NCBI GenBank assembly: GCA_963708025.1
Contig: CAVPSB010000025.1
Span: 64,001 to 128,000 of the forward strand
Origin: an uncultured Candidatus Rokubacteria bacterium
GTDB lineage: Bacteria > Methylomirabilota > Methylomirabilia > Rokubacteriales > DASRDR01
Length of the DNA stretch: 64,000 bases
Direction of reading: 5' to 3'
Part shown: positions 1 through 64,000 of the stretch, one piece after another
Layout of the letters: each line of letters begins with the position of its first letter
Position numbering within the stretch: position 1 is the stretch's first letter
The notes under the pieces: model-generated
Databases searched by the model: none
Told to the model about the DNA's origin: nothing
The model's input: only the letters and a program-made list of their open reading frames with translations
Position numbers and translations under genes: made by a program

Positions 1-716
1 TGCTCGAGCGCTAGCTCGGCCGCGTGCTCGAGGATCCCCGGGGCGAACGCCGGGTCCAGCCCCTGGGAGAGGACGCGCCGCCAGCCCCGGAGCCGCCGCC
101 AGCAGACGTCGTGCAGGAGCGGCGGCTTCGCCGAGCCGGATCCACCCGGTCCGCCGGCGAGCAATCGAGTCATCGCGGTCATGCCGCGGACGGGATCGAG
201 CCAGCCCAGGCTGTCGAAGACGACCTGGCTGGCCATGGCGGCCAGCTCCGTGTAGAGCGCTCCGCCGAGCACCGGGGCTTCGGGCGTCGCCCACCAGAGG
301 GTCGTGGAGAGGTCCCCGACCAGGAGGCTGCGGGCGGTGGACGGCAGGCGGCGCGCGGCTGTTCCCCGGCCGAGCAGGGTCACCGACTCGCCGCACACCT
401 GGCCCATCTCTCGCCGGTGGCAGTGGGCGGCGACGTAGGCGTCGATGTCGTCCCCGCCACCCGCCTCGTCGGCGACCAGGACGAACGCCCGCGCCGGGTG
501 CCGGGCGAGGATCTCCGGCAGCTCGCCCATGACCACGCCGGCCTCCTGGTCGGTCTTGCAGACGGCCAGGAGGTTCGACATGCAGGCCCGGACGACGGGA
601 TGCTCGGGGTCCGCCACGGCCGCCGAGGCGCGCCACAGCGCCTCCAGCTCGCGCTCGATGGCCTCGATGTTCACCTCGCGCGGCGCCTGAACGGCCGGGA
701 CCGGCCCGGAGGTCAC
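1..716 (-). CDS. opcA: Glucose-6-phosphate dehydrogenase assembly protein OpcA (runs off window edge)
   Basis: Manual translation from GTG 716, which overlaps the zwf stop: [40 protein letters not shown]. Typical OpcA N-terminus, directly downstream of zwf. Not in the ORF track. Confidence 0.85.
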
Positions 717-2245
717 AAGGTCCTCCAGGCGCGGCCGTCCACCTGCATCATCCGGTCGGCCTCCACCGGCCCCCAGCTCCCCGCCGCGTACTCGGGCAGC
801 CAGCGGGCACCGCCTCGCTCCCACGCCTGCTGGATCGGCGTGACCCAGGACCACGACGCCTCGACGACGTCCCGCCGCATGAACAGCGTGGCGTCTCCCG
901 CCATCACGTTCAGGAGGAGGCCCTCGTACGCCTCGGGCGAGGAGTCGCCGAAGGTGGTGCCGTAGCGAAAGTCCATCCGGACCGGGAAGATGCGGACCCG
1001 GGGGCCGGGGAGCTTCGAGCACATCCGGAGCGAGGTGCCCTCGTCCGGCTGGATGCGGATCGAGATGACGTTGGGCTCGAGCGGCACGTTCGGGTTGGCA
1101 TTGAACAGGATCTGGGGCACCGCCTTGAGCTGGACGGCGATCTCGCTGGCCCGCTTCGGCATGCGCTTGGCGGTGCGGATGTAGAACGGCACGCCGGCCC
1201 AGCGCCAGTTGTCGATGTAGCAGCGCAGGGCGACGAAGGTCTCGGTCGTCGAGTCCGGCTTGACGCCCTCCTCCCGCCGGTAGCCGGGCACGTTCTGGCC
1301 GTGGTGGTAGCCCGGCCCGTACTGGGCACGGACGACGGAGCGCTCGACCTCGGCGGCATCCAGTGGGCGGAGGCTCTCGAGCACATCGAGCCGCGCGTCC
1401 CGGACCACGTCGGGATCGAGGGAGCGCGGCGGCTCCATCGCGGTCAGGCACAGGACCTGGAGGATGTGGTTCTGGACCATGTCGCGGAGGGCGCCGGACT
1501 CCTCGTAATAGCCGGCGCGCGTCCCGACGCCTTCCTCCTCGGCGACCGTGATCTGGACGTGGTCCACGTACTTGTGGTTCCAGAGCGGCTCCAGGAACGA
1601 GTTGGCGAAGCGGAACACCAGGATGTTCTGGACGGTCTCCTTGCCGAGGTAGTGGTCGATCCGGTAGATCTGGCGCTCGTCGAAGACGCCGGCCAGCGTC
1701 TCGTTGACCTGGCGCGCGCTGGCGAGGTCGCGACCGACCGGCTTCTCGACGATGACGCGCGTCCACCGGGAATCGCCGGGCGCCGACACCAGGCCCGCCG
1801 CGCGGAGCTGCTCGGCGCAGGTGCCGATCAGGCTCGGCGGGATGGAGAGGTAGAAGATCCGGTTGCCGGGCAGGCCGTGGGCCTGCTCGACCGACTCCAG
1901 GGTGGCCTTCAGGCGCTGATAGGCCGACGCGTCCGTGAACGAGCCGGGGACGTAGTCGAGGGAGCGCTCGAAGTCGGCCCAGGAGGCCTCCTCGACCGGT
2001 CGGCGGGAGAAGCGCTCCGCACCCTCGCGGGCGAACTTCCGGTACGCCTCGCCGGCGAGGTCCTTCAGCGAGAACCCGACGATGGCGCAGCCGGGGAGGA
2101 GGCCGTCGAGGGCCAGGTTGTAGAGGCCCGGCAGGAGTTTCCGGCGGGCGAGGTCGCCGCTGCCCCCGAAGATCACGACCGTGCAGGGGGCCGGCAGGAG
2201 GCCGGCCTCCACGCCGGCCGTCAGCGGGTTGCCAACCTCCGCCAT
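713..2245 (-). CDS. zwf: Glucose-6-phosphate 1-dehydrogenase
   Basis: GGSGDLA NADP-binding motif, RIDHYLGKE active-site motif, EKP, DMVQNH. Confidence 0.98.
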
Positions 2246-2253
2246 GCCGGGCG

Positions 2254-2964
2254 CTAGCTTCGCGCGCCGTCGCGCGTGAACACGCGCACCGCCCCGGCCT
2301 CCGCGAGGAGCACCGTGTGGGCGGTGCCGAGAAACAACCCAGTGTCCACGACGCCGGGAATCGCCCGGATCGCGCGCTCGAAGGCGGCCGGGTCGGTCGG
2401 GGGCTCGATCCCGCAGTCCAGCGTCAGGTTCCCGTTGTCGGTGATGAACGGCCGCCCGTTCACCATCCGGACCTCCGGGCGGCAGCCCAGCGCCACGAGC
2501 CGCCGCTCGCAGAACGGGCGCGCGAAGGGGATCACCTCGACCGGGACCAGGCCCCGCTCCCCGAGCCGGGACACCATCTTGTCCGGCGTGACCAGGATGA
2601 CCTGGCGATGGGACGCCGCGGCCACGATCCGCTCGCGCACCAGGGCGCCGCCGTAGCCCTTGATCATGTTCAGCTGGGGATCGACCTCGTCGGCGCCGTC
2701 CACCGTCAGCTCGAGCGGCGTCCCGTCCAGCTCCGCGAGGGGGATGCCAACCTCGCGAGCCAGGGCGGCCGTCGCGTCCGAGGTCGGAACGCCCCGGACC
2801 CGCAGGCCCTGCTTGACCCGGGCCCCGAGGGCCCGCACGAACGCCGCCGCGGCCCGGCCGGAGCCGAGGCCGACGCCGACACCGTCGGGTCGGTCGGGGA
2901 CCATCGGCAACGCGTGGGCGGCCACCCGCTCGAGATCCGCAGGACTGACCGGTGGCTTCTCCAT
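2254..2964 (-). CDS. rpiA: Ribose-5-phosphate isomerase A
   Basis: GLGSG, DGADEVD, KGYGGAL.RE, ITDNGN motifs. Start taken at MEKPP (ATG 2964). Confidence 0.95.
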
Positions 2965-3109
2965 CGGGTCGTGTTCCCCGGAGGGGGGAGCCTCACGATA
3001 GCACGGTTCGGGCCCCCAATGGGACCGGTGATTCCCGGGAGGTTGGACGCCTGCCGCCGGCCGGTCGGTTCGTGGCACGCCGCTCCGACGTCCTGGGAGG
3101 GGAGGGGAT

Positions 3110-3148
3110 TCGGAGGCGGCCCCGCGATCGAACGGGGCTCCCCTCCGA
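3110..3148. repeat. Intergenic palindrome (family D, TCGGAGG..CCTCCGA type)
   Basis: TCGGAGGCGGCCCCG-N8-CGGGGCTCCCCTCCGA. Similar hairpins at 11658-11695 and 51139-51166. Confidence 0.55.
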
Positions 3149-3207
3149 CGAGGTGGCGTGTCAGCGGCGACGCAGGTTGTCCGGCTCGACGTAGGGCAGG
3201 AGGAGGC

Positions 3208-3642
3208 CTAGGCGGGCTCGGGGCCGAGAACCATCTGGGTCTGGATGGTCAGGGCCAGCAGCCGGCCCGCGGCGTCGGTGACCCGCGTCTGCCAGACCAT
3301 GGTCCGCTTCCCCCGGTGAAGCGGCGTCGACTCGGCCCGGACGATGCCGTCGCGCCCGGCCGCGAAGAAGTTGGTCTTGGACTCGAGCGTGGTGGTCCAG
3401 GCGCCCGGTGGCAGGTTCAGCACGGTGGCCGTCGCCCCCACCGTGTCGGCGAAGGCCATGATGGCCCCGCCGTGGAGCGCGCCCCCGATGGTGCGCAGCT
3501 CGTCCCGGATCGTCAGCTCGGCCACGACGCGCTCCCGGCCGGTCTCGACGAACCGGATGCCGAGGAGTCCCGGGAGATATCCGCGCTGCCGGGCTTCCAG
3601 GCTGGCCGGGTCCATCGCCATCCCTTCCGGCTCTCGTGTCAT
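3208..3642 (-). CDS. PaaI family hotdog-fold thioesterase
   Basis: LHGGAIMAFADT, TTLESKTNF, LHRGKRTMVW motifs. AGGAGG RBS before ATG 3642. Confidence 0.9.
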   Translation of the reverse strand: MTREPEGMAMDPASLEARQRGYLPGLLGIRFVETGRERVVAELTIRDELRTIGGALHGGAIMAFADTVGATATVLNLPPGAWTTTLESKTNFFAAGRDGIVRAESTPLHRGKRTMVWQTRVTDAAGRLLALTIQTQMVLGPEPA

Positions 3643-3698
3643 CCGATTCCTCCTTCGTAACATCAGCCACGGGCGAGCGCTCGCCAGCGTGCCGCGGC

Positions 3699-4691
3699 TC
3701 ACGCGGGACGGGGCAGCGCCGGGCGGTCGCGGCGGGCGAGCAGGGCGCGCAGGCTTCCGTAGATGCCGGCCGGGAGGAAGATGATGAAGAGGATCAGCAG
3801 GAGCCCGTAGATCGTCTCGGCCATGCCGATGAGCTTGACGCCGAAGACGACCCGCAGGGACTCGCCCAGCGCGATGGTCAGGGCGGTCCCGACCGTCGGG
3901 CCGAGCAGCGAGTACATCCCGCCGAGCACGACGGCGAAGACGATGCGCAGCGACACGCCGATGCCCGACAGGGTGTCCGGGTTCACGTACGAGATGTACT
4001 GCGCGTAGGCCACGCCGCCCAGCGCGGTCAGCGCCGCGGAGAGCGCGCTGATCCCGAGCTTGAAGCGCGTCACGTGGATCCCGACCGAGGCCGCCGCCGT
4101 CTCGTCCTCCCCGATCGCCTCCATCGCGGCGCGGGCCATGCTCCGGTCGAGGCGGGCCCAGACCCAGAGACCCGCCAGCCAGAGCACGAGCGCCCCGTAG
4201 TAGAAGACCCGCTTGTCGGCGAACTGGATGGCCCACAGGCTGTCGCCGGCCGACGGCTTGAGGGAGAGCCCCAGGGAGCCGCCGGTCCAGTCGCGCTCGG
4301 CGATGATGAGGAGCCGGATCACCTCGCCCACCGCCAGGGTGACCAGGCCGAAGTAGTGGCCGACGACCTGGAAGCGCGAGCAGGGGTAGGCCACGACCAG
4401 GGCCAGCACGGTGGTGAGGGCGACCGCGAGGAGGCCGCCGATCCACGGGGTCAGGCCGTAGAAGTTCCAGAGGAGCGTCGTCGTGTAGGCGCCAACGCCG
4501 AGGAAGGCGCCGTGGCCGAGCGAGACGAGGCCGAAGCGGCCCATCAGCGACCAGGCGCCGCCGATGAACGACCAGATGAAGATCTGGACGGCCACGTGGA
4601 CGATGTAGTCCCGCATCCCGCCCATTGGGAGGCCGGGCGCGATGGCGAGGAAAGCCAGGAGGGCCCCACCGAGCAGCCGGCCGGCGGTCAT
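3699..4691 (-). CDS. Branched-chain amino acid-type ABC permease (LivM-like)
   Basis: SLGHGAF, TGGSLG, EDETAAASVG motifs. An alternative in-frame ATG at 4802 reads through a repeat. Confidence 0.9.
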   Translation of the reverse strand: MTAGRLLGGALLAFLAIAPGLPMGGMRDYIVHVAVQIFIWSFIGGAWSLMGRFGLVSLGHGAFLGVGAYTTTLLWNFYGLTPWIGGLLAVALTTVLALVVAYPCSRFQVVGHYFGLVTLAVGEVIRLLIIAERDWTGGSLGLSLKPSAGDSLWAIQFADKRVFYYGALVLWLAGLWVWARLDRSMARAAMEAIGEDETAAASVGIHVTRFKLGISALSAALTALGGVAYAQYISYVNPDTLSGIGVSLRIVFAVVLGGMYSLLGPTVGTALTIALGESLRVVFGVKLIGMAETIYGLLLILFIIFLPAGIYGSLRALLARRDRPALPRPA

Positions 4692-4692
4692 T

Positions 4693-4796
4693 GGGTACGC
4701 CCCCCACCCCCGACCCCTCCCCACCTTCCGGGGGGAGGGGGGGCGACCGCGATCCCGACGTGGCACGGGACGACCGTGCGGAGGTGACACCGAGAG
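4693..4796. repeat. REP/RPE-like palindromic insert (family E) flanked by 7-bp direct repeat GGTCATT
   Basis: Contains CCCCCACCCCCGACCCCTCCCC..GGGGGGAGGGG. GGTCATT at 4686-4692 and 4797-4803. Confidence 0.7.
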
Positions 4797-4798
4797 GG

Positions 4799-5665
4799 TC
4801 ATTCGCGGCGGGCGAGGATGCCGCCCGGCCGGACGAACATCATCACGATGAAGACCACGAAGGCGATCACGTAGCCCATCTCGGTCGAGATCAGCACGCC
4901 GCCGATGGAGATGATCTCGCCCATGACGAACGAGGCCACGAAGGCGCCCAGCATGTTCCCCAGGCCCCCCAGCACGCAGATCATGAAGGTGAGGGGCCCG
5001 AAGGCGGCGCCGAAGAACGGGTGCACCGAGTACTGGATGATGAGCAGCGCCCCGGCCAGCCCGGCCATGGCCCCGCCGACGGCCGAGGTGACCAGGTAGA
5101 CACGCTGGGGCTTGGCCCCCATCAGGGCCATCGCCTCCCGGTCCTGGGACACGGCCCGGATGGCGGTGCCCATGTACGTGCGGGTGAGGAACAGGTAGAG
5201 CCCGACCATGGCCAGGGCCGCCAGGCCGAAGGCGATGAGCCGGGCGAAGGAGAGGAACATGCCGCCGATCTCGATGATCGGGAGGCTCAGCCGGACGGTC
5301 CGGTGGTCGGTGGTCCAGAGGAAGGTGGCGAAGGACTGGAGGAAGAAGAGGAGACCACCGGTGGCCAGGAACTGGTTGAGCGGAGGGCTCCCCAGGATCG
5401 GCGTGATGATCAGGAGGTGGACGCCCACGCCGAGCAGGGCGCCGAGCCCGATACTGGCCACCCCGCCCAGCCAGACCGGCCAGCCGTAGACGGTGACCAG
5501 GAAGTAGACGGCGTACATGCAGAGCATCACGAGGTCGACGTAGGCGATCCAGACGACGTCGATGACGCCGAAGATCAGGTTGAGGCCGAGGGCGAGCAGG
5601 GCGAGGACGCCGCCCAGGAGGAGCCCGTTCACGGCGGCCTCGACCAGGAAGATCGGGTCGATCAT
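4799..5665 (-). CDS. Branched-chain amino acid-type ABC permease (LivH-like)
   Basis: LALGLNLIFG, GTAIRAVSQD, VLGGLG motifs. Confidence 0.92.
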   Translation of the reverse strand: MIDPIFLVEAAVNGLLLGGVLALLALGLNLIFGVIDVVWIAYVDLVMLCMYAVYFLVTVYGWPVWLGGVASIGLGALLGVGVHLLIITPILGSPPLNQFLATGGLLFFLQSFATFLWTTDHRTVRLSLPIIEIGGMFLSFARLIAFGLAALAMVGLYLFLTRTYMGTAIRAVSQDREAMALMGAKPQRVYLVTSAVGGAMAGLAGALLIIQYSVHPFFGAAFGPLTFMICVLGGLGNMLGAFVASFVMGEIISIGGVLISTEMGYVIAFVVFIVMMFVRPGGILARRE

Positions 5666-5671
5666 GGATGG

Positions 5672-6376
5672 CTAGAGCCCGACGTAGGCCTTGCGCACGA
5701 AGTCCTGCTCGGCGAGGGCGTCGGCGCGCCCTTCCATCTTGATCCGGCCCACCTCCAGGAGGTACGCTCGGTCCACGAGCTTCAGCACCTGGCGGACGTT
5801 CTGCTCGACGACCAGGATCGTGTACCCCTCGCTCCGGATCTGGCGGATCAGCTCGAACACGCGGAGCACCATGACCGGGGCCAGGCCCATCGACGGCTCG
5901 TCGAGGAGGATCAGCTTCGGACGCGACATCAGCGCCCGGCCGATCGCCAGCATCTGCTGCTCGCCGCCGGAGAGGCTGCCGGCCCGCTGGCTCTGCCGCT
6001 CGGCCAGGATGGGGAAGAGGGCGTAGACGCGCTCGACGCTCTCGCGGAAGGCGCGCCGCGCGGCGGGCAGGAAGGCGCCCATCTTGAGGTTGTCGGCGAC
6101 GCTGAGCCCGGGAAAGAGTCGCCGGCCCTCGGGGACGTGGGCGATGCCGCGCGCCACCACCTCGTGGGCCTGGCGGCCGACCAGCGAGGCCCCCTCGAAG
6201 TCCATGGCGCCGCCGCGCGGCGACACCAGCCCCGAGATCACCCGGAGCAGCGTCGTCTTGCCGGCGCCGTTGGGGCCGACCACGGCCACCGCTTCCCCGG
6301 CGGCCACCCGGAGGCTCACGTCCCAGAGCGCCGTGAAGTGGCCGTACCCCGCGGTGACGTGCTCGAGCTGGAGCAT
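5672..6376 (-). CDS. ABC ATPase (LivF-like)
   Basis: GPNGAGKT, VPEGRRLF, LSGGEQQM, LLDEPS. Start at MLQLEHV. Confidence 0.93.
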   Translation of the reverse strand: MLQLEHVTAGYGHFTALWDVSLRVAAGEAVAVVGPNGAGKTTLLRVISGLVSPRGGAMDFEGASLVGRQAHEVVARGIAHVPEGRRLFPGLSVADNLKMGAFLPAARRAFRESVERVYALFPILAERQSQRAGSLSGGEQQMLAIGRALMSRPKLILLDEPSMGLAPVMVLRVFELIRQIRSEGYTILVVEQNVRQVLKLVDRAYLLEVGRIKMEGRADALAEQDFVRKAYVGL

Positions 6377-7110
6377 CAGTCGCTGAGGACCAGCTTCTCG
6401 CCCAGGTAGGCCTCGATGACCCGGGGGTCGCCCGCCACCTCGTGGGGCCGCCCCTCGGCGATCTTCTCGCCGTGGTCCAGCACCACGACCCGGTCCACCA
6501 CCCGCATGAGGGTGGCCATGATGTGCTCGACCCACACGATCGTGATCTTCAGCTCGCGGCGGATCCGCCGCAGCATCTCGGCCGCCGCCGCCATCTCCCC
6601 GGGGTCCAGCCCGCCCAGGCTCTCGTCGGCCAGGAGCAGGGTCGGGGCGGTGGCCAGCGCGCGCGCCAGCTCGAGCTTCTTGAGCCCGGCCGCGCCGAGC
6701 AGGGCGGGGGAGGTGGCGTCGTCGGCCGGGAGGCCCACCAGCTCCAGCACCTCGCGCGCCCGGGCTCGGGCCGCCGCCTCGGTCGTCCGGCGGTTGGTGC
6801 CGAAGTGGGCGGCGACGGCGACGTTTTCCAGGATGGACAGCTTGCGGAACGGTCGCGGGATCTGGAAGGTGCGGGCGATCCCGTGGTGGCAGATGGCGTC
6901 CGGCGTGAGTCCTCCCATCTCCTCGCCGCGGAACCGGATCGAGCCCGCCGTCGGCGCCAGCGCCCCCGAGATGCAATTGAACAGGGTGGTCTTTCCGGAG
7001 CCGTTGGGGCCGATGAGGCCGAGGATCTCGCCCTCGTGCACTTCGAAGGCGACGCCGCTCAGGGCGACAAAGCCCCCGAACCGCTTGGTCAAGCCGGTGA
7101 CGGTCAGCAC
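6376..7110 (-). CDS. ABC ATPase (LivG-like)
   Basis: GPNGSGKT, GIARTFQ, VIEAYLG motifs. Confidence 0.93.
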   Translation of the reverse strand: MLTVTGLTKRFGGFVALSGVAFEVHEGEILGLIGPNGSGKTTLFNCISGALAPTAGSIRFRGEEMGGLTPDAICHHGIARTFQIPRPFRKLSILENVAVAAHFGTNRRTTEAAARARAREVLELVGLPADDATSPALLGAAGLKKLELARALATAPTLLLADESLGGLDPGEMAAAAEMLRRIRRELKITIVWVEHIMATLMRVVDRVVVLDHGEKIAEGRPHEVAGDPRVIEAYLGEKLVLSD

Positions 7111-7118
7111 CCGAAAGC

Positions 7119-7148
7119 GCCGGGCGCCGGTGACGGCCGGCGCCCGGC
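7119..7148. terminator. GC-rich stem-loop between binding-protein gene and ATPase (terminator or mRNA stabiliser)
   Basis: GCCGGGCGCCGG-N6-CCGGCGCCCGGC, a perfect 12-bp stem with no U-tract. Confidence 0.5.
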
Positions 7149-7188
7149 TCCGCCTGAGGTCAGCGGGCTGCGATCGGCCCCGCGGTAC

Positions 7189-7370
7189 TCAATTCGGGAC
7201 CTCCCGCCCACCCCCCCAACCCCCCCACCCACCGGGGGGAGGGGGGGCCGGACGGCTCCATTCGTTCACACGCTCTCAGTTCGGGACCTCCCGCCCACCC
7301 CCCCAACCCCCCTCCCCCACCCACCGGGGGGAGGGGGGAGCCGGAGAGGACCCCATTCCTTCACACGCTC
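7189..7370 (-). repeat. Two tandem copies of repeat family A (MITE-like)
   Basis: Unit TTCGGGACCTCCCGCCCACCC..GGGGAGGGG..CCATTC(C/G)TTCACACGCTC at 7189-7275 and 7276-7370. Further copies at 43676, 44502, 47111. Confidence 0.85.
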
Positions 7371-8684
7371 TCAGCGGAGGGCCCAGGGCGACGAGGTCGG
7401 AAGAGGCAGGATCGGGCTCGCGGTCTGCACGGTCTTCGGATAGACGAGCTCGAACTTCCCCTCGACCACCTGGAAGACGGCCGGGAACGCGCGCTCGTTC
7501 TGGCCCGCCATCGGGTGGCCCGGCGGGTGGAACTTCACCCCGTAGCCCTGCATGGTCCCGCCCTCGGGGATGTCCGTCTCGCGGGCGGCCTTGGCCAGCG
7601 CGTCCGGGCTCCACCCGCCGTGCTTCTGGATCGCGCGGGGCACCACGTCGGTGAACAGGATCCACAGGTTGTTGAAGCCCATGGAGACGTGAGGGGCGAT
7701 CGCCCGGACCGGGATGTCCTTCTCGAACTGGGCGTACCGCTTGACCAGCTCCTGGGTCATCTCGCCCACGCCGGGCTTGAGCTTCTTCGCGTCGAGGAGC
7801 TGGGCGGCGATGGGATCGACCGTGTGGAAGCCCTCGATGTCCTTCCCGAAGGCCTCCTGCAGCTTGTCGATCTGGCTGTGACCGGCCCCGTGACCCACGT
7901 AGGCCCGCACGCGGAGGCCCTGTTCCTTGGCCTGGCGGAGGAACAGGGCGATGTCCGGCGCGTAGCCGGTATGGAACAGCACGTCGGGCCGCGCTGCCCG
8001 CAGCTTGGTGACGAGCGAGGACAGGTCGGGGGCGTTGATCGAGTACCCTTCCTTGAGCACGATGCTCATGCCTTGCGCCTTGGCCTCCTCGTCGTTGGCC
8101 GCGGCCACCCCGGTGCCGTAGGGGCCGTCCTCGTAGATGATCGCGACCCGCAGCTCCTTCGGCTGCTTCTTGAAGCGCTCCGGCGAGTAGGAGGCGATGT
8201 ATTTGACGGAGTAGGCGCCGAACAACCCGCCGTTCGGCTGCGGGCGGAACGTGTACTGGAGGTTCCGGTCCTTCAGCACGTTGTCCGCGATGGCCGTGGT
8301 GATCCACAGGAACCGCTTCTGCTTGTCGACCTTCTCGGCCAGCGGGACGGCGTGAGCGCTCGAGTAGATGCCGGCCAGGATGTCCACCTTCTCGACGTTC
8401 ATGAGTCGCTCGGCCTCGTTGATCGCCACCTCGGCCTTGGATTGGCTGTCGCCGTCGACCTGGACGATCCGGTACTTGCCGAGCACGCCGCCCTTCTCGT
8501 TGAGGTAGTCGATGATCATCTTCGCCCCGCGCCAGCAGTTCAGCGAGCCGGCGGCGGAGAACGGGCCGGTGTGGTCGAACAGGACCCCGATCTTGATCGT
8601 CTGGGCCTGCGCGCTGGCGAAGCGTGGCCGCGCGACCACCGAGGCCGCGGCGCCGGCCAGTATCATACGGCGTGAGACGTTCAT
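7371..8684 (-). CDS. ABC substrate-binding protein (Liv/PBP1 type), Tat signal
   Basis: MNVSRRMIL twin-arginine signal, IKIGVLFDHTG, YEDGPYG. AGGAGG RBS. Confidence 0.9.
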   Translation of the reverse strand: MNVSRRMILAGAAASVVARPRFASAQAQTIKIGVLFDHTGPFSAAGSLNCWRGAKMIIDYLNEKGGVLGKYRIVQVDGDSQSKAEVAINEAERLMNVEKVDILAGIYSSAHAVPLAEKVDKQKRFLWITTAIADNVLKDRNLQYTFRPQPNGGLFGAYSVKYIASYSPERFKKQPKELRVAIIYEDGPYGTGVAAANDEEAKAQGMSIVLKEGYSINAPDLSSLVTKLRAARPDVLFHTGYAPDIALFLRQAKEQGLRVRAYVGHGAGHSQIDKLQEAFGKDIEGFHTVDPIAAQLLDAKKLKPGVGEMTQELVKRYAQFEKDIPVRAIAPHVSMGFNNLWILFTDVVPRAIQKHGGWSPDALAKAARETDIPEGGTMQGYGVKFHPPGHPMAGQNERAFPAVFQVVEGKFELVYPKTVQTASPILPLPTSSPWALR

Positions 8685-9033
8685 CGGCGACACCTCCTGG
8701 GCACACGGGGTGCCCGGCTGCACGGCAGCGGGTCTGCGGCGACCACCACCACACGAGCGGTCGCGCCGGGACCCACAGGGACTTCACCATACACCAACTG
8801 ACCGGGTGCCCGAAACCGGCCCCCCTCCTCCGTCACGGGGCGCCATGGGGCCGGATCCGCGCCACCATCCGAGCCTTGACGCCGCGCCGGGCCTCCTCGC
8901 GCTCGTTACCGGCGCAATGCGCTGTCTCACTTGGGACTTCGCGACGCCGACCGGATCAAGAAAGGACTGGAATCGGCGCGGCCGATGCGGTGACAATGTC
9001 TGCAGGTGCGATCCACTCGTCGGGGGTGTCGAC

Positions 9034-9351
9034 ATGCACGCACACTCTTCTGCCGCGGCCGCCGTTCTCGGTTCCGCCCAAGTCCTCGTGGCGGCGAATC
9101 ACCTCGTGTATTACTGTGAGCGCGACTTCAAGGCCAACGGGTGGCGGTGCGGGCGCTGCGAGGTCGGAATCTTCGTGCTCGCACCCGGCGAATCGCTCCC
9201 CCGACCCGGCCGGACCTGCGGCGTGTGCCAGGCGCAGGTCTGTCTGCTGAACAGTGGGGCCGACTGGCGTCGGCGGCCGCCCCTCGTCGCCGCCGTCGTC
9301 GCCCTCGTCGCCACCTGGCCGTTCCTGCTCCTCTGGGCGCTGTTCGGCTGA
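9034..9351 (+). CDS. Hypothetical zinc-ribbon protein with C-terminal TM helix
   Basis: WRCGRC...TCGVC pair and hydrophobic tail LVAAVVALVATWPFLLLWALFG. Confidence 0.55.
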   Translation: MHAHSSAAAAVLGSAQVLVAANHLVYYCERDFKANGWRCGRCEVGIFVLAPGESLPRPGRTCGVCQAQVCLLNSGADWRRRPPLVAAVVALVATWPFLLLWALFG

Positions 9352-9361
9352 TCACGACGGT

Positions 9362-9493
9362 CTAACCCTGACGACGCGGGCCCTCGACCGCGCGACCCAC
9401 CAGCACCCCGAACGCCACCCCGACCACCAGGACCAGCAGCGCCGCGACGTACCCGGTCAGCGTCCCGCCCCACGTGAACTCGTCGATCGTCAT
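9362..9493 (-). CDS. Small single-TM protein (43 aa)
   Basis: GGAGGAGGAG RBS, then MTIDEFTWGGTLTGYVAALLVLVVGVAFGVLVGRAVEGPRRQG*. Below the ORF-track cutoff. Confidence 0.6.
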   Translation of the reverse strand: MTIDEFTWGGTLTGYVAALLVLVVGVAFGVLVGRAVEGPRRQG

Positions 9494-9715
9494 GGCTCCT
9501 CCTCCCCGCGATTCAGCTCCTCAGGCTACCATACCGTTCGAGGCCGGCGGGATCATCGCGACGTGATCGGCCACGGGCGGCGCGGCCCCGCCCGGCGAGG
9601 AACCTGGGAAGCCCGACGTCCACTTGACGGCCCCCGTGGCGCCCCTGGCCCGGGGGTCTTCCGGGACCTCTCGGACTGGGCTAGACTGCCCCCAACCTTG
9701 AGAGGAGGGACCGAC

Positions 9716-11653
9716 ATGGGTCTCGACAGAGGACGACTGGTGATCGTTGCCATCGGGTTGCTTCTGGCCGTCGCCGTATCGGCCGGCCTGCCGGCGTCGG
9801 CCGCGGCGCAGCCCAAGTACAAGGAAGCGCCCGGGCTGGCCGAGCAGGTCAAGGCCGGCAAGCTGCCGTCGGTGGACAAGCGCCTGCCCGAGAACCCGCT
9901 CGTCGTTCCGGTCGTCGAGCGCACCGGCCAGTACGGCGGTGTCTGGCGGCGCGGCTTCCTCGGCCCCGCCGACTTCAACAACTACGTGCGCGTCGTCTAC
10001 GACGCGCTGGTCCGCTTCTCCCCGGACGGCGCCAAGATCGAGCCGAAGGTCGCGGCCGGCTGGGAGTCGTCGCCGGACTTCAAGTCGTGGACGATCAAGC
10101 TGCGCAAGGGCGCCCGGTGGTCGGACGGCGCGCCCTTCACGGCCGACGACATCGTGTTCTGGTACAAGGACGTCGTGCTGAACAAGGACCTCATGCCGGT
10201 CGTGCCGGGATGGGTGCGGAACGGCGACGGCACGCCGGCCTCCGTCGAGAAGATCGACGCCCAGACCGTCCGCTTCACCTACAAGCAGCCGGCGACGCTG
10301 TTCCTCACCGCCCTCGCCAACCAGGACGGCGGGGACCGGACCTACGCGGTCTTCCTGCCCGCCCACTACCTGAAGAAGTTCCACGTGGGCTACGCCAAGA
10401 AGGAGGAGGTGGACAAGCTCGTCCAGGCGGCGGGATTCAAGACGTGGACCGAGCTGTTCGCCTCGAGGAACGCGCCGTTCGAGAACCCCGAGCGGCCGAC
10501 GATGGCGGCGTGGGTGCCGGCGACCCGGGTCAGCGACCAGGTGTTCACGTTGCGCCGGAACCCCTACTTCGTGGGCGTGGATCCCGACGGGAACCAGCTC
10601 CCCTACCTCGACGAGGTCCGCTTCACCTTCTTCGCCGACATCCAGTCCCTCAACCTGGCCGCGATCGCCGGCGAGCTCGACATGCAAGAGCGGCACATCC
10701 AGATGACCAACTACCCCGTCTTCAAGGAGAACGAGAAGAACGGGAAGTACCGGGTCATCACCTGGCCGACCTTCGGGGGCTCGGACGCGGTGGTCGCCTT
10801 CAACCAGTCCTACAAGGCCGACCCGGAGCTGGCCAAGCTGCTCGCCTCCAAGGAGTTCCGGATCGCGCTCTCCTACGCCGTCAACCGGGACCAGATCAAG
10901 GAGTCGGTCTTCCTCGGTCTGGGCGAGCCCCGGCAGGCGATTCCCGCGCCGTGGCACCCCTACTTCCCGGGTGACGAGTGGGCGAAGAAGTACACGCAAT
11001 TCAAGCCCGACGAGGCCAACAAGATGCTGGACGCCCTCGGGCTCTCGAAGAAGGACGGCCAGGGCCTCCGGCTGATGCCGACCGGCAAGCCGGTGACGCT
11101 GGAGCTCTCCGTGGTGCCGAACTTCGCCGCCTGGCCCGACGTGGCCCAGCTGGTGGCCAAGGACTGGGAGAAGGTCGGGGTCAAGGTGATCGTCCAGATC
11201 CGCGAGCGCGCGCTCCACTTCAAGATGCGCGACGCCAACGAGCTGCAGACGGAGATGTGGAACGAGGACACCACCGCCTTCCCCTTCACCGGCAACGCCA
11301 AGGTCGACCCCCGCAACTCCCCGATCCTGACCCTGGGGCCGCTCTTCGCGCAGTGGGCCCAGACCAAGGGCAAGGAGGGCATGGAGCCGCCGGCACCGAT
11401 CAAGAGGATCATGGAGCTCGTGGACACCGCCCGGACGGTCGGCCCCGATGGGCAGGTCAAGGCCGCCCAGGAGATCTTCCGGATCTGGGCCGACCAGGTC
11501 TACGAGATCGGGACGGTGGGCCTGACCCCGATGGTCCAGGGGGTGGTCGTGGCCGGAACGCGGTTCCACAACGTGCCGAAGACTCTCGGGAACGACTGGC
11601 CGCTCCGGAGCCCGGGCAACGCCCGCACCGAGCAGTTCTTCCTCGCCAGATAG
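9716..11653 (+). CDS. ABC substrate-binding protein, family 5 (OppA/DppA-like)
   Basis: Signal peptide, GKLPSVDKRLPENP, WSDGAPFTADD, GNQLPYLD. AGGAGG RBS. Confidence 0.92.
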   Translation: MGLDRGRLVIVAIGLLLAVAVSAGLPASAAAQPKYKEAPGLAEQVKAGKLPSVDKRLPENPLVVPVVERTGQYGGVWRRGFLGPADFNNYVRVVYDALVRFSPDGAKIEPKVAAGWESSPDFKSWTIKLRKGARWSDGAPFTADDIVFWYKDVVLNKDLMPVVPGWVRNGDGTPASVEKIDAQTVRFTYKQPATLFLTALANQDGGDRTYAVFLPAHYLKKFHVGYAKKEEVDKLVQAAGFKTWTELFASRNAPFENPERPTMAAWVPATRVSDQVFTLRRNPYFVGVDPDGNQLPYLDEVRFTFFADIQSLNLAAIAGELDMQERHIQMTNYPVFKENEKNGKYRVITWPTFGGSDAVVAFNQSYKADPELAKLLASKEFRIALSYAVNRDQIKESVFLGLGEPRQAIPAPWHPYFPGDEWAKKYTQFKPDEANKMLDALGLSKKDGQGLRLMPTGKPVTLELSVVPNFAAWPDVAQLVAKDWEKVGVKVIVQIRERALHFKMRDANELQTEMWNEDTTAFPFTGNAKVDPRNSPILTLGPLFAQWAQTKGKEGMEPPAPIKRIMELVDTARTVGPDGQVKAAQEIFRIWADQVYEIGTVGLTPMVQGVVVAGTRFHNVPKTLGNDWPLRSPGNARTEQFFLAR

Positions 11654-11886
11654 CCACCGGAGGGGGCCCACTGGACGAACGGTGGGTCCCCTCCGATACC
11701 ATCTCCCAGGGAGAGGCAGGTCGGCCGGCACCGCGCCCCTGGCGCGGGTGGCCGAAATGGTCTGCCCTCACCCCCCGGTTCCGGGCGGTCGGGGTGAGGC
11801 CGAGCGCGGGGCGCGCGCCTTCCTCTCCGCCGGGGCGTATCATGGCACCGATGGTGGATCAACGAACCACGGGGAAGGAGCCACCC

Positions 11887-12105
11887 ATGGCCCCGACGAT
11901 CATCGATTGGGATGGCCGCAAGATGCCGGACCAGCTGCGTGATCTCCCGCCCGGCCGGTACCTGGTCGAGCCCCTGGACGAGGTGAGCTTGACACCGGGC
12001 GAGGAGGCCGGGATCATAGCGGCTCTCGACGCCCTCGACGCCGGTCGCGGGTTGTCTCTCGCCGACGTCGTGAGTCAGCTCCGCGGGGACCAAAGGCGCC
12101 GATGA
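11887..12105 (+). CDS. Putative antitoxin (72 aa)
   Basis: AAGGAG RBS, acidic C-terminal LTPGEEAGIIAALDALDAGRG, ATGA overlap with a RelE/ParE toxin gene. Confidence 0.65.
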   Translation: MAPTIIDWDGRKMPDQLRDLPPGRYLVEPLDEVSLTPGEEAGIIAALDALDAGRGLSLADVVSQLRGDQRRR

Positions 12106-12386
12106 CCGTCGTCGTCTCGCCTCAAGCGCGAGACGACATCGGTCAGGCCTATCGCCATCCCGCGGAAGAGAACGTCGAGGCCGCCGACCACTTCCTGGCT
12201 CACATCGCCGAGATTGTCGGGTTGCTTGCTGCTGGCGGAGTCGAAGGCCGTTTCGTTCGCCTCGGCGATGGCCGCACCGTGCAGACCTGGCCGATCCCGC
12301 CCTACCGACTCTACTACCGGAAGTCTCCGGACACGTTCCAGGTTGTCCGGCTGTATCATCAGGCCCGTCAACCGATCGAGAGATGA
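12102..12386 (+). CDS. RelE/ParE family toxin
   Basis: VVVSPQARDDI..ENVEAADHF..PYRLYYR..VVRLYHQAR pattern, 94 aa. Confidence 0.8.
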   Translation: MTVVVSPQARDDIGQAYRHPAEENVEAADHFLAHIAEIVGLLAAGGVEGRFVRLGDGRTVQTWPIPPYRLYYRKSPDTFQVVRLYHQARQPIER

Positions 12387-12478
12387 GTGACGGTCGCAGT
12401 GCGGCCGACTACTATCGTGACTCCGAAGATGCTGAACCTGTGCCTGACGCGGGTGGGCGCCGCCCGGACTGATCGACG

Positions 12479-13465
12479 ATGACGCGATATGTCCTCCAGC
12501 GGCTCGTCCTCCTGCCCGTCCTGCTCTTCGTCTTCTCGGTCACCGTCTTCGCGATCGTCCAGGCGCCGCCCGGCGACTTCCTGACCGCGTACACGGCGAC
12601 GCTGGCGTCGTCCGGCACCTCGATCAACGCCGAGCAGCTCGAGGCCCTCCGGCGGGAGTACGGGCTCGACCAGCCGATGTACGTGCAGTACCTCAAGTGG
12701 ATGGCCAACCTCCTGCGGGGGAACCTCGGCCTGTCCCTCGAGTACCAGCGCCCGAACACCGAGCTGATCGGGGAGCGGCTGGTGCTGACCGTGATGCTGG
12801 CGCTCCTGTCGTTCGTCTTCACCTGGCTCGTCGCCGTCCCGGCCGGGATCTACTCCGCCACCCACCAGCGGTCGCTCCTCGACTACGTCCTCACGGTGCT
12901 GAACTACGTCGGCGTCGCGACGCCGAACTTCATGCTGGCGCTGATCCTGATGTGGGGCGCCTTCGCGTACTTCGGCATCGGCATCACCGGGCTGTTCTCG
13001 TCCGAGTTCGTCGAGGCGCCGTGGAGCCTGGCCCGCGTGCTCGACCTGCTGAAGCACATCTGGCTGCCGTCGGTCGTCCTGGGCGTCGCGGGGACGGCCC
13101 GGCTCACCCGGGTGATGCGGGCGAACCTCCTCGACGAGCTGAACAAGCCCTACGTCACCACGGCCCGGGCCAAGGGGCTCTCCGAGTGGCGGCTGGTGCT
13201 CCGCTACCCCGTGCGGCTCGCCCTCAACCCGCTGGTGAGCACGATCGGCTGGTACCTTCCCGCGCTCTTCTCCGGCAGCCTGATCGTCGCGACCGTCATG
13301 AACCTGCCCAACATCGGGCCGCTCCTGCTGCGGGCGCTGATCAACCAGGACATGTACCTGGCCGGCAGCATCCTGCTGATCTACTGCTTCCTGACCATCA
13401 TCGGCACCCTCGTCTCCGACGTCCTGCTGGCCTGGCTGGATCCCCGCATCCGGATGGAAGGCTAG
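12479..13465 (+). CDS. Peptide ABC permease (OppB/DppB-like)
   Basis: YVLQRL, YGLDQP, YVTTARAKGL, WLDPRIR motifs. Confidence 0.93.
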   Translation: MTRYVLQRLVLLPVLLFVFSVTVFAIVQAPPGDFLTAYTATLASSGTSINAEQLEALRREYGLDQPMYVQYLKWMANLLRGNLGLSLEYQRPNTELIGERLVLTVMLALLSFVFTWLVAVPAGIYSATHQRSLLDYVLTVLNYVGVATPNFMLALILMWGAFAYFGIGITGLFSSEFVEAPWSLARVLDLLKHIWLPSVVLGVAGTARLTRVMRANLLDELNKPYVTTARAKGLSEWRLVLRYPVRLALNPLVSTIGWYLPALFSGSLIVATVMNLPNIGPLLLRALINQDMYLAGSILLIYCFLTIIGTLVSDVLLAWLDPRIRMEG

Positions 13466-13727
13466 GGGGGCGGGGCCGATGAGCTTCGCAACATCGATCT
13501 CGGTCGGGACGCGCGCGGCCTACGGCGATCGGACGGCCTTCGGCCTTTGGGCGTCCGTCCCGACCTCTGGGTCGTTGCCGATCCTCGGCGTACTCGGAGT
13601 ACGCCTGCGGTCGGCAACTCCCTGCGTCCATTGGACGGCCTCCGGCCTGTGGGCGCTGCTCGCTCCTCGGCCCCGCCCCCGAGGACTCGACCTGTCGGCC
13701 ATGCCGTGGCATTTCGACGGGCGCTGA
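13466..13727 (+). repeat. Repeat family B (MITE-like) carrying an 82-aa ORF (13479-13727)
   Basis: Starts GGGGGCGGGGCCGATGAGCTTCGCAAC right after TAG. Homologous to 38313-38554, 49766-49927 and 39491-39519. Internal hairpin GGCGTACT-CGG-AGTACGCC. Confidence 0.85.
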
Positions 13728-13728
13728 C

Positions 13729-14900
13729 GTGACACCGACGCGTCCCCGAGCGTGAGCCCACGGAGGCGGCGGCGGTTGACGTTCTCGACGAGCCGCTGGC
13801 GGCGTCGGCGGCCGAGGACCGGATCTCGGTCGCGTCGAACTGGACCCTGGTCTGGTGGCGCTTCCGCAAGCACCGCCTGGCCCTCGCGAGCGCGGCCGCG
13901 CTCCTCGCCCTCTACGCGGTCGTTCTCTGTCCGGACGTCTTCAGCACGCAGGACCCCGAGGCGACGGAGGCCCGGCTGGCCTTCATCCCGATCCAGCGCC
14001 TGCACCTCCTCGACGGCTGGCGGTGGAGCCCCTGGGTTCCGGCGATCACCGGGAAGCGGAACCCGACGACGCTCCGCATGGAGTGGCAGGTGGATCCCGG
14101 GCGGAAGGTCCACGTGGCGTTCTTCGCCCCCGGGTACCCGTACCGGGTGCTCGGCCTGTTCCCGGCCAGCCGGCACCTGGTGGGCGTCGGCCGACGGGGC
14201 CGGCGAGCGCGTTCACCTCCTCGGGACCGACCGGCTGGGGCGGGACCAGTGGTCGCGCCTCATGCACGGCACCCAGACGTCCATGACGATCGGCCTGGTC
14301 GCCGTGACCCTGAGCGTCGTGCTTGGAGTGCTGCTGGGTGGCATCTCCGGTTACTTCGGCGGGTTGCCCGACCTGGTGATCCAGCGGATGATCGAGCTGC
14401 TGCAGTCGCTCCCGACGATCCCGATCTGGCTCGCGCTCACCGCGGCGCTGCCGCGCCACTGGTCCCCGCCCCAGGTGTTCTTCGCGATCACCGTCATCCT
14501 GTCCCTGGTGGGCTGGACGACACTGGGGCGCGAGGTGCGGGGACGGTTCCTGGCGCTTCGCGAGGAGGACTTCGTGCTGGCCGCCGAGCTGGCCGGGGCC
14601 AGCCGGCCCCGGATCATCCGCCGCCACATGGTCCCCACCTTCCTCAGCCACATCATCGCGACCAGCACGCTGGCCGTCCCGGCCATGATCATCAACGAGA
14701 CCTCGCTCTCCTTCCTGGGGCTCGGGCTGCGCCCGCCCGCCATCAGCTGGGGCGTGCTCCTCCAGGAGGCGCAGAACATCCAGACGGTGGCGCTGGCCCC
14801 CTGGCTCCTGACCCCGGGGCTCGTCGTCATCGTGTCGGTTCTCGCGTTCAACCTCGTGGGCGATGGCCTCCGGGATGCCGCCGATCCCTACTCCCACTGA
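13729..14900 (+). CDS. Peptide ABC permease (OppC/DppC-like), with two apparent +1 frameshifts (~13746, ~14189)
   Basis: WWRFRKHRLA in one frame; [30 protein letters not shown] in the next. Removing 2 nt gives 390 codons. Confidence 0.82.
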
Positions 14901-15969
14901 CGGCGGGCCGGCCACCCCCCTCCTGTCCGTTCAGGACCTGCACGTCACCTTCGCCATGGACGAGGGGACCGTCAGGGCGGTGGACGGCGTCAGCTTCGAC
15001 GTGTTCCCGAGCCAGGTGGTCGGGATCGTCGGCGAGAGCGGCTGCGGCAAGTCCGTCACGATGAAGGCCGTGCTGCAGATCGTCGAGCCGCCGGGCCGGA
15101 TCGTCGGGGGCCGGATCCTCTTCCGGCAGCGCCCGGGTCCGGGCGCCGCCGGGGCCGGGGCGGACGGGGTCGTCGACCTGACCCGGCTGCCGTCCCGGGG
15201 CCCGGCGATGCGCGCCATCCGGGGCGCCGAGATCGCCCTGATCCCGCAGGAGCCGATGGCCGCGTTCAGCCCGGTCCACACCGTCGGGGACCAGATCGTC
15301 GAGGCCATCCGGCTGCACTGGCGGCAGTGGCGGCCGGAGGGCCCACCGCTCTCCCGCCGCGAGGCCCGCCAGATCACCGCCGACCTGTTCCGCGACGTCG
15401 GTATCTCGATGCCGGCCGAGCGCCTCGACGCCTACTCGTGGCAGCTCTCCGGCGGGCTCCGCCAGCGGGCGATGATCGCCATGGCGCTCTCCTGCAAGCC
15501 ACGGCTCCTGATCGCCGACGAGCCGACGACGGCGATCGACGTCACCACCCAGGCCCAGGTCCTGAACCTCCTGCGGGAGCTGGGACGCAAGCACCGGACC
15601 GCCATCATCTTCATCACGCACGACCTGGGCGTCATCGCCCAGATCGCCCACCACGTGGTGGTGATGTACCTGGGCCGCGTCATGGAGCAGGGCCCGGTGG
15701 AGGCGATCTTCCACGCGGCCCGGCACCCGTACACGCGCGCCCTGCTGCGCTCGATCCCGACCCTCCAGGTCACCCCCCGGGTGCCGCTGCCGATCATCAG
15801 CGGCTCCATCCCGCACCCGTTCAACCGGCCGCCCGGGTGCCCCTTCCATCCCCGCTGTCCCGACGTCATCCGGGGGGTCTGCGACCGCCGGGTTCCCGCT
15901 TCCGGGCCGGTCGGCGAGCGGCAGTCGGTGAGCTGCTTTCTCTACCACGACGTCGAGGCCGCGTCGTGA
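14863..15969 (+). CDS. Peptide ABC ATPase (OppD/DppD-like)
   Basis: [31 protein letters not shown] motifs. Confidence 0.92.
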
Positions 15970-17031
15970 CGGGGCCGGGCGACGTCCCCGGCGTCGCAGC
16001 GGCCCCCCTCCTCGACGTCCGCAACCTCCGGAAGTTCTTCCCCATCCAGAAGGGCTTCGCCCGCCGGGTGGTCGGCCAGGTCCGGGCGGTCGACGACGTG
16101 AGCTTCGCGATCCAGGAGGGGGAGACGCTGGGCCTGGTCGGCGAGAGCGGCTGCGGCAAGACGACGACGGCGCGCTGCATCCTGCGGGCGATGGCGCCGT
16201 CGAGCGGCGAAATCCTCTTCCGGACCCGCGACGGCGCCGTGGTCGACCTGGCCCCGCTGTCCCGGAAGGCGCTGCGGCCGCTTCCGGCCCCAGATCCAGA
16301 TGATCTTCCAGGACCCGTTCGGCTCGCTCAACCCGCGCATGACGCTCTTCGACAACGTCGGCGAGCCGCTCCTGGTCAACGGGCTCCGCGACCGCCGGGC
16401 GCGCCGGGACCGGGTGGCGGAGCTCCTGCGCCTGGTGGGGCTGCGCCCCGAGTACCTCTACCGCTTCCCCCACGCCTTCAGCGGGGGCCAGCGCCAGCGC
16501 ATCGGCATCGCCCGCGCCCTGGCCACGGAGCCCCGGCTCGTGGTCGCCGACGAGCCGGTGTCGGCGCTGGACGTCTCGGTGCAGGCGCAGGTGCTCAACC
16601 TGCTCCTGGAGCTCCAGCAGCGGCTTCACCTGACCTACCTCTTCGTGGCCCACGACCTCTCGGTGGTCAAGCACATCAGCGATCGGGTGGCCGTCATGTA
16701 CGTCGGGCAGCTCGTGGAGCTGGCCCCGGCGGCGTCCATCTTCCGCCGTCCGCGGCATCCCTACACGGCGGCGTTGATGAAGGCGGTGCCGATCCCCGAT
16801 CCCCGCCTGCCGAGCGGCGACGTGGCCCTCCGGGGCGAGGTGGCCAGCCCGGCCCATCCGCCGGCCGGCTGCTACTTCCACCCGCGGTGCCCGTTCGTGG
16901 AGGACGTCTGCCGGACGGAGCCCCCGCCGCTCCGCCCGGTGGCGCCCGACCACCTCGTCCGGTGCCACCGCGCGGACGAGCTGACCCTGGACGGCGTCGA
17001 TGTCGGGGTCGGGCGACCGGGGACTCCATGA
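15966..17031 (+). CDS. Peptide ABC ATPase (OppF/DppF-like), with apparent +1 frameshift ~16284
   Basis: GESGCGKTT in the first frame; [27 protein letters not shown] in the second. Confidence 0.88.
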
Positions 17032-17064
17032 CCCGTCGAGCCCGAGCGGAAGGAGGCTGACCTC

Positions 17065-17970
17065 GTGGAATCGCTGAAGCCGAACCCGGACGTCTACCTG
17101 ATGGACGCGAAGCCGGACACCCGACCCATGCTGACGGTGCGACCCGGCGAGGTCGTCACCGTGGAGGTGCGCGAGGGCCTCACGGGCATCCGGGACCCCG
17201 CGCGGCTGCCGACCCCGTTCACCGACGAGGCGGTGGGCCATCCCCTGGGGCAGATCACCGGGCCGATCGTCGTGGAGGGGGCGCAGCCGGGCGACTCGCT
17301 CCGGGTCGACCTGCTGGCGATCGACGTCGGATCGGAGGGGGTGACGGTGGTCATGCGGAATTACGGGTTCCTGCCCGCGGAGTTCCCCGGGCCCGCCGTC
17401 CGCGTCTCGCGGATCGCCGACGGGCAGATCCACTTCGGCGCGGTGCGCATCCCCATCCGCCCGTCGCTCGGCACCCTCGCCACCATGCCCGTCGTGCTCG
17501 ACCACTTCGGCTTCGCCGGCCCCCACGGCGGCGACCTCGACCAGAACGAGCTGCGGGCCGGTACGGCCTGCCACCTGCCGGTGTTCGTCCCCGGCGCCCT
17601 CCTCTTCCTCGCCGACCCCCACGCCATCATCGGCGACGGGATCGCGTGCGGCACCGGGCTCGAGTGCGACGCCACCGTGACGCTGCGGGTGACCCTCGAG
17701 CGACCCGCGTTCCTCGACCGGCCGGTGATCGAGACGCCGGACACGCTCCAGGTGGTGGGGACGGGGCCCACCCTCGAGGAGGCGTGCCGGGACGCGATCC
17801 GCGGCGCCATCCGGGTGATCACCCGCGCCACCGGACTCCTCCCCGACGAGGCGTACATGCTGGCCTCGCTGGTCGGGGACTTCAAGATCGGCACCTCGCC
17901 GCGGCCGGTGATGGCCGTACGGATCGTCCTGCCCAAGGCGGTGCTGGCGCAGCGGGGCCGCGACATCTGA
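17065..17970 (+). CDS. Acetamidase/formamidase family protein
   Basis: ITGPIVVEGAQPGD, HGGDLD, LPVFVPGALL..DPHA..GDG, EAYMLASL motifs. Confidence 0.88.
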   Translation: MESLKPNPDVYLMDAKPDTRPMLTVRPGEVVTVEVREGLTGIRDPARLPTPFTDEAVGHPLGQITGPIVVEGAQPGDSLRVDLLAIDVGSEGVTVVMRNYGFLPAEFPGPAVRVSRIADGQIHFGAVRIPIRPSLGTLATMPVVLDHFGFAGPHGGDLDQNELRAGTACHLPVFVPGALLFLADPHAIIGDGIACGTGLECDATVTLRVTLERPAFLDRPVIETPDTLQVVGTGPTLEEACRDAIRGAIRVITRATGLLPDEAYMLASLVGDFKIGTSPRPVMAVRIVLPKAVLAQRGRDI

Positions 17971-18075
17971 GAACCTCGAAGCGGAACGCCACGGCCGCGC
18001 GGCGAGAGCCAGAGGGGTCGCCAGAAACCGATGGGTCGCTCGGAATGGGGGAGTCGCCGCCATTTCTTCGCGGCC
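17971..18075 (+). repeat. Repeat family C copy
   Basis: Reverse complement aligns with 60297-60405 (GGCCGC..AAATGGCGGCGACTCCC..GCCGCGCGGCCGTGG.GTTCCGCT) and with 32123-32200. Begins right after a TGA. Confidence 0.75.
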
Positions 18076-18189
18076 TCTCCCCTGTTCCCTCTTGCCGACA
18101 GCGCCTTCCTCGGCTATAGCTGGAGGTTGACGCTCGGTCTCGGGGCGTACCGGCTCGACCCGATCGACTCGGATGAGGAGGGTGGTGGC

Positions 18190-19632
18190 GTGACCGCGAC
18201 CGGTCGGAACGACCCGTGCCCGTGCGGGAGCGGGCGCAAGTTCAAGCGGTGCTGCCTCGGCAAGGACGCATCGGCCGGGCAGCCCTTCACGATGGCCGAG
18301 CGCGAAAGCGCTCTCGCCGAGCTCTTCCACTCCGCCCACCGTCCGGAGTTCGAGGCGGAGCACGACGTCGCCGACGGGGAGTTCTGGGAGGATCGGTTCG
18401 ACGATCTCTCGGACGAGGAGGCCGAGGAGCTGGGCGACCTCGACCCGGACGAGCGCGCGTACCACCTGTGGTTCGCCTTCGACTTCGTCCTGGAGAGCGG
18501 GCGCACCGTCGCGGAGCTCTTCCTCGAGCGCGAGGGCAGCCGGCTCCGGACGGGTGAGCGCGAGTACCTCGAGCGGATGCGACACACGCACCTCCGGCTG
18601 TACGAGGTCGTCGAGGTCCGGCCGGACGAGGGGCTCCGGCTCGTCGACCTCTGGACGGACGAGAGGCTGTGGGTCCGCGAGCGCCTGGCCACCCGCCAGC
18701 TCGTGCGCTGGGACCTCATGGCCGTGCGGACGATGCCGGGCGCCGAGGGCGACCTGGTGCTGGAAGGCGTCCCCTACGTGTTCGCGGCGGGCGACCGCGA
18801 GGAGCTGCTGGCGGAGCTGCGAGATGCCCACCGGGCCTTCCTCCGCCAGAGCCCCCGCGGAGATCTCACCGACTTCTTCAAGCAGGCCGGCGCGCTCTTT
18901 CACCAGCTCTGGCTGGACTACACCGCGCTGCCGCCGGTTCCGCCGTTCCTGACCCCGGAAGGCGACCCGGTCGAGCTGGCCACGGTGGCGTTCGACCTCC
19001 GGGACGGCGCCGCGGTAGCCCGCGCGCTCGCGGGCCATCCCGATCTCGGGACGCAGGACGACGGCAGCTACGTCTGGACCGAGCCTGAGCCGCTCCCGGG
19101 CGACCCGGACCGCCAGTCTCCCGACACCGCCTGGGGCATCGTCGTCACGTCCCAGCCCTGGCGTCCCGGCGAGGCGCCCCGGCGGAGCCTCGGGACGATC
19201 GTGCTCGACGGCGAGTCGATCCGGTTCGAGGCCACCTCGCGCCTTCGGGCCGCCCGGGGCCGGGGGTTCCTGGAGGGTCTCCTCGGGCGGGCCGTCCGGT
19301 TCCGCGAGGTGACGTACCGGGACGTCGATGAAGCGTTCGAGGAGCAGGCCGACGCCGACCGGGACGCGGCGGACGAGGTCCCGCCCGAGGTCCAGGCCGA
19401 GTTGGCGGCGCAGTTCCTCGACGCGCACTACCGGAGGTGGCCCGACATGCCACTCCCGGCCCTCGGGCACCACACGCCGCGCGAGGCCGCCGGGCTCCCG
19501 GCCGTCCGGCCGCCGCTGGTCGCGCTCCTCAAGGACATGGAGAGCCGCGCCGAGCGCGAGCGCCGCCAGGGGCACCCCGCCTACGACTCCGGATGGCTGT
19601 GGGCGGAGCTGGGCCTCCCCCGCCCGGGGTGA
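18190..19632 (+). CDS. SEC-C motif protein with C-terminal Xre/MbcA/ParS-like segment
   Basis: GRNDPCPCGSGRKFKRCC at the N-terminus, WPDMPLPALGHHTPREAA at the C-terminus. Confidence 0.8.
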   Translation: MTATGRNDPCPCGSGRKFKRCCLGKDASAGQPFTMAERESALAELFHSAHRPEFEAEHDVADGEFWEDRFDDLSDEEAEELGDLDPDERAYHLWFAFDFVLESGRTVAELFLEREGSRLRTGEREYLERMRHTHLRLYEVVEVRPDEGLRLVDLWTDERLWVRERLATRQLVRWDLMAVRTMPGAEGDLVLEGVPYVFAAGDREELLAELRDAHRAFLRQSPRGDLTDFFKQAGALFHQLWLDYTALPPVPPFLTPEGDPVELATVAFDLRDGAAVARALAGHPDLGTQDDGSYVWTEPEPLPGDPDRQSPDTAWGIVVTSQPWRPGEAPRRSLGTIVLDGESIRFEATSRLRAARGRGFLEGLLGRAVRFREVTYRDVDEAFEEQADADRDAADEVPPEVQAELAAQFLDAHYRRWPDMPLPALGHHTPREAAGLPAVRPPLVALLKDMESRAERERRQGHPAYDSGWLWAELGLPRPG

Positions 19633-19752
19633 CATTCGCGCCAACTGAGGAGTGATTCGTCGGGCGCGGCTCGCCTCTCCCGGATCGCTCAGCGTGGCGG
19701 CGGAGCCGGCTCTCCCTCGGCGCGCCCTCGCGTGCGGAGAGCCCCGACTCGA

Positions 19753-19989
19753 TCAGCGCCAGCACCTCCGCGTCCGGCACGCGGTGCTTCGGGTGCGGAC
19801 GGGGAGGCGGGGCGGAGCCACCGTCACGCCGCGTTGCCCCAGCCGTTGCAGCTGCTTCGTGACGCTGCGAGCGGCCAGCCCCGTGCGGGCCGCGATCTCG
19901 GCGGTCGGGAGGCCGTCCTCGCGGACGGCCTCGGGGATGTGAGCGCGGTAGTACGCCCGCTGCTCGGCCGAGACGGCGCGGCGCGCCAT
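19753..19989 (-). CDS. Small HTH protein, possibly frameshifted or degenerate
   Basis: GLPTAEIAARTGLAARSVTKQLQRL HTH pattern. An adjacent frame continues DAEVLALIESGLSARE. Confidence 0.45.
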   Translation of the reverse strand: MARRAVSAEQRAYYRAHIPEAVREDGLPTAEIAARTGLAARSVTKQLQRLGQRGVTVAPPRLPVRTRSTACRTRRCWR

Positions 19990-20127
19990 GGCGGCGCCCA
20001 GCATAGCGCCGGGCGGTGGGCTGCCGCACGTAGCGGACCAACACCGGCCCTGGCCGCGCGGTTGCGCCCCGGCACCGGCTCCGCTATAGTCGGGCCGCTG
20101 TGCGCGGGGGGGACAGGGGAGCGGTCT

Positions 20128-20358
20128 CTCGGCCTGACGCGGTACCGCGTGACCGTCGAGGCCCTGGAGCCGCTCGCCCTCCCCGCGTATCTCGGCTCCA
20201 CCCTCCGCGGCGCCTTCGGCCACGCCTTCCGCGCGCTCACCTGCCCGGCTCGGCCCGACGAGACTTGCCCGATCCGGGAACGCTGCCCGTACCACCTCGT
20301 CTTCGAGACGGCGCCGCCGCCCGACGCGACGGCCCTCCGGACCCACGAGGAGATCCCG
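20128..20358 (+). pseudogene. cas6: N-terminal fragment of CRISPR endoribonuclease Cas6 (DUF2276-type, Cys-cluster N-terminus)
   Basis: RYRVTVEALEPLALPAYLGSTLRGAFGHAFRALTC..CP...CPYHLVFE..IP. The second RRM and G-rich loop are missing. Confidence 0.72.
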
Positions 20359-20861
20359 ATGGCCACGAGCTCGACCCCGCAGAGCGGGGGCTCCGACGGG
20401 TGCCGATCGACTGGGACGACCTGGAGCTGGCGCTGACGATGCACTCGGATGAGCACGCATCCTACCTGGACCTGCGGACGGGGGAGGTCCGCCTCTCCCC
20501 GATTCACTCGTTCGGCGGCGAGCCCGAGGATGGCGTCCTGTCGGAGGACAAGGTCGAGGCCGGTCTCGCCGTCGAGCCGCTCGAGTCCTCGGTCGAATAC
20601 GGCTGGATGGCCGAGTTCGCCGACACCCTGCCCGACGCCCGCGTGCGCCAGTCCCTCCAGCAGGCCCTCGGCGGCAGCCGCCCCTTCCGCCGCTTCAAGG
20701 ACGCGCTCGCGAGCGACCCCCGCGAGTGTGAGCAGTGGTTCGCCTTCCAGGCCGACCGCCTGCGCGCCGCCATGCTGGAGTGGCTGTCCGACAACGACAT
20801 CGAGCCGACGACGGCCCCGCCGAGACGGCCCGGTGACGCCGCGCCGTCGGGTGCGCCATGA
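20359..20861 (+). CDS. UPF0158 family protein (start ATG 20359 with G-run frameshift, or GTG 20400)
   Basis: IDWDDLELAL, YLDLRTGEV, YGWMAEFA, LGGSRPFRRFKDAL, W..F..WL motifs. Confidence 0.78.
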
Positions 20862-21532
20862 GCACGCTCGCCACCATCCGATCCTATCGGCGGCTCCGGG
20901 AGGCCGGCCGAGTGTTTCACGGAAAGGTTCTCGCGGTGATCCCGAGACATGTCATCGTCTCGACCGCGATGGAGCTGGGCCTGTGGCGAAAGGGGATCCT
21001 CGTGGCAGACGAGGACGACACCGACGTGATGTCCGACCGGATGATCTACGACAAGCGGTGGGCAGGGAAGAGTGCTATCGAGCACTTCGAGGATGAGGTG
21101 CCGGAATCCGACTGGACCGACGACGAGCGCCGCTTCGGCGGCGCGATGAAGCGGGCCTCCTTCTCGCTCTTCGAGATCATCGATACTCGCCCCGGGAGCG
21201 ACATCACGCTCGTCGATCGACTCGCGGCAACCCGATCCGGCGAGGTCGGCTCACCCATCGAGCTGATCGACCTCGGCCTCTCCGAGACGGCGGTTCCCGG
21301 CGCGCTCCTCGCCGCCCGCCTGCTGGATGCCGGGGAGTTCTCCATGAGCACCGGCGTCGGCTTTCCGTTCCCCGCGGACCGGGAAGCGGCGATCCTGAGG
21401 TACCTCCGGGACAAGGAGCCCGGCTTCCGCAGGAAGCGCCTCCACGTGCCCGAGGACTACGGCCTGTACTTCTACCGCCTGCACCGCCGGTTCGGCATCG
21501 GCGTGAGATACGCTGAGGCGGGCACCGAGTAG
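20858..21532 (+). CDS. Hypothetical protein resembling the middle domain of the SEC-C protein
   Basis: ATGA overlap with the upstream gene. FSLFEIIDTRPG..LVD..DLGLSETAVPG.LLAARL. Confidence 0.7.
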   Translation: MSTLATIRSYRRLREAGRVFHGKVLAVIPRHVIVSTAMELGLWRKGILVADEDDTDVMSDRMIYDKRWAGKSAIEHFEDEVPESDWTDDERRFGGAMKRASFSLFEIIDTRPGSDITLVDRLAATRSGEVGSPIELIDLGLSETAVPGALLAARLLDAGEFSMSTGVGFPFPADREAAILRYLRDKEPGFRRKRLHVPEDYGLYFYRLHRRFGIGVRYAEAGTE

Positions 21533-21941
21533 TGCCACTGACCTAACGATACGCCTCGCGCCGGTGAGCGAAGTCCATGCGTTTGTCGAGGAGTCCTTCC
21601 TTCTTGATCAGCAGTCGCACCACGTTCCCCGAGGAGGAGGGGACTGAAAGATCTACCGGGTCTATGGGGTCGCGACCTCGGTCATGTCGCACCACGTTCT
21701 CCGTGGCTCATCTCCCCCCCGCCCCGGGCGCTGTACTTTCTGCTTGACAGGGTTTGATGACCGGGGTGGGTGGCCATCGCAGCCCTGGCCTTCAGGTCCG
21801 CCCAGCGGGCCGCGCCGGCCTGCGGGACCGCGCGCCGCCGGCGTGGAGTCGAAAATCATTCCCCGGTCGACGAGCGACGGTCAGGAGGCCTCCCAGGGGT
21901 CCCGAAACTCAGGTGATAGAGTGCGAGCCAGGAGGCTCGCC

Positions 21942-22787
21942 ATGCAGCTTGCGACGACGCTCGCGCCCGCCACCCCCGCGGCCGATCTCGACCAGCTCGG
22001 CGACGAGATCGCCGAGCTCTCGGCCCACCTCGACGCCGCTACCGCCCGGCTGCTGACCTTGATCCGCGAGTTCGACGCCCGGGGCGGCTGGGCCAACGGG
22101 GCCCGCTCCTGCGCCGAATGGCTGAGTTGGCGGGTGGGGCTGGATCTGGGGGCGGCCCGGGAGCGGGTGCGGGTGGCGCGGGCGCTGGGCGCGCTTCCGC
22201 AGCTCGCCGCGGCTCTGGAGCGCGGGGAGCTGTCGTACTCGAAGGTGCGCGCCCTCACGCGGGTCGCCACGCCGGAAACCGAGGCGCGGCTCCTGGCGGT
22301 GGGGCGGGCGGGGACGGCGGCCCACGTGGAGCGGATCGTGCGGGGGTGGCGGCGGGTTGACCGGCAGGTGGAGGGGCAGGAGGCGACCGCGCGTCACCGG
22401 GGGCGGTCGCTCCAGGTGTATCCGGACGAGGACGGGATGCTGGTGGTGCGGGGGCGGCTCACGCCGACGCGGCTCGACAATCTTGCCCTTCTGTGTCGAT
22501 TGCACCACGGGGCGGTCCACGAGGAGGGCTACCAGGTGGAGCGGGACGTCGACGGGACGCTCCACTTCCGCACGCCGAACGGCCGGCCGATTCCCGAGGT
22601 GCCGGCGCCGCCGGCGGTGCCGGCCGACCCGATCTGGGCGCTGGTCACGGCGAATCGAGCGCGCGGCCTGGCGATCGGCGCGCGGACGGGGTGTCCGAGC
22701 TGGGGCGGCGAGCGCCTCGACCTCGGCTGGGCGATCGACGTGCTACACCCCGCGGCCAATCCGCTCGCGTCCCGGCCCATGCTGTAG
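21942..22787 (+). pseudogene. DUF222 (13E12 repeat)/HNH endonuclease with in-frame internal deletion
   Basis: LGDEIAELSAHLDAA, SCAEWLSWR, GELSYSKVRALTRVA. GRLTP joins directly to TRLDNLALLCRLHH..VHE, so the first half of the HNH domain is absent. Confidence 0.75.
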
Positions 22788-22808
22788 TAACGTTTCGGCC
22801 CGCCGACC

Positions 22809-23270
22809 ATGACCATCTACCTCGTGCGCCACGGGGAGGCCCGGCCGGACGCCGACGACGCGAGCCGGGCGCTGAGCGAGCGAGGGCGGGCCGAGATCGA
22901 GCGGGTGGCGCGCCTCGTCGCCGTCCTGCGTCCGCCCGTGGCGGAGATCCGCCACTCCGGTCTCCTGCGCGCCCGGCAGACCGCCGAGATCCTGGCCGCG
23001 GCCCTGGCGCCGACCGGCGGGGTGCGGGCCGCCGGGGGGCTGGCGCCCGGCGACGAGCCCGGAGTCGCGGCGGCCGAGTGCGAGGCGGCGGCCGAGCCCG
23101 TCGTGCTGGTGGGTCACATGCCCCACCTCGGCCGGCTGGCGTCGCGGCTCCTGATCGGCGAGGCCGGGCGGGAGCTGATCCACTTCGAGACGGGAACGGT
23201 CGCATGCCTGAGCCGAGCCGAGCGAGCCTGGGTCGTCGAGTGGGTGATCGCACCCCGGCTGTCGCCGTGA
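22809..23270 (+). CDS. sixA: Phosphohistidine phosphatase SixA
   Basis: IYLVRHGEA, HSGLLRARQTAE, LVGHMPHL motifs. Confidence 0.88.
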   Translation: MTIYLVRHGEARPDADDASRALSERGRAEIERVARLVAVLRPPVAEIRHSGLLRARQTAEILAAALAPTGGVRAAGGLAPGDEPGVAAAECEAAAEPVVLVGHMPHLGRLASRLLIGEAGRELIHFETGTVACLSRAERAWVVEWVIAPRLSP

Positions 23271-23851
23271 GAGTAATCCGGGTCCACCCGATCATCACCC
23301 ACGGCGGCTCGCAGGTGAACGTCATCCCGGCCGAGGTCCGGCTGGAGACCTACGTGCGCGGCAAGTCGGTCGAGGCGATCCTCGACGCCGACGCCCGGGT
23401 CAACCGGGCTCTCCGGGCCGGCGCCCTCGCGCTGGGCGCCCAGGTGGAGATCGTGACCCTGCCCGGGTACCTGCCCATGAGCTGCGACGCCACGATGACG
23501 GCGATGTTCCGGGACAACGCGGTGGCGCTCCTGGGCGCCGAGCACTACCAGCCGGGCGGCCACAAGACGGGCTCCACCGACATGGGCGACCTGAGCCAGG
23601 TGATGCCCATCCTCCATCCCTTCCTGGGCGGCGCCCGCGGGACCGGGCACGGGGCGGACTACGCGATCGCGGACCCGGAGCTGGCCTACGTCGGGATGGC
23701 CAAGCTGCTGGCCGGCATGGCGGTCGATCTGCTGGGCGACGGCGCCGCCGGGGCGCGGGCGGTGCTGGCACAGGCGAAGCCGCCGATGACCCGCGAGGCC
23801 TACCTCGCCTTCCAGCGGGGCCTCGCGCGCCGCGCGACCTACGACGGCTAG
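23267..23851 (+). pseudogene. C-terminal half of an M20 amidohydrolase
   Basis: IRVHPIITHGG..VNVIPAEV..ETYVRG, GSTDMGDLS. The N-terminal metal-binding half is absent. Confidence 0.75.
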
Positions 23852-25256
23852 CCCGTGCGGCCGAGGAGGGCGAGCATCTCCTCCACGCTCGTCAGCTTCA
23901 CCCGCGGGCGGCCCTGGGCCCGGCCGCGGGCCACTTCCACCTCGTCGAGCCGCCGCCAGTCGGCGTAGGAGATCCAGTCGGGCTGGCGCTGGCGGACCAG
24001 CGCCTCGGCGGCGCCCGCCTCGGGATGGGCCGGCTCGAGCGCCCGCCCGGCGGCCGCGTCCTCGAGCATGCCGGCCACCGTCTCGGCGGCGTCGGGCTTG
24101 TTGGTGCCGATGACGCCGGTCGGGCCGCGCTTGATCCAGCCGGCGGCGTACTCACCGGTCACCGGCTGCCGGGTGTCGGGGTCGATGACCCGTCCCTTCT
24201 CGTTGAGGATCACCCCCCAGCTCTCGTGGAACGGCACACCGGGCAGGGGCACGCCCCGGTAGCCCACCGAGCGGAACACGAGACCGACCGGCAGCTCCTC
24301 GGAGCGGTCCGTCGGTCGGGCCTGAAGCGTGCCGGCCGGGGTGGCGGCCAGCACGTTCTTCACCAGCCGCATCGCCGTCACCTGACCGGCCTCGTTGCCG
24401 ATCAGCTCGACCGGCGACACCAGGAAGCGGAGGACCAGCTTCCGCGGCTTCCCGGCCGGCGGCCGGCGCGCGTACTCCTGGAGGATCTCGACCTTCTTCG
24501 CCGTCGCCCGGTCGGGGGTCTTCTCGAGCGCGGCGCGGGTCAGGGGGTCGAGCTCGACCTCCTCGGGCACCGCGCTGACGTCGGCCCCGGGCAGCTCGCC
24601 CAGCTCCTTGATCTCGGGATTCGTGAAGGCCGCCTGGGCGGGGCCGCGCCGGCCGAGCAGGTAGACCTCGCGGACGCGGCTCGCCGCCAGCGCCTCCAGC
24701 GCGTAGTCGGCGATGTCGGTCTTCGCCAGCTCCTCGGGCGTCCGGCACAGGATGCGGGCCACGTCCACCGCCACGTTGCCGACGCCGACCACGGCCACCC
24801 GCTCCCGGGAGAGGTCGAACCGGTAGTCGCGGTAGTCGGGATGGCCGTTGTACCAGGCGACGAACTCGGTGGCCGGATGGCTCCCGCGCGAGGTCCTCGC
24901 CGGGGATGCCCATGCGGCGGTCGGTCTGGGCCCCGGTGGTGAAGACGAGCTGGTGGTAGTGCGCGCGCAGGTCGGCCAGCGTCACGTGCTTGCCCAGCTC
25001 GACGTTGCCGTAGAAGCGGAAGCCCGGGTGGGACGGCCGTCTTGTCGAACACGGCGGTGACCGCCTTGATCTTCTGGTGATCGGGCGCCACCCCGTAGCG
25101 GACCAGGCCGAACGGCGTCGGCAGCCGGTCGAACATGTCGACCTCGACGGCGAGCCGGTCCTGGCGGAGGAGCTGGTCGGCCGCGTAGAAGCCGGCGGGG
25201 CCCGCCCCGACGATGGCGACGCGCAGTGGGCGCGCCTCACTCCCGGGCTGACCCAT
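23848..25256 (-). CDS. Ferredoxin-NADP+ reductase (FprA/adrenodoxin-reductase-like), with two apparent +1 frameshifts (~25035, ~24887)
   Basis: [49 protein letters not shown] spread over three frames. Confidence 0.88.
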
Positions 25257-25277
25257 GGCTCTCGGGCGCGACCGGCC

Positions 25278-25709
25278 CTAACCGTGCTCCGCGATCTGGA
25301 TCTGCAAGGTGTCGACCTCGCCCTCGTACTCGTCCCGCTGCGCCTTCACGATGTCGCCGATCGACACGATGCCGACGAGCTTGCCGTGCTCCACGACCGG
25401 CAAGTGCCGGATGCGGCGCTCGGTCATGGTGTGGCCGACGGCCTTCAGGTCGTCGTCGGGCACCCCGACGATCACGTCGCGCGTCATGAGGTCCTGGACC
25501 AGGCGCGCGAAGACCTTCTCGTCGCGGGCGGCGGCCCGGACGATGTCGCGCTCGGAGAGGATGCCGATCGGCCGGTCGGCCTCCTCGATGACGACCAGGG
25601 CCCCGATGTTGTGCTCGGCCAGGAGTCCCAGGGCCTGACCGATCGACGCCTCGGCGCGGATGGTGACGACGCGGAGACTCTTGCGGGCCAGGACGTGCGC
25701 GATGTTCAT
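25278..25709 (-). CDS. CBS domain protein
   Basis: GILSERDIVR, RIRHLPVV, GIVSIGDIVK motifs. Confidence 0.92.
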   Translation of the reverse strand: MNIAHVLARKSLRVVTIRAEASIGQALGLLAEHNIGALVVIEEADRPIGILSERDIVRAAARDEKVFARLVQDLMTRDVIVGVPDDDLKAVGHTMTERRIRHLPVVEHGKLVGIVSIGDIVKAQRDEYEGEVDTLQIQIAEHG

Positions 25710-25926
25710 GGACCTACCTCCCCCGTGTGCGGCGCTGGGGTCGTTGGGCCGATGATAGCCGGGCCGGGGGCTCCGGGCAATAGCGCGGGCGTCGCCGGGA
25801 CACGGGCGATCGTGGCGGCGGCGGACCGCCGGTCACGCGGCACCGGGGGGAGTTTTCCTGGCGCCACCCTTCCCCGGGGTGTAGACTCCGACGAGACGCA
25901 GGCCACCCCCGTCGCCTGGAGGCGCC

Positions 25927-26529
25927 ATGAACGCGTTCCGGACCCTCGCCGTGGCCGTGGGATTCCTGCTCCTGCCGGTCATCAGTGCCCGGGCCGACGA
26001 GACGAAGGCCGCGCCGGTCATCGAGGCCGGCTCGAAGGTCTCGCTCGAATACACGCTCCGCGACGACGACGGCAAGGTGCTCGATTCCAACAAAGGTCGG
26101 GATCCGCTGACGTACGTCCAGGGCGAGCAGCAGATCGTTCCGGGTCTGGAGAGGGCGCTCAACGGCATGCACGCCGGGGAGGCGAAGCAAGTGATCCTGG
26201 CCCCCGCCGAGGGCTACGGCGCCGTGGACCCGCAGGCGGTGGCCGAGGTCCCCAAGCAGCTGATTCCCGCGGATTCGCTGAGCGTGGGGGCCGAGCTGCT
26301 CGCGCGAAGCCGCGAGGGCGCCACCCGTCTGGTCCGCATCAAGGAGATCAAGGACGAGACGGTCGTCATCGACCTGAACCATCCGCTGGCCGGCAAGACG
26401 CTCCACTTCGACGTCAGGGTGGTCGGCGTGGAGCCTCCCGAAGCGGAAGGACCGGCCGAGAAGGCACCTGACCAGCCGGCCGAGAAGCCGGCGGAGACAC
26501 CGGCCGAGAAGCCGGCCGAGACGAAGTAG
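25927..26529 (+). CDS. FKBP-type peptidyl-prolyl isomerase (SlyD-like) with signal peptide
   Basis: VSLEYTL, PGLERAL, IDLNHPLAGKTLHFDV motifs. N-terminal signal peptide and C-terminal PAEK repeats. Confidence 0.88.
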   Translation: MNAFRTLAVAVGFLLLPVISARADETKAAPVIEAGSKVSLEYTLRDDDGKVLDSNKGRDPLTYVQGEQQIVPGLERALNGMHAGEAKQVILAPAEGYGAVDPQAVAEVPKQLIPADSLSVGAELLARSREGATRLVRIKEIKDETVVIDLNHPLAGKTLHFDVRVVGVEPPEAEGPAEKAPDQPAEKPAETPAEKPAETK

Positions 26530-26535
26530 CCGGCC

Positions 26536-27522
26536 ATGCGGCGGCGCACCCTCCTCCAGGCCGGCGCGGCGGTGGGAGTAGCTCTGCTGGCCGACCGCTG
26601 GGGCCCGGCTGCCGGCGCGGATGCGCGGGCGCGCGTGGTGGTGGTCAAAGCGGAAGACCGCCGGGACGGCGTGCGGCGCGCCCTGGCTCTGTTGGGCGCC
26701 GGCGGCCTCGCGCGGCGTCACGTCGTCGTCAAGCCCAACTTCAACTCCGCCGACCCGTTCCCCGGCTCGACGCACCCGGACACGCTGGACGCGCTGGTGG
26801 ACTGGCTCGGCGAGGCCGGCGCCAGCCGGGTCACCGTGGCCGACCGGAGCGGGATGGGGAACACGCGCCAGGTCATGGAGGCCAAGGGGGTCCTCGCCCA
26901 GGGGACGCGGCGCGGGTTCGCGCCGGTCGTGCTGGACGAGCTGCCGGCCCGCGACTGGGTGGCCCATCCGCTGCCGGGAAGCCACTGGCAGCGGGGCGTC
27001 CTGTTCCCGCGGCTCCTCGAGGAGGCGGAGGCCATCGTCTCCACCTGCTGCCTGAAGACCCACCGCTTCGGCGGCCACGTCACGCTCTCGCTCAAGAACT
27101 CGGTCGGCGCGGTCGCGAAGCTCGGGCCGGACGGGTACAACTACATGAGCGAGCTGCACGGCTCCGGCGCCCAGCGGAAGATGATCGCGGAGATCAACCT
27201 CCTGTATCGGCCGGCGGTCGTGCTGCTCGACGGGCTCGAGGCCTTCGTGGACGGCGGGCCCGAGGCCGGGCGGAAGGTGGTCCCCGGCGTGCTCGTCGCG
27301 GGGACCGACCGGGTGGCGGTCGATGCGGTGGGCGTGGCCGTGCTGCGGCTTTACGGCACGACGCCGGCTGCGTCGCGGGGCCGGGTCTTCGAGCAGGAGC
27401 AGATCGCCCGCGCGGCTGCGCTCGGCCTCGGCGTCGCCGGACCCGACCTGATCGATCTCGCGACCGACGACCGCGCGGGCGAGGCGTTCCTCACCCGCCT
27501 CCGCCCGACCCTCCTCGCCTAG
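26536..27522 (+). CDS. DUF362 family protein, Tat-like signal
   Basis: VKPNFNSAD..STHPD, LKTHRFGG..TLSLKN, DRVAVDAVG. MRRRTLL N-terminus. Confidence 0.82.
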   Translation: MRRRTLLQAGAAVGVALLADRWGPAAGADARARVVVVKAEDRRDGVRRALALLGAGGLARRHVVVKPNFNSADPFPGSTHPDTLDALVDWLGEAGASRVTVADRSGMGNTRQVMEAKGVLAQGTRRGFAPVVLDELPARDWVAHPLPGSHWQRGVLFPRLLEEAEAIVSTCCLKTHRFGGHVTLSLKNSVGAVAKLGPDGYNYMSELHGSGAQRKMIAEINLLYRPAVVLLDGLEAFVDGGPEAGRKVVPGVLVAGTDRVAVDAVGVAVLRLYGTTPAASRGRVFEQEQIARAAALGLGVAGPDLIDLATDDRAGEAFLTRLRPTLLA

Positions 27523-27941
27523 GACGTCTTCCCGTAGCGGACCATCCGCGTGTCCCGGCGGTAGCCGGCGGCTTCCCAGAAGCCGACCGCCCACGGGTGG
27601 TCGTGCTCGACCAGCGCCGAGATGCGAATGCAACCCCACCTCCGGAGGGCCGCCTCGGCCTCGGCCACGAGCGCCCGGGCGATCCCACGCCGCCGGTACT
27701 CGGAAAGGACAGCCAGGCGGTAGATGTTGCCGCGCCAGCCGTCCCACCCGGCGATGACCGTCCCGACGACGCGATCCCCGTCGAGCGCGACCAGGAGGAC
27801 GGCGGCGGACTCCCGCATGAGCCGGGCGAGGGCTTCGGGGTTGTCCGTCGGGCTCGGCGAGGCCTCGGAGCGCGCCCACAGCTCCAGCACCGCCGCGGAG
27901 TCGCCAGCCACGCAGGGCCGGATGCCGATCGCCGGATCCAT
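27519..27941 (-). CDS. GNAT N-acetyltransferase
   Basis: GWDGWRGNIYRLAV..YRRRGIA motif. Confidence 0.88.
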   Translation of the reverse strand: MDPAIGIRPCVAGDSAAVLELWARSEASPSPTDNPEALARLMRESAAVLLVALDGDRVVGTVIAGWDGWRGNIYRLAVLSEYRRRGIARALVAEAEAALRRWGCIRISALVEHDHPWAVGFWEAAGYRRDTRMVRYGKTS

Positions 27942-28053
27942 GGGGCCGCGCGCAGTCTAGCACGCGGCGCGCGCCGTCACGTTGCGCGTTCCGCACCGAT
28001 CTGCTACGGTTTCCTGAGCCCGGATCTGCGATTGACCGTGGAGGGACCCCGAC

Positions 28054-29397
28054 ATGGCCCCGGCAAACGACGACGAGTATTTCCGGTGGACGGCCGAGCT
28101 CTTCGACCGGACGAAGATCTTCGACAAGCCTGACGCGCTGGCCGGCATCCGGGTCCTCGAGCTGACCACGCTGGTCCTGGGGCCGTCAACGGCCGACTTC
28201 CTCGGGGAGTTCGGTGCCGAGGTCATCAAGGTCGAGCTGCCCCCCAACGGCGACACCATGCGCTACGTGACGCCGCGGGGGACCTTCTGGAAGAACGCGT
28301 CGCTCGGCTTCTTCCCCGAGAACCACTCCAAGTACCACGTGGGCATCGACCTCCACAAGGAGGAGGGGAAGCGCCTCTTCAAGCAGCTCGCGGCCCGCGC
28401 CGACGTCTTCGTGGAGAACTTCCGGGCGGGGACGCTGGACCGGTGGGGGATCGGCTACCGCGACCTCTCGGCCCTCAACCCCGGCCTCGTCTACGTCGCC
28501 AACTCCGGCTTCGGCCAGTGGGGACCCTTCTCCCTCGGCCGCGCCTCCTACGACGCGGTCGCCCAGACCGTGTCCGGCATGATCGGGATCACGGGCTTCC
28601 CCGGCCGGCCCCCGATCACCTGCGGCATCTTCATCGGCGACTGGTTCGGCGCGATGCTGGCCGCCACCGCGACCCTGGTCGCCCTCCACCACCGCCGCCG
28701 CACCGGCCAGGGGCAGCTCATCGACTACGCGCAGTCCGAGGGGCTCATCCGCTCGCTCGACTGGACCTGGCTACTGCAGGGGCTGACCGGCGAGAGCCGC
28801 GGGCCGGCCGGCAATCGCGACCGGGCGCTCGGGGCCTCGGACATCGCGCGCTGCCGCGACGGCTTCGTCGCTGTCGCCGCCGTGACCGATACCGAGTTCC
28901 GGGGGCTCTGCGCGGCGATGGACGCGCCGGCGCTGGCCGACGACCCGCGCTTCGCCACGCTGGCCGCCCGGCTCGAGCCGTCCCACGGCGAGGCCATCCT
29001 GGCCCGGGTCCGGGCCTGGGCGGCCGAGCGGACGCGGGCCGACCTCGAGGCCCTCGGCGAGAAGCACGGGTTCGCGGCCGCCCGCGTGGCGAGCGCGGCC
29101 GACCGCTACCAGGACGCCCACCTGCGGGCCCGGGGGGCGGTCTGGGAGTACGAGGATCCGCTCTACGGCCCGATGGTCGAGCAGGGCCCGGCCCCGAAGC
29201 TCTCCGCGACCCCCGGGCGCATCCGGTGGGCCGCGCGGCCCGTCGGCTGGCACAACGAGCACGTGTTCCGGACGATCCTCGGGCTGGCGCCCTCGGAGAT
29301 CCAGGCGCTCGAGGCACGGGGCGCCGTCGGCCGCTGGGCCGACCGCGTCGGGGCGAAGCCGCCCGACGGGGTCGCGGTCGACCAGCCCGGCGTGTAG
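28054..29397 (+). CDS. Class III (CaiB/BaiF) CoA-transferase, probable catalytic subunit
   Basis: LAGIRVLEL, GAEVIKVE, ENFRAG, SYDAVAQ, FIGDWFGA with the Asp retained. Confidence 0.9.
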   Translation: MAPANDDEYFRWTAELFDRTKIFDKPDALAGIRVLELTTLVLGPSTADFLGEFGAEVIKVELPPNGDTMRYVTPRGTFWKNASLGFFPENHSKYHVGIDLHKEEGKRLFKQLAARADVFVENFRAGTLDRWGIGYRDLSALNPGLVYVANSGFGQWGPFSLGRASYDAVAQTVSGMIGITGFPGRPPITCGIFIGDWFGAMLAATATLVALHHRRRTGQGQLIDYAQSEGLIRSLDWTWLLQGLTGESRGPAGNRDRALGASDIARCRDGFVAVAAVTDTEFRGLCAAMDAPALADDPRFATLAARLEPSHGEAILARVRAWAAERTRADLEALGEKHGFAAARVASAADRYQDAHLRARGAVWEYEDPLYGPMVEQGPAPKLSATPGRIRWAARPVGWHNEHVFRTILGLAPSEIQALEARGAVGRWADRVGAKPPDGVAVDQPGV

Positions 29398-29406
29398 GGG
29401 CAGCCC

Positions 29407-30738
29407 ATGCCGCGACCCGATCCGGATCCGACGCTGCCCTGGTCGGAATACGCGAAGGCCCTCACCGATCCGGCCACCGCCCGCCAGCAGCCGGAGGCCC
29501 TCGACGACCTCCTCGTCCTCGACTGCTCGCAGGCGAACTTCGCCGGCCTCTTCGCGTCCTCGATCCTCGCCGAGTTCGGCGCCACCGTGATCCGGGTCGA
29601 GCCTCCCGCCGGCGATCCCGCCCGCCGTTTCTCGCCGGACGGGCTGATGCACGGCGACACCGGGCTGGCCTACCTGGTGGAGGGCCGCAACAAGCACCAC
29701 GTGACGCTGAACCTCGAGGACGCCGAGGGCCGCCTGCTCCTCCGTCGCCTGGCGGCCAAGGCCGACGTGCTGATCGAGACGGCCCGGCCGGGGCAGATGG
29801 ATGCCTGGGGGCTCGGCTACCGCCAGCTCGGCCAGCTCAACCCGCGCCTGGTCTACGTCGCCATCTCGACCTACGGGCAGTTCGGGCCGCGGGCGGCCTC
29901 GCCGATCCCCGACCACGACGTGACGAGCCAGGCGCTCTCCGGCGTCGCGTACATCACCGGCGAGCCGGAGGGACCGGAGGGCCCCCAGCCCCACGCGGTA
30001 CCGACGCGGCAGGGGTCGTGGGCCGGCTGGTACATCGGTGGCGGCTGGGCCGCGTTCGCCGCGCTGGCCGCGCTCACCTGGCGGGCCGCCTCCGGGCGCG
30101 GTCAGCTCTGCGACGTCTCGCCGGCGGAGGGCGAGATGCGCATGAGCGACTACGGGGTCCACTGGTACCACTCGCACCAGCAGGTGTGGGAGCGGACCGG
30201 CGCCTTCAACATCTCGGTCTTCCCGTACACGCTCGTCAAGACCCGGGACGGCTACTCGTTCATCGCTGGGTTCTCGGACGCGAACTGGACCGGCGTCACC
30301 AACATCATGGGACGCCCGGAGCTGAAGGACCGCTTCCCGAACGTCCGTGACCGCACGGCCGCCGACAAGCAGCCGGCGATCCACCAGGAGCTGGAAGCGT
30401 GGTCGGCCGGGCTGACCTCCCAGGAAGTGCTCGAGCGGGTCATGGACTACATGCTGAACAAGCGCGGTCCCGGCACGGTGGCCACCGCGCGGGTCAACAG
30501 TCCCCAGGACACCCTGGGGGAGTCGCACTGGTGGGAGCGGGGCGTCTTCCAGCGGGTCGAGGACCCGCACTACGGGACGCTCCTCCTCCAGGCGCCGCCC
30601 TGGAAGATGTCGCGGACCCCGCCCCGGCTCAAGTGGGCGTGCCGGCCGGTCGGCGCCGACAACGCCGCCGTCTATACCCGCCATCTCGGACTGTCACCGT
30701 CGGAGCTGACCGCGCTGCGCGCGCGCGGGATCGTCTAG
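29407..30738 (+). CDS. Class III (CaiB/BaiF) CoA-transferase, probable second subunit
   Basis: LDDLLVLD, GATVIRVEPP, GRNKHHVTLNL. WAGWYIGG at the position of the catalytic Asp. Confidence 0.88.
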   Translation: MPRPDPDPTLPWSEYAKALTDPATARQQPEALDDLLVLDCSQANFAGLFASSILAEFGATVIRVEPPAGDPARRFSPDGLMHGDTGLAYLVEGRNKHHVTLNLEDAEGRLLLRRLAAKADVLIETARPGQMDAWGLGYRQLGQLNPRLVYVAISTYGQFGPRAASPIPDHDVTSQALSGVAYITGEPEGPEGPQPHAVPTRQGSWAGWYIGGGWAAFAALAALTWRAASGRGQLCDVSPAEGEMRMSDYGVHWYHSHQQVWERTGAFNISVFPYTLVKTRDGYSFIAGFSDANWTGVTNIMGRPELKDRFPNVRDRTAADKQPAIHQELEAWSAGLTSQEVLERVMDYMLNKRGPGTVATARVNSPQDTLGESHWWERGVFQRVEDPHYGTLLLQAPPWKMSRTPPRLKWACRPVGADNAAVYTRHLGLSPSELTALRARGIV

Positions 30739-30753
30739 GAAAGGAGCCGTCGC

Positions 30754-31245
30754 ATGCTGACCATCGAGGACGTGGCCAAGCAGTCCCGGGAGGAGCGCCT
30801 CGGGCGGATGACGCACACCGCCGACCAGATCGCCCTGGCGATCGGCGGCCAGCCCGAGGCCGTGCTCGCCAAGCGCCCGGCCATGAAGGCCTGGGCGGGC
30901 AAGGAGGTGGTCTGCCACCTCCGGGACACCGAGGAGTCGTTCATGCTCCGGTTCCAGACGATCGCGGCCATGGACGATCCGAAGCTCCTGCCCGCCGACC
31001 CCGACCGCTGGGCCGACGAGCGCCAGTACTCGCGGAACGACGCGGTCGAGGCGCTGCACGCCTTCCGGCGTCGCCGGGAGGAGTCGCTGGTTTACCTGCG
31101 GAGCCTCGCCCCCCAGCAGTGGCAGCGCGGCGGCGTGCACCCGACTCGGGGGCGGATGAGCGTCGACGACCTCGTCACCCTGATGGCCTGGCACGACGAG
31201 AATCACCTCGAGCAGCTCAAGCGCGCCGTCCGCGGGGAAGCTTAG
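30754..31245 (+). CDS. DinB family protein
   Basis: W..KEVVCHLRDTE and WHDENHLEQL motifs. Confidence 0.85.
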   Translation: MLTIEDVAKQSREERLGRMTHTADQIALAIGGQPEAVLAKRPAMKAWAGKEVVCHLRDTEESFMLRFQTIAAMDDPKLLPADPDRWADERQYSRNDAVEALHAFRRRREESLVYLRSLAPQQWQRGGVHPTRGRMSVDDLVTLMAWHDENHLEQLKRAVRGEA

Positions 31246-31302
31246 CGCGCCCAGCCCTACGGGCCCGATCCCCGACGCCACGTCTACCACCGTTATGGTA
31301 GT

Positions 31303-31602
31303 ATGGCTGACGTGGTCAAGGTGACATTCACGCTCGACGAGGCGACCGTCGATCAGCTCCGCCGTACAGCGGCCAGGGTGCGGAAGCCCCAGAGCCAGGT
31401 GGTGCGGGAGGCCATCGGGGAGTACGCCGCCCGCGCCGACAAGCTGAGCGAAGGCGAGCGTCAGCGCATGCTCGCGGCTCTCGACCGAGCGATCGGGCGA
31501 CCACCCAGCCGACCGGCCGCGGAGGTGGACGCGGAGCTGCGCGACATCCGCGCGGCCCGTCGCCGGTGGGGACGTCGCCGCCCAGCGAGCGCGCCTCGTT
31601 GA
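31303..31602 (+). CDS. vapB: Ribbon-helix-helix (CopG) antitoxin
   Basis: KVTFTLDE..SQVVREAI. Overlaps a PIN gene. Confidence 0.75.
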   Translation: MADVVKVTFTLDEATVDQLRRTAARVRKPQSQVVREAIGEYAARADKLSEGERQRMLAALDRAIGRPPSRPAAEVDAELRDIRAARRRWGRRRPASAPR

Positions 31603-31985
31603 TCCATCTCGACACGTCGGTGCTCGTGGACGCGCTGACCGGTGCACGACGCTCCGCACGCGCCCTCCGGCGGGTCATCGAGCAGGGCGAGCGCATCACG
31701 ATCTCGGCCCTGGTGCTGTACGAGTGGCTTCGAGGGCCGCGCGTCGAGACCGAGCTCGCGGACCAGGAGGAGCTCCTGCCGCGCGGGCAGGCGGTGCCCT
31801 TCGGTCCCGACGAGGCGGCTCTCGCGGCCCGGCTCTATAGCGCGGTGCCACGCGCCCGCCAGCGGGAGCTGGATCTCGCCGTCGCCGCCAGTGCGCTCAG
31901 CCACGAGGCGGCCCTCTGGACGCTGAACCCAGGAGACTTCCGCGACATCCCTGGTCTCACGCTCTACCGTGCGGAGTCCCGCTGA
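31599..31985 (+). CDS. vapC: PIN-domain toxin VapC
   Basis: TTG start, IHLDTSVLVD, LYEWLRG, DLAVAASA, LWTLN.GDF. Confidence 0.85.
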   Translation: MIHLDTSVLVDALTGARRSARALRRVIEQGERITISALVLYEWLRGPRVETELADQEELLPRGQAVPFGPDEAALAARLYSAVPRARQRELDLAVAASALSHEAALWTLNPGDFRDIPGLTLYRAESR

Positions 31986-32122
31986 GGTGTGGCTCACCGA
32001 GCAGGCGTGAATCGGCGGTCAGGAGGGACCCGCTCTCGCCGCCGGGCTCGAGCTGGCATGATCACTCGCTTCCCGGCCGATGTCGCCGACGGCGGTCACG
32101 CATGCGTTGATACGCTACGCTG

Positions 32123-32266
32123 GACGGCTCCCGCTTCCGCCGCCCATCGGTTTCTCGCGACCCTTGATCCGGCCGAGCGGCCGGGGCGTTCCACTCCGAG
32201 TCGCGGCTTCGCCGCGGCCTCCGAGGGGGGGCATCGGGGGGGTCTTCCGAGACCCCCCCGAAATCT
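32123..32266 (-). repeat. Repeat family C copy with terminal hairpin
   Basis: CGCGGCTTCGCCGCG and TCGGGGGGGTC-TTCCGA-GACCCCCCCGA. Homologous to 60297-60457 and abuts the tenA stop. Confidence 0.75.
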
Positions 32267-32938
32267 TCACACCGGCCAGGTCTCGCGGCGCCAGGCCATC
32301 TCCCAGAAGAGGTACTCGTAGCGGCTGGAGGTGAGGAACGCCTCCTCGACCCGCCGGCGCCCGGCCTCGCCGGCGTTCTCGGCCAGCCGGTCCACGAGGT
32401 CGCGACACCACTCGGCCAGCCCGACGAACCCGGGGTCGGCGTACATCTCGATCCACTTCGCGTAACGCGGCTCGGCTGGCAGGCCGCGCGCCTGCAGCAC
32501 CTGCCCGATCTCGGCGAACCCCCACATGCAGGGCAGGAGGGCGGCGACGAGCTCCGCGAAGTCGCCGGTGGCGGCCACGCGGATCAGGAAGTCGGTGTAG
32601 GCCCGGGTGGTCGGGGCCATCGGCTCACGCTCCAGCTCGGCCTCGGTGATGCCGAACTCGCGGGCGTAGGCCCGGTGGAGGTCCATCTCGGTCCGCGCCG
32701 TCGCCTGCAGGAGATCGGCGAAGCGGCCGAGCGTGTCGAGATCGGGGGCCCGGGCCGCGGCCAGGCCGAAGAGGCGGGAGTACTCGATCAGGAACCGGTA
32801 GTCCTGGCGGACCCAGTGGGTGAACCGCTCGAGGTCGAGGCTGCCGTCCCCGATGCCGCGGACGAACGGGTGCTCGTGCTGGGCCCGCCAGATCGGCTCG
32901 GCGAGGGCGCGGAGGGCGTCGGTGAGCCGCGGGGCCAT
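32267..32938 (-). CDS. tenA: Thiaminase II
   Basis: HPFV..GDGSL..F..QD..FL, YTDFL, ALLPCMWG, EYLFWEMA motifs. Confidence 0.92.
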   Translation of the reverse strand: MAPRLTDALRALAEPIWRAQHEHPFVRGIGDGSLDLERFTHWVRQDYRFLIEYSRLFGLAAARAPDLDTLGRFADLLQATARTEMDLHRAYAREFGITEAELEREPMAPTTRAYTDFLIRVAATGDFAELVAALLPCMWGFAEIGQVLQARGLPAEPRYAKWIEMYADPGFVGLAEWCRDLVDRLAENAGEAGRRRVEEAFLTSSRYEYLFWEMAWRRETWPV

Positions 32939-32948
32939 GGGAGCGGCG

Positions 32949-33539
32949 CTACCCCGGGTCCGGACGGCGGCGCGCGCGCGTGGTGCCGGTCCACTCCTTG
33001 ACCAGCTCGTGGGGGATGCCGAAGCGGTCGAGGACGCGGCCGACGGTGTGGTTCACGACGTCGTCCACCGTTCGGGGGCGGGGGTAGAAGGCCGGCAAGG
33101 GCGGCAGGATGACGCCGCCCATCTCGGCGAGGGCCAGCATCGCCCGCAGGTGGCCGAGGTGGAGCGGCGTCTCCCGCACCACGGCCACGAGCGGGCGCCC
33201 CTCCTTGAGGGTCACGTCACCGGCCCGAGCGATGAGCGTCCCCGCCAGCGAGTGGGCCACGGCCGAGAGCGTCCCGACGTCGCAAGGCGCGACGACCATG
33301 CCGGCCGTCCGGAACGAGCCGCTGGCCAGCGCGGCGCCGATGTCCCGATCGTCGTAGACCGCCGTCGCCAGCGCCTCGACGTGCTCGACCGGGTAGTCCG
33401 TCTCCTCCGTGATGATCCGCCGCGCCTCCCGGCTGACGACCAGGTGGGTCTCGACGTCGGGGGCGCCCCGCAGCACTTCCAGGAGCCGGATCCCGTAGAT
33501 GGCGCCGGTCGCGCCCGCGATGCCGACGACCAGTCTCAT
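32949..33539 (-). CDS. ubiX: Flavin prenyltransferase UbiX
   Basis: LVVGIAGATG, ASGSF, RAGDVTLKE, VRETP, PAFY motifs. Confidence 0.93.
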   Translation of the reverse strand: MRLVVGIAGATGAIYGIRLLEVLRGAPDVETHLVVSREARRIITEETDYPVEHVEALATAVYDDRDIGAALASGSFRTAGMVVAPCDVGTLSAVAHSLAGTLIARAGDVTLKEGRPLVAVVRETPLHLGHLRAMLALAEMGGVILPPLPAFYPRPRTVDDVVNHTVGRVLDRFGIPHELVKEWTGTTRARRRPDPG

Positions 33540-35111
33540 GACAGAGCGCCGTCCCACAGCCCGCGCAGGGCCTCGCGGGCCACCTTGCCGCGGTCGTTCT
33601 TCGGGATCGCGTCCACCAGGCGGAGGTGCCGCGGGCACTTGAACTCCGACAGCCGGGAGCGGCAGTGGGCCAGGAGGTCGGCCGGCGTGAGCGCGATCCC
33701 GGGCCGGGCCACGACGAAGCAGGCGATCGCCTCCCCGTAGACGGGGTCGGGCACGCCGATGGTGGCCGCCTCGGCGACGCCGGGGTGGGCGAGGAGGGCC
33801 GTCGTGACCTCCATCGGCGCGACGTTGACGCCGCCCCGGATGATGAGGTCCTTCTTGCGTCCCGTGAGGTAGAGGTAACCGTCAGCATCCGCGTGGCCGA
33901 GGTCGCCGGTCCGGAAGCCCTCGGGCGGGATGGGGACGAGCCGGCCGCCCTCGGTCAGGTAGGCGCTGGCCATCGCCGGCCCGCCGACGACCAGCTCGCC
34001 CTCGACCCCCGGCCGGCACGTCACGCCCGCGTCGTCCACGAACCGGGCGTCGAGGTACGGAACCGCCGGGCCGATCGAGCCCGGCCGCGGAGCGTCCGGC
34101 GGGTTGATCGCCATGAAGCCGGCCTCGGTCATGCCGCAGCCCTGGACGATCGGGATGCGGTAGCGGTCCTCGAACGCGCGCTGGGTGTCGGGAGACAGGG
34201 GCGCCGCGCTCGAGGTCATGAAGCGCAGGCTCGGAAGGTCGTCGCCCGTCACCGCGAGCGGCGTCTCGAGCAGCATGCTGAAGACGGTCGGGACGCCGGC
34301 GGCGATGGTCACCGCCTGATCGCGGATCCAGTCGAAGAGCTGCCGGCGTGAGAACCGGGGCGCGAGGACGAGGGTGGCCCCGGCCTGGAGGCTGGGGCCG
34401 AGCGAGAGGCACTGGGACGACGCCCAGGACAGCGCCCGGTATTCGAGGAGCCGGTCGGCGCCGGTGATCCCGAGCCGCTCGACCAGCGAGCGGGCCATGT
34501 AGAACCACGCCGCGTGGCTGATGCAGACCCCCCGGGGGGTCGCGGTGGTCCCCGACGTGTAGTCCAGGAGCCCGATGGCGTCCGGGCCGCCCACCCGGCG
34601 CTCGCCGGGCGTCGCCGGGAGGCATCCGAGGGCGCCGAACAGCGCGTCGAAGGGCAGGGCCTCGGCGCCCGCTCCCCGGGCGAGCGCGACGAGCTCGTCC
34701 GGGAGGCCCGGCTGCCAGAACACGAGACGCGGCCCGGCGTCGTCGAGCATCTGGCCGGCGTTCTTCGCGTTCACCTCGACGTTGATCGGGTTCGCCGTGG
34801 CCCCGTAGCGCTGGATGCCGAGGAGGCAGACGACCAGCTCCAGGCAGTTGTCGCTCAGCACGGAGACCCGGTCGTTGGCCCGCAGGCCGCGGTCGGCCAG
34901 GAGACGGGCGAGGCGGCTGGTCAGCGCGTCCAGCTCGGCGAACGTGAGCCGCCCGGGCGGGTCGAGGGACTCGAGGTAGACCCGCCCGCCTCGCTCCCTG
35001 GGCGTGCCCGGCGATGAGGGAATCGATGTCGCGGTAGGCGACCACGCTCCCCCTCACCTCTACCCTCTCCCCCGCTGGCGGCGGGGGAGAGGGAGAAGAG
35101 GTCGAGGCCAT
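33536..35111 (-). CDS. AMP-dependent acyl/aryl-CoA ligase, with apparent +1 frameshift ~35001 (alternative start GTG 35045)
   Basis: YTSGTT..PRG, GMTE, RTGDLG, GRKKDLIIRGG, GKV motifs. N-terminus is in the adjacent frame. Confidence 0.85.
35049..35094. repeat. REP/RPE-like palindrome (family E)
   Basis: CCCCTCACCTCTACCCTCTCCCCCGC-TGGCG-GCGGGGGAGAGGG. Confidence 0.7.
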
Positions 35112-35115
35112 CGAT

Positions 35116-36666
35116 CTATACGCCGCGCTCGGCCATCCACTTGGCGTAGCCGTGCTGGGAGGCGCGGGCGCGCTCGATCTGCTCGGGGGTGAACCACCGG
35201 GCCAGGTCCACCAGCTCGACCTCGTAGCGGGCCCGCTCGAAGGCGTCCTTGTAGACGAACGGCACGGTGGCGTCGATGGCGAGGCCACCCTGGAATCGGA
35301 TGTTGCTCTGGGTCCAGTCGCGCTCGCCGGCGGTCGAGCGGGCGCTGGGCTGGAACGTCTGGCCGAAGCCACCGGCGCAGACCGTCTGGATGCTCTCGGG
35401 CGTCGTCCGGGTCGCCATCGCCCACAGGATGTCCTCGGGCGTGTAGATGTCGATGTCCTCGTCCACCGCGATCGCCAGCTTCATGCCGAGCGAGATCGAC
35501 ATGGCGGCGGTGAGGATGTTGCGCTGGAGCCCCTCGTCCCGCTGCCGGCGCTTCTTCACCTGGAAGAGCACGCCGCCCCAGTCGGTCAGCCCCATCGGGA
35601 TGTGGGTGTCCACGCAGAAGCCGGGCGAGATCCGGTCGGCCACCTCGAAGAAGGCCGCCTCCCGCATGGACACGTCGATGTAGTGGTCGTCCATGCCGTG
35701 GACGATGAGACCGTAGTAGATCGGCTTGTCCCGGCGGTGGGTGATCGCGGTCGCCTGGAACTTGTAGGTCCGGTAGGACTTGCCCATGTAGCCGGCCCAC
35801 TCCGGGTGGAAGGGGTAGACGCCCTGCTTCCCGTCCTTCTCGGCGACCGGGCTCTCCCACACCTTCTGGGTCGTGTCGAGGTAGCCCTCGATCACGTACT
35901 CGGCGTTGGCGATCGCCCAGGCGTCCACCGTCCGGGCCTTCACGAGCTCGACCGGGAAGCCCTGGAGCGCCCCCGCCACCCCCAGCTCGTCCGCCCCCTT
36001 GGGCAGGATCATGTAGGTGAAGCCGGAGCCGGCCATCATCGTGCAGGCTGGCGGCACCCCGATGTTGATCGTCATCGGGATCGGCTCCTGGCGGTACCAG
36101 TGGGTCGCCACCATGTCCATGTGGGAGCCGGGGGAGATCTGGAAGCTCGAGTAGTCGGGGCCCCGGAAGTTCATCCGGTTGTAGCCGATGTGGGAGCCGC
36201 CCCAGAAGAACCGGCCGCGCACGACCGTGTTGCCGGCGCCGAGGGTCCGGCCGGGGTCGGACTTCGAGTGCGAGATCATGGGGACCCGGTCCCACACGTC
36301 GATGTCCCGGGTGACGACCACCTCCTGGCACGGCGCGTCCTTCACCTCGATCGGCGGGAGGGGCTGGCGGATCGCTTCCACCGCCTTGAACTTGAACTTC
36401 CGGGGGTCCTCGACGCCGAACAGCCGGGCGATGCGGTCGGCCGAGGCGTAGATGTTGTTGGCGAGCCGGGCGTTGGGGTAGCCCTTGACCCGCTCGAAGA
36501 GCAGCGGCGGCCCGCCGTCCAGCCGCTTCTGGATGGCGGCCAGCTCGAGGTGGGGGTCGATCTCGACCTCGGAGGCAAGCAGCTCGCCCGTCTCCCGCAG
36601 GTATTCGAGCGTGCTGCGGAGGCTCGAGATGTCCTTCTTGGTGATGGTCGGGGTCGTTTTGGCCAT
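35116..36666 (-). CDS. UbiD family prFMN-dependent (de)carboxylase
   Basis: LRSTLEYL..GEL, PLLFERVKG, GYNRM, AEYVIEG, AVDEDIDIY..WAMATR, IDATVP motifs. Confidence 0.9.
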   Translation of the reverse strand: MAKTTPTITKKDISSLRSTLEYLRETGELLASEVEIDPHLELAAIQKRLDGGPPLLFERVKGYPNARLANNIYASADRIARLFGVEDPRKFKFKAVEAIRQPLPPIEVKDAPCQEVVVTRDIDVWDRVPMISHSKSDPGRTLGAGNTVVRGRFFWGGSHIGYNRMNFRGPDYSSFQISPGSHMDMVATHWYRQEPIPMTINIGVPPACTMMAGSGFTYMILPKGADELGVAGALQGFPVELVKARTVDAWAIANAEYVIEGYLDTTQKVWESPVAEKDGKQGVYPFHPEWAGYMGKSYRTYKFQATAITHRRDKPIYYGLIVHGMDDHYIDVSMREAAFFEVADRISPGFCVDTHIPMGLTDWGGVLFQVKKRRQRDEGLQRNILTAAMSISLGMKLAIAVDEDIDIYTPEDILWAMATRTTPESIQTVCAGGFGQTFQPSARSTAGERDWTQSNIRFQGGLAIDATVPFVYKDAFERARYEVELVDLARWFTPEQIERARASQHGYAKWMAERGV

Positions 36667-36678
36667 GGCTCCTCCGGA

Positions 36679-37041
36679 CTAAAGACGTTCCGGCTCGGCG
36701 ACCGTCCGCTCGCTGGACACGTTGCCGGTGTTGAGCGTTCCCTTCGGCTCGAGCAGCACCACGTGGACCTCGTCGGTCAGCGCGACGGGGCAGTGCTCGA
36801 TGCCGCGGGGGACGATGATGAACTCGCCAGGGCCCACCTCACGGTCGCCGTCACGGAGCCGCATGCGGAGCCGCCCGGCGACCACCAGGAACAGCTCGTC
36901 TTCCCGGTCGTGATGGTGCCAGACGAACTCACCCGCGAGCTTGACCACCTTCACGTGCATGTCGTTCACGTCGCCCACGACCTTCGGCGACCAGTGGTCA
37001 GCGAACCGTCCGAACGTCTCCGCGAGGTTGACGACCCGCAT
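36679..37041 (-). CDS. Cupin domain protein
   Basis: GEFVWHHH..EDELF, PRGIEHCP motifs. Confidence 0.9.
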   Translation of the reverse strand: MRVVNLAETFGRFADHWSPKVVGDVNDMHVKVVKLAGEFVWHHHDREDELFLVVAGRLRMRLRDGDREVGPGEFIIVPRGIEHCPVALTDEVHVVLLEPKGTLNTGNVSSERTVAEPERL

Positions 37042-37067
37042 CGCCTCCACGACCTCCTCATCGTCTC

Positions 37068-37418
37068 CTACTGGCAGAGCTGCCGTGCATGGGTCGGAAC
37101 CCAGACCGTCTCCCGCTGTCCGTTCGGCATCACGCGGGTCTCGGCGTGGCCTTCCACCGTCACGGTCTGGCAATTCCTGGCGGACCCGCCCGGGGCGCCC
37201 GGGGCCGCCGGCGCCTGGCCCGGGCTCGCGCTGGGCGGCGGGGGAGCCATCGCGGGTGCCCCCTGGGGCGGCGGCGCGGCCCCTCTGACGGGCGGCGGCC
37301 CGGATGGGGGGGGCGGGTACACGTAGGCCGGAGGAGGATACGGCGATACCACATAGCAGCCGGACAGCCCGACGCAGCTGAGACCGATCACGACCACCCC
37401 GGTCCAGACTCGCTTCAT
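37068..37418 (-). CDS. Proline-rich lipoprotein
   Basis: Lipobox LSGC, Pro-rich linker, C-terminal CQTVTVEGH..WVP..CQ. Confidence 0.7.
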   Translation of the reverse strand: MKRVWTGVVVIGLSCVGLSGCYVVSPYPPPAYVYPPPPSGPPPVRGAAPPPQGAPAMAPPPPSASPGQAPAAPGAPGGSARNCQTVTVEGHAETRVMPNGQRETVWVPTHARQLCQ

Positions 37419-37446
37419 CGTTCGTCCTCTCATGCCTCCGTCTCTC

Positions 37447-38310
37447 CTATCGCTCCGGCATCAGGCCACCGGGGCGGAACAGGACGAAGAGGACCAGCAG
37501 GGCTCCGAAGACCATCTGGCGGAGGTTGGCGCCGACCTCGGCCGGGAGATCGAGGAACCGGAGCGCCTCCGGGATCAGGAGCATCACCGGGGCCCCGAGC
37601 CACGGGCCCCAGAAGTTGCCGAGCCCGCCGATCATCACGATCGACAGGATGAACATCGACTCCTCGATCCCGAAGGTCCGCGGGCTGATGTACGAGAGGT
37701 GGGCCGCCATCAGGCTGCCGGCGGCCGCCGCCATGGCGCAGCCGACCACGAAGACCGAGACCTTGTAGTAGGTGACGCTCTTGCCGAGGGACTGCACCGC
37801 GGCCTCGTCTTCCCGGATGCCCCGGAGCACGCGCCCATAGGGAGACCGCCCGAGCCGCCAGGCCGCCCCGCAGCAGACCGCGGCCACCAGCCCGGTGGGG
37901 ACCAGGAAGGCGCGATACGAGTCGAACGAGAGCCCCAGGAGCGACGGCTTCGGGATGCCGGGGAGTCCCATCGGGCCGCGCGTCAACGCGGTCCAGTTCA
38001 GGAGCACGGTCACGATGATAACCTGGAAGGCGAACGACGCGATGACGTAGTAGTTCCCGCGCAGGCGAAGCGACAGCCAGGCCAGCCCCAAGGCCACCGC
38101 CGCCGCCACCGCCATCCCGGCCAGCACGGTCGGGAAGAAGCTCCAGCCGTGGACGACGGTGAGGACACCCGTCGCGTAGGCGCCCAGCGCCATGAAGGCG
38201 GCGTGGGCTACCGAGAACATGCCGGCGGAGCCCATGATCAGGTTCAGCGAGACCCCCAGGATCACGTAGATCAGCGTCGTGACGGCCAGGTAGAGAAGGT
38301 ACGTCCCCAC
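37447..38310 (-). CDS. ABC permease (LivM-like)
   Basis: SVAHAAF, TRGPMGL, REDEAAVQSLG motifs. Confidence 0.9.
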   Translation of the reverse strand: MGTYLLYLAVTTLIYVILGVSLNLIMGSAGMFSVAHAAFMALGAYATGVLTVVHGWSFFPTVLAGMAVAAAVALGLAWLSLRLRGNYYVIASFAFQVIIVTVLLNWTALTRGPMGLPGIPKPSLLGLSFDSYRAFLVPTGLVAAVCCGAAWRLGRSPYGRVLRGIREDEAAVQSLGKSVTYYKVSVFVVGCAMAAAAGSLMAAHLSYISPRTFGIEESMFILSIVMIGGLGNFWGPWLGAPVMLLIPEALRFLDLPAEVGANLRQMVFGALLVLFVLFRPGGLMPER

Positions 38311-38312
38311 GC

Positions 38313-38554
38313 TCAGGTCCCTCGAAGCGCCAGGATCGTGGCGGATGCGTCCAGATCTCGGGGGCGGGGTCGAGGAGCGAGCAGCGCCCCGGGAGGCGTT
38401 CGAAGGACGCAGGGAGTCGCCGACCGCAGGCGTACTCCCAGTACGCCGAGGATCGGCGACGACCGAGGACGACCATAGGTCGGGACGGACGCGAGGCCGT
38501 AGGCCGAGCGCGTCCCGACCGAGATGAACGTTGCGAAGCTCATCGGCCCCGCCC
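38313..38554 (-). repeat. Repeat family B copy carrying a 76-aa ORF (38313-38543)
   Basis: Reverse complement is highly similar to 13466-13727 (MSFATFISVGTRSAYG..PILGVLGVRLRSATPCV..ALLAPRPRPR). Confidence 0.85.
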
Positions 38555-39442
38555 CTAGACCTCGTGGCGCTCGAGCCGCCGGCCTACCAGCCCCGTCGGC
38601 CGGGCGAGGATGAAGACGAGCATGACCCCGAAGGCCAGCGCCTCCCGCCAGGCGGCGTCGATCCGCCACAGGCCGAGATTCAAGGCGAGCCCCAGGATCA
38701 GGCCACCGAGGGCCGCCCCCGTGAAGGTGTCGGCACCGCCGACCAGGACCGCGATCGCCGCCACCAGCACGACCGGCAGGCCGCGGCCCGGCTCCAGCCC
38801 CACGTCCACCGCCCCCATGGCGGCCGACACCGCGGCCAGGGCCGAGCCGAGCCCGAAGGCGAGGAGGCGGACGCGCCCGATGTCGATGCCGACGATCCGG
38901 GCCATGGTCGGGTTGATGGTGACCGCCCGCAGCGCCTGACCGGCCGCGGTGCACCGGCGGAGCCAGTTGAGCAGCGCCAGGCAGCCGCCGGCGACGGCCA
39001 GGCCGATGAGCTGGAGGTAGGTGAACACGATGGGGCCGAGTGGGATGGCCTCCTGGAGGCGGGCCCCCACGCTCACCGTCTTGTTGTCGCCGCCGAAGAT
39101 CATCTCGACCGCGTTGTCGATGAAGATCAGCGTGCCGATGGACGCCACCAGCACCAGCATGTGGGAGGCGCCTCGCCGGGTGAGCGGCCGATAGATGACC
39201 AGCTCGATCAGGATCCCGAGGAGGGCGGCCAGCCCGACGGTGAGGCCCAGCGCGAGCCAGAAGGGGAGCCGCGCCAGCGTCACGAAGGCGTAGAGCATGT
39301 AGCCCGCCACCCCGTACACCGCGCCGTGGGCGACGTGGAAGATGCGAGTGGCCCCGAAGATCAGCGCGAAGCCCAGGGCGAGCAGGGCGAAGGCGCTGCC
39401 CTCGACGAGCCCGTTGGCGAGGAGCTGGAGCGGCATCGACAT
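38555..39442 (-). CDS. ABC permease (LivH-like)
   Basis: LALGFALIFG..HVAHG, GQALRAV motifs. Confidence 0.9.
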   Translation of the reverse strand: MSMPLQLLANGLVEGSAFALLALGFALIFGATRIFHVAHGAVYGVAGYMLYAFVTLARLPFWLALGLTVGLAALLGILIELVIYRPLTRRGASHMLVLVASIGTLIFIDNAVEMIFGGDNKTVSVGARLQEAIPLGPIVFTYLQLIGLAVAGGCLALLNWLRRCTAAGQALRAVTINPTMARIVGIDIGRVRLLAFGLGSALAAVSAAMGAVDVGLEPGRGLPVVLVAAIAVLVGGADTFTGAALGGLILGLALNLGLWRIDAAWREALAFGVMLVFILARPTGLVGRRLERHEV

Positions 39443-39445
39443 CGT

Positions 39446-39519
39446 CCCCTCGCACCCTGCACGGAGGAGAGGGTCGGGAGGGGAAGAGCTCTAGGTTCCT
39501 TGAAGCATCGGCCCCGCCC
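39446..39519 (-). repeat. Minimal family B remnant (39491-39519) plus family E palindrome (39446-39486)
   Basis: TAG GGGCGGGGCCG ATG CTT CAA GGA ACC TAG, then CCCCTCCCGACCCTCTCC..GAGGGGAC. Confidence 0.65.
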
Positions 39520-40650
39520 CTAATCCCGGTAGGTCGCGAACTTGCCGTCCTTTACCGTCTTGAAGGTTACCGGGAGGGTGACGGCGCCGTCCCGGTCGAA
39601 CGCGATCGTGCCGAGGACGCCATGGTGGCCCTTGATCTGGGAGAGGCCGTTCTTGATCCCGTCGCCGGAGTAGCCGCCCAGCTCGATCGCCCTGGCGATG
39701 AGGTGGATCGCGTCGTAGTGCGTGGCGACGTAGAGGATCGCGTCCTGGTTGTACCGGCTCCGGTACCGCTCTCCGAAGGCCTTCATGGCCGGGGTCCCGG
39801 TCTGGGGGTCGAAGGCGTTGTCGACGTAGACGAAGCCCTCGGCGGCGCCCTCGGCCAGCTCGAGCATCGCCTGGGTCACCCCCTCGGCCGAGCCGAACCA
39901 GGGCGCGGTGATCCCGAGCTGCTTGGCCTGCTTGAGGACCCGGCCGGTGTCCGAGCCGGTGCCGATCAGGACCAGGCCCTCGGGGTTCAGGGCCTTGGCC
40001 TTGGTCAGCGGCGACTTGAAGTCAGTGGGGTGTCCGGTGTAGAGGATCTCCTCGAGCACCGTCCCCCCCTTGTCGGCGAAGACCTTCTTGAAGACCTTGG
40101 CGTTGCTCAGCCCGTACTCGGTGTTCTCCCCGAAGAACACGACCTTGCGGAGCTTCTTCCGGTCGGCCACGAAGCTGGCCAGCTCGGAGGCGCTGACGAC
40201 GGCGTCGTTGAGGTTGCTGAAGGTGTAGTCGCCGGCGGTCCGGATGTCGGCCGAGTTGGCGGCGGCGTTGAAGTTGACGACCTTGTACTTCTCGGCCACC
40301 GGGGCGATGGCGAGGACCGCGTCGCTGCCGCCGGTGATCACCACCGGGACCCGGTCCACCTCGGCCAGCTTGATGAAGCCGGAGACCGCCCGCTTGGTCT
40401 CGTAGCCCCAGTCCTCCACGATCACCTCGAGCTTCTTGCCCTTGACGCCGCCCGCCTTGTTGATCTCCTCGACCGCCATCTCGACGCCGCGGTTCATGAC
40501 CTCGCCGTAGAACTTGCCGCGGCCCGACATGATGAGGAGCGCGCCGATCCGGTAGGTGTCCTCGGCGGCCCCGCCCCTGCCGAGTGGCACCAGGAGGGCG
40601 CCGAGAGTGGCGGCCACGACCAGCAGGACGATCGCGCGCTTCGTGATCAT
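39520..40650 (-). CDS. ABC substrate-binding protein (Liv/PBP1 type)
   Basis: Signal peptide, GVEMAVEEIN..GGVKG, ENTEYG motifs. Confidence 0.9.
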   Translation of the reverse strand: MITKRAIVLLVVAATLGALLVPLGRGGAAEDTYRIGALLIMSGRGKFYGEVMNRGVEMAVEEINKAGGVKGKKLEVIVEDWGYETKRAVSGFIKLAEVDRVPVVITGGSDAVLAIAPVAEKYKVVNFNAAANSADIRTAGDYTFSNLNDAVVSASELASFVADRKKLRKVVFFGENTEYGLSNAKVFKKVFADKGGTVLEEILYTGHPTDFKSPLTKAKALNPEGLVLIGTGSDTGRVLKQAKQLGITAPWFGSAEGVTQAMLELAEGAAEGFVYVDNAFDPQTGTPAMKAFGERYRSRYNQDAILYVATHYDAIHLIARAIELGGYSGDGIKNGLSQIKGHHGVLGTIAFDRDGAVTLPVTFKTVKDGKFATYRD

Positions 40651-40679
40651 GGCGGCTCTCCTCTCGTTGGGCCCGCGTG

Positions 40680-41195
40680 CTAACGGACGGCGGCCGACAG
40701 GCGGCCCGTGCGGCGGTTCCAGGCCTGGACGGCGTCGTCGGCGGCCGCGGCGTCCTCGGGGACGAAGCCGCGGACGTCACACGTCAGCTCCAGCCGGATC
40801 CCGTTCGGGTCGAAGAAGTAGATGGAGTGGCAGAAGCCGTGGTCCACCGGACCCAGCACCTTCACCCCGTTCGTCTCGAGCTGGCTCTTGTAGCGGAGCA
40901 GGGCGTCCCGGTCGGGCACCCGCAGCGCCAGGTGACGGACCCAGCCGGGCACCACGGTCTGGTCTTCCTGGTCGGGCAACCCCAGGATCTCGAAGAAGGC
41001 CACGCAGCCACCGTCCGCCATCTGGAAGAAGGTGTGGAGGTGGGGGTAGGGCTCCCGGGTGCTGGGGACCGTCTCGCTCTGCGCGTGCGCCACCAGCTTC
41101 ATGTTGAGGTACTTCGTGTAGAACTCGACCGTCTTCTGGGTGTCCCGGGTGAGATACGCGACGTGATGCAGCCGCTCGGGCGGTGGAAGTGCCAT
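40680..41195 (-). CDS. VOC/glyoxalase family protein
   Basis: LHHVAY, HTFFQMADG, RHLALRV, HSIYFFDPNGIRLE motifs. Confidence 0.9.
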   Translation of the reverse strand: MALPPPERLHHVAYLTRDTQKTVEFYTKYLNMKLVAHAQSETVPSTREPYPHLHTFFQMADGGCVAFFEILGLPDQEDQTVVPGWVRHLALRVPDRDALLRYKSQLETNGVKVLGPVDHGFCHSIYFFDPNGIRLELTCDVRGFVPEDAAAADDAVQAWNRRTGRLSAAVR

Positions 41196-41265
41196 GAGTC
41201 CTCCTGTGCCGGCTGGAATCGACTCGGGCGCCGCCATTATAGCCCGGCGGCGCCGGCCCCGGTAG

Positions 41266-41439
41266 GTGGACGGGCTCGGCCAGCGGCGCCGCGACGCGAC
41301 GCGCGAGCGCCTGCTCACCGGGGAGGGGATCCCGGCCGAGCGCCTCATCGACGCGGAGGCCACGGGCGGCCCGGCGACTCCGGCGGCCACTCCCGACGCC
41401 GAGGGCCGCGTCGAGTTCACCGTCGCAGCCGGCGAGTAG
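41266..41439 (+). pseudogene. C-terminal stump resembling the end of DUF748 family proteins
   Basis: Manual translation: LGQRRRDATRERLLTGEGIPAERL...EGRVEFTV*. Confidence 0.45.
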
Positions 41440-41484
41440 CTCCGCTGGCCCTCCCCGTGACGCTCGGATAGGATAGCCCGCGCC

Positions 41485-42339
41485 ATGCACTCACACGGTC
41501 AGGGATCCCCACGAAGTGGAGAAGGCGAAGCGCCCTGGAAGTCGCTGGAGCGGATGAACCGCTTCCAGGAACCGGAGGCGCGGCGGATCATCGCCGATCT
41601 GGCCCTGGCCCCGGGCTCACGCGGGCTCGACGTGGGCTGCGGCGTCGGGCTCTACGGCCTCTGGATGGCCGAGGCCGTGGGGAGCGCGGGGCACGTGATC
41701 GGCCTCGAGCCCGAGACGGAGCGCGTCGAAGCGGCCCGCGCCCTCGTGGGCAGCCGCATCCCGGCCGGCCGGCTCGAGTTCCGCCAGGGCGACGGGACGG
41801 CCATCCCGCTGCCCGATCGGAGCGTCAACTGGCTGTGGTGCGGCGATGTGCTCCACCACATCGTGGAGACGGAGCGGGCCCTGCGCGAGTTCCGGCGTGT
41901 GGTGCGCCCCGGGGGCCGGATCGTCATCAAGGAGTCGCAGCTCCTCTCGGCGCTCTTCCTGCCCGGTCACCCCGAGCTCGAGCGTCGGATCCAGCTGGCC
42001 GAGATCCGGCGCACTCTCGAGGAAGGCGGCGGGCGGTCGTTCCAGGAGCGACGCCAGACCACCCTCGCATCACTCCGGGCCGTGGGGCTCACCGGGGTGA
42101 CCATGCGGAGCTACCTCCTGGAGCGCCGGGCCCCGCTCGGGCCGGCCGACCACGACTATATCCAGAACACGGTCTTCGCGCGCAACTGGGGCGATCGCCT
42201 GCGCGAGCTGCTGACGCCCGATGACTGGGCTCGGCGCTCAGCCCTGTGCGAGGCGGACTCGTCCGACAATGCCCTGAAGAGCCTCGACTACTATTGCCTC
42301 TATCCGATCACGGTCTTCAGCGTGCCACTGCCCGCCTGA
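41485..42339 (+). CDS. Class I SAM-dependent methyltransferase
   Basis: LDVGCGVG, GDGTAIPLPD, LREFRRVVRPGG motifs. Confidence 0.88.
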   Translation: MHSHGQGSPRSGEGEAPWKSLERMNRFQEPEARRIIADLALAPGSRGLDVGCGVGLYGLWMAEAVGSAGHVIGLEPETERVEAARALVGSRIPAGRLEFRQGDGTAIPLPDRSVNWLWCGDVLHHIVETERALREFRRVVRPGGRIVIKESQLLSALFLPGHPELERRIQLAEIRRTLEEGGGRSFQERRQTTLASLRAVGLTGVTMRSYLLERRAPLGPADHDYIQNTVFARNWGDRLRELLTPDDWARRSALCEADSSDNALKSLDYYCLYPITVFSVPLPA

Positions 42340-42393
42340 GCACGCGGTGCCGCTGGCGGGACGAGAGAACCTCCGATCCGGCCTGCCCGCGGC

Positions 42394-43674
42394 TCAGCCG
42401 GCCGGGAAGCGGGCGCGGAGCCAGCTCCCGAGGAGCGCCAGCACCTCCGCCCGGGTGTCCCGGGTGACGCCGGCCAGCGGGATGCCGTAGTGGTCGGCCC
42501 CCTGGATCATCGCGAAGGTCTTGTCGGCGTGCGGGGCGGCGGCGTGCTGCGCCTCGGCGTCCCGCGGGTAGACCGCGTTGTCCCCGCTGTAGCCGACGAC
42601 CAGCGTCGGGAGGCTCACTCGCGGGAGGTTGTCGAGGAGCGAGGCGCGCGAGGAGAGACCGGACCACGTCGAGAGCCAGGCCCGCGGCGTGGCGAGCCGG
42701 CCGAAGGCGAAGGGCGAGCCGTAGTTGGCGAGGTCGGGCCGGTCGCTGTAGAGGTCGCCCGGCCGGCGGTCGTTCGGCTCGAGCGAGAGGTCCAGGTAGG
42801 CCAGCTCGGCGGCAGTCCGGTAGATCACCATGATGCAGTCCCGCGACGCCCGCCGTCGCAGGAAGCCCTGCTCGGCCGGCGGCAGCGCCGCCGCCCCCGG
42901 CTCGGCCAGGCGCGCGCGGAAATAGGCCTCCTCGGCGACGTGCCGGCGGGCGCGGGCGTCGAGCCGCGCCACGCGGGCCTGCTGGGCGGCCCGGTAGCGC
43001 TCGACGAACTCGGCGCCGTAGCGCGTCGGGGCGGGGGGCACCCGGAAGCCGTTGGCGGGGTCGTACGGGTCGAGCGTCGGGTCGCAGGAGAGGACGTCGC
43101 CCTCGTCGGTCACCGACGGATCGATGGCGCGGAGCAGGAACCGGCCCTGCCCGACGTGCGCGGCCAGCGAGACGAACCCGTCGGCCGGCGGCAGCTCGTG
43201 CGCGTTCAGGTCCGGCGGGTCCCCGGCCGGGGTCGCCGCCAGCCGGCCGGGCGGCGCCGTCGCCGCCTGCGCCTGGTAGAAGGCGAAGAGCGACCCGCCG
43301 CCGCTGTTGCCGAGGAAGACCACGGACCGGGCCCCGTGCCGCTCGCGCAGCAGGCGGATGCCGGCCGCGATCTCGAGCAGCACCGTCTCGTGGATCATGG
43401 CGGTGTCGTTGTTCACCCACCGGCTGGCATGCCCGAAGGCGGCGTACCCCTGCTCGACGAGCGCGGGAATCGTGTAGTGCTGTGAGAAGTCGCTGCGCGG
43501 GTGCATCAGGTAGACGACGGTCGGCGGCACGGTCGGGCCGCGCCAGTAGAGGATGCCCCGGGAGGGCACCCCGTCGTCGGCGACGATCCGCTCCACCTGG
43601 TGGCGCACCCCCGGCGGCAGCTCGCCGAACTCCACCGGCCGGTTCGCGTGCCCGTAGCGCTTGGGCTCTGCCAT
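42394..43674 (-). CDS. Alpha/beta hydrolase
   Basis: GNSGG nucleophile elbow, GD, GADH motifs. Start at MAEPK. Confidence 0.8.
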   Translation of the reverse strand: MAEPKRYGHANRPVEFGELPPGVRHQVERIVADDGVPSRGILYWRGPTVPPTVVYLMHPRSDFSQHYTIPALVEQGYAAFGHASRWVNNDTAMIHETVLLEIAAGIRLLRERHGARSVVFLGNSGGGSLFAFYQAQAATAPPGRLAATPAGDPPDLNAHELPPADGFVSLAAHVGQGRFLLRAIDPSVTDEGDVLSCDPTLDPYDPANGFRVPPAPTRYGAEFVERYRAAQQARVARLDARARRHVAEEAYFRARLAEPGAAALPPAEQGFLRRRASRDCIMVIYRTAAELAYLDLSLEPNDRRPGDLYSDRPDLANYGSPFAFGRLATPRAWLSTWSGLSSRASLLDNLPRVSLPTLVVGYSGDNAVYPRDAEAQHAAAPHADKTFAMIQGADHYGIPLAGVTRDTRAEVLALLGSWLRARFPAG

Positions 43675-43675
43675 G

Positions 43676-43788
43676 TCAGTTTCGGGACCTCCCTCCCACC
43701 CCCCCAACCCCCCTCCCCCACCGTCCGACGGCCTTCGGCCTTTGGCCGGGGGGAGGGGGAGTCGGGGGATCCATTCCTTCACACCCTC
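43676..43788 (-). repeat. Repeat family A copy (32-aa ORF 43676-43774)
   Basis: Same ends as 7276-7370, with one GACGGCCTTCGGCCTTTGG module. Confidence 0.85.
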
Positions 43789-44502
43789 TCAGCCCAGGTA
43801 GGCGCGGAGTAGCTCCGGATGAGTGAGGAGGTCGGCCGGGGCGCCCTCGAGCGCCGTGAGCCGGCCGAGCTTCATCAGGTAGACGCGATCCGCGATCGGC
43901 AGCACCTGGCGGACGTTCTGCTCGACCATCAGGATCGTCGTGTGAAGCCCCCGGTTGATCTCCTTCACCTTGGCCAGCGTCTTCTCCAGCGCGAGCGGGG
44001 CCAGCCCGATCGAGGGCTCGTCGACCAGCAGCAGGGTGGGGGCGCTCATGAGCCCCATGCCGATGGCCAGCATCTGCCGCTCGCCGCCCGACAGCGAGGC
44101 CGCGCGCTGCCCGGCCCGCTCGGCCAGGACCGGGAAGAGCGCCAGCACCTGCTCGAGCTGGCGGCGCCGGGCGGTCCGGTCGGGGAGGGTCCACGCCCCC
44201 AGCTCGAGGTTCTCGCGCACGGTCATCTCGCCGAAAGTGAGGCCGCCCTGCGGCACGAGCGTGAGGCCGGCCCGAAGGTTCTCCGCGACGGAGCGCCCGG
44301 CGAGGTCCTGGCCCCGGAAGCGGATCCGCCCCTGGTAGGGCAGGAGCCCCAGGATGGCGTGGAGCGTCGTGGTCTTGCCGGCGCCGTTCGGCCCGGACAT
44401 GACCGCGGCCTCGCCGTCCTCCAGCACGAGATCGACCCCCAACAGCACCGGCTTCGGCCCGAAGCTGACCCGGAGCCCGGTGATCTCGAGCAGGGGGGCC
44501 AT
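43789..44502 (-). CDS. ABC ATPase (LivF-like)
   Basis: GPNGAGKT, LSGGERQM, DEPSIGL motifs. Confidence 0.92.
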   Translation of the reverse strand: MAPLLEITGLRVSFGPKPVLLGVDLVLEDGEAAVMSGPNGAGKTTTLHAILGLLPYQGRIRFRGQDLAGRSVAENLRAGLTLVPQGGLTFGEMTVRENLELGAWTLPDRTARRRQLEQVLALFPVLAERAGQRAASLSGGERQMLAIGMGLMSAPTLLLVDEPSIGLAPLALEKTLAKVKEINRGLHTTILMVEQNVRQVLPIADRVYLMKLGRLTALEGAPADLLTHPELLRAYLG

Positions 44503-44635
44503 CAGTTCGTGACCTCCCGCCCACCCGATCCTTCGACGGCCTTCGGCCTTTGGCCCCCCTCCCCTACCGGTGGACGGCCTTCGGCCTTTGGCCGGAGGGA
44601 GGGGGGAGTCCAGGGCCGCATTCCGTCACACGCTC
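44502..44635 (-). repeat. Repeat family A copy (39-aa ORF 44502-44621)
   Basis: TCAG at both ends, two GACGGCCTTCGGCCTTTGG modules. Confidence 0.85.
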
Positions 44636-45418
44636 TCAGGGCGACGCGCCGGGCGGCGCATCGAGACTGCCGCCCAGGTACGTGGTCACCACGACGGGAT
44701 CCGCCCGGACTGCCGCCGGGGGGCCGGCGGCGATCAGCCGGCCGTGGTCGAGGGCGACCACCCAGTCGGAGACGCCCATCACGGCCTCCATGTTGTGGTT
44801 GACCAGCAGCACGGTGCGGCCGCGCGCCACCAGGTCCCGGATGATCCTCAGGATGCCGTCGATCATGGCGGGAGGCAGCCCCGCCACCGGCTCGTCGAGC
44901 AGGACCAGCCGGGCGTCGGTCGCCAGCACCCGGGCGATGGCCAGGAGCTTCTGATCCCCGTACGCCAGGCGATCGGCCGCCTCCTCGGCCCGGTCGCCGA
45001 GGCCGACCAGCTCCAGGATCTCACGGGCCCGGTGCCGGGCGGGATCGCGCGCGGCCGGCGGCCGGCGCCCGAGGATTGCGCCGGCGAGGCGCTCGCCGGC
45101 CTGGTCCGGCACGCCGAAGAGCACGTTCTCGAGCGCGGTCATCCGGCGGAAGAGCTTCACGTCCTGGAACGTCCGCGCGATCCCGAGCCGGGCGATCCGG
45201 TCGGGCGGCAGCGAGCCGATGAGACGGCCGTCGTAGACGATGCGACCCGCGTCGCAGGAGAGAAAGCCGCCGATGACGTGGAAGAGGGTGGTCTTGCCGG
45301 CCCCGTTGGGGCCGATCAGGCCCGTGATGCGCGCCGGCTCGACGGCGAAGGAGACGTCGGCCAGCGCCTGGACGCCGCCGAACCGCTTGGAGACCCGATC
45401 CACCTCGAGGAGGGCCAT
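44636..45418 (-). CDS. ABC ATPase (LivG-like)
   Basis: GPNGAGKT, GIARTFQ, LLDEPVAG motifs. Confidence 0.92.
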   Translation of the reverse strand: MALLEVDRVSKRFGGVQALADVSFAVEPARITGLIGPNGAGKTTLFHVIGGFLSCDAGRIVYDGRLIGSLPPDRIARLGIARTFQDVKLFRRMTALENVLFGVPDQAGERLAGAILGRRPPAARDPARHRAREILELVGLGDRAEEAADRLAYGDQKLLAIARVLATDARLVLLDEPVAGLPPAMIDGILRIIRDLVARGRTVLLVNHNMEAVMGVSDWVVALDHGRLIAAGPPAAVRADPVVVTTYLGGSLDAPPGASP

Positions 45419-45431
45419 CGCGTGCCCCGCA

Positions 45432-45818
45432 TTATAGCTTCGGCGCGGACGGCAGGGCGCGGAGGTAGGCGATCAGCGCCTGGATCTCGCCGTCGGTCAG
45501 GGTGAAGCCGAAGGACGGCATGCCCGGCTTGCCGAAGGTCGAACCGCCCTGCCGGATGATGTCGGCGAGGTACTGGTCGGGGAGGGCCGCCGTCTCGGGG
45601 CCGGCCAGGTTGCCGGGGCGCAGGAGGAGGAGCCGGGCCCGCCAGGAGCCGCCGCGTCCGTCGGAGCCGTGGCAGGTCGCGCAGTGGGCGTGGAAGAGCG
45701 AGCGACCCGGCTCGGGGCCCGGCGGGCTGGGCGGGAGCGGGGCGAGGAGCAGCACGGCGACCAGCGCGACGAGGCCGAGCGTGACGAGGCCGGCGGCCCC
45801 GAGCAGGATCCGCTTCAT
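45432..45818 (-). CDS. Monoheme c-type cytochrome with N-terminal membrane anchor
   Basis: CATCH heme motif, GMPSF distal Met, N-terminal TM segment. Confidence 0.88.
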   Translation of the reverse strand: MKRILLGAAGLVTLGLVALVAVLLLAPLPPSPPGPEPGRSLFHAHCATCHGSDGRGGSWRARLLLLRPGNLAGPETAALPDQYLADIIRQGGSTFGKPGMPSFGFTLTDGEIQALIAYLRALPSAPKL

Positions 45819-46561
45819 CGGCCCGGGGTCGGAGGCTGGCCAGGCGCCAGCTCGAGCAGCGTGCGGCGCACCTCCGGGTCCTCGAGGAGCGCCGGTCCGG
45901 GTCCTTCCGTGAGGACCTGGCCCTGCTGGAGGACGTAGGCCCGGTCGGCCAGCCCGAGGAGGCGGCGGACGTGCTGGCCGGCGGCGAGGATCGCGACGCC
46001 CCGGACGCGGGTCAGCTCGCGCAGGACGGCGCAGAAGCGCGCGATCGCCGTCCGGGCGAGGCCGAGGAAGGGGTCGTCCAGGATGAGCAGCCGGGGCCGC
46101 GCCATCAGGCCGCGGGCGAGGGCCACCATCTGCTGCTCGCCGCCCGACAGCGTGCCGGCCGCCCGGTCCCGCGCGTCGCGCACGAGGGGGAACAGCTCCT
46201 CGCACATGGCGCGGGCGGCGATCGCCTCCCGGCGCGCCGGTGCCAGGTAGGCGCCGAGCTCGAGGTTCTCGCCCACCGTCAGCTCCTCGAAGAGCCCGCG
46301 GCCCTCGGGGATCGTCGCCACGCCGAGCGCGGCGATGCGGTAGGGCGCCAGCCCGTCGATCCGGACGCCGTCGAGCCGGATGGTCCCGCCGCGGAGCGGC
46401 AGCCGGCCGGTGACGGCGCGCAGGAGCGTCGTCTTGCCGGCGCCGTTGCCGCCGACGAGGGCGACCAGCTCCGCGGCCCCGACCGCGATCGACACGTCCT
46501 GCACGATCAGGGCGCCTCCGTAGCCCGCGCTCACGCCCTCGACGGCCAGCAGCGGCGTCAT
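45815..46561 (-). CDS. ABC ATPase (LivF-like)
   Basis: GGNGAGKT, PEGRGLF, LSGGEQQM. Walker B reads LDDP. Confidence 0.88.
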   Translation of the reverse strand: MTPLLAVEGVSAGYGGALIVQDVSIAVGAAELVALVGGNGAGKTTLLRAVTGRLPLRGGTIRLDGVRIDGLAPYRIAALGVATIPEGRGLFEELTVGENLELGAYLAPARREAIAARAMCEELFPLVRDARDRAAGTLSGGEQQMVALARGLMARPRLLILDDPFLGLARTAIARFCAVLRELTRVRGVAILAAGQHVRRLLGLADRAYVLQQGQVLTEGPGPALLEDPEVRRTLLELAPGQPPTPGR

Positions 46562-47229
46562 CTCGGCACCAGGGTGAGGTCGAAGCGCACCTTGACGTCG
46601 TCCTTGATCGGGTTGAGCCGGCTCTGGTAGGCGATGCCGAACTCCTGCCGGTTCACGACCAGGTCGCCGGTGACGCGGATCGCCCCGCCGGTGAGGGCCA
46701 CGGTGACCGGCACCGTGACGGGCCGGCTCACGCCGCGGATCGTCAGCTCGCCGCCGACGAGGACGCGCTCGCCCTCGCGCCGCACCCCCGCGACGACGAG
46801 CGTCGCCTCGGGGTGGCTTCGGGCGTCGAAGAAGTCCTCGCTGCGCAGGTGGTTGTCCCGCGTCCCGTTCGCGGTGTCGATCGAGGCCACCTCGACGGTG
46901 ACCCGGCCGGCGGCCGTCTCGAGACGTCCGTCCTCGAGACGCAGCTCCCCGCCGAAACGCCGGAAGCCGCCGTCGGCGTCCATGAAGCGGGAGACCGCGT
47001 AGAAGCGGAGCTGGCTGCGGGCCGGGTCGATGGCGTAGAGCCGGGGCTCCGCGCGCGCCGCGACGGAGGGCAGCAGGAGGAGCGCGACCAGCGCCAGCGC
47101 GCGACCGACGTCTGTTCGGGACCTCCCGCCCACCCGATCCTTCGACGGCCTTCGGCCTTTGGCCCCCCTCCCCCACCGTCGGACGGCCTTCGGCCTTTGG
47201 CCGGGGAGGGGGGAGCCGGAGCACCCCAT
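46558..47229 (-). CDS. YceI family (polyisoprenoid/lipid-binding) protein; start lies inside a repeat
   Basis: YAIDPARS, VASIDT..RDNHLRSEDFFD, GELTIRGV motifs and a signal-like hydrophobic stretch. Confidence 0.85.
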   Translation of the reverse strand: MGCSGSPLPGQRPKAVRRWGRGAKGRRPSKDRVGGRSRTDVGRALALVALLLLPSVAARAEPRLYAIDPARSQLRFYAVSRFMDADGGFRRFGGELRLEDGRLETAAGRVTVEVASIDTANGTRDNHLRSEDFFDARSHPEATLVVAGVRREGERVLVGGELTIRGVSRPVTVPVTVALTGGAIRVTGDLVVNRQEFGIAYQSRLNPIKDDVKVRFDLTLVPR

Positions 47230-47242
47230 TCCCTCACTGCTC
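47111..47242 (-). repeat. Repeat family A copy overlapping the yceI 5' end
   Basis: Close match to 44502-44635. Confidence 0.85.
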
Positions 47243-47965
47243 TTACTCCTCGTCGCCAAGGTAGGCCTCCTTCACCCGTGGCGAGCCGAGGACCTCGACC
47301 GGCCGGCCGTCCGCCACGATCGCGCCCTGGTCCAGCACCACCATCCGGTCGGCCAGCTCGGCGAGCACGCCGACCGAGTGCTCGATCGCCAGGATCGTGA
47401 GCCCGCGGGCCCGGAGCCGGCCGTAGAAGCGGATGACCTCCTCGCGCCCCCGGGGCGTCAGGCCGGCGGACAGCTCGTCGAGGAGGAGCAGCCGCGGCTC
47501 GGGGCCGAGGGCGCAGGCCAGCTCGAGCCGCTTCTGCTGGCCGAGCGAGAGCTCCCCGGCGCGCGCGGTCGGCCGATCGTGGAGGCCGACCAGCTCGAGC
47601 AGCCGCTCGGCCCGTCGCCGGCGCTCGCTCGCGGAGCGGCGGCGATGGCCGCCGCCGAACGTGACGCCGACGAGGACGTTGTCGAGAGCCGGCAGGTCGT
47701 TGAAGAGCCGGGCGATCTGGAAGGTCCGGCCGATCCCGAGGGCGGCGATCCGGTGGGGCGGCAGGCGGGTCAGGTCGGCTCCCTGGAACCGGACGGCGCC
47801 GGCGGTCGGCCGGACGAGCCCGCTGACGACGTCGAAGAGCGTCGTCTTGCCGGCGCCGTTCGGCCCGAGGACGGCGACCAGCGAGCCCGGCTCGATCGCC
47901 AGGCTCACCTCGCGGAGCGCCTCGAGCCCGCCGTACCGCTTGCTCACCCGCTGGAGCTCGAGCAT
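47243..47965 (-). CDS. ABC ATPase (LivG-like)
   Basis: GPNGAGKT, GIGRTFQ, VKEAYLG motifs. Confidence 0.9.
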   Translation of the reverse strand: MLELQRVSKRYGGLEALREVSLAIEPGSLVAVLGPNGAGKTTLFDVVSGLVRPTAGAVRFQGADLTRLPPHRIAALGIGRTFQIARLFNDLPALDNVLVGVTFGGGHRRRSASERRRRAERLLELVGLHDRPTARAGELSLGQQKRLELACALGPEPRLLLLDELSAGLTPRGREEVIRFYGRLRARGLTILAIEHSVGVLAELADRMVVLDQGAIVADGRPVEVLGSPRVKEAYLGDEE

Positions 47966-48894
47966 CACGCGCGACGGAGGAGGCCGGCCAGGCCCTTCGG
48001 GAAGACCAGCACCACCAGGATGAGCGCCGCCGCGTAGGGGAGCTGGTGGAGGCGCGGGAGGGCCGGCTGGAGCACGACCTCCGAGACCAGGTAGAGGAGC
48101 AGGGCGCCGGCCGCCGGCCCCAGGAGCGCGTGCACGCCGCCGAAGACCGCCATGATGAGCGGCAGGAGCGACAGCGCGCGGCCGAAGACCAGGTCCGGCT
48201 CGATGAACCGCACGGCGTGGGCGTAGAGGGCCCCGCCCGCCGCCGTGAGGGCGCCGGAGCAGGCGAAGGCGAGGAGCGTGTACGGCGCCGGGTTCACGCC
48301 GAGGAGCTGGGCGCGCTGGCGCGACTCGCGGATCGCCGCCCACGCCAGCCCGACCCGCGTGCGACGGAGCCCGGCGAACGCGCCGAGCGCCAGCAGCAGG
48401 AGGCCGAGCGCCAGGTAGTAACCGCCGGCGCGGTCGCGCGTCAGCTCGAGAGGCAGGCCGGGCAGGGCTGGCAAGGCGGGGATCCCGATCAGCCCGGCGC
48501 CGCCGCCGGTCAGCGCCGTCCAGTTGAGCGCGATCAGCCGCCCGCCCTCGGCGTAGGCGAAGGTGGCCAGCGCCAGGTAGGCGCCGGCCAGGCGCTGGGC
48601 GGTGAGCCCGATCGGCACGGCCACCGCGGCGCCCACGCCGACGGCGGCGGCGACGGCGAGCCAGGGGCTCCACCCCGCGCGCTGGCTGAGGAGGGCGCTG
48701 GCGTAGGCGCCGGCCCCGAAGTAGACGGCGTGGCCGAAGGAGATCTGGCCGGCGAAGGCGAGGAGGCTCCACGCGCTGGCCAGGGTGGCCCACCGGAAGG
48801 CCGCGCCGAGGACGTAGAGGGCATAGGGATCGAAGCCGAGGAGCGGCGGCCCGGCCAGGGCCAGGGCGAGGATCGCCACCGGGAGCGCCTTCAT
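47965..48894 (-). CDS. ABC permease (LivM-like)
   Basis: GQISFGHA, TGGGAGL, AIRES motifs. Confidence 0.88.
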   Translation of the reverse strand: MKALPVAILALALAGPPLLGFDPYALYVLGAAFRWATLASAWSLLAFAGQISFGHAVYFGAGAYASALLSQRAGWSPWLAVAAAVGVGAAVAVPIGLTAQRLAGAYLALATFAYAEGGRLIALNWTALTGGGAGLIGIPALPALPGLPLELTRDRAGGYYLALGLLLLALGAFAGLRRTRVGLAWAAIRESRQRAQLLGVNPAPYTLLAFACSGALTAAGGALYAHAVRFIEPDLVFGRALSLLPLIMAVFGGVHALLGPAAGALLLYLVSEVVLQPALPRLHQLPYAAALILVVLVFPKGLAGLLRRA

Positions 48895-49769
48895 CCGGCG
48901 GGCTTTCGCTCGGGGGTCCCCGGGCGGGCGAGGAGCACGGCCAGCAGCACGGCGACCACGACCAGCTCCCGCCAGCGCGGGCCGGCCCAGGCGAGCGTCA
49001 GCGCCTCGAGGAGGCCGATCGCGAGCCCGGCGCCCAGGAGGCCGACCAGCGGCTCCCGGCGGCTCCAGGCGCGGCCGAGGATCGCCAGCGTGATGGCCGA
49101 GAGCGTCAGCTCGACGCCCGCCCCGGGGTGCAGGTAGTGGGACGCGGCGAAGAGCACGCCGCCGAGGCCGGCGATGGCCGCCGCCGCCGCGAAGGTCACC
49201 ACGGAGACCCGGTCCGTGTTGACGCCGAGGAGGGCGGCCGTCCCCGCGTCCCGCGCCGTGGCCCGGAGGGCGATGCCCCACCGGGTGTGGTCGAGCAGGA
49301 GCTGGAGCCCGACGATGGTCACCAGCGCGACCCCGGCCGCGGCCCCCCGCGGAGCCGACATCCCGAGGATCCCGGTGGCGGCGCCCGCCTCGCTCGCGGT
49401 CGCGATGATGCGGTAGTCGGCGGACCAGGTCGCCAGCATGGCGTCCTGGAGGAGGAGCGAGAGGCCGAAGGTGAGCGCCATGCTGTTCAGCTCGACCGGC
49501 TCCCGCACCCGGTGGAGGAGCGCGCGCCAGACGAGGCCGACCGGGATCAGGGCGACGGCGGCGAGCGGCGCCAGCACGAGCGGCGGCCACCCGGAGAGGC
49601 GCCCGGCCGTGTAGCCGAGGTAGCCGCCGAGCAGGACCCACTCGCCGTGGGCGAGGTTGAGCGCGCGCGTGAGCCCGAAGACCGCGGCGAAGGCCAGGGC
49701 CAGAAAGGCGTAGAACGCGCCGTTGGCCAGGCCGGCGAGGACCGCCTCGCCCAGCGTCGTCAGGCTCAC
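48891..49769 (-). CDS. ABC permease (LivH-like)
   Basis: LNLAHGE, GIALRATA motifs. GTG start. Confidence 0.88.
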   Translation of the reverse strand: MSLTTLGEAVLAGLANGAFYAFLALAFAAVFGLTRALNLAHGEWVLLGGYLGYTAGRLSGWPPLVLAPLAAVALIPVGLVWRALLHRVREPVELNSMALTFGLSLLLQDAMLATWSADYRIIATASEAGAATGILGMSAPRGAAAGVALVTIVGLQLLLDHTRWGIALRATARDAGTAALLGVNTDRVSVVTFAAAAAIAGLGGVLFAASHYLHPGAGVELTLSAITLAILGRAWSRREPLVGLLGAGLAIGLLEALTLAWAGPRWRELVVVAVLLAVLLARPGTPERKPAG

Positions 49770-49927
49770 CAGGGTCCTTGGGGCGCCAAAACCAATGCAG
49801 GTGAGCTGCCTCCTCGGGGGCAGGGCCGAGGAGCGAGCAGCGCCCACAGGCCGAAGGCCGTCCGATCGACGTAGGCCGAGCGCGTCACGACCGAGATGAA
49901 CATTGCGACGCTCATCGGCCCTGCCCG
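49766..49927 (-). repeat. Repeat family B copy carrying a 49-aa ORF (49766-49915)
   Basis: TAG CGGGCAGGGCCG ATGAGCGTCGCAATGTTCATCTCGGTC.. encodes MSVAMFISVVTRSAYVDRTAFGLWALLAPRP..QGPW*. Confidence 0.82.
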
Positions 49928-51121
49928 CTAGGACGCGGACGGGCGGGGATGGATCAGGCGCGCCGTGGCCGCGCCGGCCGGGTAGACGACGACGTGGCGG
50001 CCGCCCTGGATCTGGACGATCACCCGCTGGTAGAAGAGCGGGTCGCCATCGGGGGCGAACCGGACCCGGCCCAGCGGCGTCTCGACGTTGACGCGGCCGA
50101 GCGCCGCCCGCAGGGGCTCGCCCGCCGCCGGCTGGCCGTCGCGAGCGGCCGCCTCCAGCGCGACCAGCAGCGCGCGAGCGGCGGCATAGCCGTGCATGGC
50201 CAGCGGCACCGGCTCCTGCTTGAAGCGGTTCCGGTAGGCGTCGACGAAGCTCCGCGATTCGTCGGGGGCAGCCGGCACGAACACCCCCGGCTGCCAGGCC
50301 GTCGTTCCCAGGAGGCCCTCGGCCGCGGCGCCCAGCTCGCGGATCACCGCCGGGAACTCGAGGCCGAAGGCGCCGAGGAACCCCTTGGCACGCCACCCGC
50401 TCCGGGGGAGCTGCCGCACGATGAGGAGATGGTCGGCGAAGAAGGCGTCGGAGAGGAGCACCTCGGCGTCCTTGTCGCGGGCCCGGTTGAGCAGCGGGGT
50501 GAAGTCGGCCAGGCCGGGCGAGAACGGCTCGAAGACCGCGACCGGGATGGAGGCGGCGGCCAGCGCGTCGCGCTGGCGCGTGGCGAGCTGGCTGGCACCG
50601 GGCGTCGACGAGTAGAGGATCGCCACGCGGGCCGGCCGCAGGGCGTCCCGGACCACGCCGACGGTCGACTCGATGTAGGGCTCGAGGCTGGAGACCCGGA
50701 AGAAGTAGCGGTAGCCGCGCTGGCTGAGCCGCTCGTCGAGCGAGGCCGTCGCGAGGTAGGGCGTCCGGCTGCGCTCGGCGACCTCGCTGACGGGGCCGAC
50801 CAGGCTGTCGACGTAGCCCCCGATCAGCGCCGCCACGCGGTGGCGCGCGGTCAGCTCCTCGGCCGCCGCGATGGCGCGCTCGGGCTTGCCCTCGTCGTCC
50901 CGCTCGAGGAGCCGCACCGGCCGCCCGGCGACGCCGCCCCGCAGGTTGGCGGCCTCGACCGCGATCTGGATCCCCTGGGCCACCGCCAGCCCCTGGGCGG
51001 CCAGCGGGCCGGTCCGGGAGTTGATCTCGCCGACGACGAGCGGCTCGACGGCGTCGGCCGGCGCGGCGATCACGGCGAGAGCCAGCAGGGTGACGGCACG
51101 AAGCGGGTGGCGGAGCTTCAT
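49928..51121 (-). CDS. ABC substrate-binding protein (Liv/PBP1 type)
   Basis: Signal peptide, GGVAGRPV..DDEGKP, YRYFFR motifs. Confidence 0.88.
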   Translation of the reverse strand: MKLRHPLRAVTLLALAVIAAPADAVEPLVVGEINSRTGPLAAQGLAVAQGIQIAVEAANLRGGVAGRPVRLLERDDEGKPERAIAAAEELTARHRVAALIGGYVDSLVGPVSEVAERSRTPYLATASLDERLSQRGYRYFFRVSSLEPYIESTVGVVRDALRPARVAILYSSTPGASQLATRQRDALAAASIPVAVFEPFSPGLADFTPLLNRARDKDAEVLLSDAFFADHLLIVRQLPRSGWRAKGFLGAFGLEFPAVIRELGAAAEGLLGTTAWQPGVFVPAAPDESRSFVDAYRNRFKQEPVPLAMHGYAAARALLVALEAAARDGQPAAGEPLRAALGRVNVETPLGRVRFAPDGDPLFYQRVIVQIQGGRHVVVYPAGAATARLIHPRPSAS

Positions 51122-51176
51122 CGGGCGGGGAGCACGTTCGGCGGGGGGCCGGGCGGCCCCCCGCCGGGGATCTGGA

Positions 51177-52268
<1,092 letters not shown>

Positions 52269-52382
52269 GAGGACGCTCCCTTGGGTCCCTGGTCGGTGAT
52301 GTTCCCGTGGTTAGGGCGGCGACGCCAGGACTCGGTCGCCGTCAACCGCAGCTGGCCGCAGCTAGGATCGCCAGCCGGGGGT

Positions 52383-52422
52383 CCCCTGTCAAGGGCCGTC
52401 CGGGGCTGTCCAGGGCTGTCCA
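52383..52422 (-). promoter_or_regulatory. Four 10-bp direct repeats, the last containing a TTGACA -35 box
   Basis: Minus strand reads TGGACAGCCC TGGACAGCCC CGGACGGCCC TTGACAGGGG, upstream of the sugar ATPase. Confidence 0.55.
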
Positions 52423-52437
52423 GAACCCCCCGGATGA

Positions 52438-53451
52438 CTACCGCACCTTCAGCCGGACGATCCGGTGATGCGACGATTCGGCGATGTAGAGGTAGCCGTG
52501 GTCGTCGAGGGCGATGCCCGCGGGATCCCGGAGACCCTCCGCCACCGTCTCCACGGCGCCGTTCGGCGACACGCGGAAGACGCGAGCCACGTGGAACCCA
52601 CCGCTGACGAAGAGGGTGCCGTCGGGCGCGGCCAGCATGCTGGTCCGGTTGTACTCCCCGTGACGCGGCAGCCGGGTCAGCCGGCCCACGGCGCCGTCGG
52701 GGAGCAGGCGGAGCAGGGCGCCGGTGGGCTCGAGTAGCGCGACCTCACCCGAGGGGAGCGGCGCCACTGCGACGAAATGCCCCATGTATCCCGGGGTCCT
52801 GGTCTCGCCCGAGCGCGGGAACAGGGGGACGAGCCGATCGAGCTGCCGGGGCAGGGCGAAGGTCGGGTCGAGCGTCAGCCGGAACAGGAGGGGGCCCCGG
52901 TAGTCGTCCTCGCGGAGCGGCTCCAGGCCACGGGGCCCGCTGTCCTCGCCCGGCGCCAGCGTCCGATCGATGAAATCGAGGACCAGGAGCCGTCCCTCCG
53001 CGTCGAAGGCCAGCGCGCCGCCCGCCGGCACCCGGTGGAGGCCGATGGCGTAGCGAGCCAGCCGGCCGTCCGGCTCGAGGCGGTAGACACGGGTCCCGTT
53101 CTCTTCCCCCAGGAACAGCCGGCGAGTGGCCGGGTCGAGGGCGAGGCTGCCCAGCGTCGCCGTCCGGCCGTCGCTGAAGCCGAGGCGCCGGGAGGCCTGC
53201 ATCCCCAGGTCGACGGGCAGTCGCCCGTCCAGCTCGATGTGGTACAGCTCGCCGGCCGCGTCGCCGCGCAGTCCGGGACCCAGCACGGTGAGCGTGCGGC
53301 CATCCACCACGACCTGGGCTGGCCGCGGGATTCCGGTCGCCACCACCTCCGGCCGACCCGGCCCGGCCGCCGGGCCCGGAGCCTGGGCGCCCGCGGTCGA
53401 GAGCAGGCCGAGCGTCAGGAGGACCGGGGTCCAGCGGGGGAGCCGGCTCAC
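52438..53451 (-). CDS. Secreted beta-propeller protein (NHL/SMP-30-like)
   Basis: Signal peptide, blade-like LALDP, LAFDAEG, PAGIALDDHGYLYIAE. Confidence 0.7.
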   Translation of the reverse strand: MSRLPRWTPVLLTLGLLSTAGAQAPGPAAGPGRPEVVATGIPRPAQVVVDGRTLTVLGPGLRGDAAGELYHIELDGRLPVDLGMQASRRLGFSDGRTATLGSLALDPATRRLFLGEENGTRVYRLEPDGRLARYAIGLHRVPAGGALAFDAEGRLLVLDFIDRTLAPGEDSGPRGLEPLREDDYRGPLLFRLTLDPTFALPRQLDRLVPLFPRSGETRTPGYMGHFVAVAPLPSGEVALLEPTGALLRLLPDGAVGRLTRLPRHGEYNRTSMLAAPDGTLFVSGGFHVARVFRVSPNGAVETVAEGLRDPAGIALDDHGYLYIAESSHHRIVRLKVR

Positions 53452-53506
53452 CGGCCCCGGCCGGCCGCGACCGGCCGCCGGCTCCCGCCGCCACACCGCC
53501 GGGTGG

Positions 53507-54796
53507 CTACACGAACTTCGAGTAGATGGCCCGGAGCTTGTCCTCGCCCCACTTGACCGTGGCCTCGAGGTCCATCTTGTCCGCGCAGAACTGGGCCACG
53601 GCATCGATCATCACGAACTGCTGGTAGACCTCGTCGGCGGCCGGGGTCAGGGGCCCGGGGTACCCGACGGTCACGTGGTACTCCGGCGACTTCTCGAGGA
53701 CCTTGAGCTTGGGGTCCTCGCTGATGATCGGCAGCGGACCCTTGGCGAATTCCTTGAGGAACGGGTTGTTGTAGCCGGTGGACGCCTTGAAGGCCTCCTT
53801 GAAGTTGTCCGTGAGGGACTCCAGGTACGCCCGGGCGATGTCCTGGTTCTTGGAGAACTTCGTGATCCCGTTGGCCAGGCAGTTGGCGAAGGAGAGCCGC
53901 GTCACCGGGCCCCGGGGCGAGAGCTGGATGTGGATCTTGGACGCCAGCTCCTTGTTCTCCTTCTCGATCGACCGGTAGGCGCTGATCGGGTTGTGGATCC
54001 AGGACCCGCGGCCGGAGGCGAGGAAGCGGTTGTTCGAGGAGTCGTCCCAGGCCAGGACCTCGGGCGTCATCGTGTCCTTGTAGAGCGCCTTCATGTACTT
54101 GAGCGCCTCGCGGACCTCCTTCGAGTTCCACGTGATCGTCTTTCCGTCCTTGCCGACCTCCGACCCGCCGTAGCACCACATGATCCCGCGCCAGGAGTTC
54201 CGCGAGTCGTTGTGGTGGGCGAGGCCGATCCCGACCGGGAAGCCCTTGGCCTTGAGCTTGATCCCGCCCTTGTGGAGGTCGTCCCAGGAGTCGGGGCCGT
54301 TGGGCATGCCGGCGTGCTCGGTCCAGAGGTCCTTGCGGTACAGGCCCGGGAAGTCGATGAAGAAATCGGGGATGGAGTAGAAGCGCCCCTTGTAGCTGGA
54401 GTAGTTCTCGCCCAGCGGGGTCCAGCCCCCGTACTTCTTGCCGAGCTTCTCGCCCAGGTCGTGGAGGTCGATCAGCGCCGGGGCGAACTTCTCGGTGCCG
54501 GACGCGATGAGCAGGACGACGTCGTGACCCGACTGGGTGGCCACCTCGGCGGCGATCTTCGCCGGGAGCTGGAGGTGCGGGATGTGGTCGACGGTGGCCT
54601 TGACGCCGTTCTTGGCGCCCCACTCGGCCACGAACTGGTCGAGCCACTTGTCGTACTCCGGCACGAAGTGGCTCCAGGTCAGGATCTTCAGCTCCTTCTG
54701 CTGGGCCCAGCTGGGTCGGATCCAGGCGTGCGGGGCCACCGCCGCCGCCGCGCCGGCGGTGGCGCCGAGGAACTGCCGTCGGGTGAGCTTGGCCAT
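53507..54796 (-). CDS. Carbohydrate ABC substrate-binding protein, Tat signal
   Basis: LTRRQFL, WSHFVP, WDDSSNNR motifs. Confidence 0.9.
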   Translation of the reverse strand: MAKLTRRQFLGATAGAAAAVAPHAWIRPSWAQQKELKILTWSHFVPEYDKWLDQFVAEWGAKNGVKATVDHIPHLQLPAKIAAEVATQSGHDVVLLIASGTEKFAPALIDLHDLGEKLGKKYGGWTPLGENYSSYKGRFYSIPDFFIDFPGLYRKDLWTEHAGMPNGPDSWDDLHKGGIKLKAKGFPVGIGLAHHNDSRNSWRGIMWCYGGSEVGKDGKTITWNSKEVREALKYMKALYKDTMTPEVLAWDDSSNNRFLASGRGSWIHNPISAYRSIEKENKELASKIHIQLSPRGPVTRLSFANCLANGITKFSKNQDIARAYLESLTDNFKEAFKASTGYNNPFLKEFAKGPLPIISEDPKLKVLEKSPEYHVTVGYPGPLTPAADEVYQQFVMIDAVAQFCADKMDLEATVKWGEDKLRAIYSKFV

Positions 54797-54825
54797 GTGC
54801 TCCTCCTTGGGTGAAGGGTTGCGCG

Positions 54826-55677
54826 CTACTTGAGCGCCCCGGCCGTCAGCCCGTGGATGAAGTGGTCCAGGCTGAAGGCATAGATGATCGCCACCGGAAT
54901 GGCGCCGAGCAGGGCGCCCGACATCAGAGACCCCCAGTAGAAGACGTCCCCCCGGATGAGATCCGTCGTCACCCCGTACGCGATGGTCTTGTTGGCCGAG
55001 GCGGAGATGAAGGTCAGCGCGTAGATGAACTCCTGATACGTGAGCGTGAAGGCGAAGATCCCGGCGGTGATGATGCCGGGCACGATGACCGGGATGATGA
55101 TCCGGCTGAAGGCCTGGAACCGCGTGCAGCCGTCGATCTGCGCGCTCTCCTCGATCTCGCGGGGGACGGTGCGGACGAAGCCCATGAGCAGCCAGGTGCA
55201 GAAGGGGACGGTGAACGAGGGATAGACAGCGATCAGCGACCAGACCGAGTCGGTGAAGCCGAGGCCGCGGACGAGCTGGGAGAGCGGCAGGAAGAGCAGC
55301 GCCGGCGGGATCAGGTAGGACAGGAACATCGCGATGGAGAGCGTCTGGTTGCCCGGGAAGCGCATCCGGGCCAGTGCGTAGGCCGCCGGCAGGCCCAGGA
55401 GGAGCGTGATGACGACCACCGACAGGCCGACCAGGACGCTGTTCTGCAGCCAGGTCAGGAACAGCGTGTCCTGGAGGAGCAGCCGGAGGTGTTCCAGCGT
55501 CGGCGCCTCCTTGAACCAGAACGGGGCGGTGGTCAGGTTGTAGAGGTCGTTGTTGCGCTTGAAGGCGGTGATGACCATCCAGTAGAAGGGGAAGAGGACG
55601 ACGAAGAGGTAGGGCGACAGCGGCAGGTAGGGGCCGTAGTCTCGCTTGAATTTCCGCCAGGCGGCCCGGGCCGTCAT
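54826..55677 (-). CDS. Carbohydrate ABC permease (MalG-like)
   Basis: EIEESAQIDG EAA loop, GLTAGALK. Confidence 0.92.
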   Translation of the reverse strand: MTARAAWRKFKRDYGPYLPLSPYLFVVLFPFYWMVITAFKRNNDLYNLTTAPFWFKEAPTLEHLRLLLQDTLFLTWLQNSVLVGLSVVVITLLLGLPAAYALARMRFPGNQTLSIAMFLSYLIPPALLFLPLSQLVRGLGFTDSVWSLIAVYPSFTVPFCTWLLMGFVRTVPREIEESAQIDGCTRFQAFSRIIIPVIVPGIITAGIFAFTLTYQEFIYALTFISASANKTIAYGVTTDLIRGDVFYWGSLMSGALLGAIPVAIIYAFSLDHFIHGLTAGALK

Positions 55678-55678
55678 C

Positions 55679-56626
55679 CTATTCCCTCCGTAGCACGCGC
55701 AGCAGGAATATGACCATCACCGCCAGCAGCGGGAAGATGAACAGCGTGATGGCGGCACCCATCCCGATGTCGCCGGCATTGATCCCGATGTTGTAGGCGT
55801 AGGTCCCGAAGACGTGCGTGGTGTTGTACGGGCCGCCCTGGGTCAGGAGCCAGACGGCGGAGAAGTCGGTGAACGAGAAGACGATCGAGTAGAGCAGCCC
55901 GACGAACAGGATCGGGCGGATCATCGGCACCACCACGTAGTGGAAGCGGCGCAGCGGCCCGGCCCCGTCGATCTTGGCCGCCTCGATCACCTCCTGGGGC
56001 ACCGCGGTGAGGCCGGCCAGCAGGATCACCGCCGAGAACGGGAAGCCCCGCCAGACGTTCAGGATGATCACCGACCACATGGCCAGCCCCGGCTCCCCCA
56101 GCCACTGCCACGGGTAGTCGATCAGGCCGACCTTCATCAGCATCCAGTTGATGACGCTGTAGAGCGAGTCGAACATCCACTTCCAGGCCAGGGAGGAGAG
56201 CGCGATGGGGATGACGAACGGGATGAGGATCAGTCCCTGAACCAGCCGCTTGCCCTTGAACGAGCGGTTGAGCGCGAACGCCAGCGGCAGGCCGATGACG
56301 AGCCGGATCAGCTCGGAGCCGAAGGTGAAGACGAACGAGTTCCGGACGGTCTGCCAGAAGACCGGATCGTCGAAGAGCCGGGAATAGTTGAGGAGGCCGA
56401 CGAAGTGGGACTCCGTCGAGCCGACCCGGGCGCTGGAGACGCTGAGGTAGATCGACATGACGAACGGGTAGGCGATGAAGAACGCGAGGTAGAGAAAGGC
56501 GGGCGCGACCCACAGGAGGCCCTGGATGCTCTCCCGTCCCAGCCTCAGCGTGGCAAGCCAGGCCTGGGGCTGAGGGACGGCCACGGCGGCAGTCGGCCGC
56601 CCCGCGTATTCCTGGCCGTTGCTCAC
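55679..56626 (-). CDS. Carbohydrate ABC permease (MalF-like)
   Basis: FVGLLNY, EAAKIDGAG, LTQGGP motifs. Confidence 0.92.
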   Translation of the reverse strand: MSNGQEYAGRPTAAVAVPQPQAWLATLRLGRESIQGLLWVAPAFLYLAFFIAYPFVMSIYLSVSSARVGSTESHFVGLLNYSRLFDDPVFWQTVRNSFVFTFGSELIRLVIGLPLAFALNRSFKGKRLVQGLILIPFVIPIALSSLAWKWMFDSLYSVINWMLMKVGLIDYPWQWLGEPGLAMWSVIILNVWRGFPFSAVILLAGLTAVPQEVIEAAKIDGAGPLRRFHYVVVPMIRPILFVGLLYSIVFSFTDFSAVWLLTQGGPYNTTHVFGTYAYNIGINAGDIGMGAAITLFIFPLLAVMVIFLLRVLRRE

Positions 56627-56647
56627 GGCATCCCGGGCGGCGCCCGA

Positions 56648-57529
56648 TCACCCCTTCACGGCGCCGGTGAGGCCGGCGACATAGTGCTCCACGAAGAAGG
56701 AGTAGATGAGCGCGACGGGCACCGAGCCCAGCAGGGCGCCCGCCATGAGCGGACCCCAGAAGAACACGTCCCCCCGGATCAGCTCGGAGACCACGCCGAC
56801 CGGCACCGTCTTCTGCTGGGGGGAGGAGAGGAAGATGAGGGCGTAGATGAACTCGTTCCAGGACAGGGTGAAGGCGAAGATCCCGGCCGAGAGGATCCCG
56901 GGCATGGCGATCGGGAAGACGATCTGGACCATCGCCCGGATACGGCTGGCCCCGTCGATGCGGGCGCACTCCTCGAGCTCCTTCGGGATCGTCTTGAAGT
57001 AGCCCATGAGGAGCCACGTGCAGAACGGGATGAGGAAGGTCGGGTAGGTCAGGATGAGCGACCACGGCGTGTCGCCGAGCCGGAAGTTCCGGATGATGTC
57101 GGCCAGGGGGATGAAGAGGAGTGTCGGCGGCACCAGGTAGGTGGCGAAGATGCCGGTGCCGATACCGCCCGCGAGCGGGAACTTGAGCCGGGCCAGCGCG
57201 TAGCCGGCCAGCAGGCCGCAGAAGATCGAGATGAGGGTCGAGATGAGCGCGATGAACATCGTGTTGTAGAGCCAGGTGCCGAACATCGTGTTCTTGAAGA
57301 GGTAGACGACGTGCTCGAACGTCGGGTGCGTGGTCCAGAAGGGCGTGTTGTTGACGGCGCGCCACGGCCGGTAGAGCTCCGCGTCCGGCCGGAAGGCGGT
57401 GATGAGCATCCAGTAGAACGGGAACAGCGTGCCGACGACGAAGACGGTGAGGGGGACGTAGAAGAAGACCCATTTGCGCCAGTGGGTGCCCTCGACCATC
57501 CCCGCGCCCGATCCCGCCCGGCCGGCCAT
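56648..57529 (-). CDS. Carbohydrate ABC permease (MalG-like)
   Basis: ELEECARIDG, WNEFIYAL, GLTGAVKG motifs. Confidence 0.92.
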   Translation of the reverse strand: MAGRAGSGAGMVEGTHWRKWVFFYVPLTVFVVGTLFPFYWMLITAFRPDAELYRPWRAVNNTPFWTTHPTFEHVVYLFKNTMFGTWLYNTMFIALISTLISIFCGLLAGYALARLKFPLAGGIGTGIFATYLVPPTLLFIPLADIIRNFRLGDTPWSLILTYPTFLIPFCTWLLMGYFKTIPKELEECARIDGASRIRAMVQIVFPIAMPGILSAGIFAFTLSWNEFIYALIFLSSPQQKTVPVGVVSELIRGDVFFWGPLMAGALLGSVPVALIYSFFVEHYVAGLTGAVKG

Positions 57530-58521
57530 CAGGCGTTCTCCACCCTGCGGATGTACCAGAGCTGGATCACGACGATGAAGAAGAGCAGGGGGAACATCGC
57601 CAGCGAGGCCGCCGCCCCCTCGCCGAGCAGGCCGGTCGCGATGCCGATCTGGTAGGCGTAGGTGGCGAACAGGTGCGTCGAGTTGGCCGGCCCCCCGCCG
57701 GTGAGCACGTAGACGAGCTGGAAGTCGGCGAAGGTCTGGATGACCGAAAAGAGCGTCACCACCATCGTGACCGGCAGCAGCAGCGGCCAGGTGATCCGCC
57801 AGTAGCGCTGCCAGGCGTTGGCGCCGTCGATGGCCGCCGCCTCGTGCAGCTCGGGGTTCACCGTCTGGAGCCCGGCCAGGAGCGTGATGGCATAGAACGG
57901 CATGCCCCGCCAGACGTTCACGACGATGACCGACCCCAGGGCCAGCACGGGGTCGGTGAGCCAGCCGATCCGGGTCTGGATGACGCCCATGTGGTAGAGC
58001 GACCAGTTGAGCACGCTGAACGTCGGGTCGAACATCCACTTCCAGGCGAAGGTCGAGAGCACCGTCGGGATGATGAAGGGCAGGAGCATCGAGGCCCGGA
58101 CCAGCCGCTTGCCGCGGAAGTGGCGGTTGAGGAGCAGGGCCAGCCACATCCCCAGCGCGAGCTTGAAGACGGTGGCGATGCCCGTGTAGATGAAGGTGTT
58201 GTAGGCGGCCTGCTGGAAGATCGAGTCGTTCCAGATCTTGACGAAGTTCTTGAGCCCGACGAATAGCCCGGGATTACCCACGGTCGCGCTCGTCAGCGAC
58301 AGCCAGACGCCCTTGACGAAGGGATACGCGATGAACAGCGCGAGCAGGACGAGTGTGGGGAGGAGTAGCAGGAAGCCCAGGACCCGCTCGTCTTCCAAGA
58401 GCTGGGCCGCCCCGCCGCTCCGCCGGGCGGCGACGCGGAAGGTCGCGGGACGGGCGATGGCCTCCCCGACCGGGGCGGCGCCGCCCGCGACCGGCCTCAG
58501 GTGGGGATCAGGAACCGCCAC
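57529..58521 (-). CDS. Carbohydrate ABC permease (MalF-like)
   Basis: FVGLKNF, EAAAIDGA, LTGGGP motifs. Confidence 0.92.
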   Translation of the reverse strand: MAVPDPHLRPVAGGAAPVGEAIARPATFRVAARRSGGAAQLLEDERVLGFLLLLPTLVLLALFIAYPFVKGVWLSLTSATVGNPGLFVGLKNFVKIWNDSIFQQAAYNTFIYTGIATVFKLALGMWLALLLNRHFRGKRLVRASMLLPFIIPTVLSTFAWKWMFDPTFSVLNWSLYHMGVIQTRIGWLTDPVLALGSVIVVNVWRGMPFYAITLLAGLQTVNPELHEAAAIDGANAWQRYWRITWPLLLPVTMVVTLFSVIQTFADFQLVYVLTGGGPANSTHLFATYAYQIGIATGLLGEGAAASLAMFPLLFFIVVIQLWYIRRVENA

Positions 58522-58568
58522 CGCCCCGTCCGCTCATCCGTCGAGTCTCTCCGTTGCCAGGCCACATG

Positions 58569-58600
58569 GCCGGAGGCGCCGGAAGACCGGCGCCTCCGGC
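58569..58600. terminator. Stem-loop after binding-protein gene
   Basis: GCCGGAGGCGCCGG-AAGA-CCGGCGCCTCCGGC, a perfect 14-bp stem. Confidence 0.55.
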
Positions 58601-58607
58601 GATCAGC

Positions 58608-59921
58608 CTACGCGTAGATCTTCTTTAGCTCGCTCTCCGCCCACTTGACCGCCTCTTCCGGCGCCATGCCCTGGACGGCCTTCGCGTACATGTTGGTGAT
58701 GATGTACTTGGTCTGGACCTCGGTCGCCTTGGCATTCGGGGGGCCGGCGTACCCGAACAGGCGGAACGCCCGGGCCCCGGTGCGGAAGGGCAGCATGACC
58801 GGATCCTCTTCCCACATCTTGTGCTTCTCCCACTCCGTGGTCGGGCCCACGCTGAAGCCCTTCTGGGAGAGGAACCAGGGCTCGTAGTTCTCCTTCTGGT
58901 GGAACCAGCGGAGGAAGTCCTTGGCGAGCTTCTGGTTCTTCGAGTACCCCATGACGGCGTGGTGGAAGGTCGTGTGGTTGAGGAAGGCCCCGGCCGGCCC
59001 GGCGGGGTTCGGCGCGTGCCGGATGTCGGTGTTCAGCAGGGCCCCCTTGTCGGTCTTGTACTTCTCCTTGCCCCGGAGCGACTCGATGTAGATCGACGCC
59101 CCGTTCAGGGTCGCGCAGATGGTACCGGACAGGAACGCCCGGTTGTTGTTCGAGTCGTCCCAGGCGAGCCCGCCCTCGTCGAACGCTTCCTTCCACATCG
59201 CGGCCATGAACTTGACCGACTCCAGCGTCTCCTTCGAGTTGATGGCGACGGTCTTGCCGTCGTTCTCGACCTCTTTGCCGCCGAAGGCCCAAAGGTACGT
59301 GTAGCTGAACGTCGGCGCGTCCCCGAAGGTCTGTCCCAGGGTCTGGCCGATCGGGTAGCCCTTGGCCTTGAGCTTCTTGCCGGCTTCCCGGTACTCCTGC
59401 CAGGTCTTCGGAAACTCTTTGTAGCCGGCCTCCTCGAAGAGCGACTTCCGGTAGGCGATCAGCGCGCCCACGACGGCGTGGGGCACCGCCAGGCGCTTGC
59501 CGCCGGGGCCGGCCGTCTGCAGGTTGATCGCCTCGTAGAAGCCGCCCTGGGCCTTGTTGATGTCCTGGTAGACGTCGCTGAGGTCCGCGACGCTATTGGC
59601 GTAGAGCTGGACCCAGTTGTGGAGCATGTGGAAGATGTCGGGTCCGTTGCTCGACTGGATGGCCGCGGTGGCTCGGGCCTGGATGTCGTTGGCGTTGATC
59701 GTTTCGAGCGTGATCTGGGCCCCCAGCGCCTTCTCGGCCGCCGGGACCGTCTTCGTCTTCAGCGTCTCGTCCGAGGCGGGCACGAAATCGACCCACCGCA
59801 CGATGTGGAGTTTCGTGCCCTGGGCGTAGGCCGGGGCCCGCCCGGAGGCCAGGATCCCGGCGACCCCGCCCGCCGCGGCCGCCCCGGTCACTCGCACGAA
59901 CGTTCGCCGATTCATCGTCAT
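58608..59921 (-). CDS. Carbohydrate ABC substrate-binding protein, Tat signal (possible extension to ATG 60035)
   Basis: MNRRTFV, WVDFVP, WDDSNNNRAF. Paralog of 53507-54796. Confidence 0.9.
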   Translation of the reverse strand: MTMNRRTFVRVTGAAAAGGVAGILASGRAPAYAQGTKLHIVRWVDFVPASDETLKTKTVPAAEKALGAQITLETINANDIQARATAAIQSSNGPDIFHMLHNWVQLYANSVADLSDVYQDINKAQGGFYEAINLQTAGPGGKRLAVPHAVVGALIAYRKSLFEEAGYKEFPKTWQEYREAGKKLKAKGYPIGQTLGQTFGDAPTFSYTYLWAFGGKEVENDGKTVAINSKETLESVKFMAAMWKEAFDEGGLAWDDSNNNRAFLSGTICATLNGASIYIESLRGKEKYKTDKGALLNTDIRHAPNPAGPAGAFLNHTTFHHAVMGYSKNQKLAKDFLRWFHQKENYEPWFLSQKGFSVGPTTEWEKHKMWEEDPVMLPFRTGARAFRLFGYAGPPNAKATEVQTKYIITNMYAKAVQGMAPEEAVKWAESELKKIYA

Positions 59922-60196
59922 GATTCCCTCCCGATCCTTGGCTGGCTGTCGAGACATCGCCGCCTCTGGTTGTGACATGGTCTTGAGAAACGCCCGGCGG
60001 CCGATCAGGGTTCGCCCGCTTCGCTCGCTGGCCATGCTGTGCCTCCTAGGTCGAGGATGGGACGTCCCAGCGGTTCCACCACCACGCGGATGCGCCCCTC
60101 GGACGGGGAGCCGTCCCGGGTGACGCACGGAGAGGCGAAGATCGGGGACCTGTGCACCGAGAGTTGAACCCTGGCCCGAGAACACCAGGATTGGCC

Positions 60197-60227
60197 ATCG
60201 TATAGCATCGGGCCCCGAAGCTGTCAA
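60197..60227 (-). promoter_or_regulatory. Sigma70-type promoter of the sugar ABC cluster
   Basis: TTGACA-N17-TATACG(AT), with TG just upstream of the -10, on the minus strand. Confidence 0.55.
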
Positions 60228-60296
60228 CCGGAAACCCAGCGCCGGGAATTCACGCCGGGGCGCGTTCCGGACGGTGGGTAGCCGGGCCGGCTCAGT

Positions 60297-60457
60297 GGCC
60301 GCAAGGAAAATGGCGGCGACTCCCAGTCCGACCACCCCACCGGCTTCTCGCAGCCCCCTGGCTCTGGCCGCGCGGCCGTGGGGTTCCGCTCCGAGCCGCG
60401 GCTTCGCCGCGCCCTCCGAGGGGGGGTCTCGGGGGGCTTCCGAGCCCCCCCGAGATT
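60297..60457 (-). repeat. Repeat family C copy with terminal hairpin
   Basis: Homologous to 17971-18075 and 32123-32266. TCTCGGGGGGCTTCCGAGCCCCCCCGAGA abuts the MFS stop. Confidence 0.78.
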
Positions 60458-61726
60458 CTAGCGGCCGCCGGCGAGCGCGGGGACGGGTCCCGGGGCCCGG
60501 AGGCCGAGCGCGGCGAGGACCGCCGCGACGCCGACCAGGGTGCTGCCGAGGTAGAGCGTCCAGTACGAGCCGAGCGAGTCGAAGACCAGGCCGCCCGCGT
60601 AGGCCCCCAGCCCCATGCCGATGGCCGAGATGAAGAAGATCCCGCCGAAGGCGGTCCCGATCACCCGCTCGCCGAAGTACTCGCGGGCGACCAGGGCGTA
60701 GAGGGGCATCGCCCCGCCGTACGTGAAGCCGAAGGCGAGCGCCACGGCGAACAGGGGGACCTGGTCGTGGGCGGCCAGGTAGGTCGAGAGGGCGACCGCC
60801 TGCAGGGCCAGCATCCCGACCAGCGCCGGCTTGGCCCCGAACCGGTCGGCCAGGAGCCCGCTGCTGATCCGGCCGCCGATGCTGGTGGCGCCGGAGAGCC
60901 CCAGCATGACGGCAGCGGCCATCCGGGGGACGCCGAGGTCCATCGCGTGCGTCACCATGTGGAAGATCGGGCCCGAGTGGGCGGCGCAGCAGCCGAAGTG
61001 CACGAGCCCGATCAGCCAGAACGCCGGGTGGCGGAGGGTCTGGCCCACGGTGAAGCGCCGGGCCGGGGTCGCGGGGGGCCTCGACAGGCTCGCGCCGGCC
61101 CCGTACTCCTGGAGCCCGAGGTCGGCCGGGCGGTCGTGGATCCACCGGATGACGGCGAGGCCGACGGCCCAGGTCAGGAGTCCGAAGAGCGCGAACGCCG
61201 CCCGCCACCCGAGCGCCGTGATGAGGGCCCGGGCGGTCGGCGGCACGATCATGATCCCGAGCCCCATGCCGGCGTTCAGCAGGCCGAGGGCCAGCCCCCG
61301 GCGGGCCGCGAACCAGCGGGTCGCGGTGGCCGAGAGGGGCACGTAGAAGGCGCTGGACCCGGCGGCGCCCAGGACGCCGAACGCGAGGTAGAGCTGCCAG
61401 GCGGCGCCGACCCGGCTCGACAGCAGCATGGCGAGTCCCAGGAGCAGGACGCCGAGGCCGACCACCCGCCGCGTGCCGATCCGGTCGGAGAGCGCGCCCC
61501 ACACGAAGGCCCCGAGCCCGAAGATCAGCCAGTTAACGAGCGCGACGCCCGAGATGAGGGAGCGACTCCAGCCGAACTCCTCCTCGAGCGGCTTGAGGAA
61601 CACGGCCAGGGACATGATGATGCCGATACCGACCGCCACGATGGCCACCGCGGCGGCCAGCACGATCCAGCCGTAGAAGACCCGCGGTCCGGCCGGGACC
61701 GCGCGCGCACCGGCGGGAGCAGACAC
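60458..61726 (-). CDS. MFS transporter
   Basis: VFYGW, GALSDRIG, RRGLALG, GLLADRFG motifs, multiple TM segments. Confidence 0.9.
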   Translation of the reverse strand: MSAPAGARAVPAGPRVFYGWIVLAAAVAIVAVGIGIIMSLAVFLKPLEEEFGWSRSLISGVALVNWLIFGLGAFVWGALSDRIGTRRVVGLGVLLLGLAMLLSSRVGAAWQLYLAFGVLGAAGSSAFYVPLSATATRWFAARRGLALGLLNAGMGLGIMIVPPTARALITALGWRAAFALFGLLTWAVGLAVIRWIHDRPADLGLQEYGAGASLSRPPATPARRFTVGQTLRHPAFWLIGLVHFGCCAAHSGPIFHMVTHAMDLGVPRMAAAVMLGLSGATSIGGRISSGLLADRFGAKPALVGMLALQAVALSTYLAAHDQVPLFAVALAFGFTYGGAMPLYALVAREYFGERVIGTAFGGIFFISAIGMGLGAYAGGLVFDSLGSYWTLYLGSTLVGVAAVLAALGLRAPGPVPALAGGR

Positions 61727-61739
61727 GCCGCGGATTATA

Positions 61740-61929
61740 TCAGGCAGGGCGCCGCGGTGGACGGACCGGCACCCCCGCCCGCCGCGAGCACCCGGCGAGG
61801 ACGCCGGCCAGCCGGTCCACGGCCGCCTCGATCTCGGCCGCCGGGCACGCGGCGAAGCCGAGAACGAGCCCCGGCGGGCCAGGAGCCCGGACCCGGAACG
61901 CCGACAGGGGAACCGCCTCGATCCTCCAT
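61740..61929 (-). pseudogene. Remnant of a MocR/GabR-type PLP-dependent regulator (start codon plus last ~60 codons)
   Basis: IEAVPLSAF..PGLVLGFAA..EIEAAVDRLA is a typical MocR C-terminus. It is preceded by GGAGGGAGC-ATG, out of frame. Confidence 0.6.
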
Positions 61930-62014
61930 GCTCCCTCCGTAAATGGCCTGCCAGTTTCCCGATAAATGGCCATTGTGGCAAGTCCACTCCCCGCCTACTC
62001 TGCGCGGGAGAGCG

Positions 62015-63271
62015 ATGGGACCCGGGAATCCGGACGAGGGTGAGGTGACGGCGCGCCCCGCCGCTCGGCGCGCCCGGGAGAACGTGATCCGACGGCCCGC
62101 GGTCGTCGCGGTCGCGGGACTGGTGGCGCTCGCGGTCGCCATGGGAATCGGGCGCTTCGCCTTCACGCCGATCCTGCCGATGATGCAGGTCGATGCCGGC
62201 CTGTCCGTCGCCGAGGGCGGGTGGCTGGCCTCGGCCAACTACCTCGGCTACCTGCTCGGTGCCCTGTCGGCCATGGTCGTCCGGATCCGACCCACGACGG
62301 CGATTCGCGTCGGTCTCGGCGCGATCGGGACCGTCACCGTCGCGATGGCGGTCACGCACCGGCCGGGGGACTGGGTGGCGCTGCGCGCGATCGCCGGGGT
62401 CGGGAGCGCGTGGGTGCTGGTCTTCGGGTCGGCGTGGTGCCTGGACCGGCTCGCCCCGCTCCGGCGTCCCGTGCTGAGCAGCGCGGTCTTCGCCGGCGTC
62501 GGCGTCGGGATCGCGGTGGCCGGCGGATTCTGCCTGGTGCTGATGGCAAGGGGCGCCGGCTCCCCGTACGCGTGGACCGGCCTCGGCATCATCGCGCTCG
62601 TCGCGACGGCCCTCGTCTGGCCTGCGTTCGGCCGGGAGGTCGAGGCGGCGACGCCGGACCGACCCCCGGGGAGCCCCGGAAGTGGCTGGAGCGCCGACCG
62701 GGTGCGCCTCGTGCTCTGCTACGGCGCCTTCGGGTTCGGCTACATCATCCCCGCGACGTTCCTCCCGGTCATGGCGCGGCAGGCCCTCCGGGATCCGTCG
62801 ATCTTCGGGTGGGCCTGGCCGCTGTTCGGCGCCGCCGCGGCGGCGTCTCCGTTCGCCGCTGCCGGGCTGTCGAGACTCTTCGGGAACCGACGTCTGTGGA
62901 GCCTGAGCCATTGCGTGATGGCGCTCGGCGTGGCGCTCCCCATCGTCTGGCCCGGCGTCGTCGGGATCCTGTGGGCCGCCCTCCTCGTCGGCGGCACCTT
63001 CATGGTGATCACGATGACCGGCATGCAGGAGGCGCGGCGGGTCGCGGGTGGCCAGGCCACCGGCCTCATGGCGGCGATGACGTCGTCATTCGCCGCGGGG
63101 CAGATCGTGGGCCCCCTCTGCGTGAGCTACCTCGCACGGGCGAACGGCTCCTTCCGGGAAGCGCTCGTCATCGCATCCGTGGCCCTGGCCGCCAGCGCCG
63201 GCGTGCTTGCCTGGTCTCCGGGGCTGCCGACGCCGCCGGAGCCGGCGCCCCCGCCTCCCTCGAGCGCGTGA
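62015..63271 (+). CDS. YbfB/YjiJ family MFS transporter (start uncertain)
   Basis: AMGIGRFAFTPILPMM, LASANYLGYL, FGFGYIIPATFLP motifs. Confidence 0.88.
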   Translation: MGPGNPDEGEVTARPAARRARENVIRRPAVVAVAGLVALAVAMGIGRFAFTPILPMMQVDAGLSVAEGGWLASANYLGYLLGALSAMVVRIRPTTAIRVGLGAIGTVTVAMAVTHRPGDWVALRAIAGVGSAWVLVFGSAWCLDRLAPLRRPVLSSAVFAGVGVGIAVAGGFCLVLMARGAGSPYAWTGLGIIALVATALVWPAFGREVEAATPDRPPGSPGSGWSADRVRLVLCYGAFGFGYIIPATFLPVMARQALRDPSIFGWAWPLFGAAAAASPFAAAGLSRLFGNRRLWSLSHCVMALGVALPIVWPGVVGILWAALLVGGTFMVITMTGMQEARRVAGGQATGLMAAMTSSFAAGQIVGPLCVSYLARANGSFREALVIASVALAASAGVLAWSPGLPTPPEPAPPPPSSA

Positions 63272-63272
63272 G

Positions 63273-63368
63273 ATGCTCGGCGCCCTGACCTGCCTCGTCG
63301 CCTTCCAGCTGGCCGGCGAAGTCACGGCGCGGGCGCTCGCGCTGTCGGTTCCGGGTCCGATGATCGGG
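63273..63368 (+). pseudogene. N-terminal stump of a CidA/LrgA holin-like protein
   Basis: Manual translation MLGALTCLVAFQLAGEVTARALALSVPGPMIG, after which similarity stops. No LrgB follows. Confidence 0.65.
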
Positions 63369-63383
63369 ACGCCGCCCGGATCT

Positions 63384-64000
63384 TCAGAGCCAGGGGCGGT
63401 TCCGGGGCTCGCGGACGCCGGCCAGCAGCGCGAGCGCGACCAGCATGGCGGCGGCCAGGCCGTACCAGCCCCAGTCGTACGCGGCCAGCCGGTCGGCGGC
63501 CGCGCCGAAGAGCGGGGCGCCCACGATGACGCCGATCGAGGAGACCGCCAGGCACAGGCCCACCGCGGTCGCCGCCGAGTCGCGGCCCGCGATCTCGGCC
63601 AGGAGCGTGTGGTGGACGCCGTTCCAGCCGATGCCGGTCAGGCCGAAGCCGAGGGCGACGAGCGACAGCGCGAGGCCGGTGCCGCGCGGGCCGACCCAGG
63701 CAGTGGCGAGGCACAGGGCGGCGGTGGCCACCCCGGCCAGGACCAGCACGACCAGCCGGCGCCCGCCGAAGACGCGGTCGGACAGGACTCCGAAGACGAC
63801 GCGGCCGAGCGTGCCCGAGAGCTGGGCCTGGCCGAGCACGACCCCGGCCGCGACGGCGGACAGCCCGGCCACCTCGCTGAGGTAGAGCGGCAGGTAGCTG
63901 ATCCACGCCACCTGCACGGCCGCGAACAGGAAGGTGGCCAGCGAGACGAGCCAGATCGGCCGGCTCGTCAGCACCTTGCCGACGCGCGGCCGGCGGGGGG
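63384..64000 (-). CDS. MFS transporter, C-terminal part (starts beyond window)
   Basis: YLPLYL, GVLSDRVFGGRR, PLFGAAAD motifs. Confidence 0.85.
   Translation of the reverse strand, partial: PRRPRVGKVLTSRPIWLVSLATFLFAAVQVAWISYLPLYLSEVAGLSAVAAGVVLGQAQLSGTLGRVVFGVLSDRVFGGRRLVVLVLAGVATAALCLATAWVGPRGTGLALSLVALGFGLTGIGWNGVHHTLLAEIAGRDSAATAVGLCLAVSSIGVIVGAPLFGAAADRLAAYDWGWYGLAAAMLVALALLAGVREPRNRPWL

Follow-up and report, generated by a model that had tools for sequence, protein, structure and literature searches.

How a small repeat can sit between the genes of an operon without harming the gene that follows is the question raised by four sequences in the 64,000-nt stretch of DNA analysed here (the window). 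In the first-pass annotation, these four copies of a repeat, family B, were described as lying directly 3' of the TAG of an ABC-transporter gene, co-oriented with transcription and carrying an ATG 11-13 nt downstream of that TAG. The ATG opens an ORF (ORF0) of 82, 76, 5 or 49 aa, and these ORFs were proposed to relay ribosomes to the next cistron. The layout, the ATG spacing and the ORF lengths were all confirmed in the window after the coordinates were re-read (Table 1). The reading favoured here, with a probability of roughly 0.6, is that family B is a high-copy, lineage-specific, gene-less repeat of the MITE/REP/BOX kind which is tolerated at gene junctions, and that its ATG-started frame is a by-product, not a relay.

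Table 1. Positions of the four family B copies and their flanking features in the window.
Feature	Position	Strand	Description
Copy 1, upstream stop	13463..13465	+	TAG ending the BPD_transp_1 permease gene 12479-13465; left end 2 nt downstream
Copy 1, palindromic body	13468..13678	+	211 nt; GGGC at 13468; MFE -158.7 kcal/mol, z -5.2
Copy 1, arms			left arm GGGCGGGGCCGATGAGC with ATG 13479-13481, then nested hairpin modules; right arm end GGCCCCGCCC
Copy 1, tail	13679..13727	+	non-palindromic, diverged from consensus; terminal TGA 13725-13727
Copy 1, ORF0	13479-13727	+	82 aa
Copy 2, upstream stop	38555..38557	-	TAG ending the LivH-like permease gene 38555-39442; copy 2 directly abuts
Copy 2, palindromic body	38362..38554	-	193 nt; ATG 38543-38541; MFE -134.3, z -3.3
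Copy 2, tail	38313..38361	-	SD-like GAGGGA 38323-38318; TGA 38315-38313 ends the 76-aa ORF
Copy 2, downstream		-	GC, then GTG 38310, start of the LivM-like gene
Copy 3 with its TAG	39491..39522	-	TAG 39520-39522 ends a binding-protein gene; mini copy of 29 nt
Copy 3, make-up			left-arm tip fused to tail end, ...CTTCAAGGAACCTAG
Copy 4, upstream stop	49928..49930	-	TAG ending the Peripla_BP_6 binding-protein gene 49928-51121; copy starts 1 nt after
Copy 4, palindromic body	49818..49926	-	109 nt; ATG 49915-49913; MFE -88.7, z -3.0
Copy 4, tail	49766..49817	-	SD-like AAGGA 49779-49775; stop of the 49-aa ORF0 overlaps the next start, GTGA 49769-49766
Copy 4, downstream		-	GTG start 49769-49767 of the LivH-like gene

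By Pfam, the genes 5' of the four copies encode a BPD_transp_1 permease, a BPD_transp_2 permease and two Peripla_BP_6 binding proteins. The claim that the long ORFs stop at the next start stands for copies 2 and 4, since BPD_transp_2 domains beginning at residue 5 and residue 11, respectively, support 38310 and 49769 as starts. For copy 1 it does not, because GTG 13729, before which the ORF was said to stop by 1 nt, is out of frame with the downstream ORF that holds the BPD_transp_1 domain (13752-14900). The 5-aa copy, copy 3, is indeed the two ends joined (39491-39519): 15 nt from the beginning of the left arm run into the last ~17 nt of the tail, reading ATG CTT CAA GGA ACC TAG. Another ends-only copy resembling it is found at C12. 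A search of the whole window against Rfam gave 0 matches at the gathering score.

The genome is an 8.2 Mb, 49-contig MAG from an uncultured soil bacterium of the Methylomirabilota and contains about 170-200 copies of family B. A genome-wide Hamming scan found 203 left ends, of which 168 have a right arm and 97 the full tail. The left end lies between -2 and +8 nt from a same-strand stop codon in 128 of the 203 cases, 81 of them at exactly +1 nt, against 2.0% expected under random oriented intergenic placement, so that position and orientation relative to stop codons are both beyond chance. The adjoining stops are TAG in 104 copies, TGA in 19 and TAA in 5 (odds ratio 11.6), compared with a genome usage of 1901 TAG (28%), 4490 TGA and 326 TAA. 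A preference for TAG alone, however, fails to explain the placement, because the trinucleotide occurs much more often in uncalled DNA (13735) than as a stop codon (1901). In 13 more copies, the upstream ORF terminates at the TGA within the element's own GATGAGC, and 12 of these 13 have no TAG at the left. At tandem junctions, 134 copies are co-oriented and 27 anti-oriented. Genes were called with a simple in-house caller whose start choice favours SD-like motifs.

Narrower rules of placement were tried and rejected. Operons, which had been taken as the target, are not preferred (80% versus a 78% baseline), and ABC-transporter genes make up 11 of 91 upstream genes versus 8% of all genes, as tallied in a smaller set of 91 stop-adjacent copies among 121 elements. 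Replication-strand targeting is not seen either, copies lying on the G-rich strand in 62-63% of cases and genes in 58-61%, so that orientation follows the genes. Copies with TGA at the left are not demonstrably older (p=0.12), and their right triplet is an intact TAG in 7/9; the strand percentages and the age comparison come from smaller copy sets and agree in direction with the Hamming-scan census. With regard to a target-site duplication, 33 of the 71 stop-adjacent copies that have a tail are flanked by TAG left and right, but the right triplet is mostly TAG whether the left stop is TAG or TGA (33 and 7 cases), and the base before the left TAG shows no clear covariation with that before the right (p=0.07).

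From 5' to 3', the order is a stop codon, mostly TAG, at a modal spacing of 1 nt from the left tip; a left arm with the ATG; 0-4 hairpin modules; a right arm; and a non-palindromic tail of ~48 nt ending in AAGGA-ACC-TAG, i.e., an SD-like AAGGA, 3 nt and TAG. The palindromes of the 168 copies with both arms span 74-447 nt and fall into length classes of 83, 124, 145, 166, 178, 199, 220, 241 and 262 nt with steps of 21, 41 and 54 nt, showing the BOX-like build of fixed end modules and a variable number of internal ones. The element is small, non-coding and dispersed in many copies, as expected of a MITE, and no Pfam family matched the ORF0 peptides. The two arms are inverted repeats of each other, but such repeats do not form the outermost ends, because beyond the right arm follows the tail of ~48 nt, which is not complementary to the left end. 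One outer-stem mismatch is conserved, with T in the left arm (GATGAGC) in 105/114 and G in the right arm (GAGGAGC) in 108/108.

Mean MFE is -105 kcal/mol, and 45 distinct sequences of the central hairpin show compensatory pairs at 24-30 (C-G in 34, T-A in 11) and 11-43 (G-C in 32, C-G in 6). Folding is equally strong on the two strands (56/112 sense, 56/112 antisense). An SD-like tetramer is found in 76 of 97 tails. Of 45 operon-like copies, 23 have the start called for the next gene no more than 9 nt past the tail end, which suggests that the tail SD may be used, although its apparent use is inflated because the caller's start choice rewards SD-like motifs. A promoter in the tail was rejected, as the -35-like TTGACT has no -10 partner by eye.

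In the relay as proposed, ribosomes terminating at TAG would restart at the ATG 12 nt on, cross the hairpin and reach the next start, and polarity would be avoided. Copies 2 and 4 in the window fit this course, whereas the start downstream of copy 1 does not. The consensus ATG shares its frame with the upstream stop in 85 of 128 copies. Two module lengths, 21 and 54 nt, are divisible by three, and palindrome length is 1 mod 3 in 122 of 168 cases; however, the central module, at 41 nt, is not divisible by three, and non-modal lengths have no 3n bias (23/22/18 by residue mod 3). In 31 of 97 copies, frame 0 runs exactly to the terminal triplet (frame 2 in 16, frame 1 in 0), suggesting that the master copy may have had an ATG-to-TAG frame. 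Every frame in the window copies was said to stay open to the far end, but genome-wide, frames 0 and 2 are equally open across the palindrome (155/168 each; frame 1, 4/168) and same-composition shuffles are open in ~90-96 of 168 (~55%); frame preservation no better than chance is what the annotation itself had named as telling against its proposal, and this is largely what is seen. Among 60 operon-like copies, 22 have an ORF0 that stops between -4 and +10 nt from the start called next (7 and 0 have this in the other frames), but no bridging is found in the remaining 38, and ORF0 is open to the end as often in operon-like copies (22/45) as in others (26/52; p=1). Of nine copies in relatives from other genera, six have no ATG in the left arm and still abut a stop. 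Since the tail has its own SD, a relay is not needed.

The first-pass annotation knew of no description of such coupling for these repeats, but the idea that repeats might couple ORFs is not new, since mycobacterial MIRUs (Supply et al. 1997, via PMC12548453) are a published precedent. They are described there as in-operon repeats in one orientation, with small ORFs touching the neighbouring stop and start codons, and are proposed to insert with little effect on the downstream gene. MIRUs are, however, 40-100 bp tandem units whose insertion is said to occur at start codons, with -4 coupling (PMC12548453), whereas family B has a long modular palindrome at the stop codon, a separate SD-bearing tail and an ORF that is not maintained, the stop-to-start bridge of a MIRU not being kept across copies. 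The precedent speaks for a relay, but by the counts above the relay is quite improbable. The ATG-started frame is better read as a by-product of GC-rich DNA, of two module sizes that happen to be divisible by three, and of the probable descent of all copies from a single master.

The repeat was also taken for a non-autonomous mobile element. Family B is dispersed and gene-less and, judged from the sequence comparisons, very probably is, or recently was, mobile. At one junction examined in 14 genomes of a related genus, the element is present in 2, and other inserts or none are present in the rest. Copies in relatives abut a stop in 9/9 cases (TAG 6, TGA 2, TAA 1). In the nearest relative (G002), where empty sites were sought, both junctions are occupied by different inserts, and variable presence is seen elsewhere; none of the comparisons gave a clean pair of filled and empty sites at near-identity. 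At the LivH/LivM junction, TAG with family B here corresponds to TGA with a family A-like insert in that relative, family A being an unrelated repeat of the same genome whose 5' triplet is TGA in 103 of 181 copies. C33 has TAG followed by the element, and its homologue on C4, 93-95% identical, has TGA with no element. These three observations hint that families A and B may each bring their own 5' stop (TGA in A, TAG in B) and a 3' SD, integrate at the end of an ORF and replace the native stop. Against such stop swapping, TAG is also present at C13 and in four alleles of genus g5 that lack the element. The idea is doubtful. If true, the two families would be frame-exact, operon-compatible intercistronic cassettes moved by a stop-codon-directed mechanism.

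How the element moves is a separate matter, and an enzyme would presumably be involved. A Y1 transposase of the IS200/IS605 or RAYT type, inserting a single strand 3' of (C)TAG, would fix the orientation and explain the unlike ends. CTAG is preferred at the left (C precedes TAG in 22/37 copies versus 625/1901 TAG stops) and also closes the right end, and the conserved mismatched T of the outer stem is in keeping with such an enzyme. However, Y1_Tnp (PF01797) has 0 matches in this genome and none in G001, G002, G003, G005 and G006, five other genera holding related copies; it is present in 11 of 31 relatives searched, in which its genes are not flanked by elements. Moreover, orientation does not track GC skew, and the TGA or TAA abutted by 24/128 copies and the absence of TAG from most internal-TGA copies do not fit a CTAG target, so that this route is distinctly unlikely. 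No autonomous IS with the same ends was found, there being no long left end-to-tail pair, and the DDE_Tnp_1 and DDE_3 loci have no family B ends; as the genome is a 49-contig MAG, a partner IS may be unassembled. An IS630-like remnant on C38 (degenerate DDE_3) was rejected as partner, since it also has no family B ends.

Alternatively, family B could be a host-selected RNA element, the post-stop stem-loop being kept for mRNA stability, processing or relative operon expression. REP stem-loops act on malEFG expression. The compensatory pairs favour an RNA role, as do an orientation strictly with transcription, a sense strand richer in G-U pairs (478/6987 versus 117/6617), and UUCG-type loops, the 15-nt module GGACGGCCTTCGGCC occurring 600 times versus 10 for its reversed control. 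However, close relatives differ in presence at the same junction, no tie to gene class or operons is seen, folding energies are equal for sense and antisense, and the compensatory variants may merely mark sub-families needed for mobility as DNA hairpins. Selection by the host is thus rather unlikely, though less so than the relay. 

In the preferred reading of a junction-tolerated repeat, the element would sit co-oriented directly after an ORF and leave the end of the upstream protein unchanged, the TGA inside GATGAGC could serve as a backup stop that, in a different frame, helps to end that protein, and the tail would place a ribosome-binding site before the next gene. The element would be tolerated because the upstream protein end is kept and the tail supplies this site. 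If co-transcribed with its neighbours, as is presumed, it would give the mRNA a long stem-loop just past the stop codon, as with REP, ERIC and BOX repeats, and may have some effect at the RNA level.

Among known systems, family B resembles REP/BIME and REPIN-RAYT repeats as an abundant, GC-rich extragenic palindrome of mosaic build at gene 3' ends. REP/BIME repeats affect mRNA stability, and many REPs reportedly (Liang, Rudd and Deutscher, 2015) lie within 15 nt of stop codons. Unlike REPs, family B has 74-447 nt rather than ~35 nt, a fixed polarity with a tail, and no RAYT gene, flanked by repeats or otherwise, in this genome. IS630 elements duplicate TA and have inverted-repeat ends, the latter unlike family B. 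The preference for CTAG is shared with IS630/Tc1-mariner elements, as stated in the title of Tenzen & Ohtsubo 1991 (cited in PMC2170065).

The BOX elements of Streptococcus pneumoniae (PMC3049150) comprise boxA, a variable number of boxB and boxC, form stem-loops and vary in length; they are co-transcribed and have open frames on either strand, the ORFs being probably untranslated according to the authors, and of 58 overlapping CDSs, 36 take their stop codon from the repeat. Family B is likewise modular, length-variable and stem-loop-forming with open frames. In contrast, BOX elements come from another phylum, differ in sequence, end in terminal inverted repeats with a target duplication and have a proposed IS partner (PMC3049150), whereas family B has a non-palindromic tail and no partner found, and its stop-adjacent copies predominate (63%) instead of being a minority. 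The background of PMC3049150 describes ERIC/IRU and Correia (CREE) repeats as 100-160 nt hairpins in transcribed intergenic DNA with orientation-dependent RNA effects; they insert at TA and have symmetric inverted repeats, and the text there describes no 1-nt stop anchoring or SD-bearing tail for them.

Literature searches returned no description of family B. Its anatomy and census are now given for a poorly studied soil phylum, and they describe a small selfish repeat closely fitted to operon junctions, one end bearing a stop codon and the other a ribosome-binding site. Families A and B offer a within-genome contrast for the study of 1-nt stop-codon placement in one orientation, and for annotation, ORFs inside family B repeats should not be called as genes.

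Metagenome contigs covering 37400-50300 of the window are 88-99% identical to it and break at the repeats; no element-removing joint was found among them. An RNA-library contig (X15) at a depth of 2.1 extends from the LivH-like gene into copy 4, a signal not strong enough for co-transcription to be called. One contig joint recurs, 38473>38532, and it is a module-length variant that may derive from other copies.

All four window copies of family B, the repeat under study, lie where the first-pass annotation had placed them, directly after the TAG of an upstream gene coding for a part of an ABC transporter (4/4) and in the orientation of that gene (4/4). The motif GGGC(G/A)GGGCCG-ATG was recovered in 4/4 copies, as were the sizes of the frame opened by its ATG (ORF0, frame 0), i.e., 82, 76, 5 and 49 codons in copies 1–4, respectively. 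Copy 3 is indeed two ends joined, its left tip being fused to the tail end, and one further ends-only mini copy of this type was found. A Hamming scan of the genome (8.17 Mb, 49 contigs, 71.2% GC; closest named relative, a Candidatus Methylomirabilota MAG) gave 203 left-end candidates, a few of which are chance matches within genes; 168 possess a right arm and 97 a full tail.

Features of repeat families A and B and of their shared hairpin module (window positions)
Feature	Position	Strand	Description
Copy 1, upstream stop	13463-13465	+	TAG, ends BPD_transp_1 permease gene
Copy 2, upstream stop	38555-38557	-	TAG, ends BPD_transp_2 permease gene
Copy 3, upstream stop	39520-39522	-	TAG, ends Peripla_BP_6 binding-protein gene
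Copy 4, upstream stop	49928-49930	-	TAG, ends Peripla_BP_6 binding-protein gene
Family B, part 1			stop codon (5' end)
Family B, part 2			left arm, GGGCGGGGCCGATGAGC(G/T)TCGCA
Family B, part 3			hairpin modules, optional
Family B, part 4			right arm, GCGCTGCTCGCTCCTCGGCCCCGCCC
Family B, part 5			non-palindromic tail, ~48 nt, consensus 3' end GGCGCTTCAAGGAACCTAG
Central hairpin, pair 24-30			C-G 34 / T-A 11
Central hairpin, pair 25-29			T-A 29 / G-C 12
Central hairpin, pair 11-43			G-C 32 / C-G 6
Family A copy	7193-7374	- (gene sense)
Family A copy	43681-43792	- (gene sense)
Family A copy	44554-44640	- (gene sense)
Family A copy	47163-47213	- (gene sense)
GGACGGCCTTCGGCC module, example	13533-13547
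GGACGGCCTTCGGCC module, example	47179-47203

The placement of family B is strongly non-random. Using gene calls from our own crude codon-usage caller (6737 genes, ending in TGA 4490, TAG 1901 and TAA 326 times), 128/203 left ends were found at −2 to +8 nt from the stop of a same-strand gene, exactly at +1 in 81, vs. 2.0% expected under random oriented placement in uncalled DNA. The adjacent stop is TAG in 104, TGA in 19 and TAA in 5 of these copies (odds ratio for TAG, 11.6). In 13 additional copies, 12 of which lack a flanking TAG, the upstream ORF terminates at the TGA within GATGAGC, and a TAG occurs at the tip of 18/75 non-stop-adjacent copies. A preference for TAG combined with loss of intragenic insertions does not explain this placement, because TAG is far commoner outside stops (13735 trinucleotides in uncalled DNA and 35806 within genes vs. 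1901 stops). In tandem gene contexts, 134 copies are co-oriented vs. 27 anti-oriented; GC skew was considered as the orienting factor and rejected (62–63% of copies vs. 58–61% of genes on the G-rich strand), orientation following the genes. No preference was detected for ABC-transporter genes (11/91 upstream genes vs. 541/6737 genome-wide, p = 0.17) or for co-directional neighbours (80% vs. 78%), and the transporter genes at 4/4 window copies reflect local gene content.

The TAG at the left tip may be an insertion target or may arrive with the element. A junction compared across 14 genomes of one related genus carries the element in 2/14, a left-arm remnant in 1 and different hairpin inserts in several, and its element-free alleles show short spacers with TAG in 4 and TGA plus 7 nt in 1. 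Within the MAG under study, contig C33 carries TAG plus the element and its 93–95% identical homologue on C4 carries TGA plus 21 nt; C40 carries TAG plus the element and its homologue on C13 has TAG as well, followed by other repeats and an apparent IS. The nearest relative's genome (G002) has TGA at both compared window junctions, each followed by a different insert. In its orthologous SBP-LivH-LivM operon (L012, locus 1400-1540 and upstream of 2382), different structured inserts of ~105 and ~190 nt occupy the same two junctions, the first with CTGA on either side. No Y1 transposase was found in the genome under study; in relatives its distribution is patchy, without flanking family B elements, and no family B ends were found at this genome's DDE loci. 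On C13 (− strand, 643727/643879) and C15 (321753/321980), a second family B copy starts within the first copy's tail, just after its CATGA/CATGG, i.e., it is inserted beside a TGA-like triplet that is not the stop of any gene. An insertion of ~1.2 kb at C13:384200-385500, beside the C13 site homologous to that of the C40 element, interrupts a family A-like hairpin; it resembles an IS and bears a long ORF on the other strand.

Family B is a long nested palindrome (copy 1, −158.7 kcal/mol, z = −5.2; copy 2, −134.3 kcal/mol, z = −3.3; copy 4, −88.7 kcal/mol, z = −3.0), whose five-part layout was read from alignments of length classes and of right flanks. The palindromes fall into classes of 83, 124, 145, 166, 178, 199, 220, 241 and 262 nt, separated by steps of 21, 41 and 54 nt, and the ATG-making position distinguishes the arms (T in 105/114 left arms, G in 108/108 right arms). 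Across 45 distinct sequences, base pairs of the central hairpin have changed in a compensatory manner, and the sense strand has a fourfold higher frequency of G-U pairs (478/6987) than the antisense strand (117/6617), the folding energies of both strands being equal. These features are compatible either with a function of the RNA or with one of DNA hairpins in mobility.

The first-pass annotation proposed that ORF0 hands ribosomes from the upstream stop to the next start. The underlying observation, i.e., repeats after stops oriented with transcription, is real; the ribosome relay built on it is not supported. The openness of ORF0 across the palindrome is equalled by frame 2 (155/168 each; frame 1, 4/168), and two stop-free frames in the consensus are unremarkable, because same-composition shuffles are open in about 90–96/168. 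Palindrome lengths equal 1 mod 3 in 122/168, an excess that the 21- and 54-nt modules account for, and the 63 non-modal lengths, distributed 23/22/18 over the residues, give no indication of a preserved frame. Among 97 copies, the terminal triplet serves as the stop of ORF0 in 31, of frame 2 in 16 and of frame 1 in 0; among 60 operon-like copies, 22, 7 and 0, respectively, have that frame's stop at −4 to +10 nt from the called start that follows. Given the excess of frame 0 relative to frame 2, the master copy may have had an ATG-to-TAG frame. There is no sign of its maintenance; ORF0 stays open up to the element's end in 22/45 operon-like vs. 26/52 other copies (p = 1), and the nine copies found in nine other genomes (seven genera) abut a stop in 9/9 (TAG 6, TGA 2, TAA 1) and contain the ATG in only 3/9.

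The next starts proposed at 38310 and 49769 are backed by the point where the permease domain begins. GTG 13729, proposed after copy 1, was not supported, the domain-bearing ORF being 13752-14900 in a different frame. Its BPD_transp_1 domain appears only from residue 192; translation probably begins well past 13752, in which case a long gap behind copy 1 would be untranslated. An SD-like tetramer directly precedes the terminal triplet in 76/97 tails, and a called start lies ≤9 nt beyond the tail end, leaving no space for a different SD, in 23/45 operon-like copies, a count skewed upward because the gene caller rewards SD-like motifs. The domain-checked starts of copies 2 and 4 (GAGGGA-7 nt-GTG and AAGGA-5 nt-GTG) are both clean. 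One RNA-library contig (run X15, depth 2.1; 49677-49860) joins part of copy 4 to the beginning of the LivH-like gene, a weak hint of their co-transcription.

No published description of these repeats was found in the literature searched; family B, with its stop-codon-precise and transcription-oriented placement, is a new family, and repeats of such a kind are already known. The passages of PMC12548453 on small-ORF coupling in MIRU provide a precedent for the relay idea. The closest architectural match is the BOX element, described in passages of PMC3049150 as modular, with open frames on both strands that were judged probably untranslated, and as supplying the stop codon of 36 CDSs. A title in the reference list of PMC2170065 records a CTAG preference of IS630.

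Family A, a second repeat family (GAGCGTGTGAAGGAATGG..., a C-rich/G-rich hairpin, ...GGGAGGTCCCGAA), likewise begins directly after stops, with TGA as its triplet. This 5' triplet is TGA in 103/181 copies genome-wide, and the stop-adjacent copies number 82 (TGA 75, TAA 4, TAG 3); at the 3' end, an SD-like GGGAGG stands ahead of the next ATG. The 15-nt hairpin module GGACGGCCTTCGGCC, which has a UUCG-type loop, occurs 600 times genome-wide with ≤1 mismatch vs. 10 for the reversed control, and is a plug-in unit common to families A and B that is present in relatives too.
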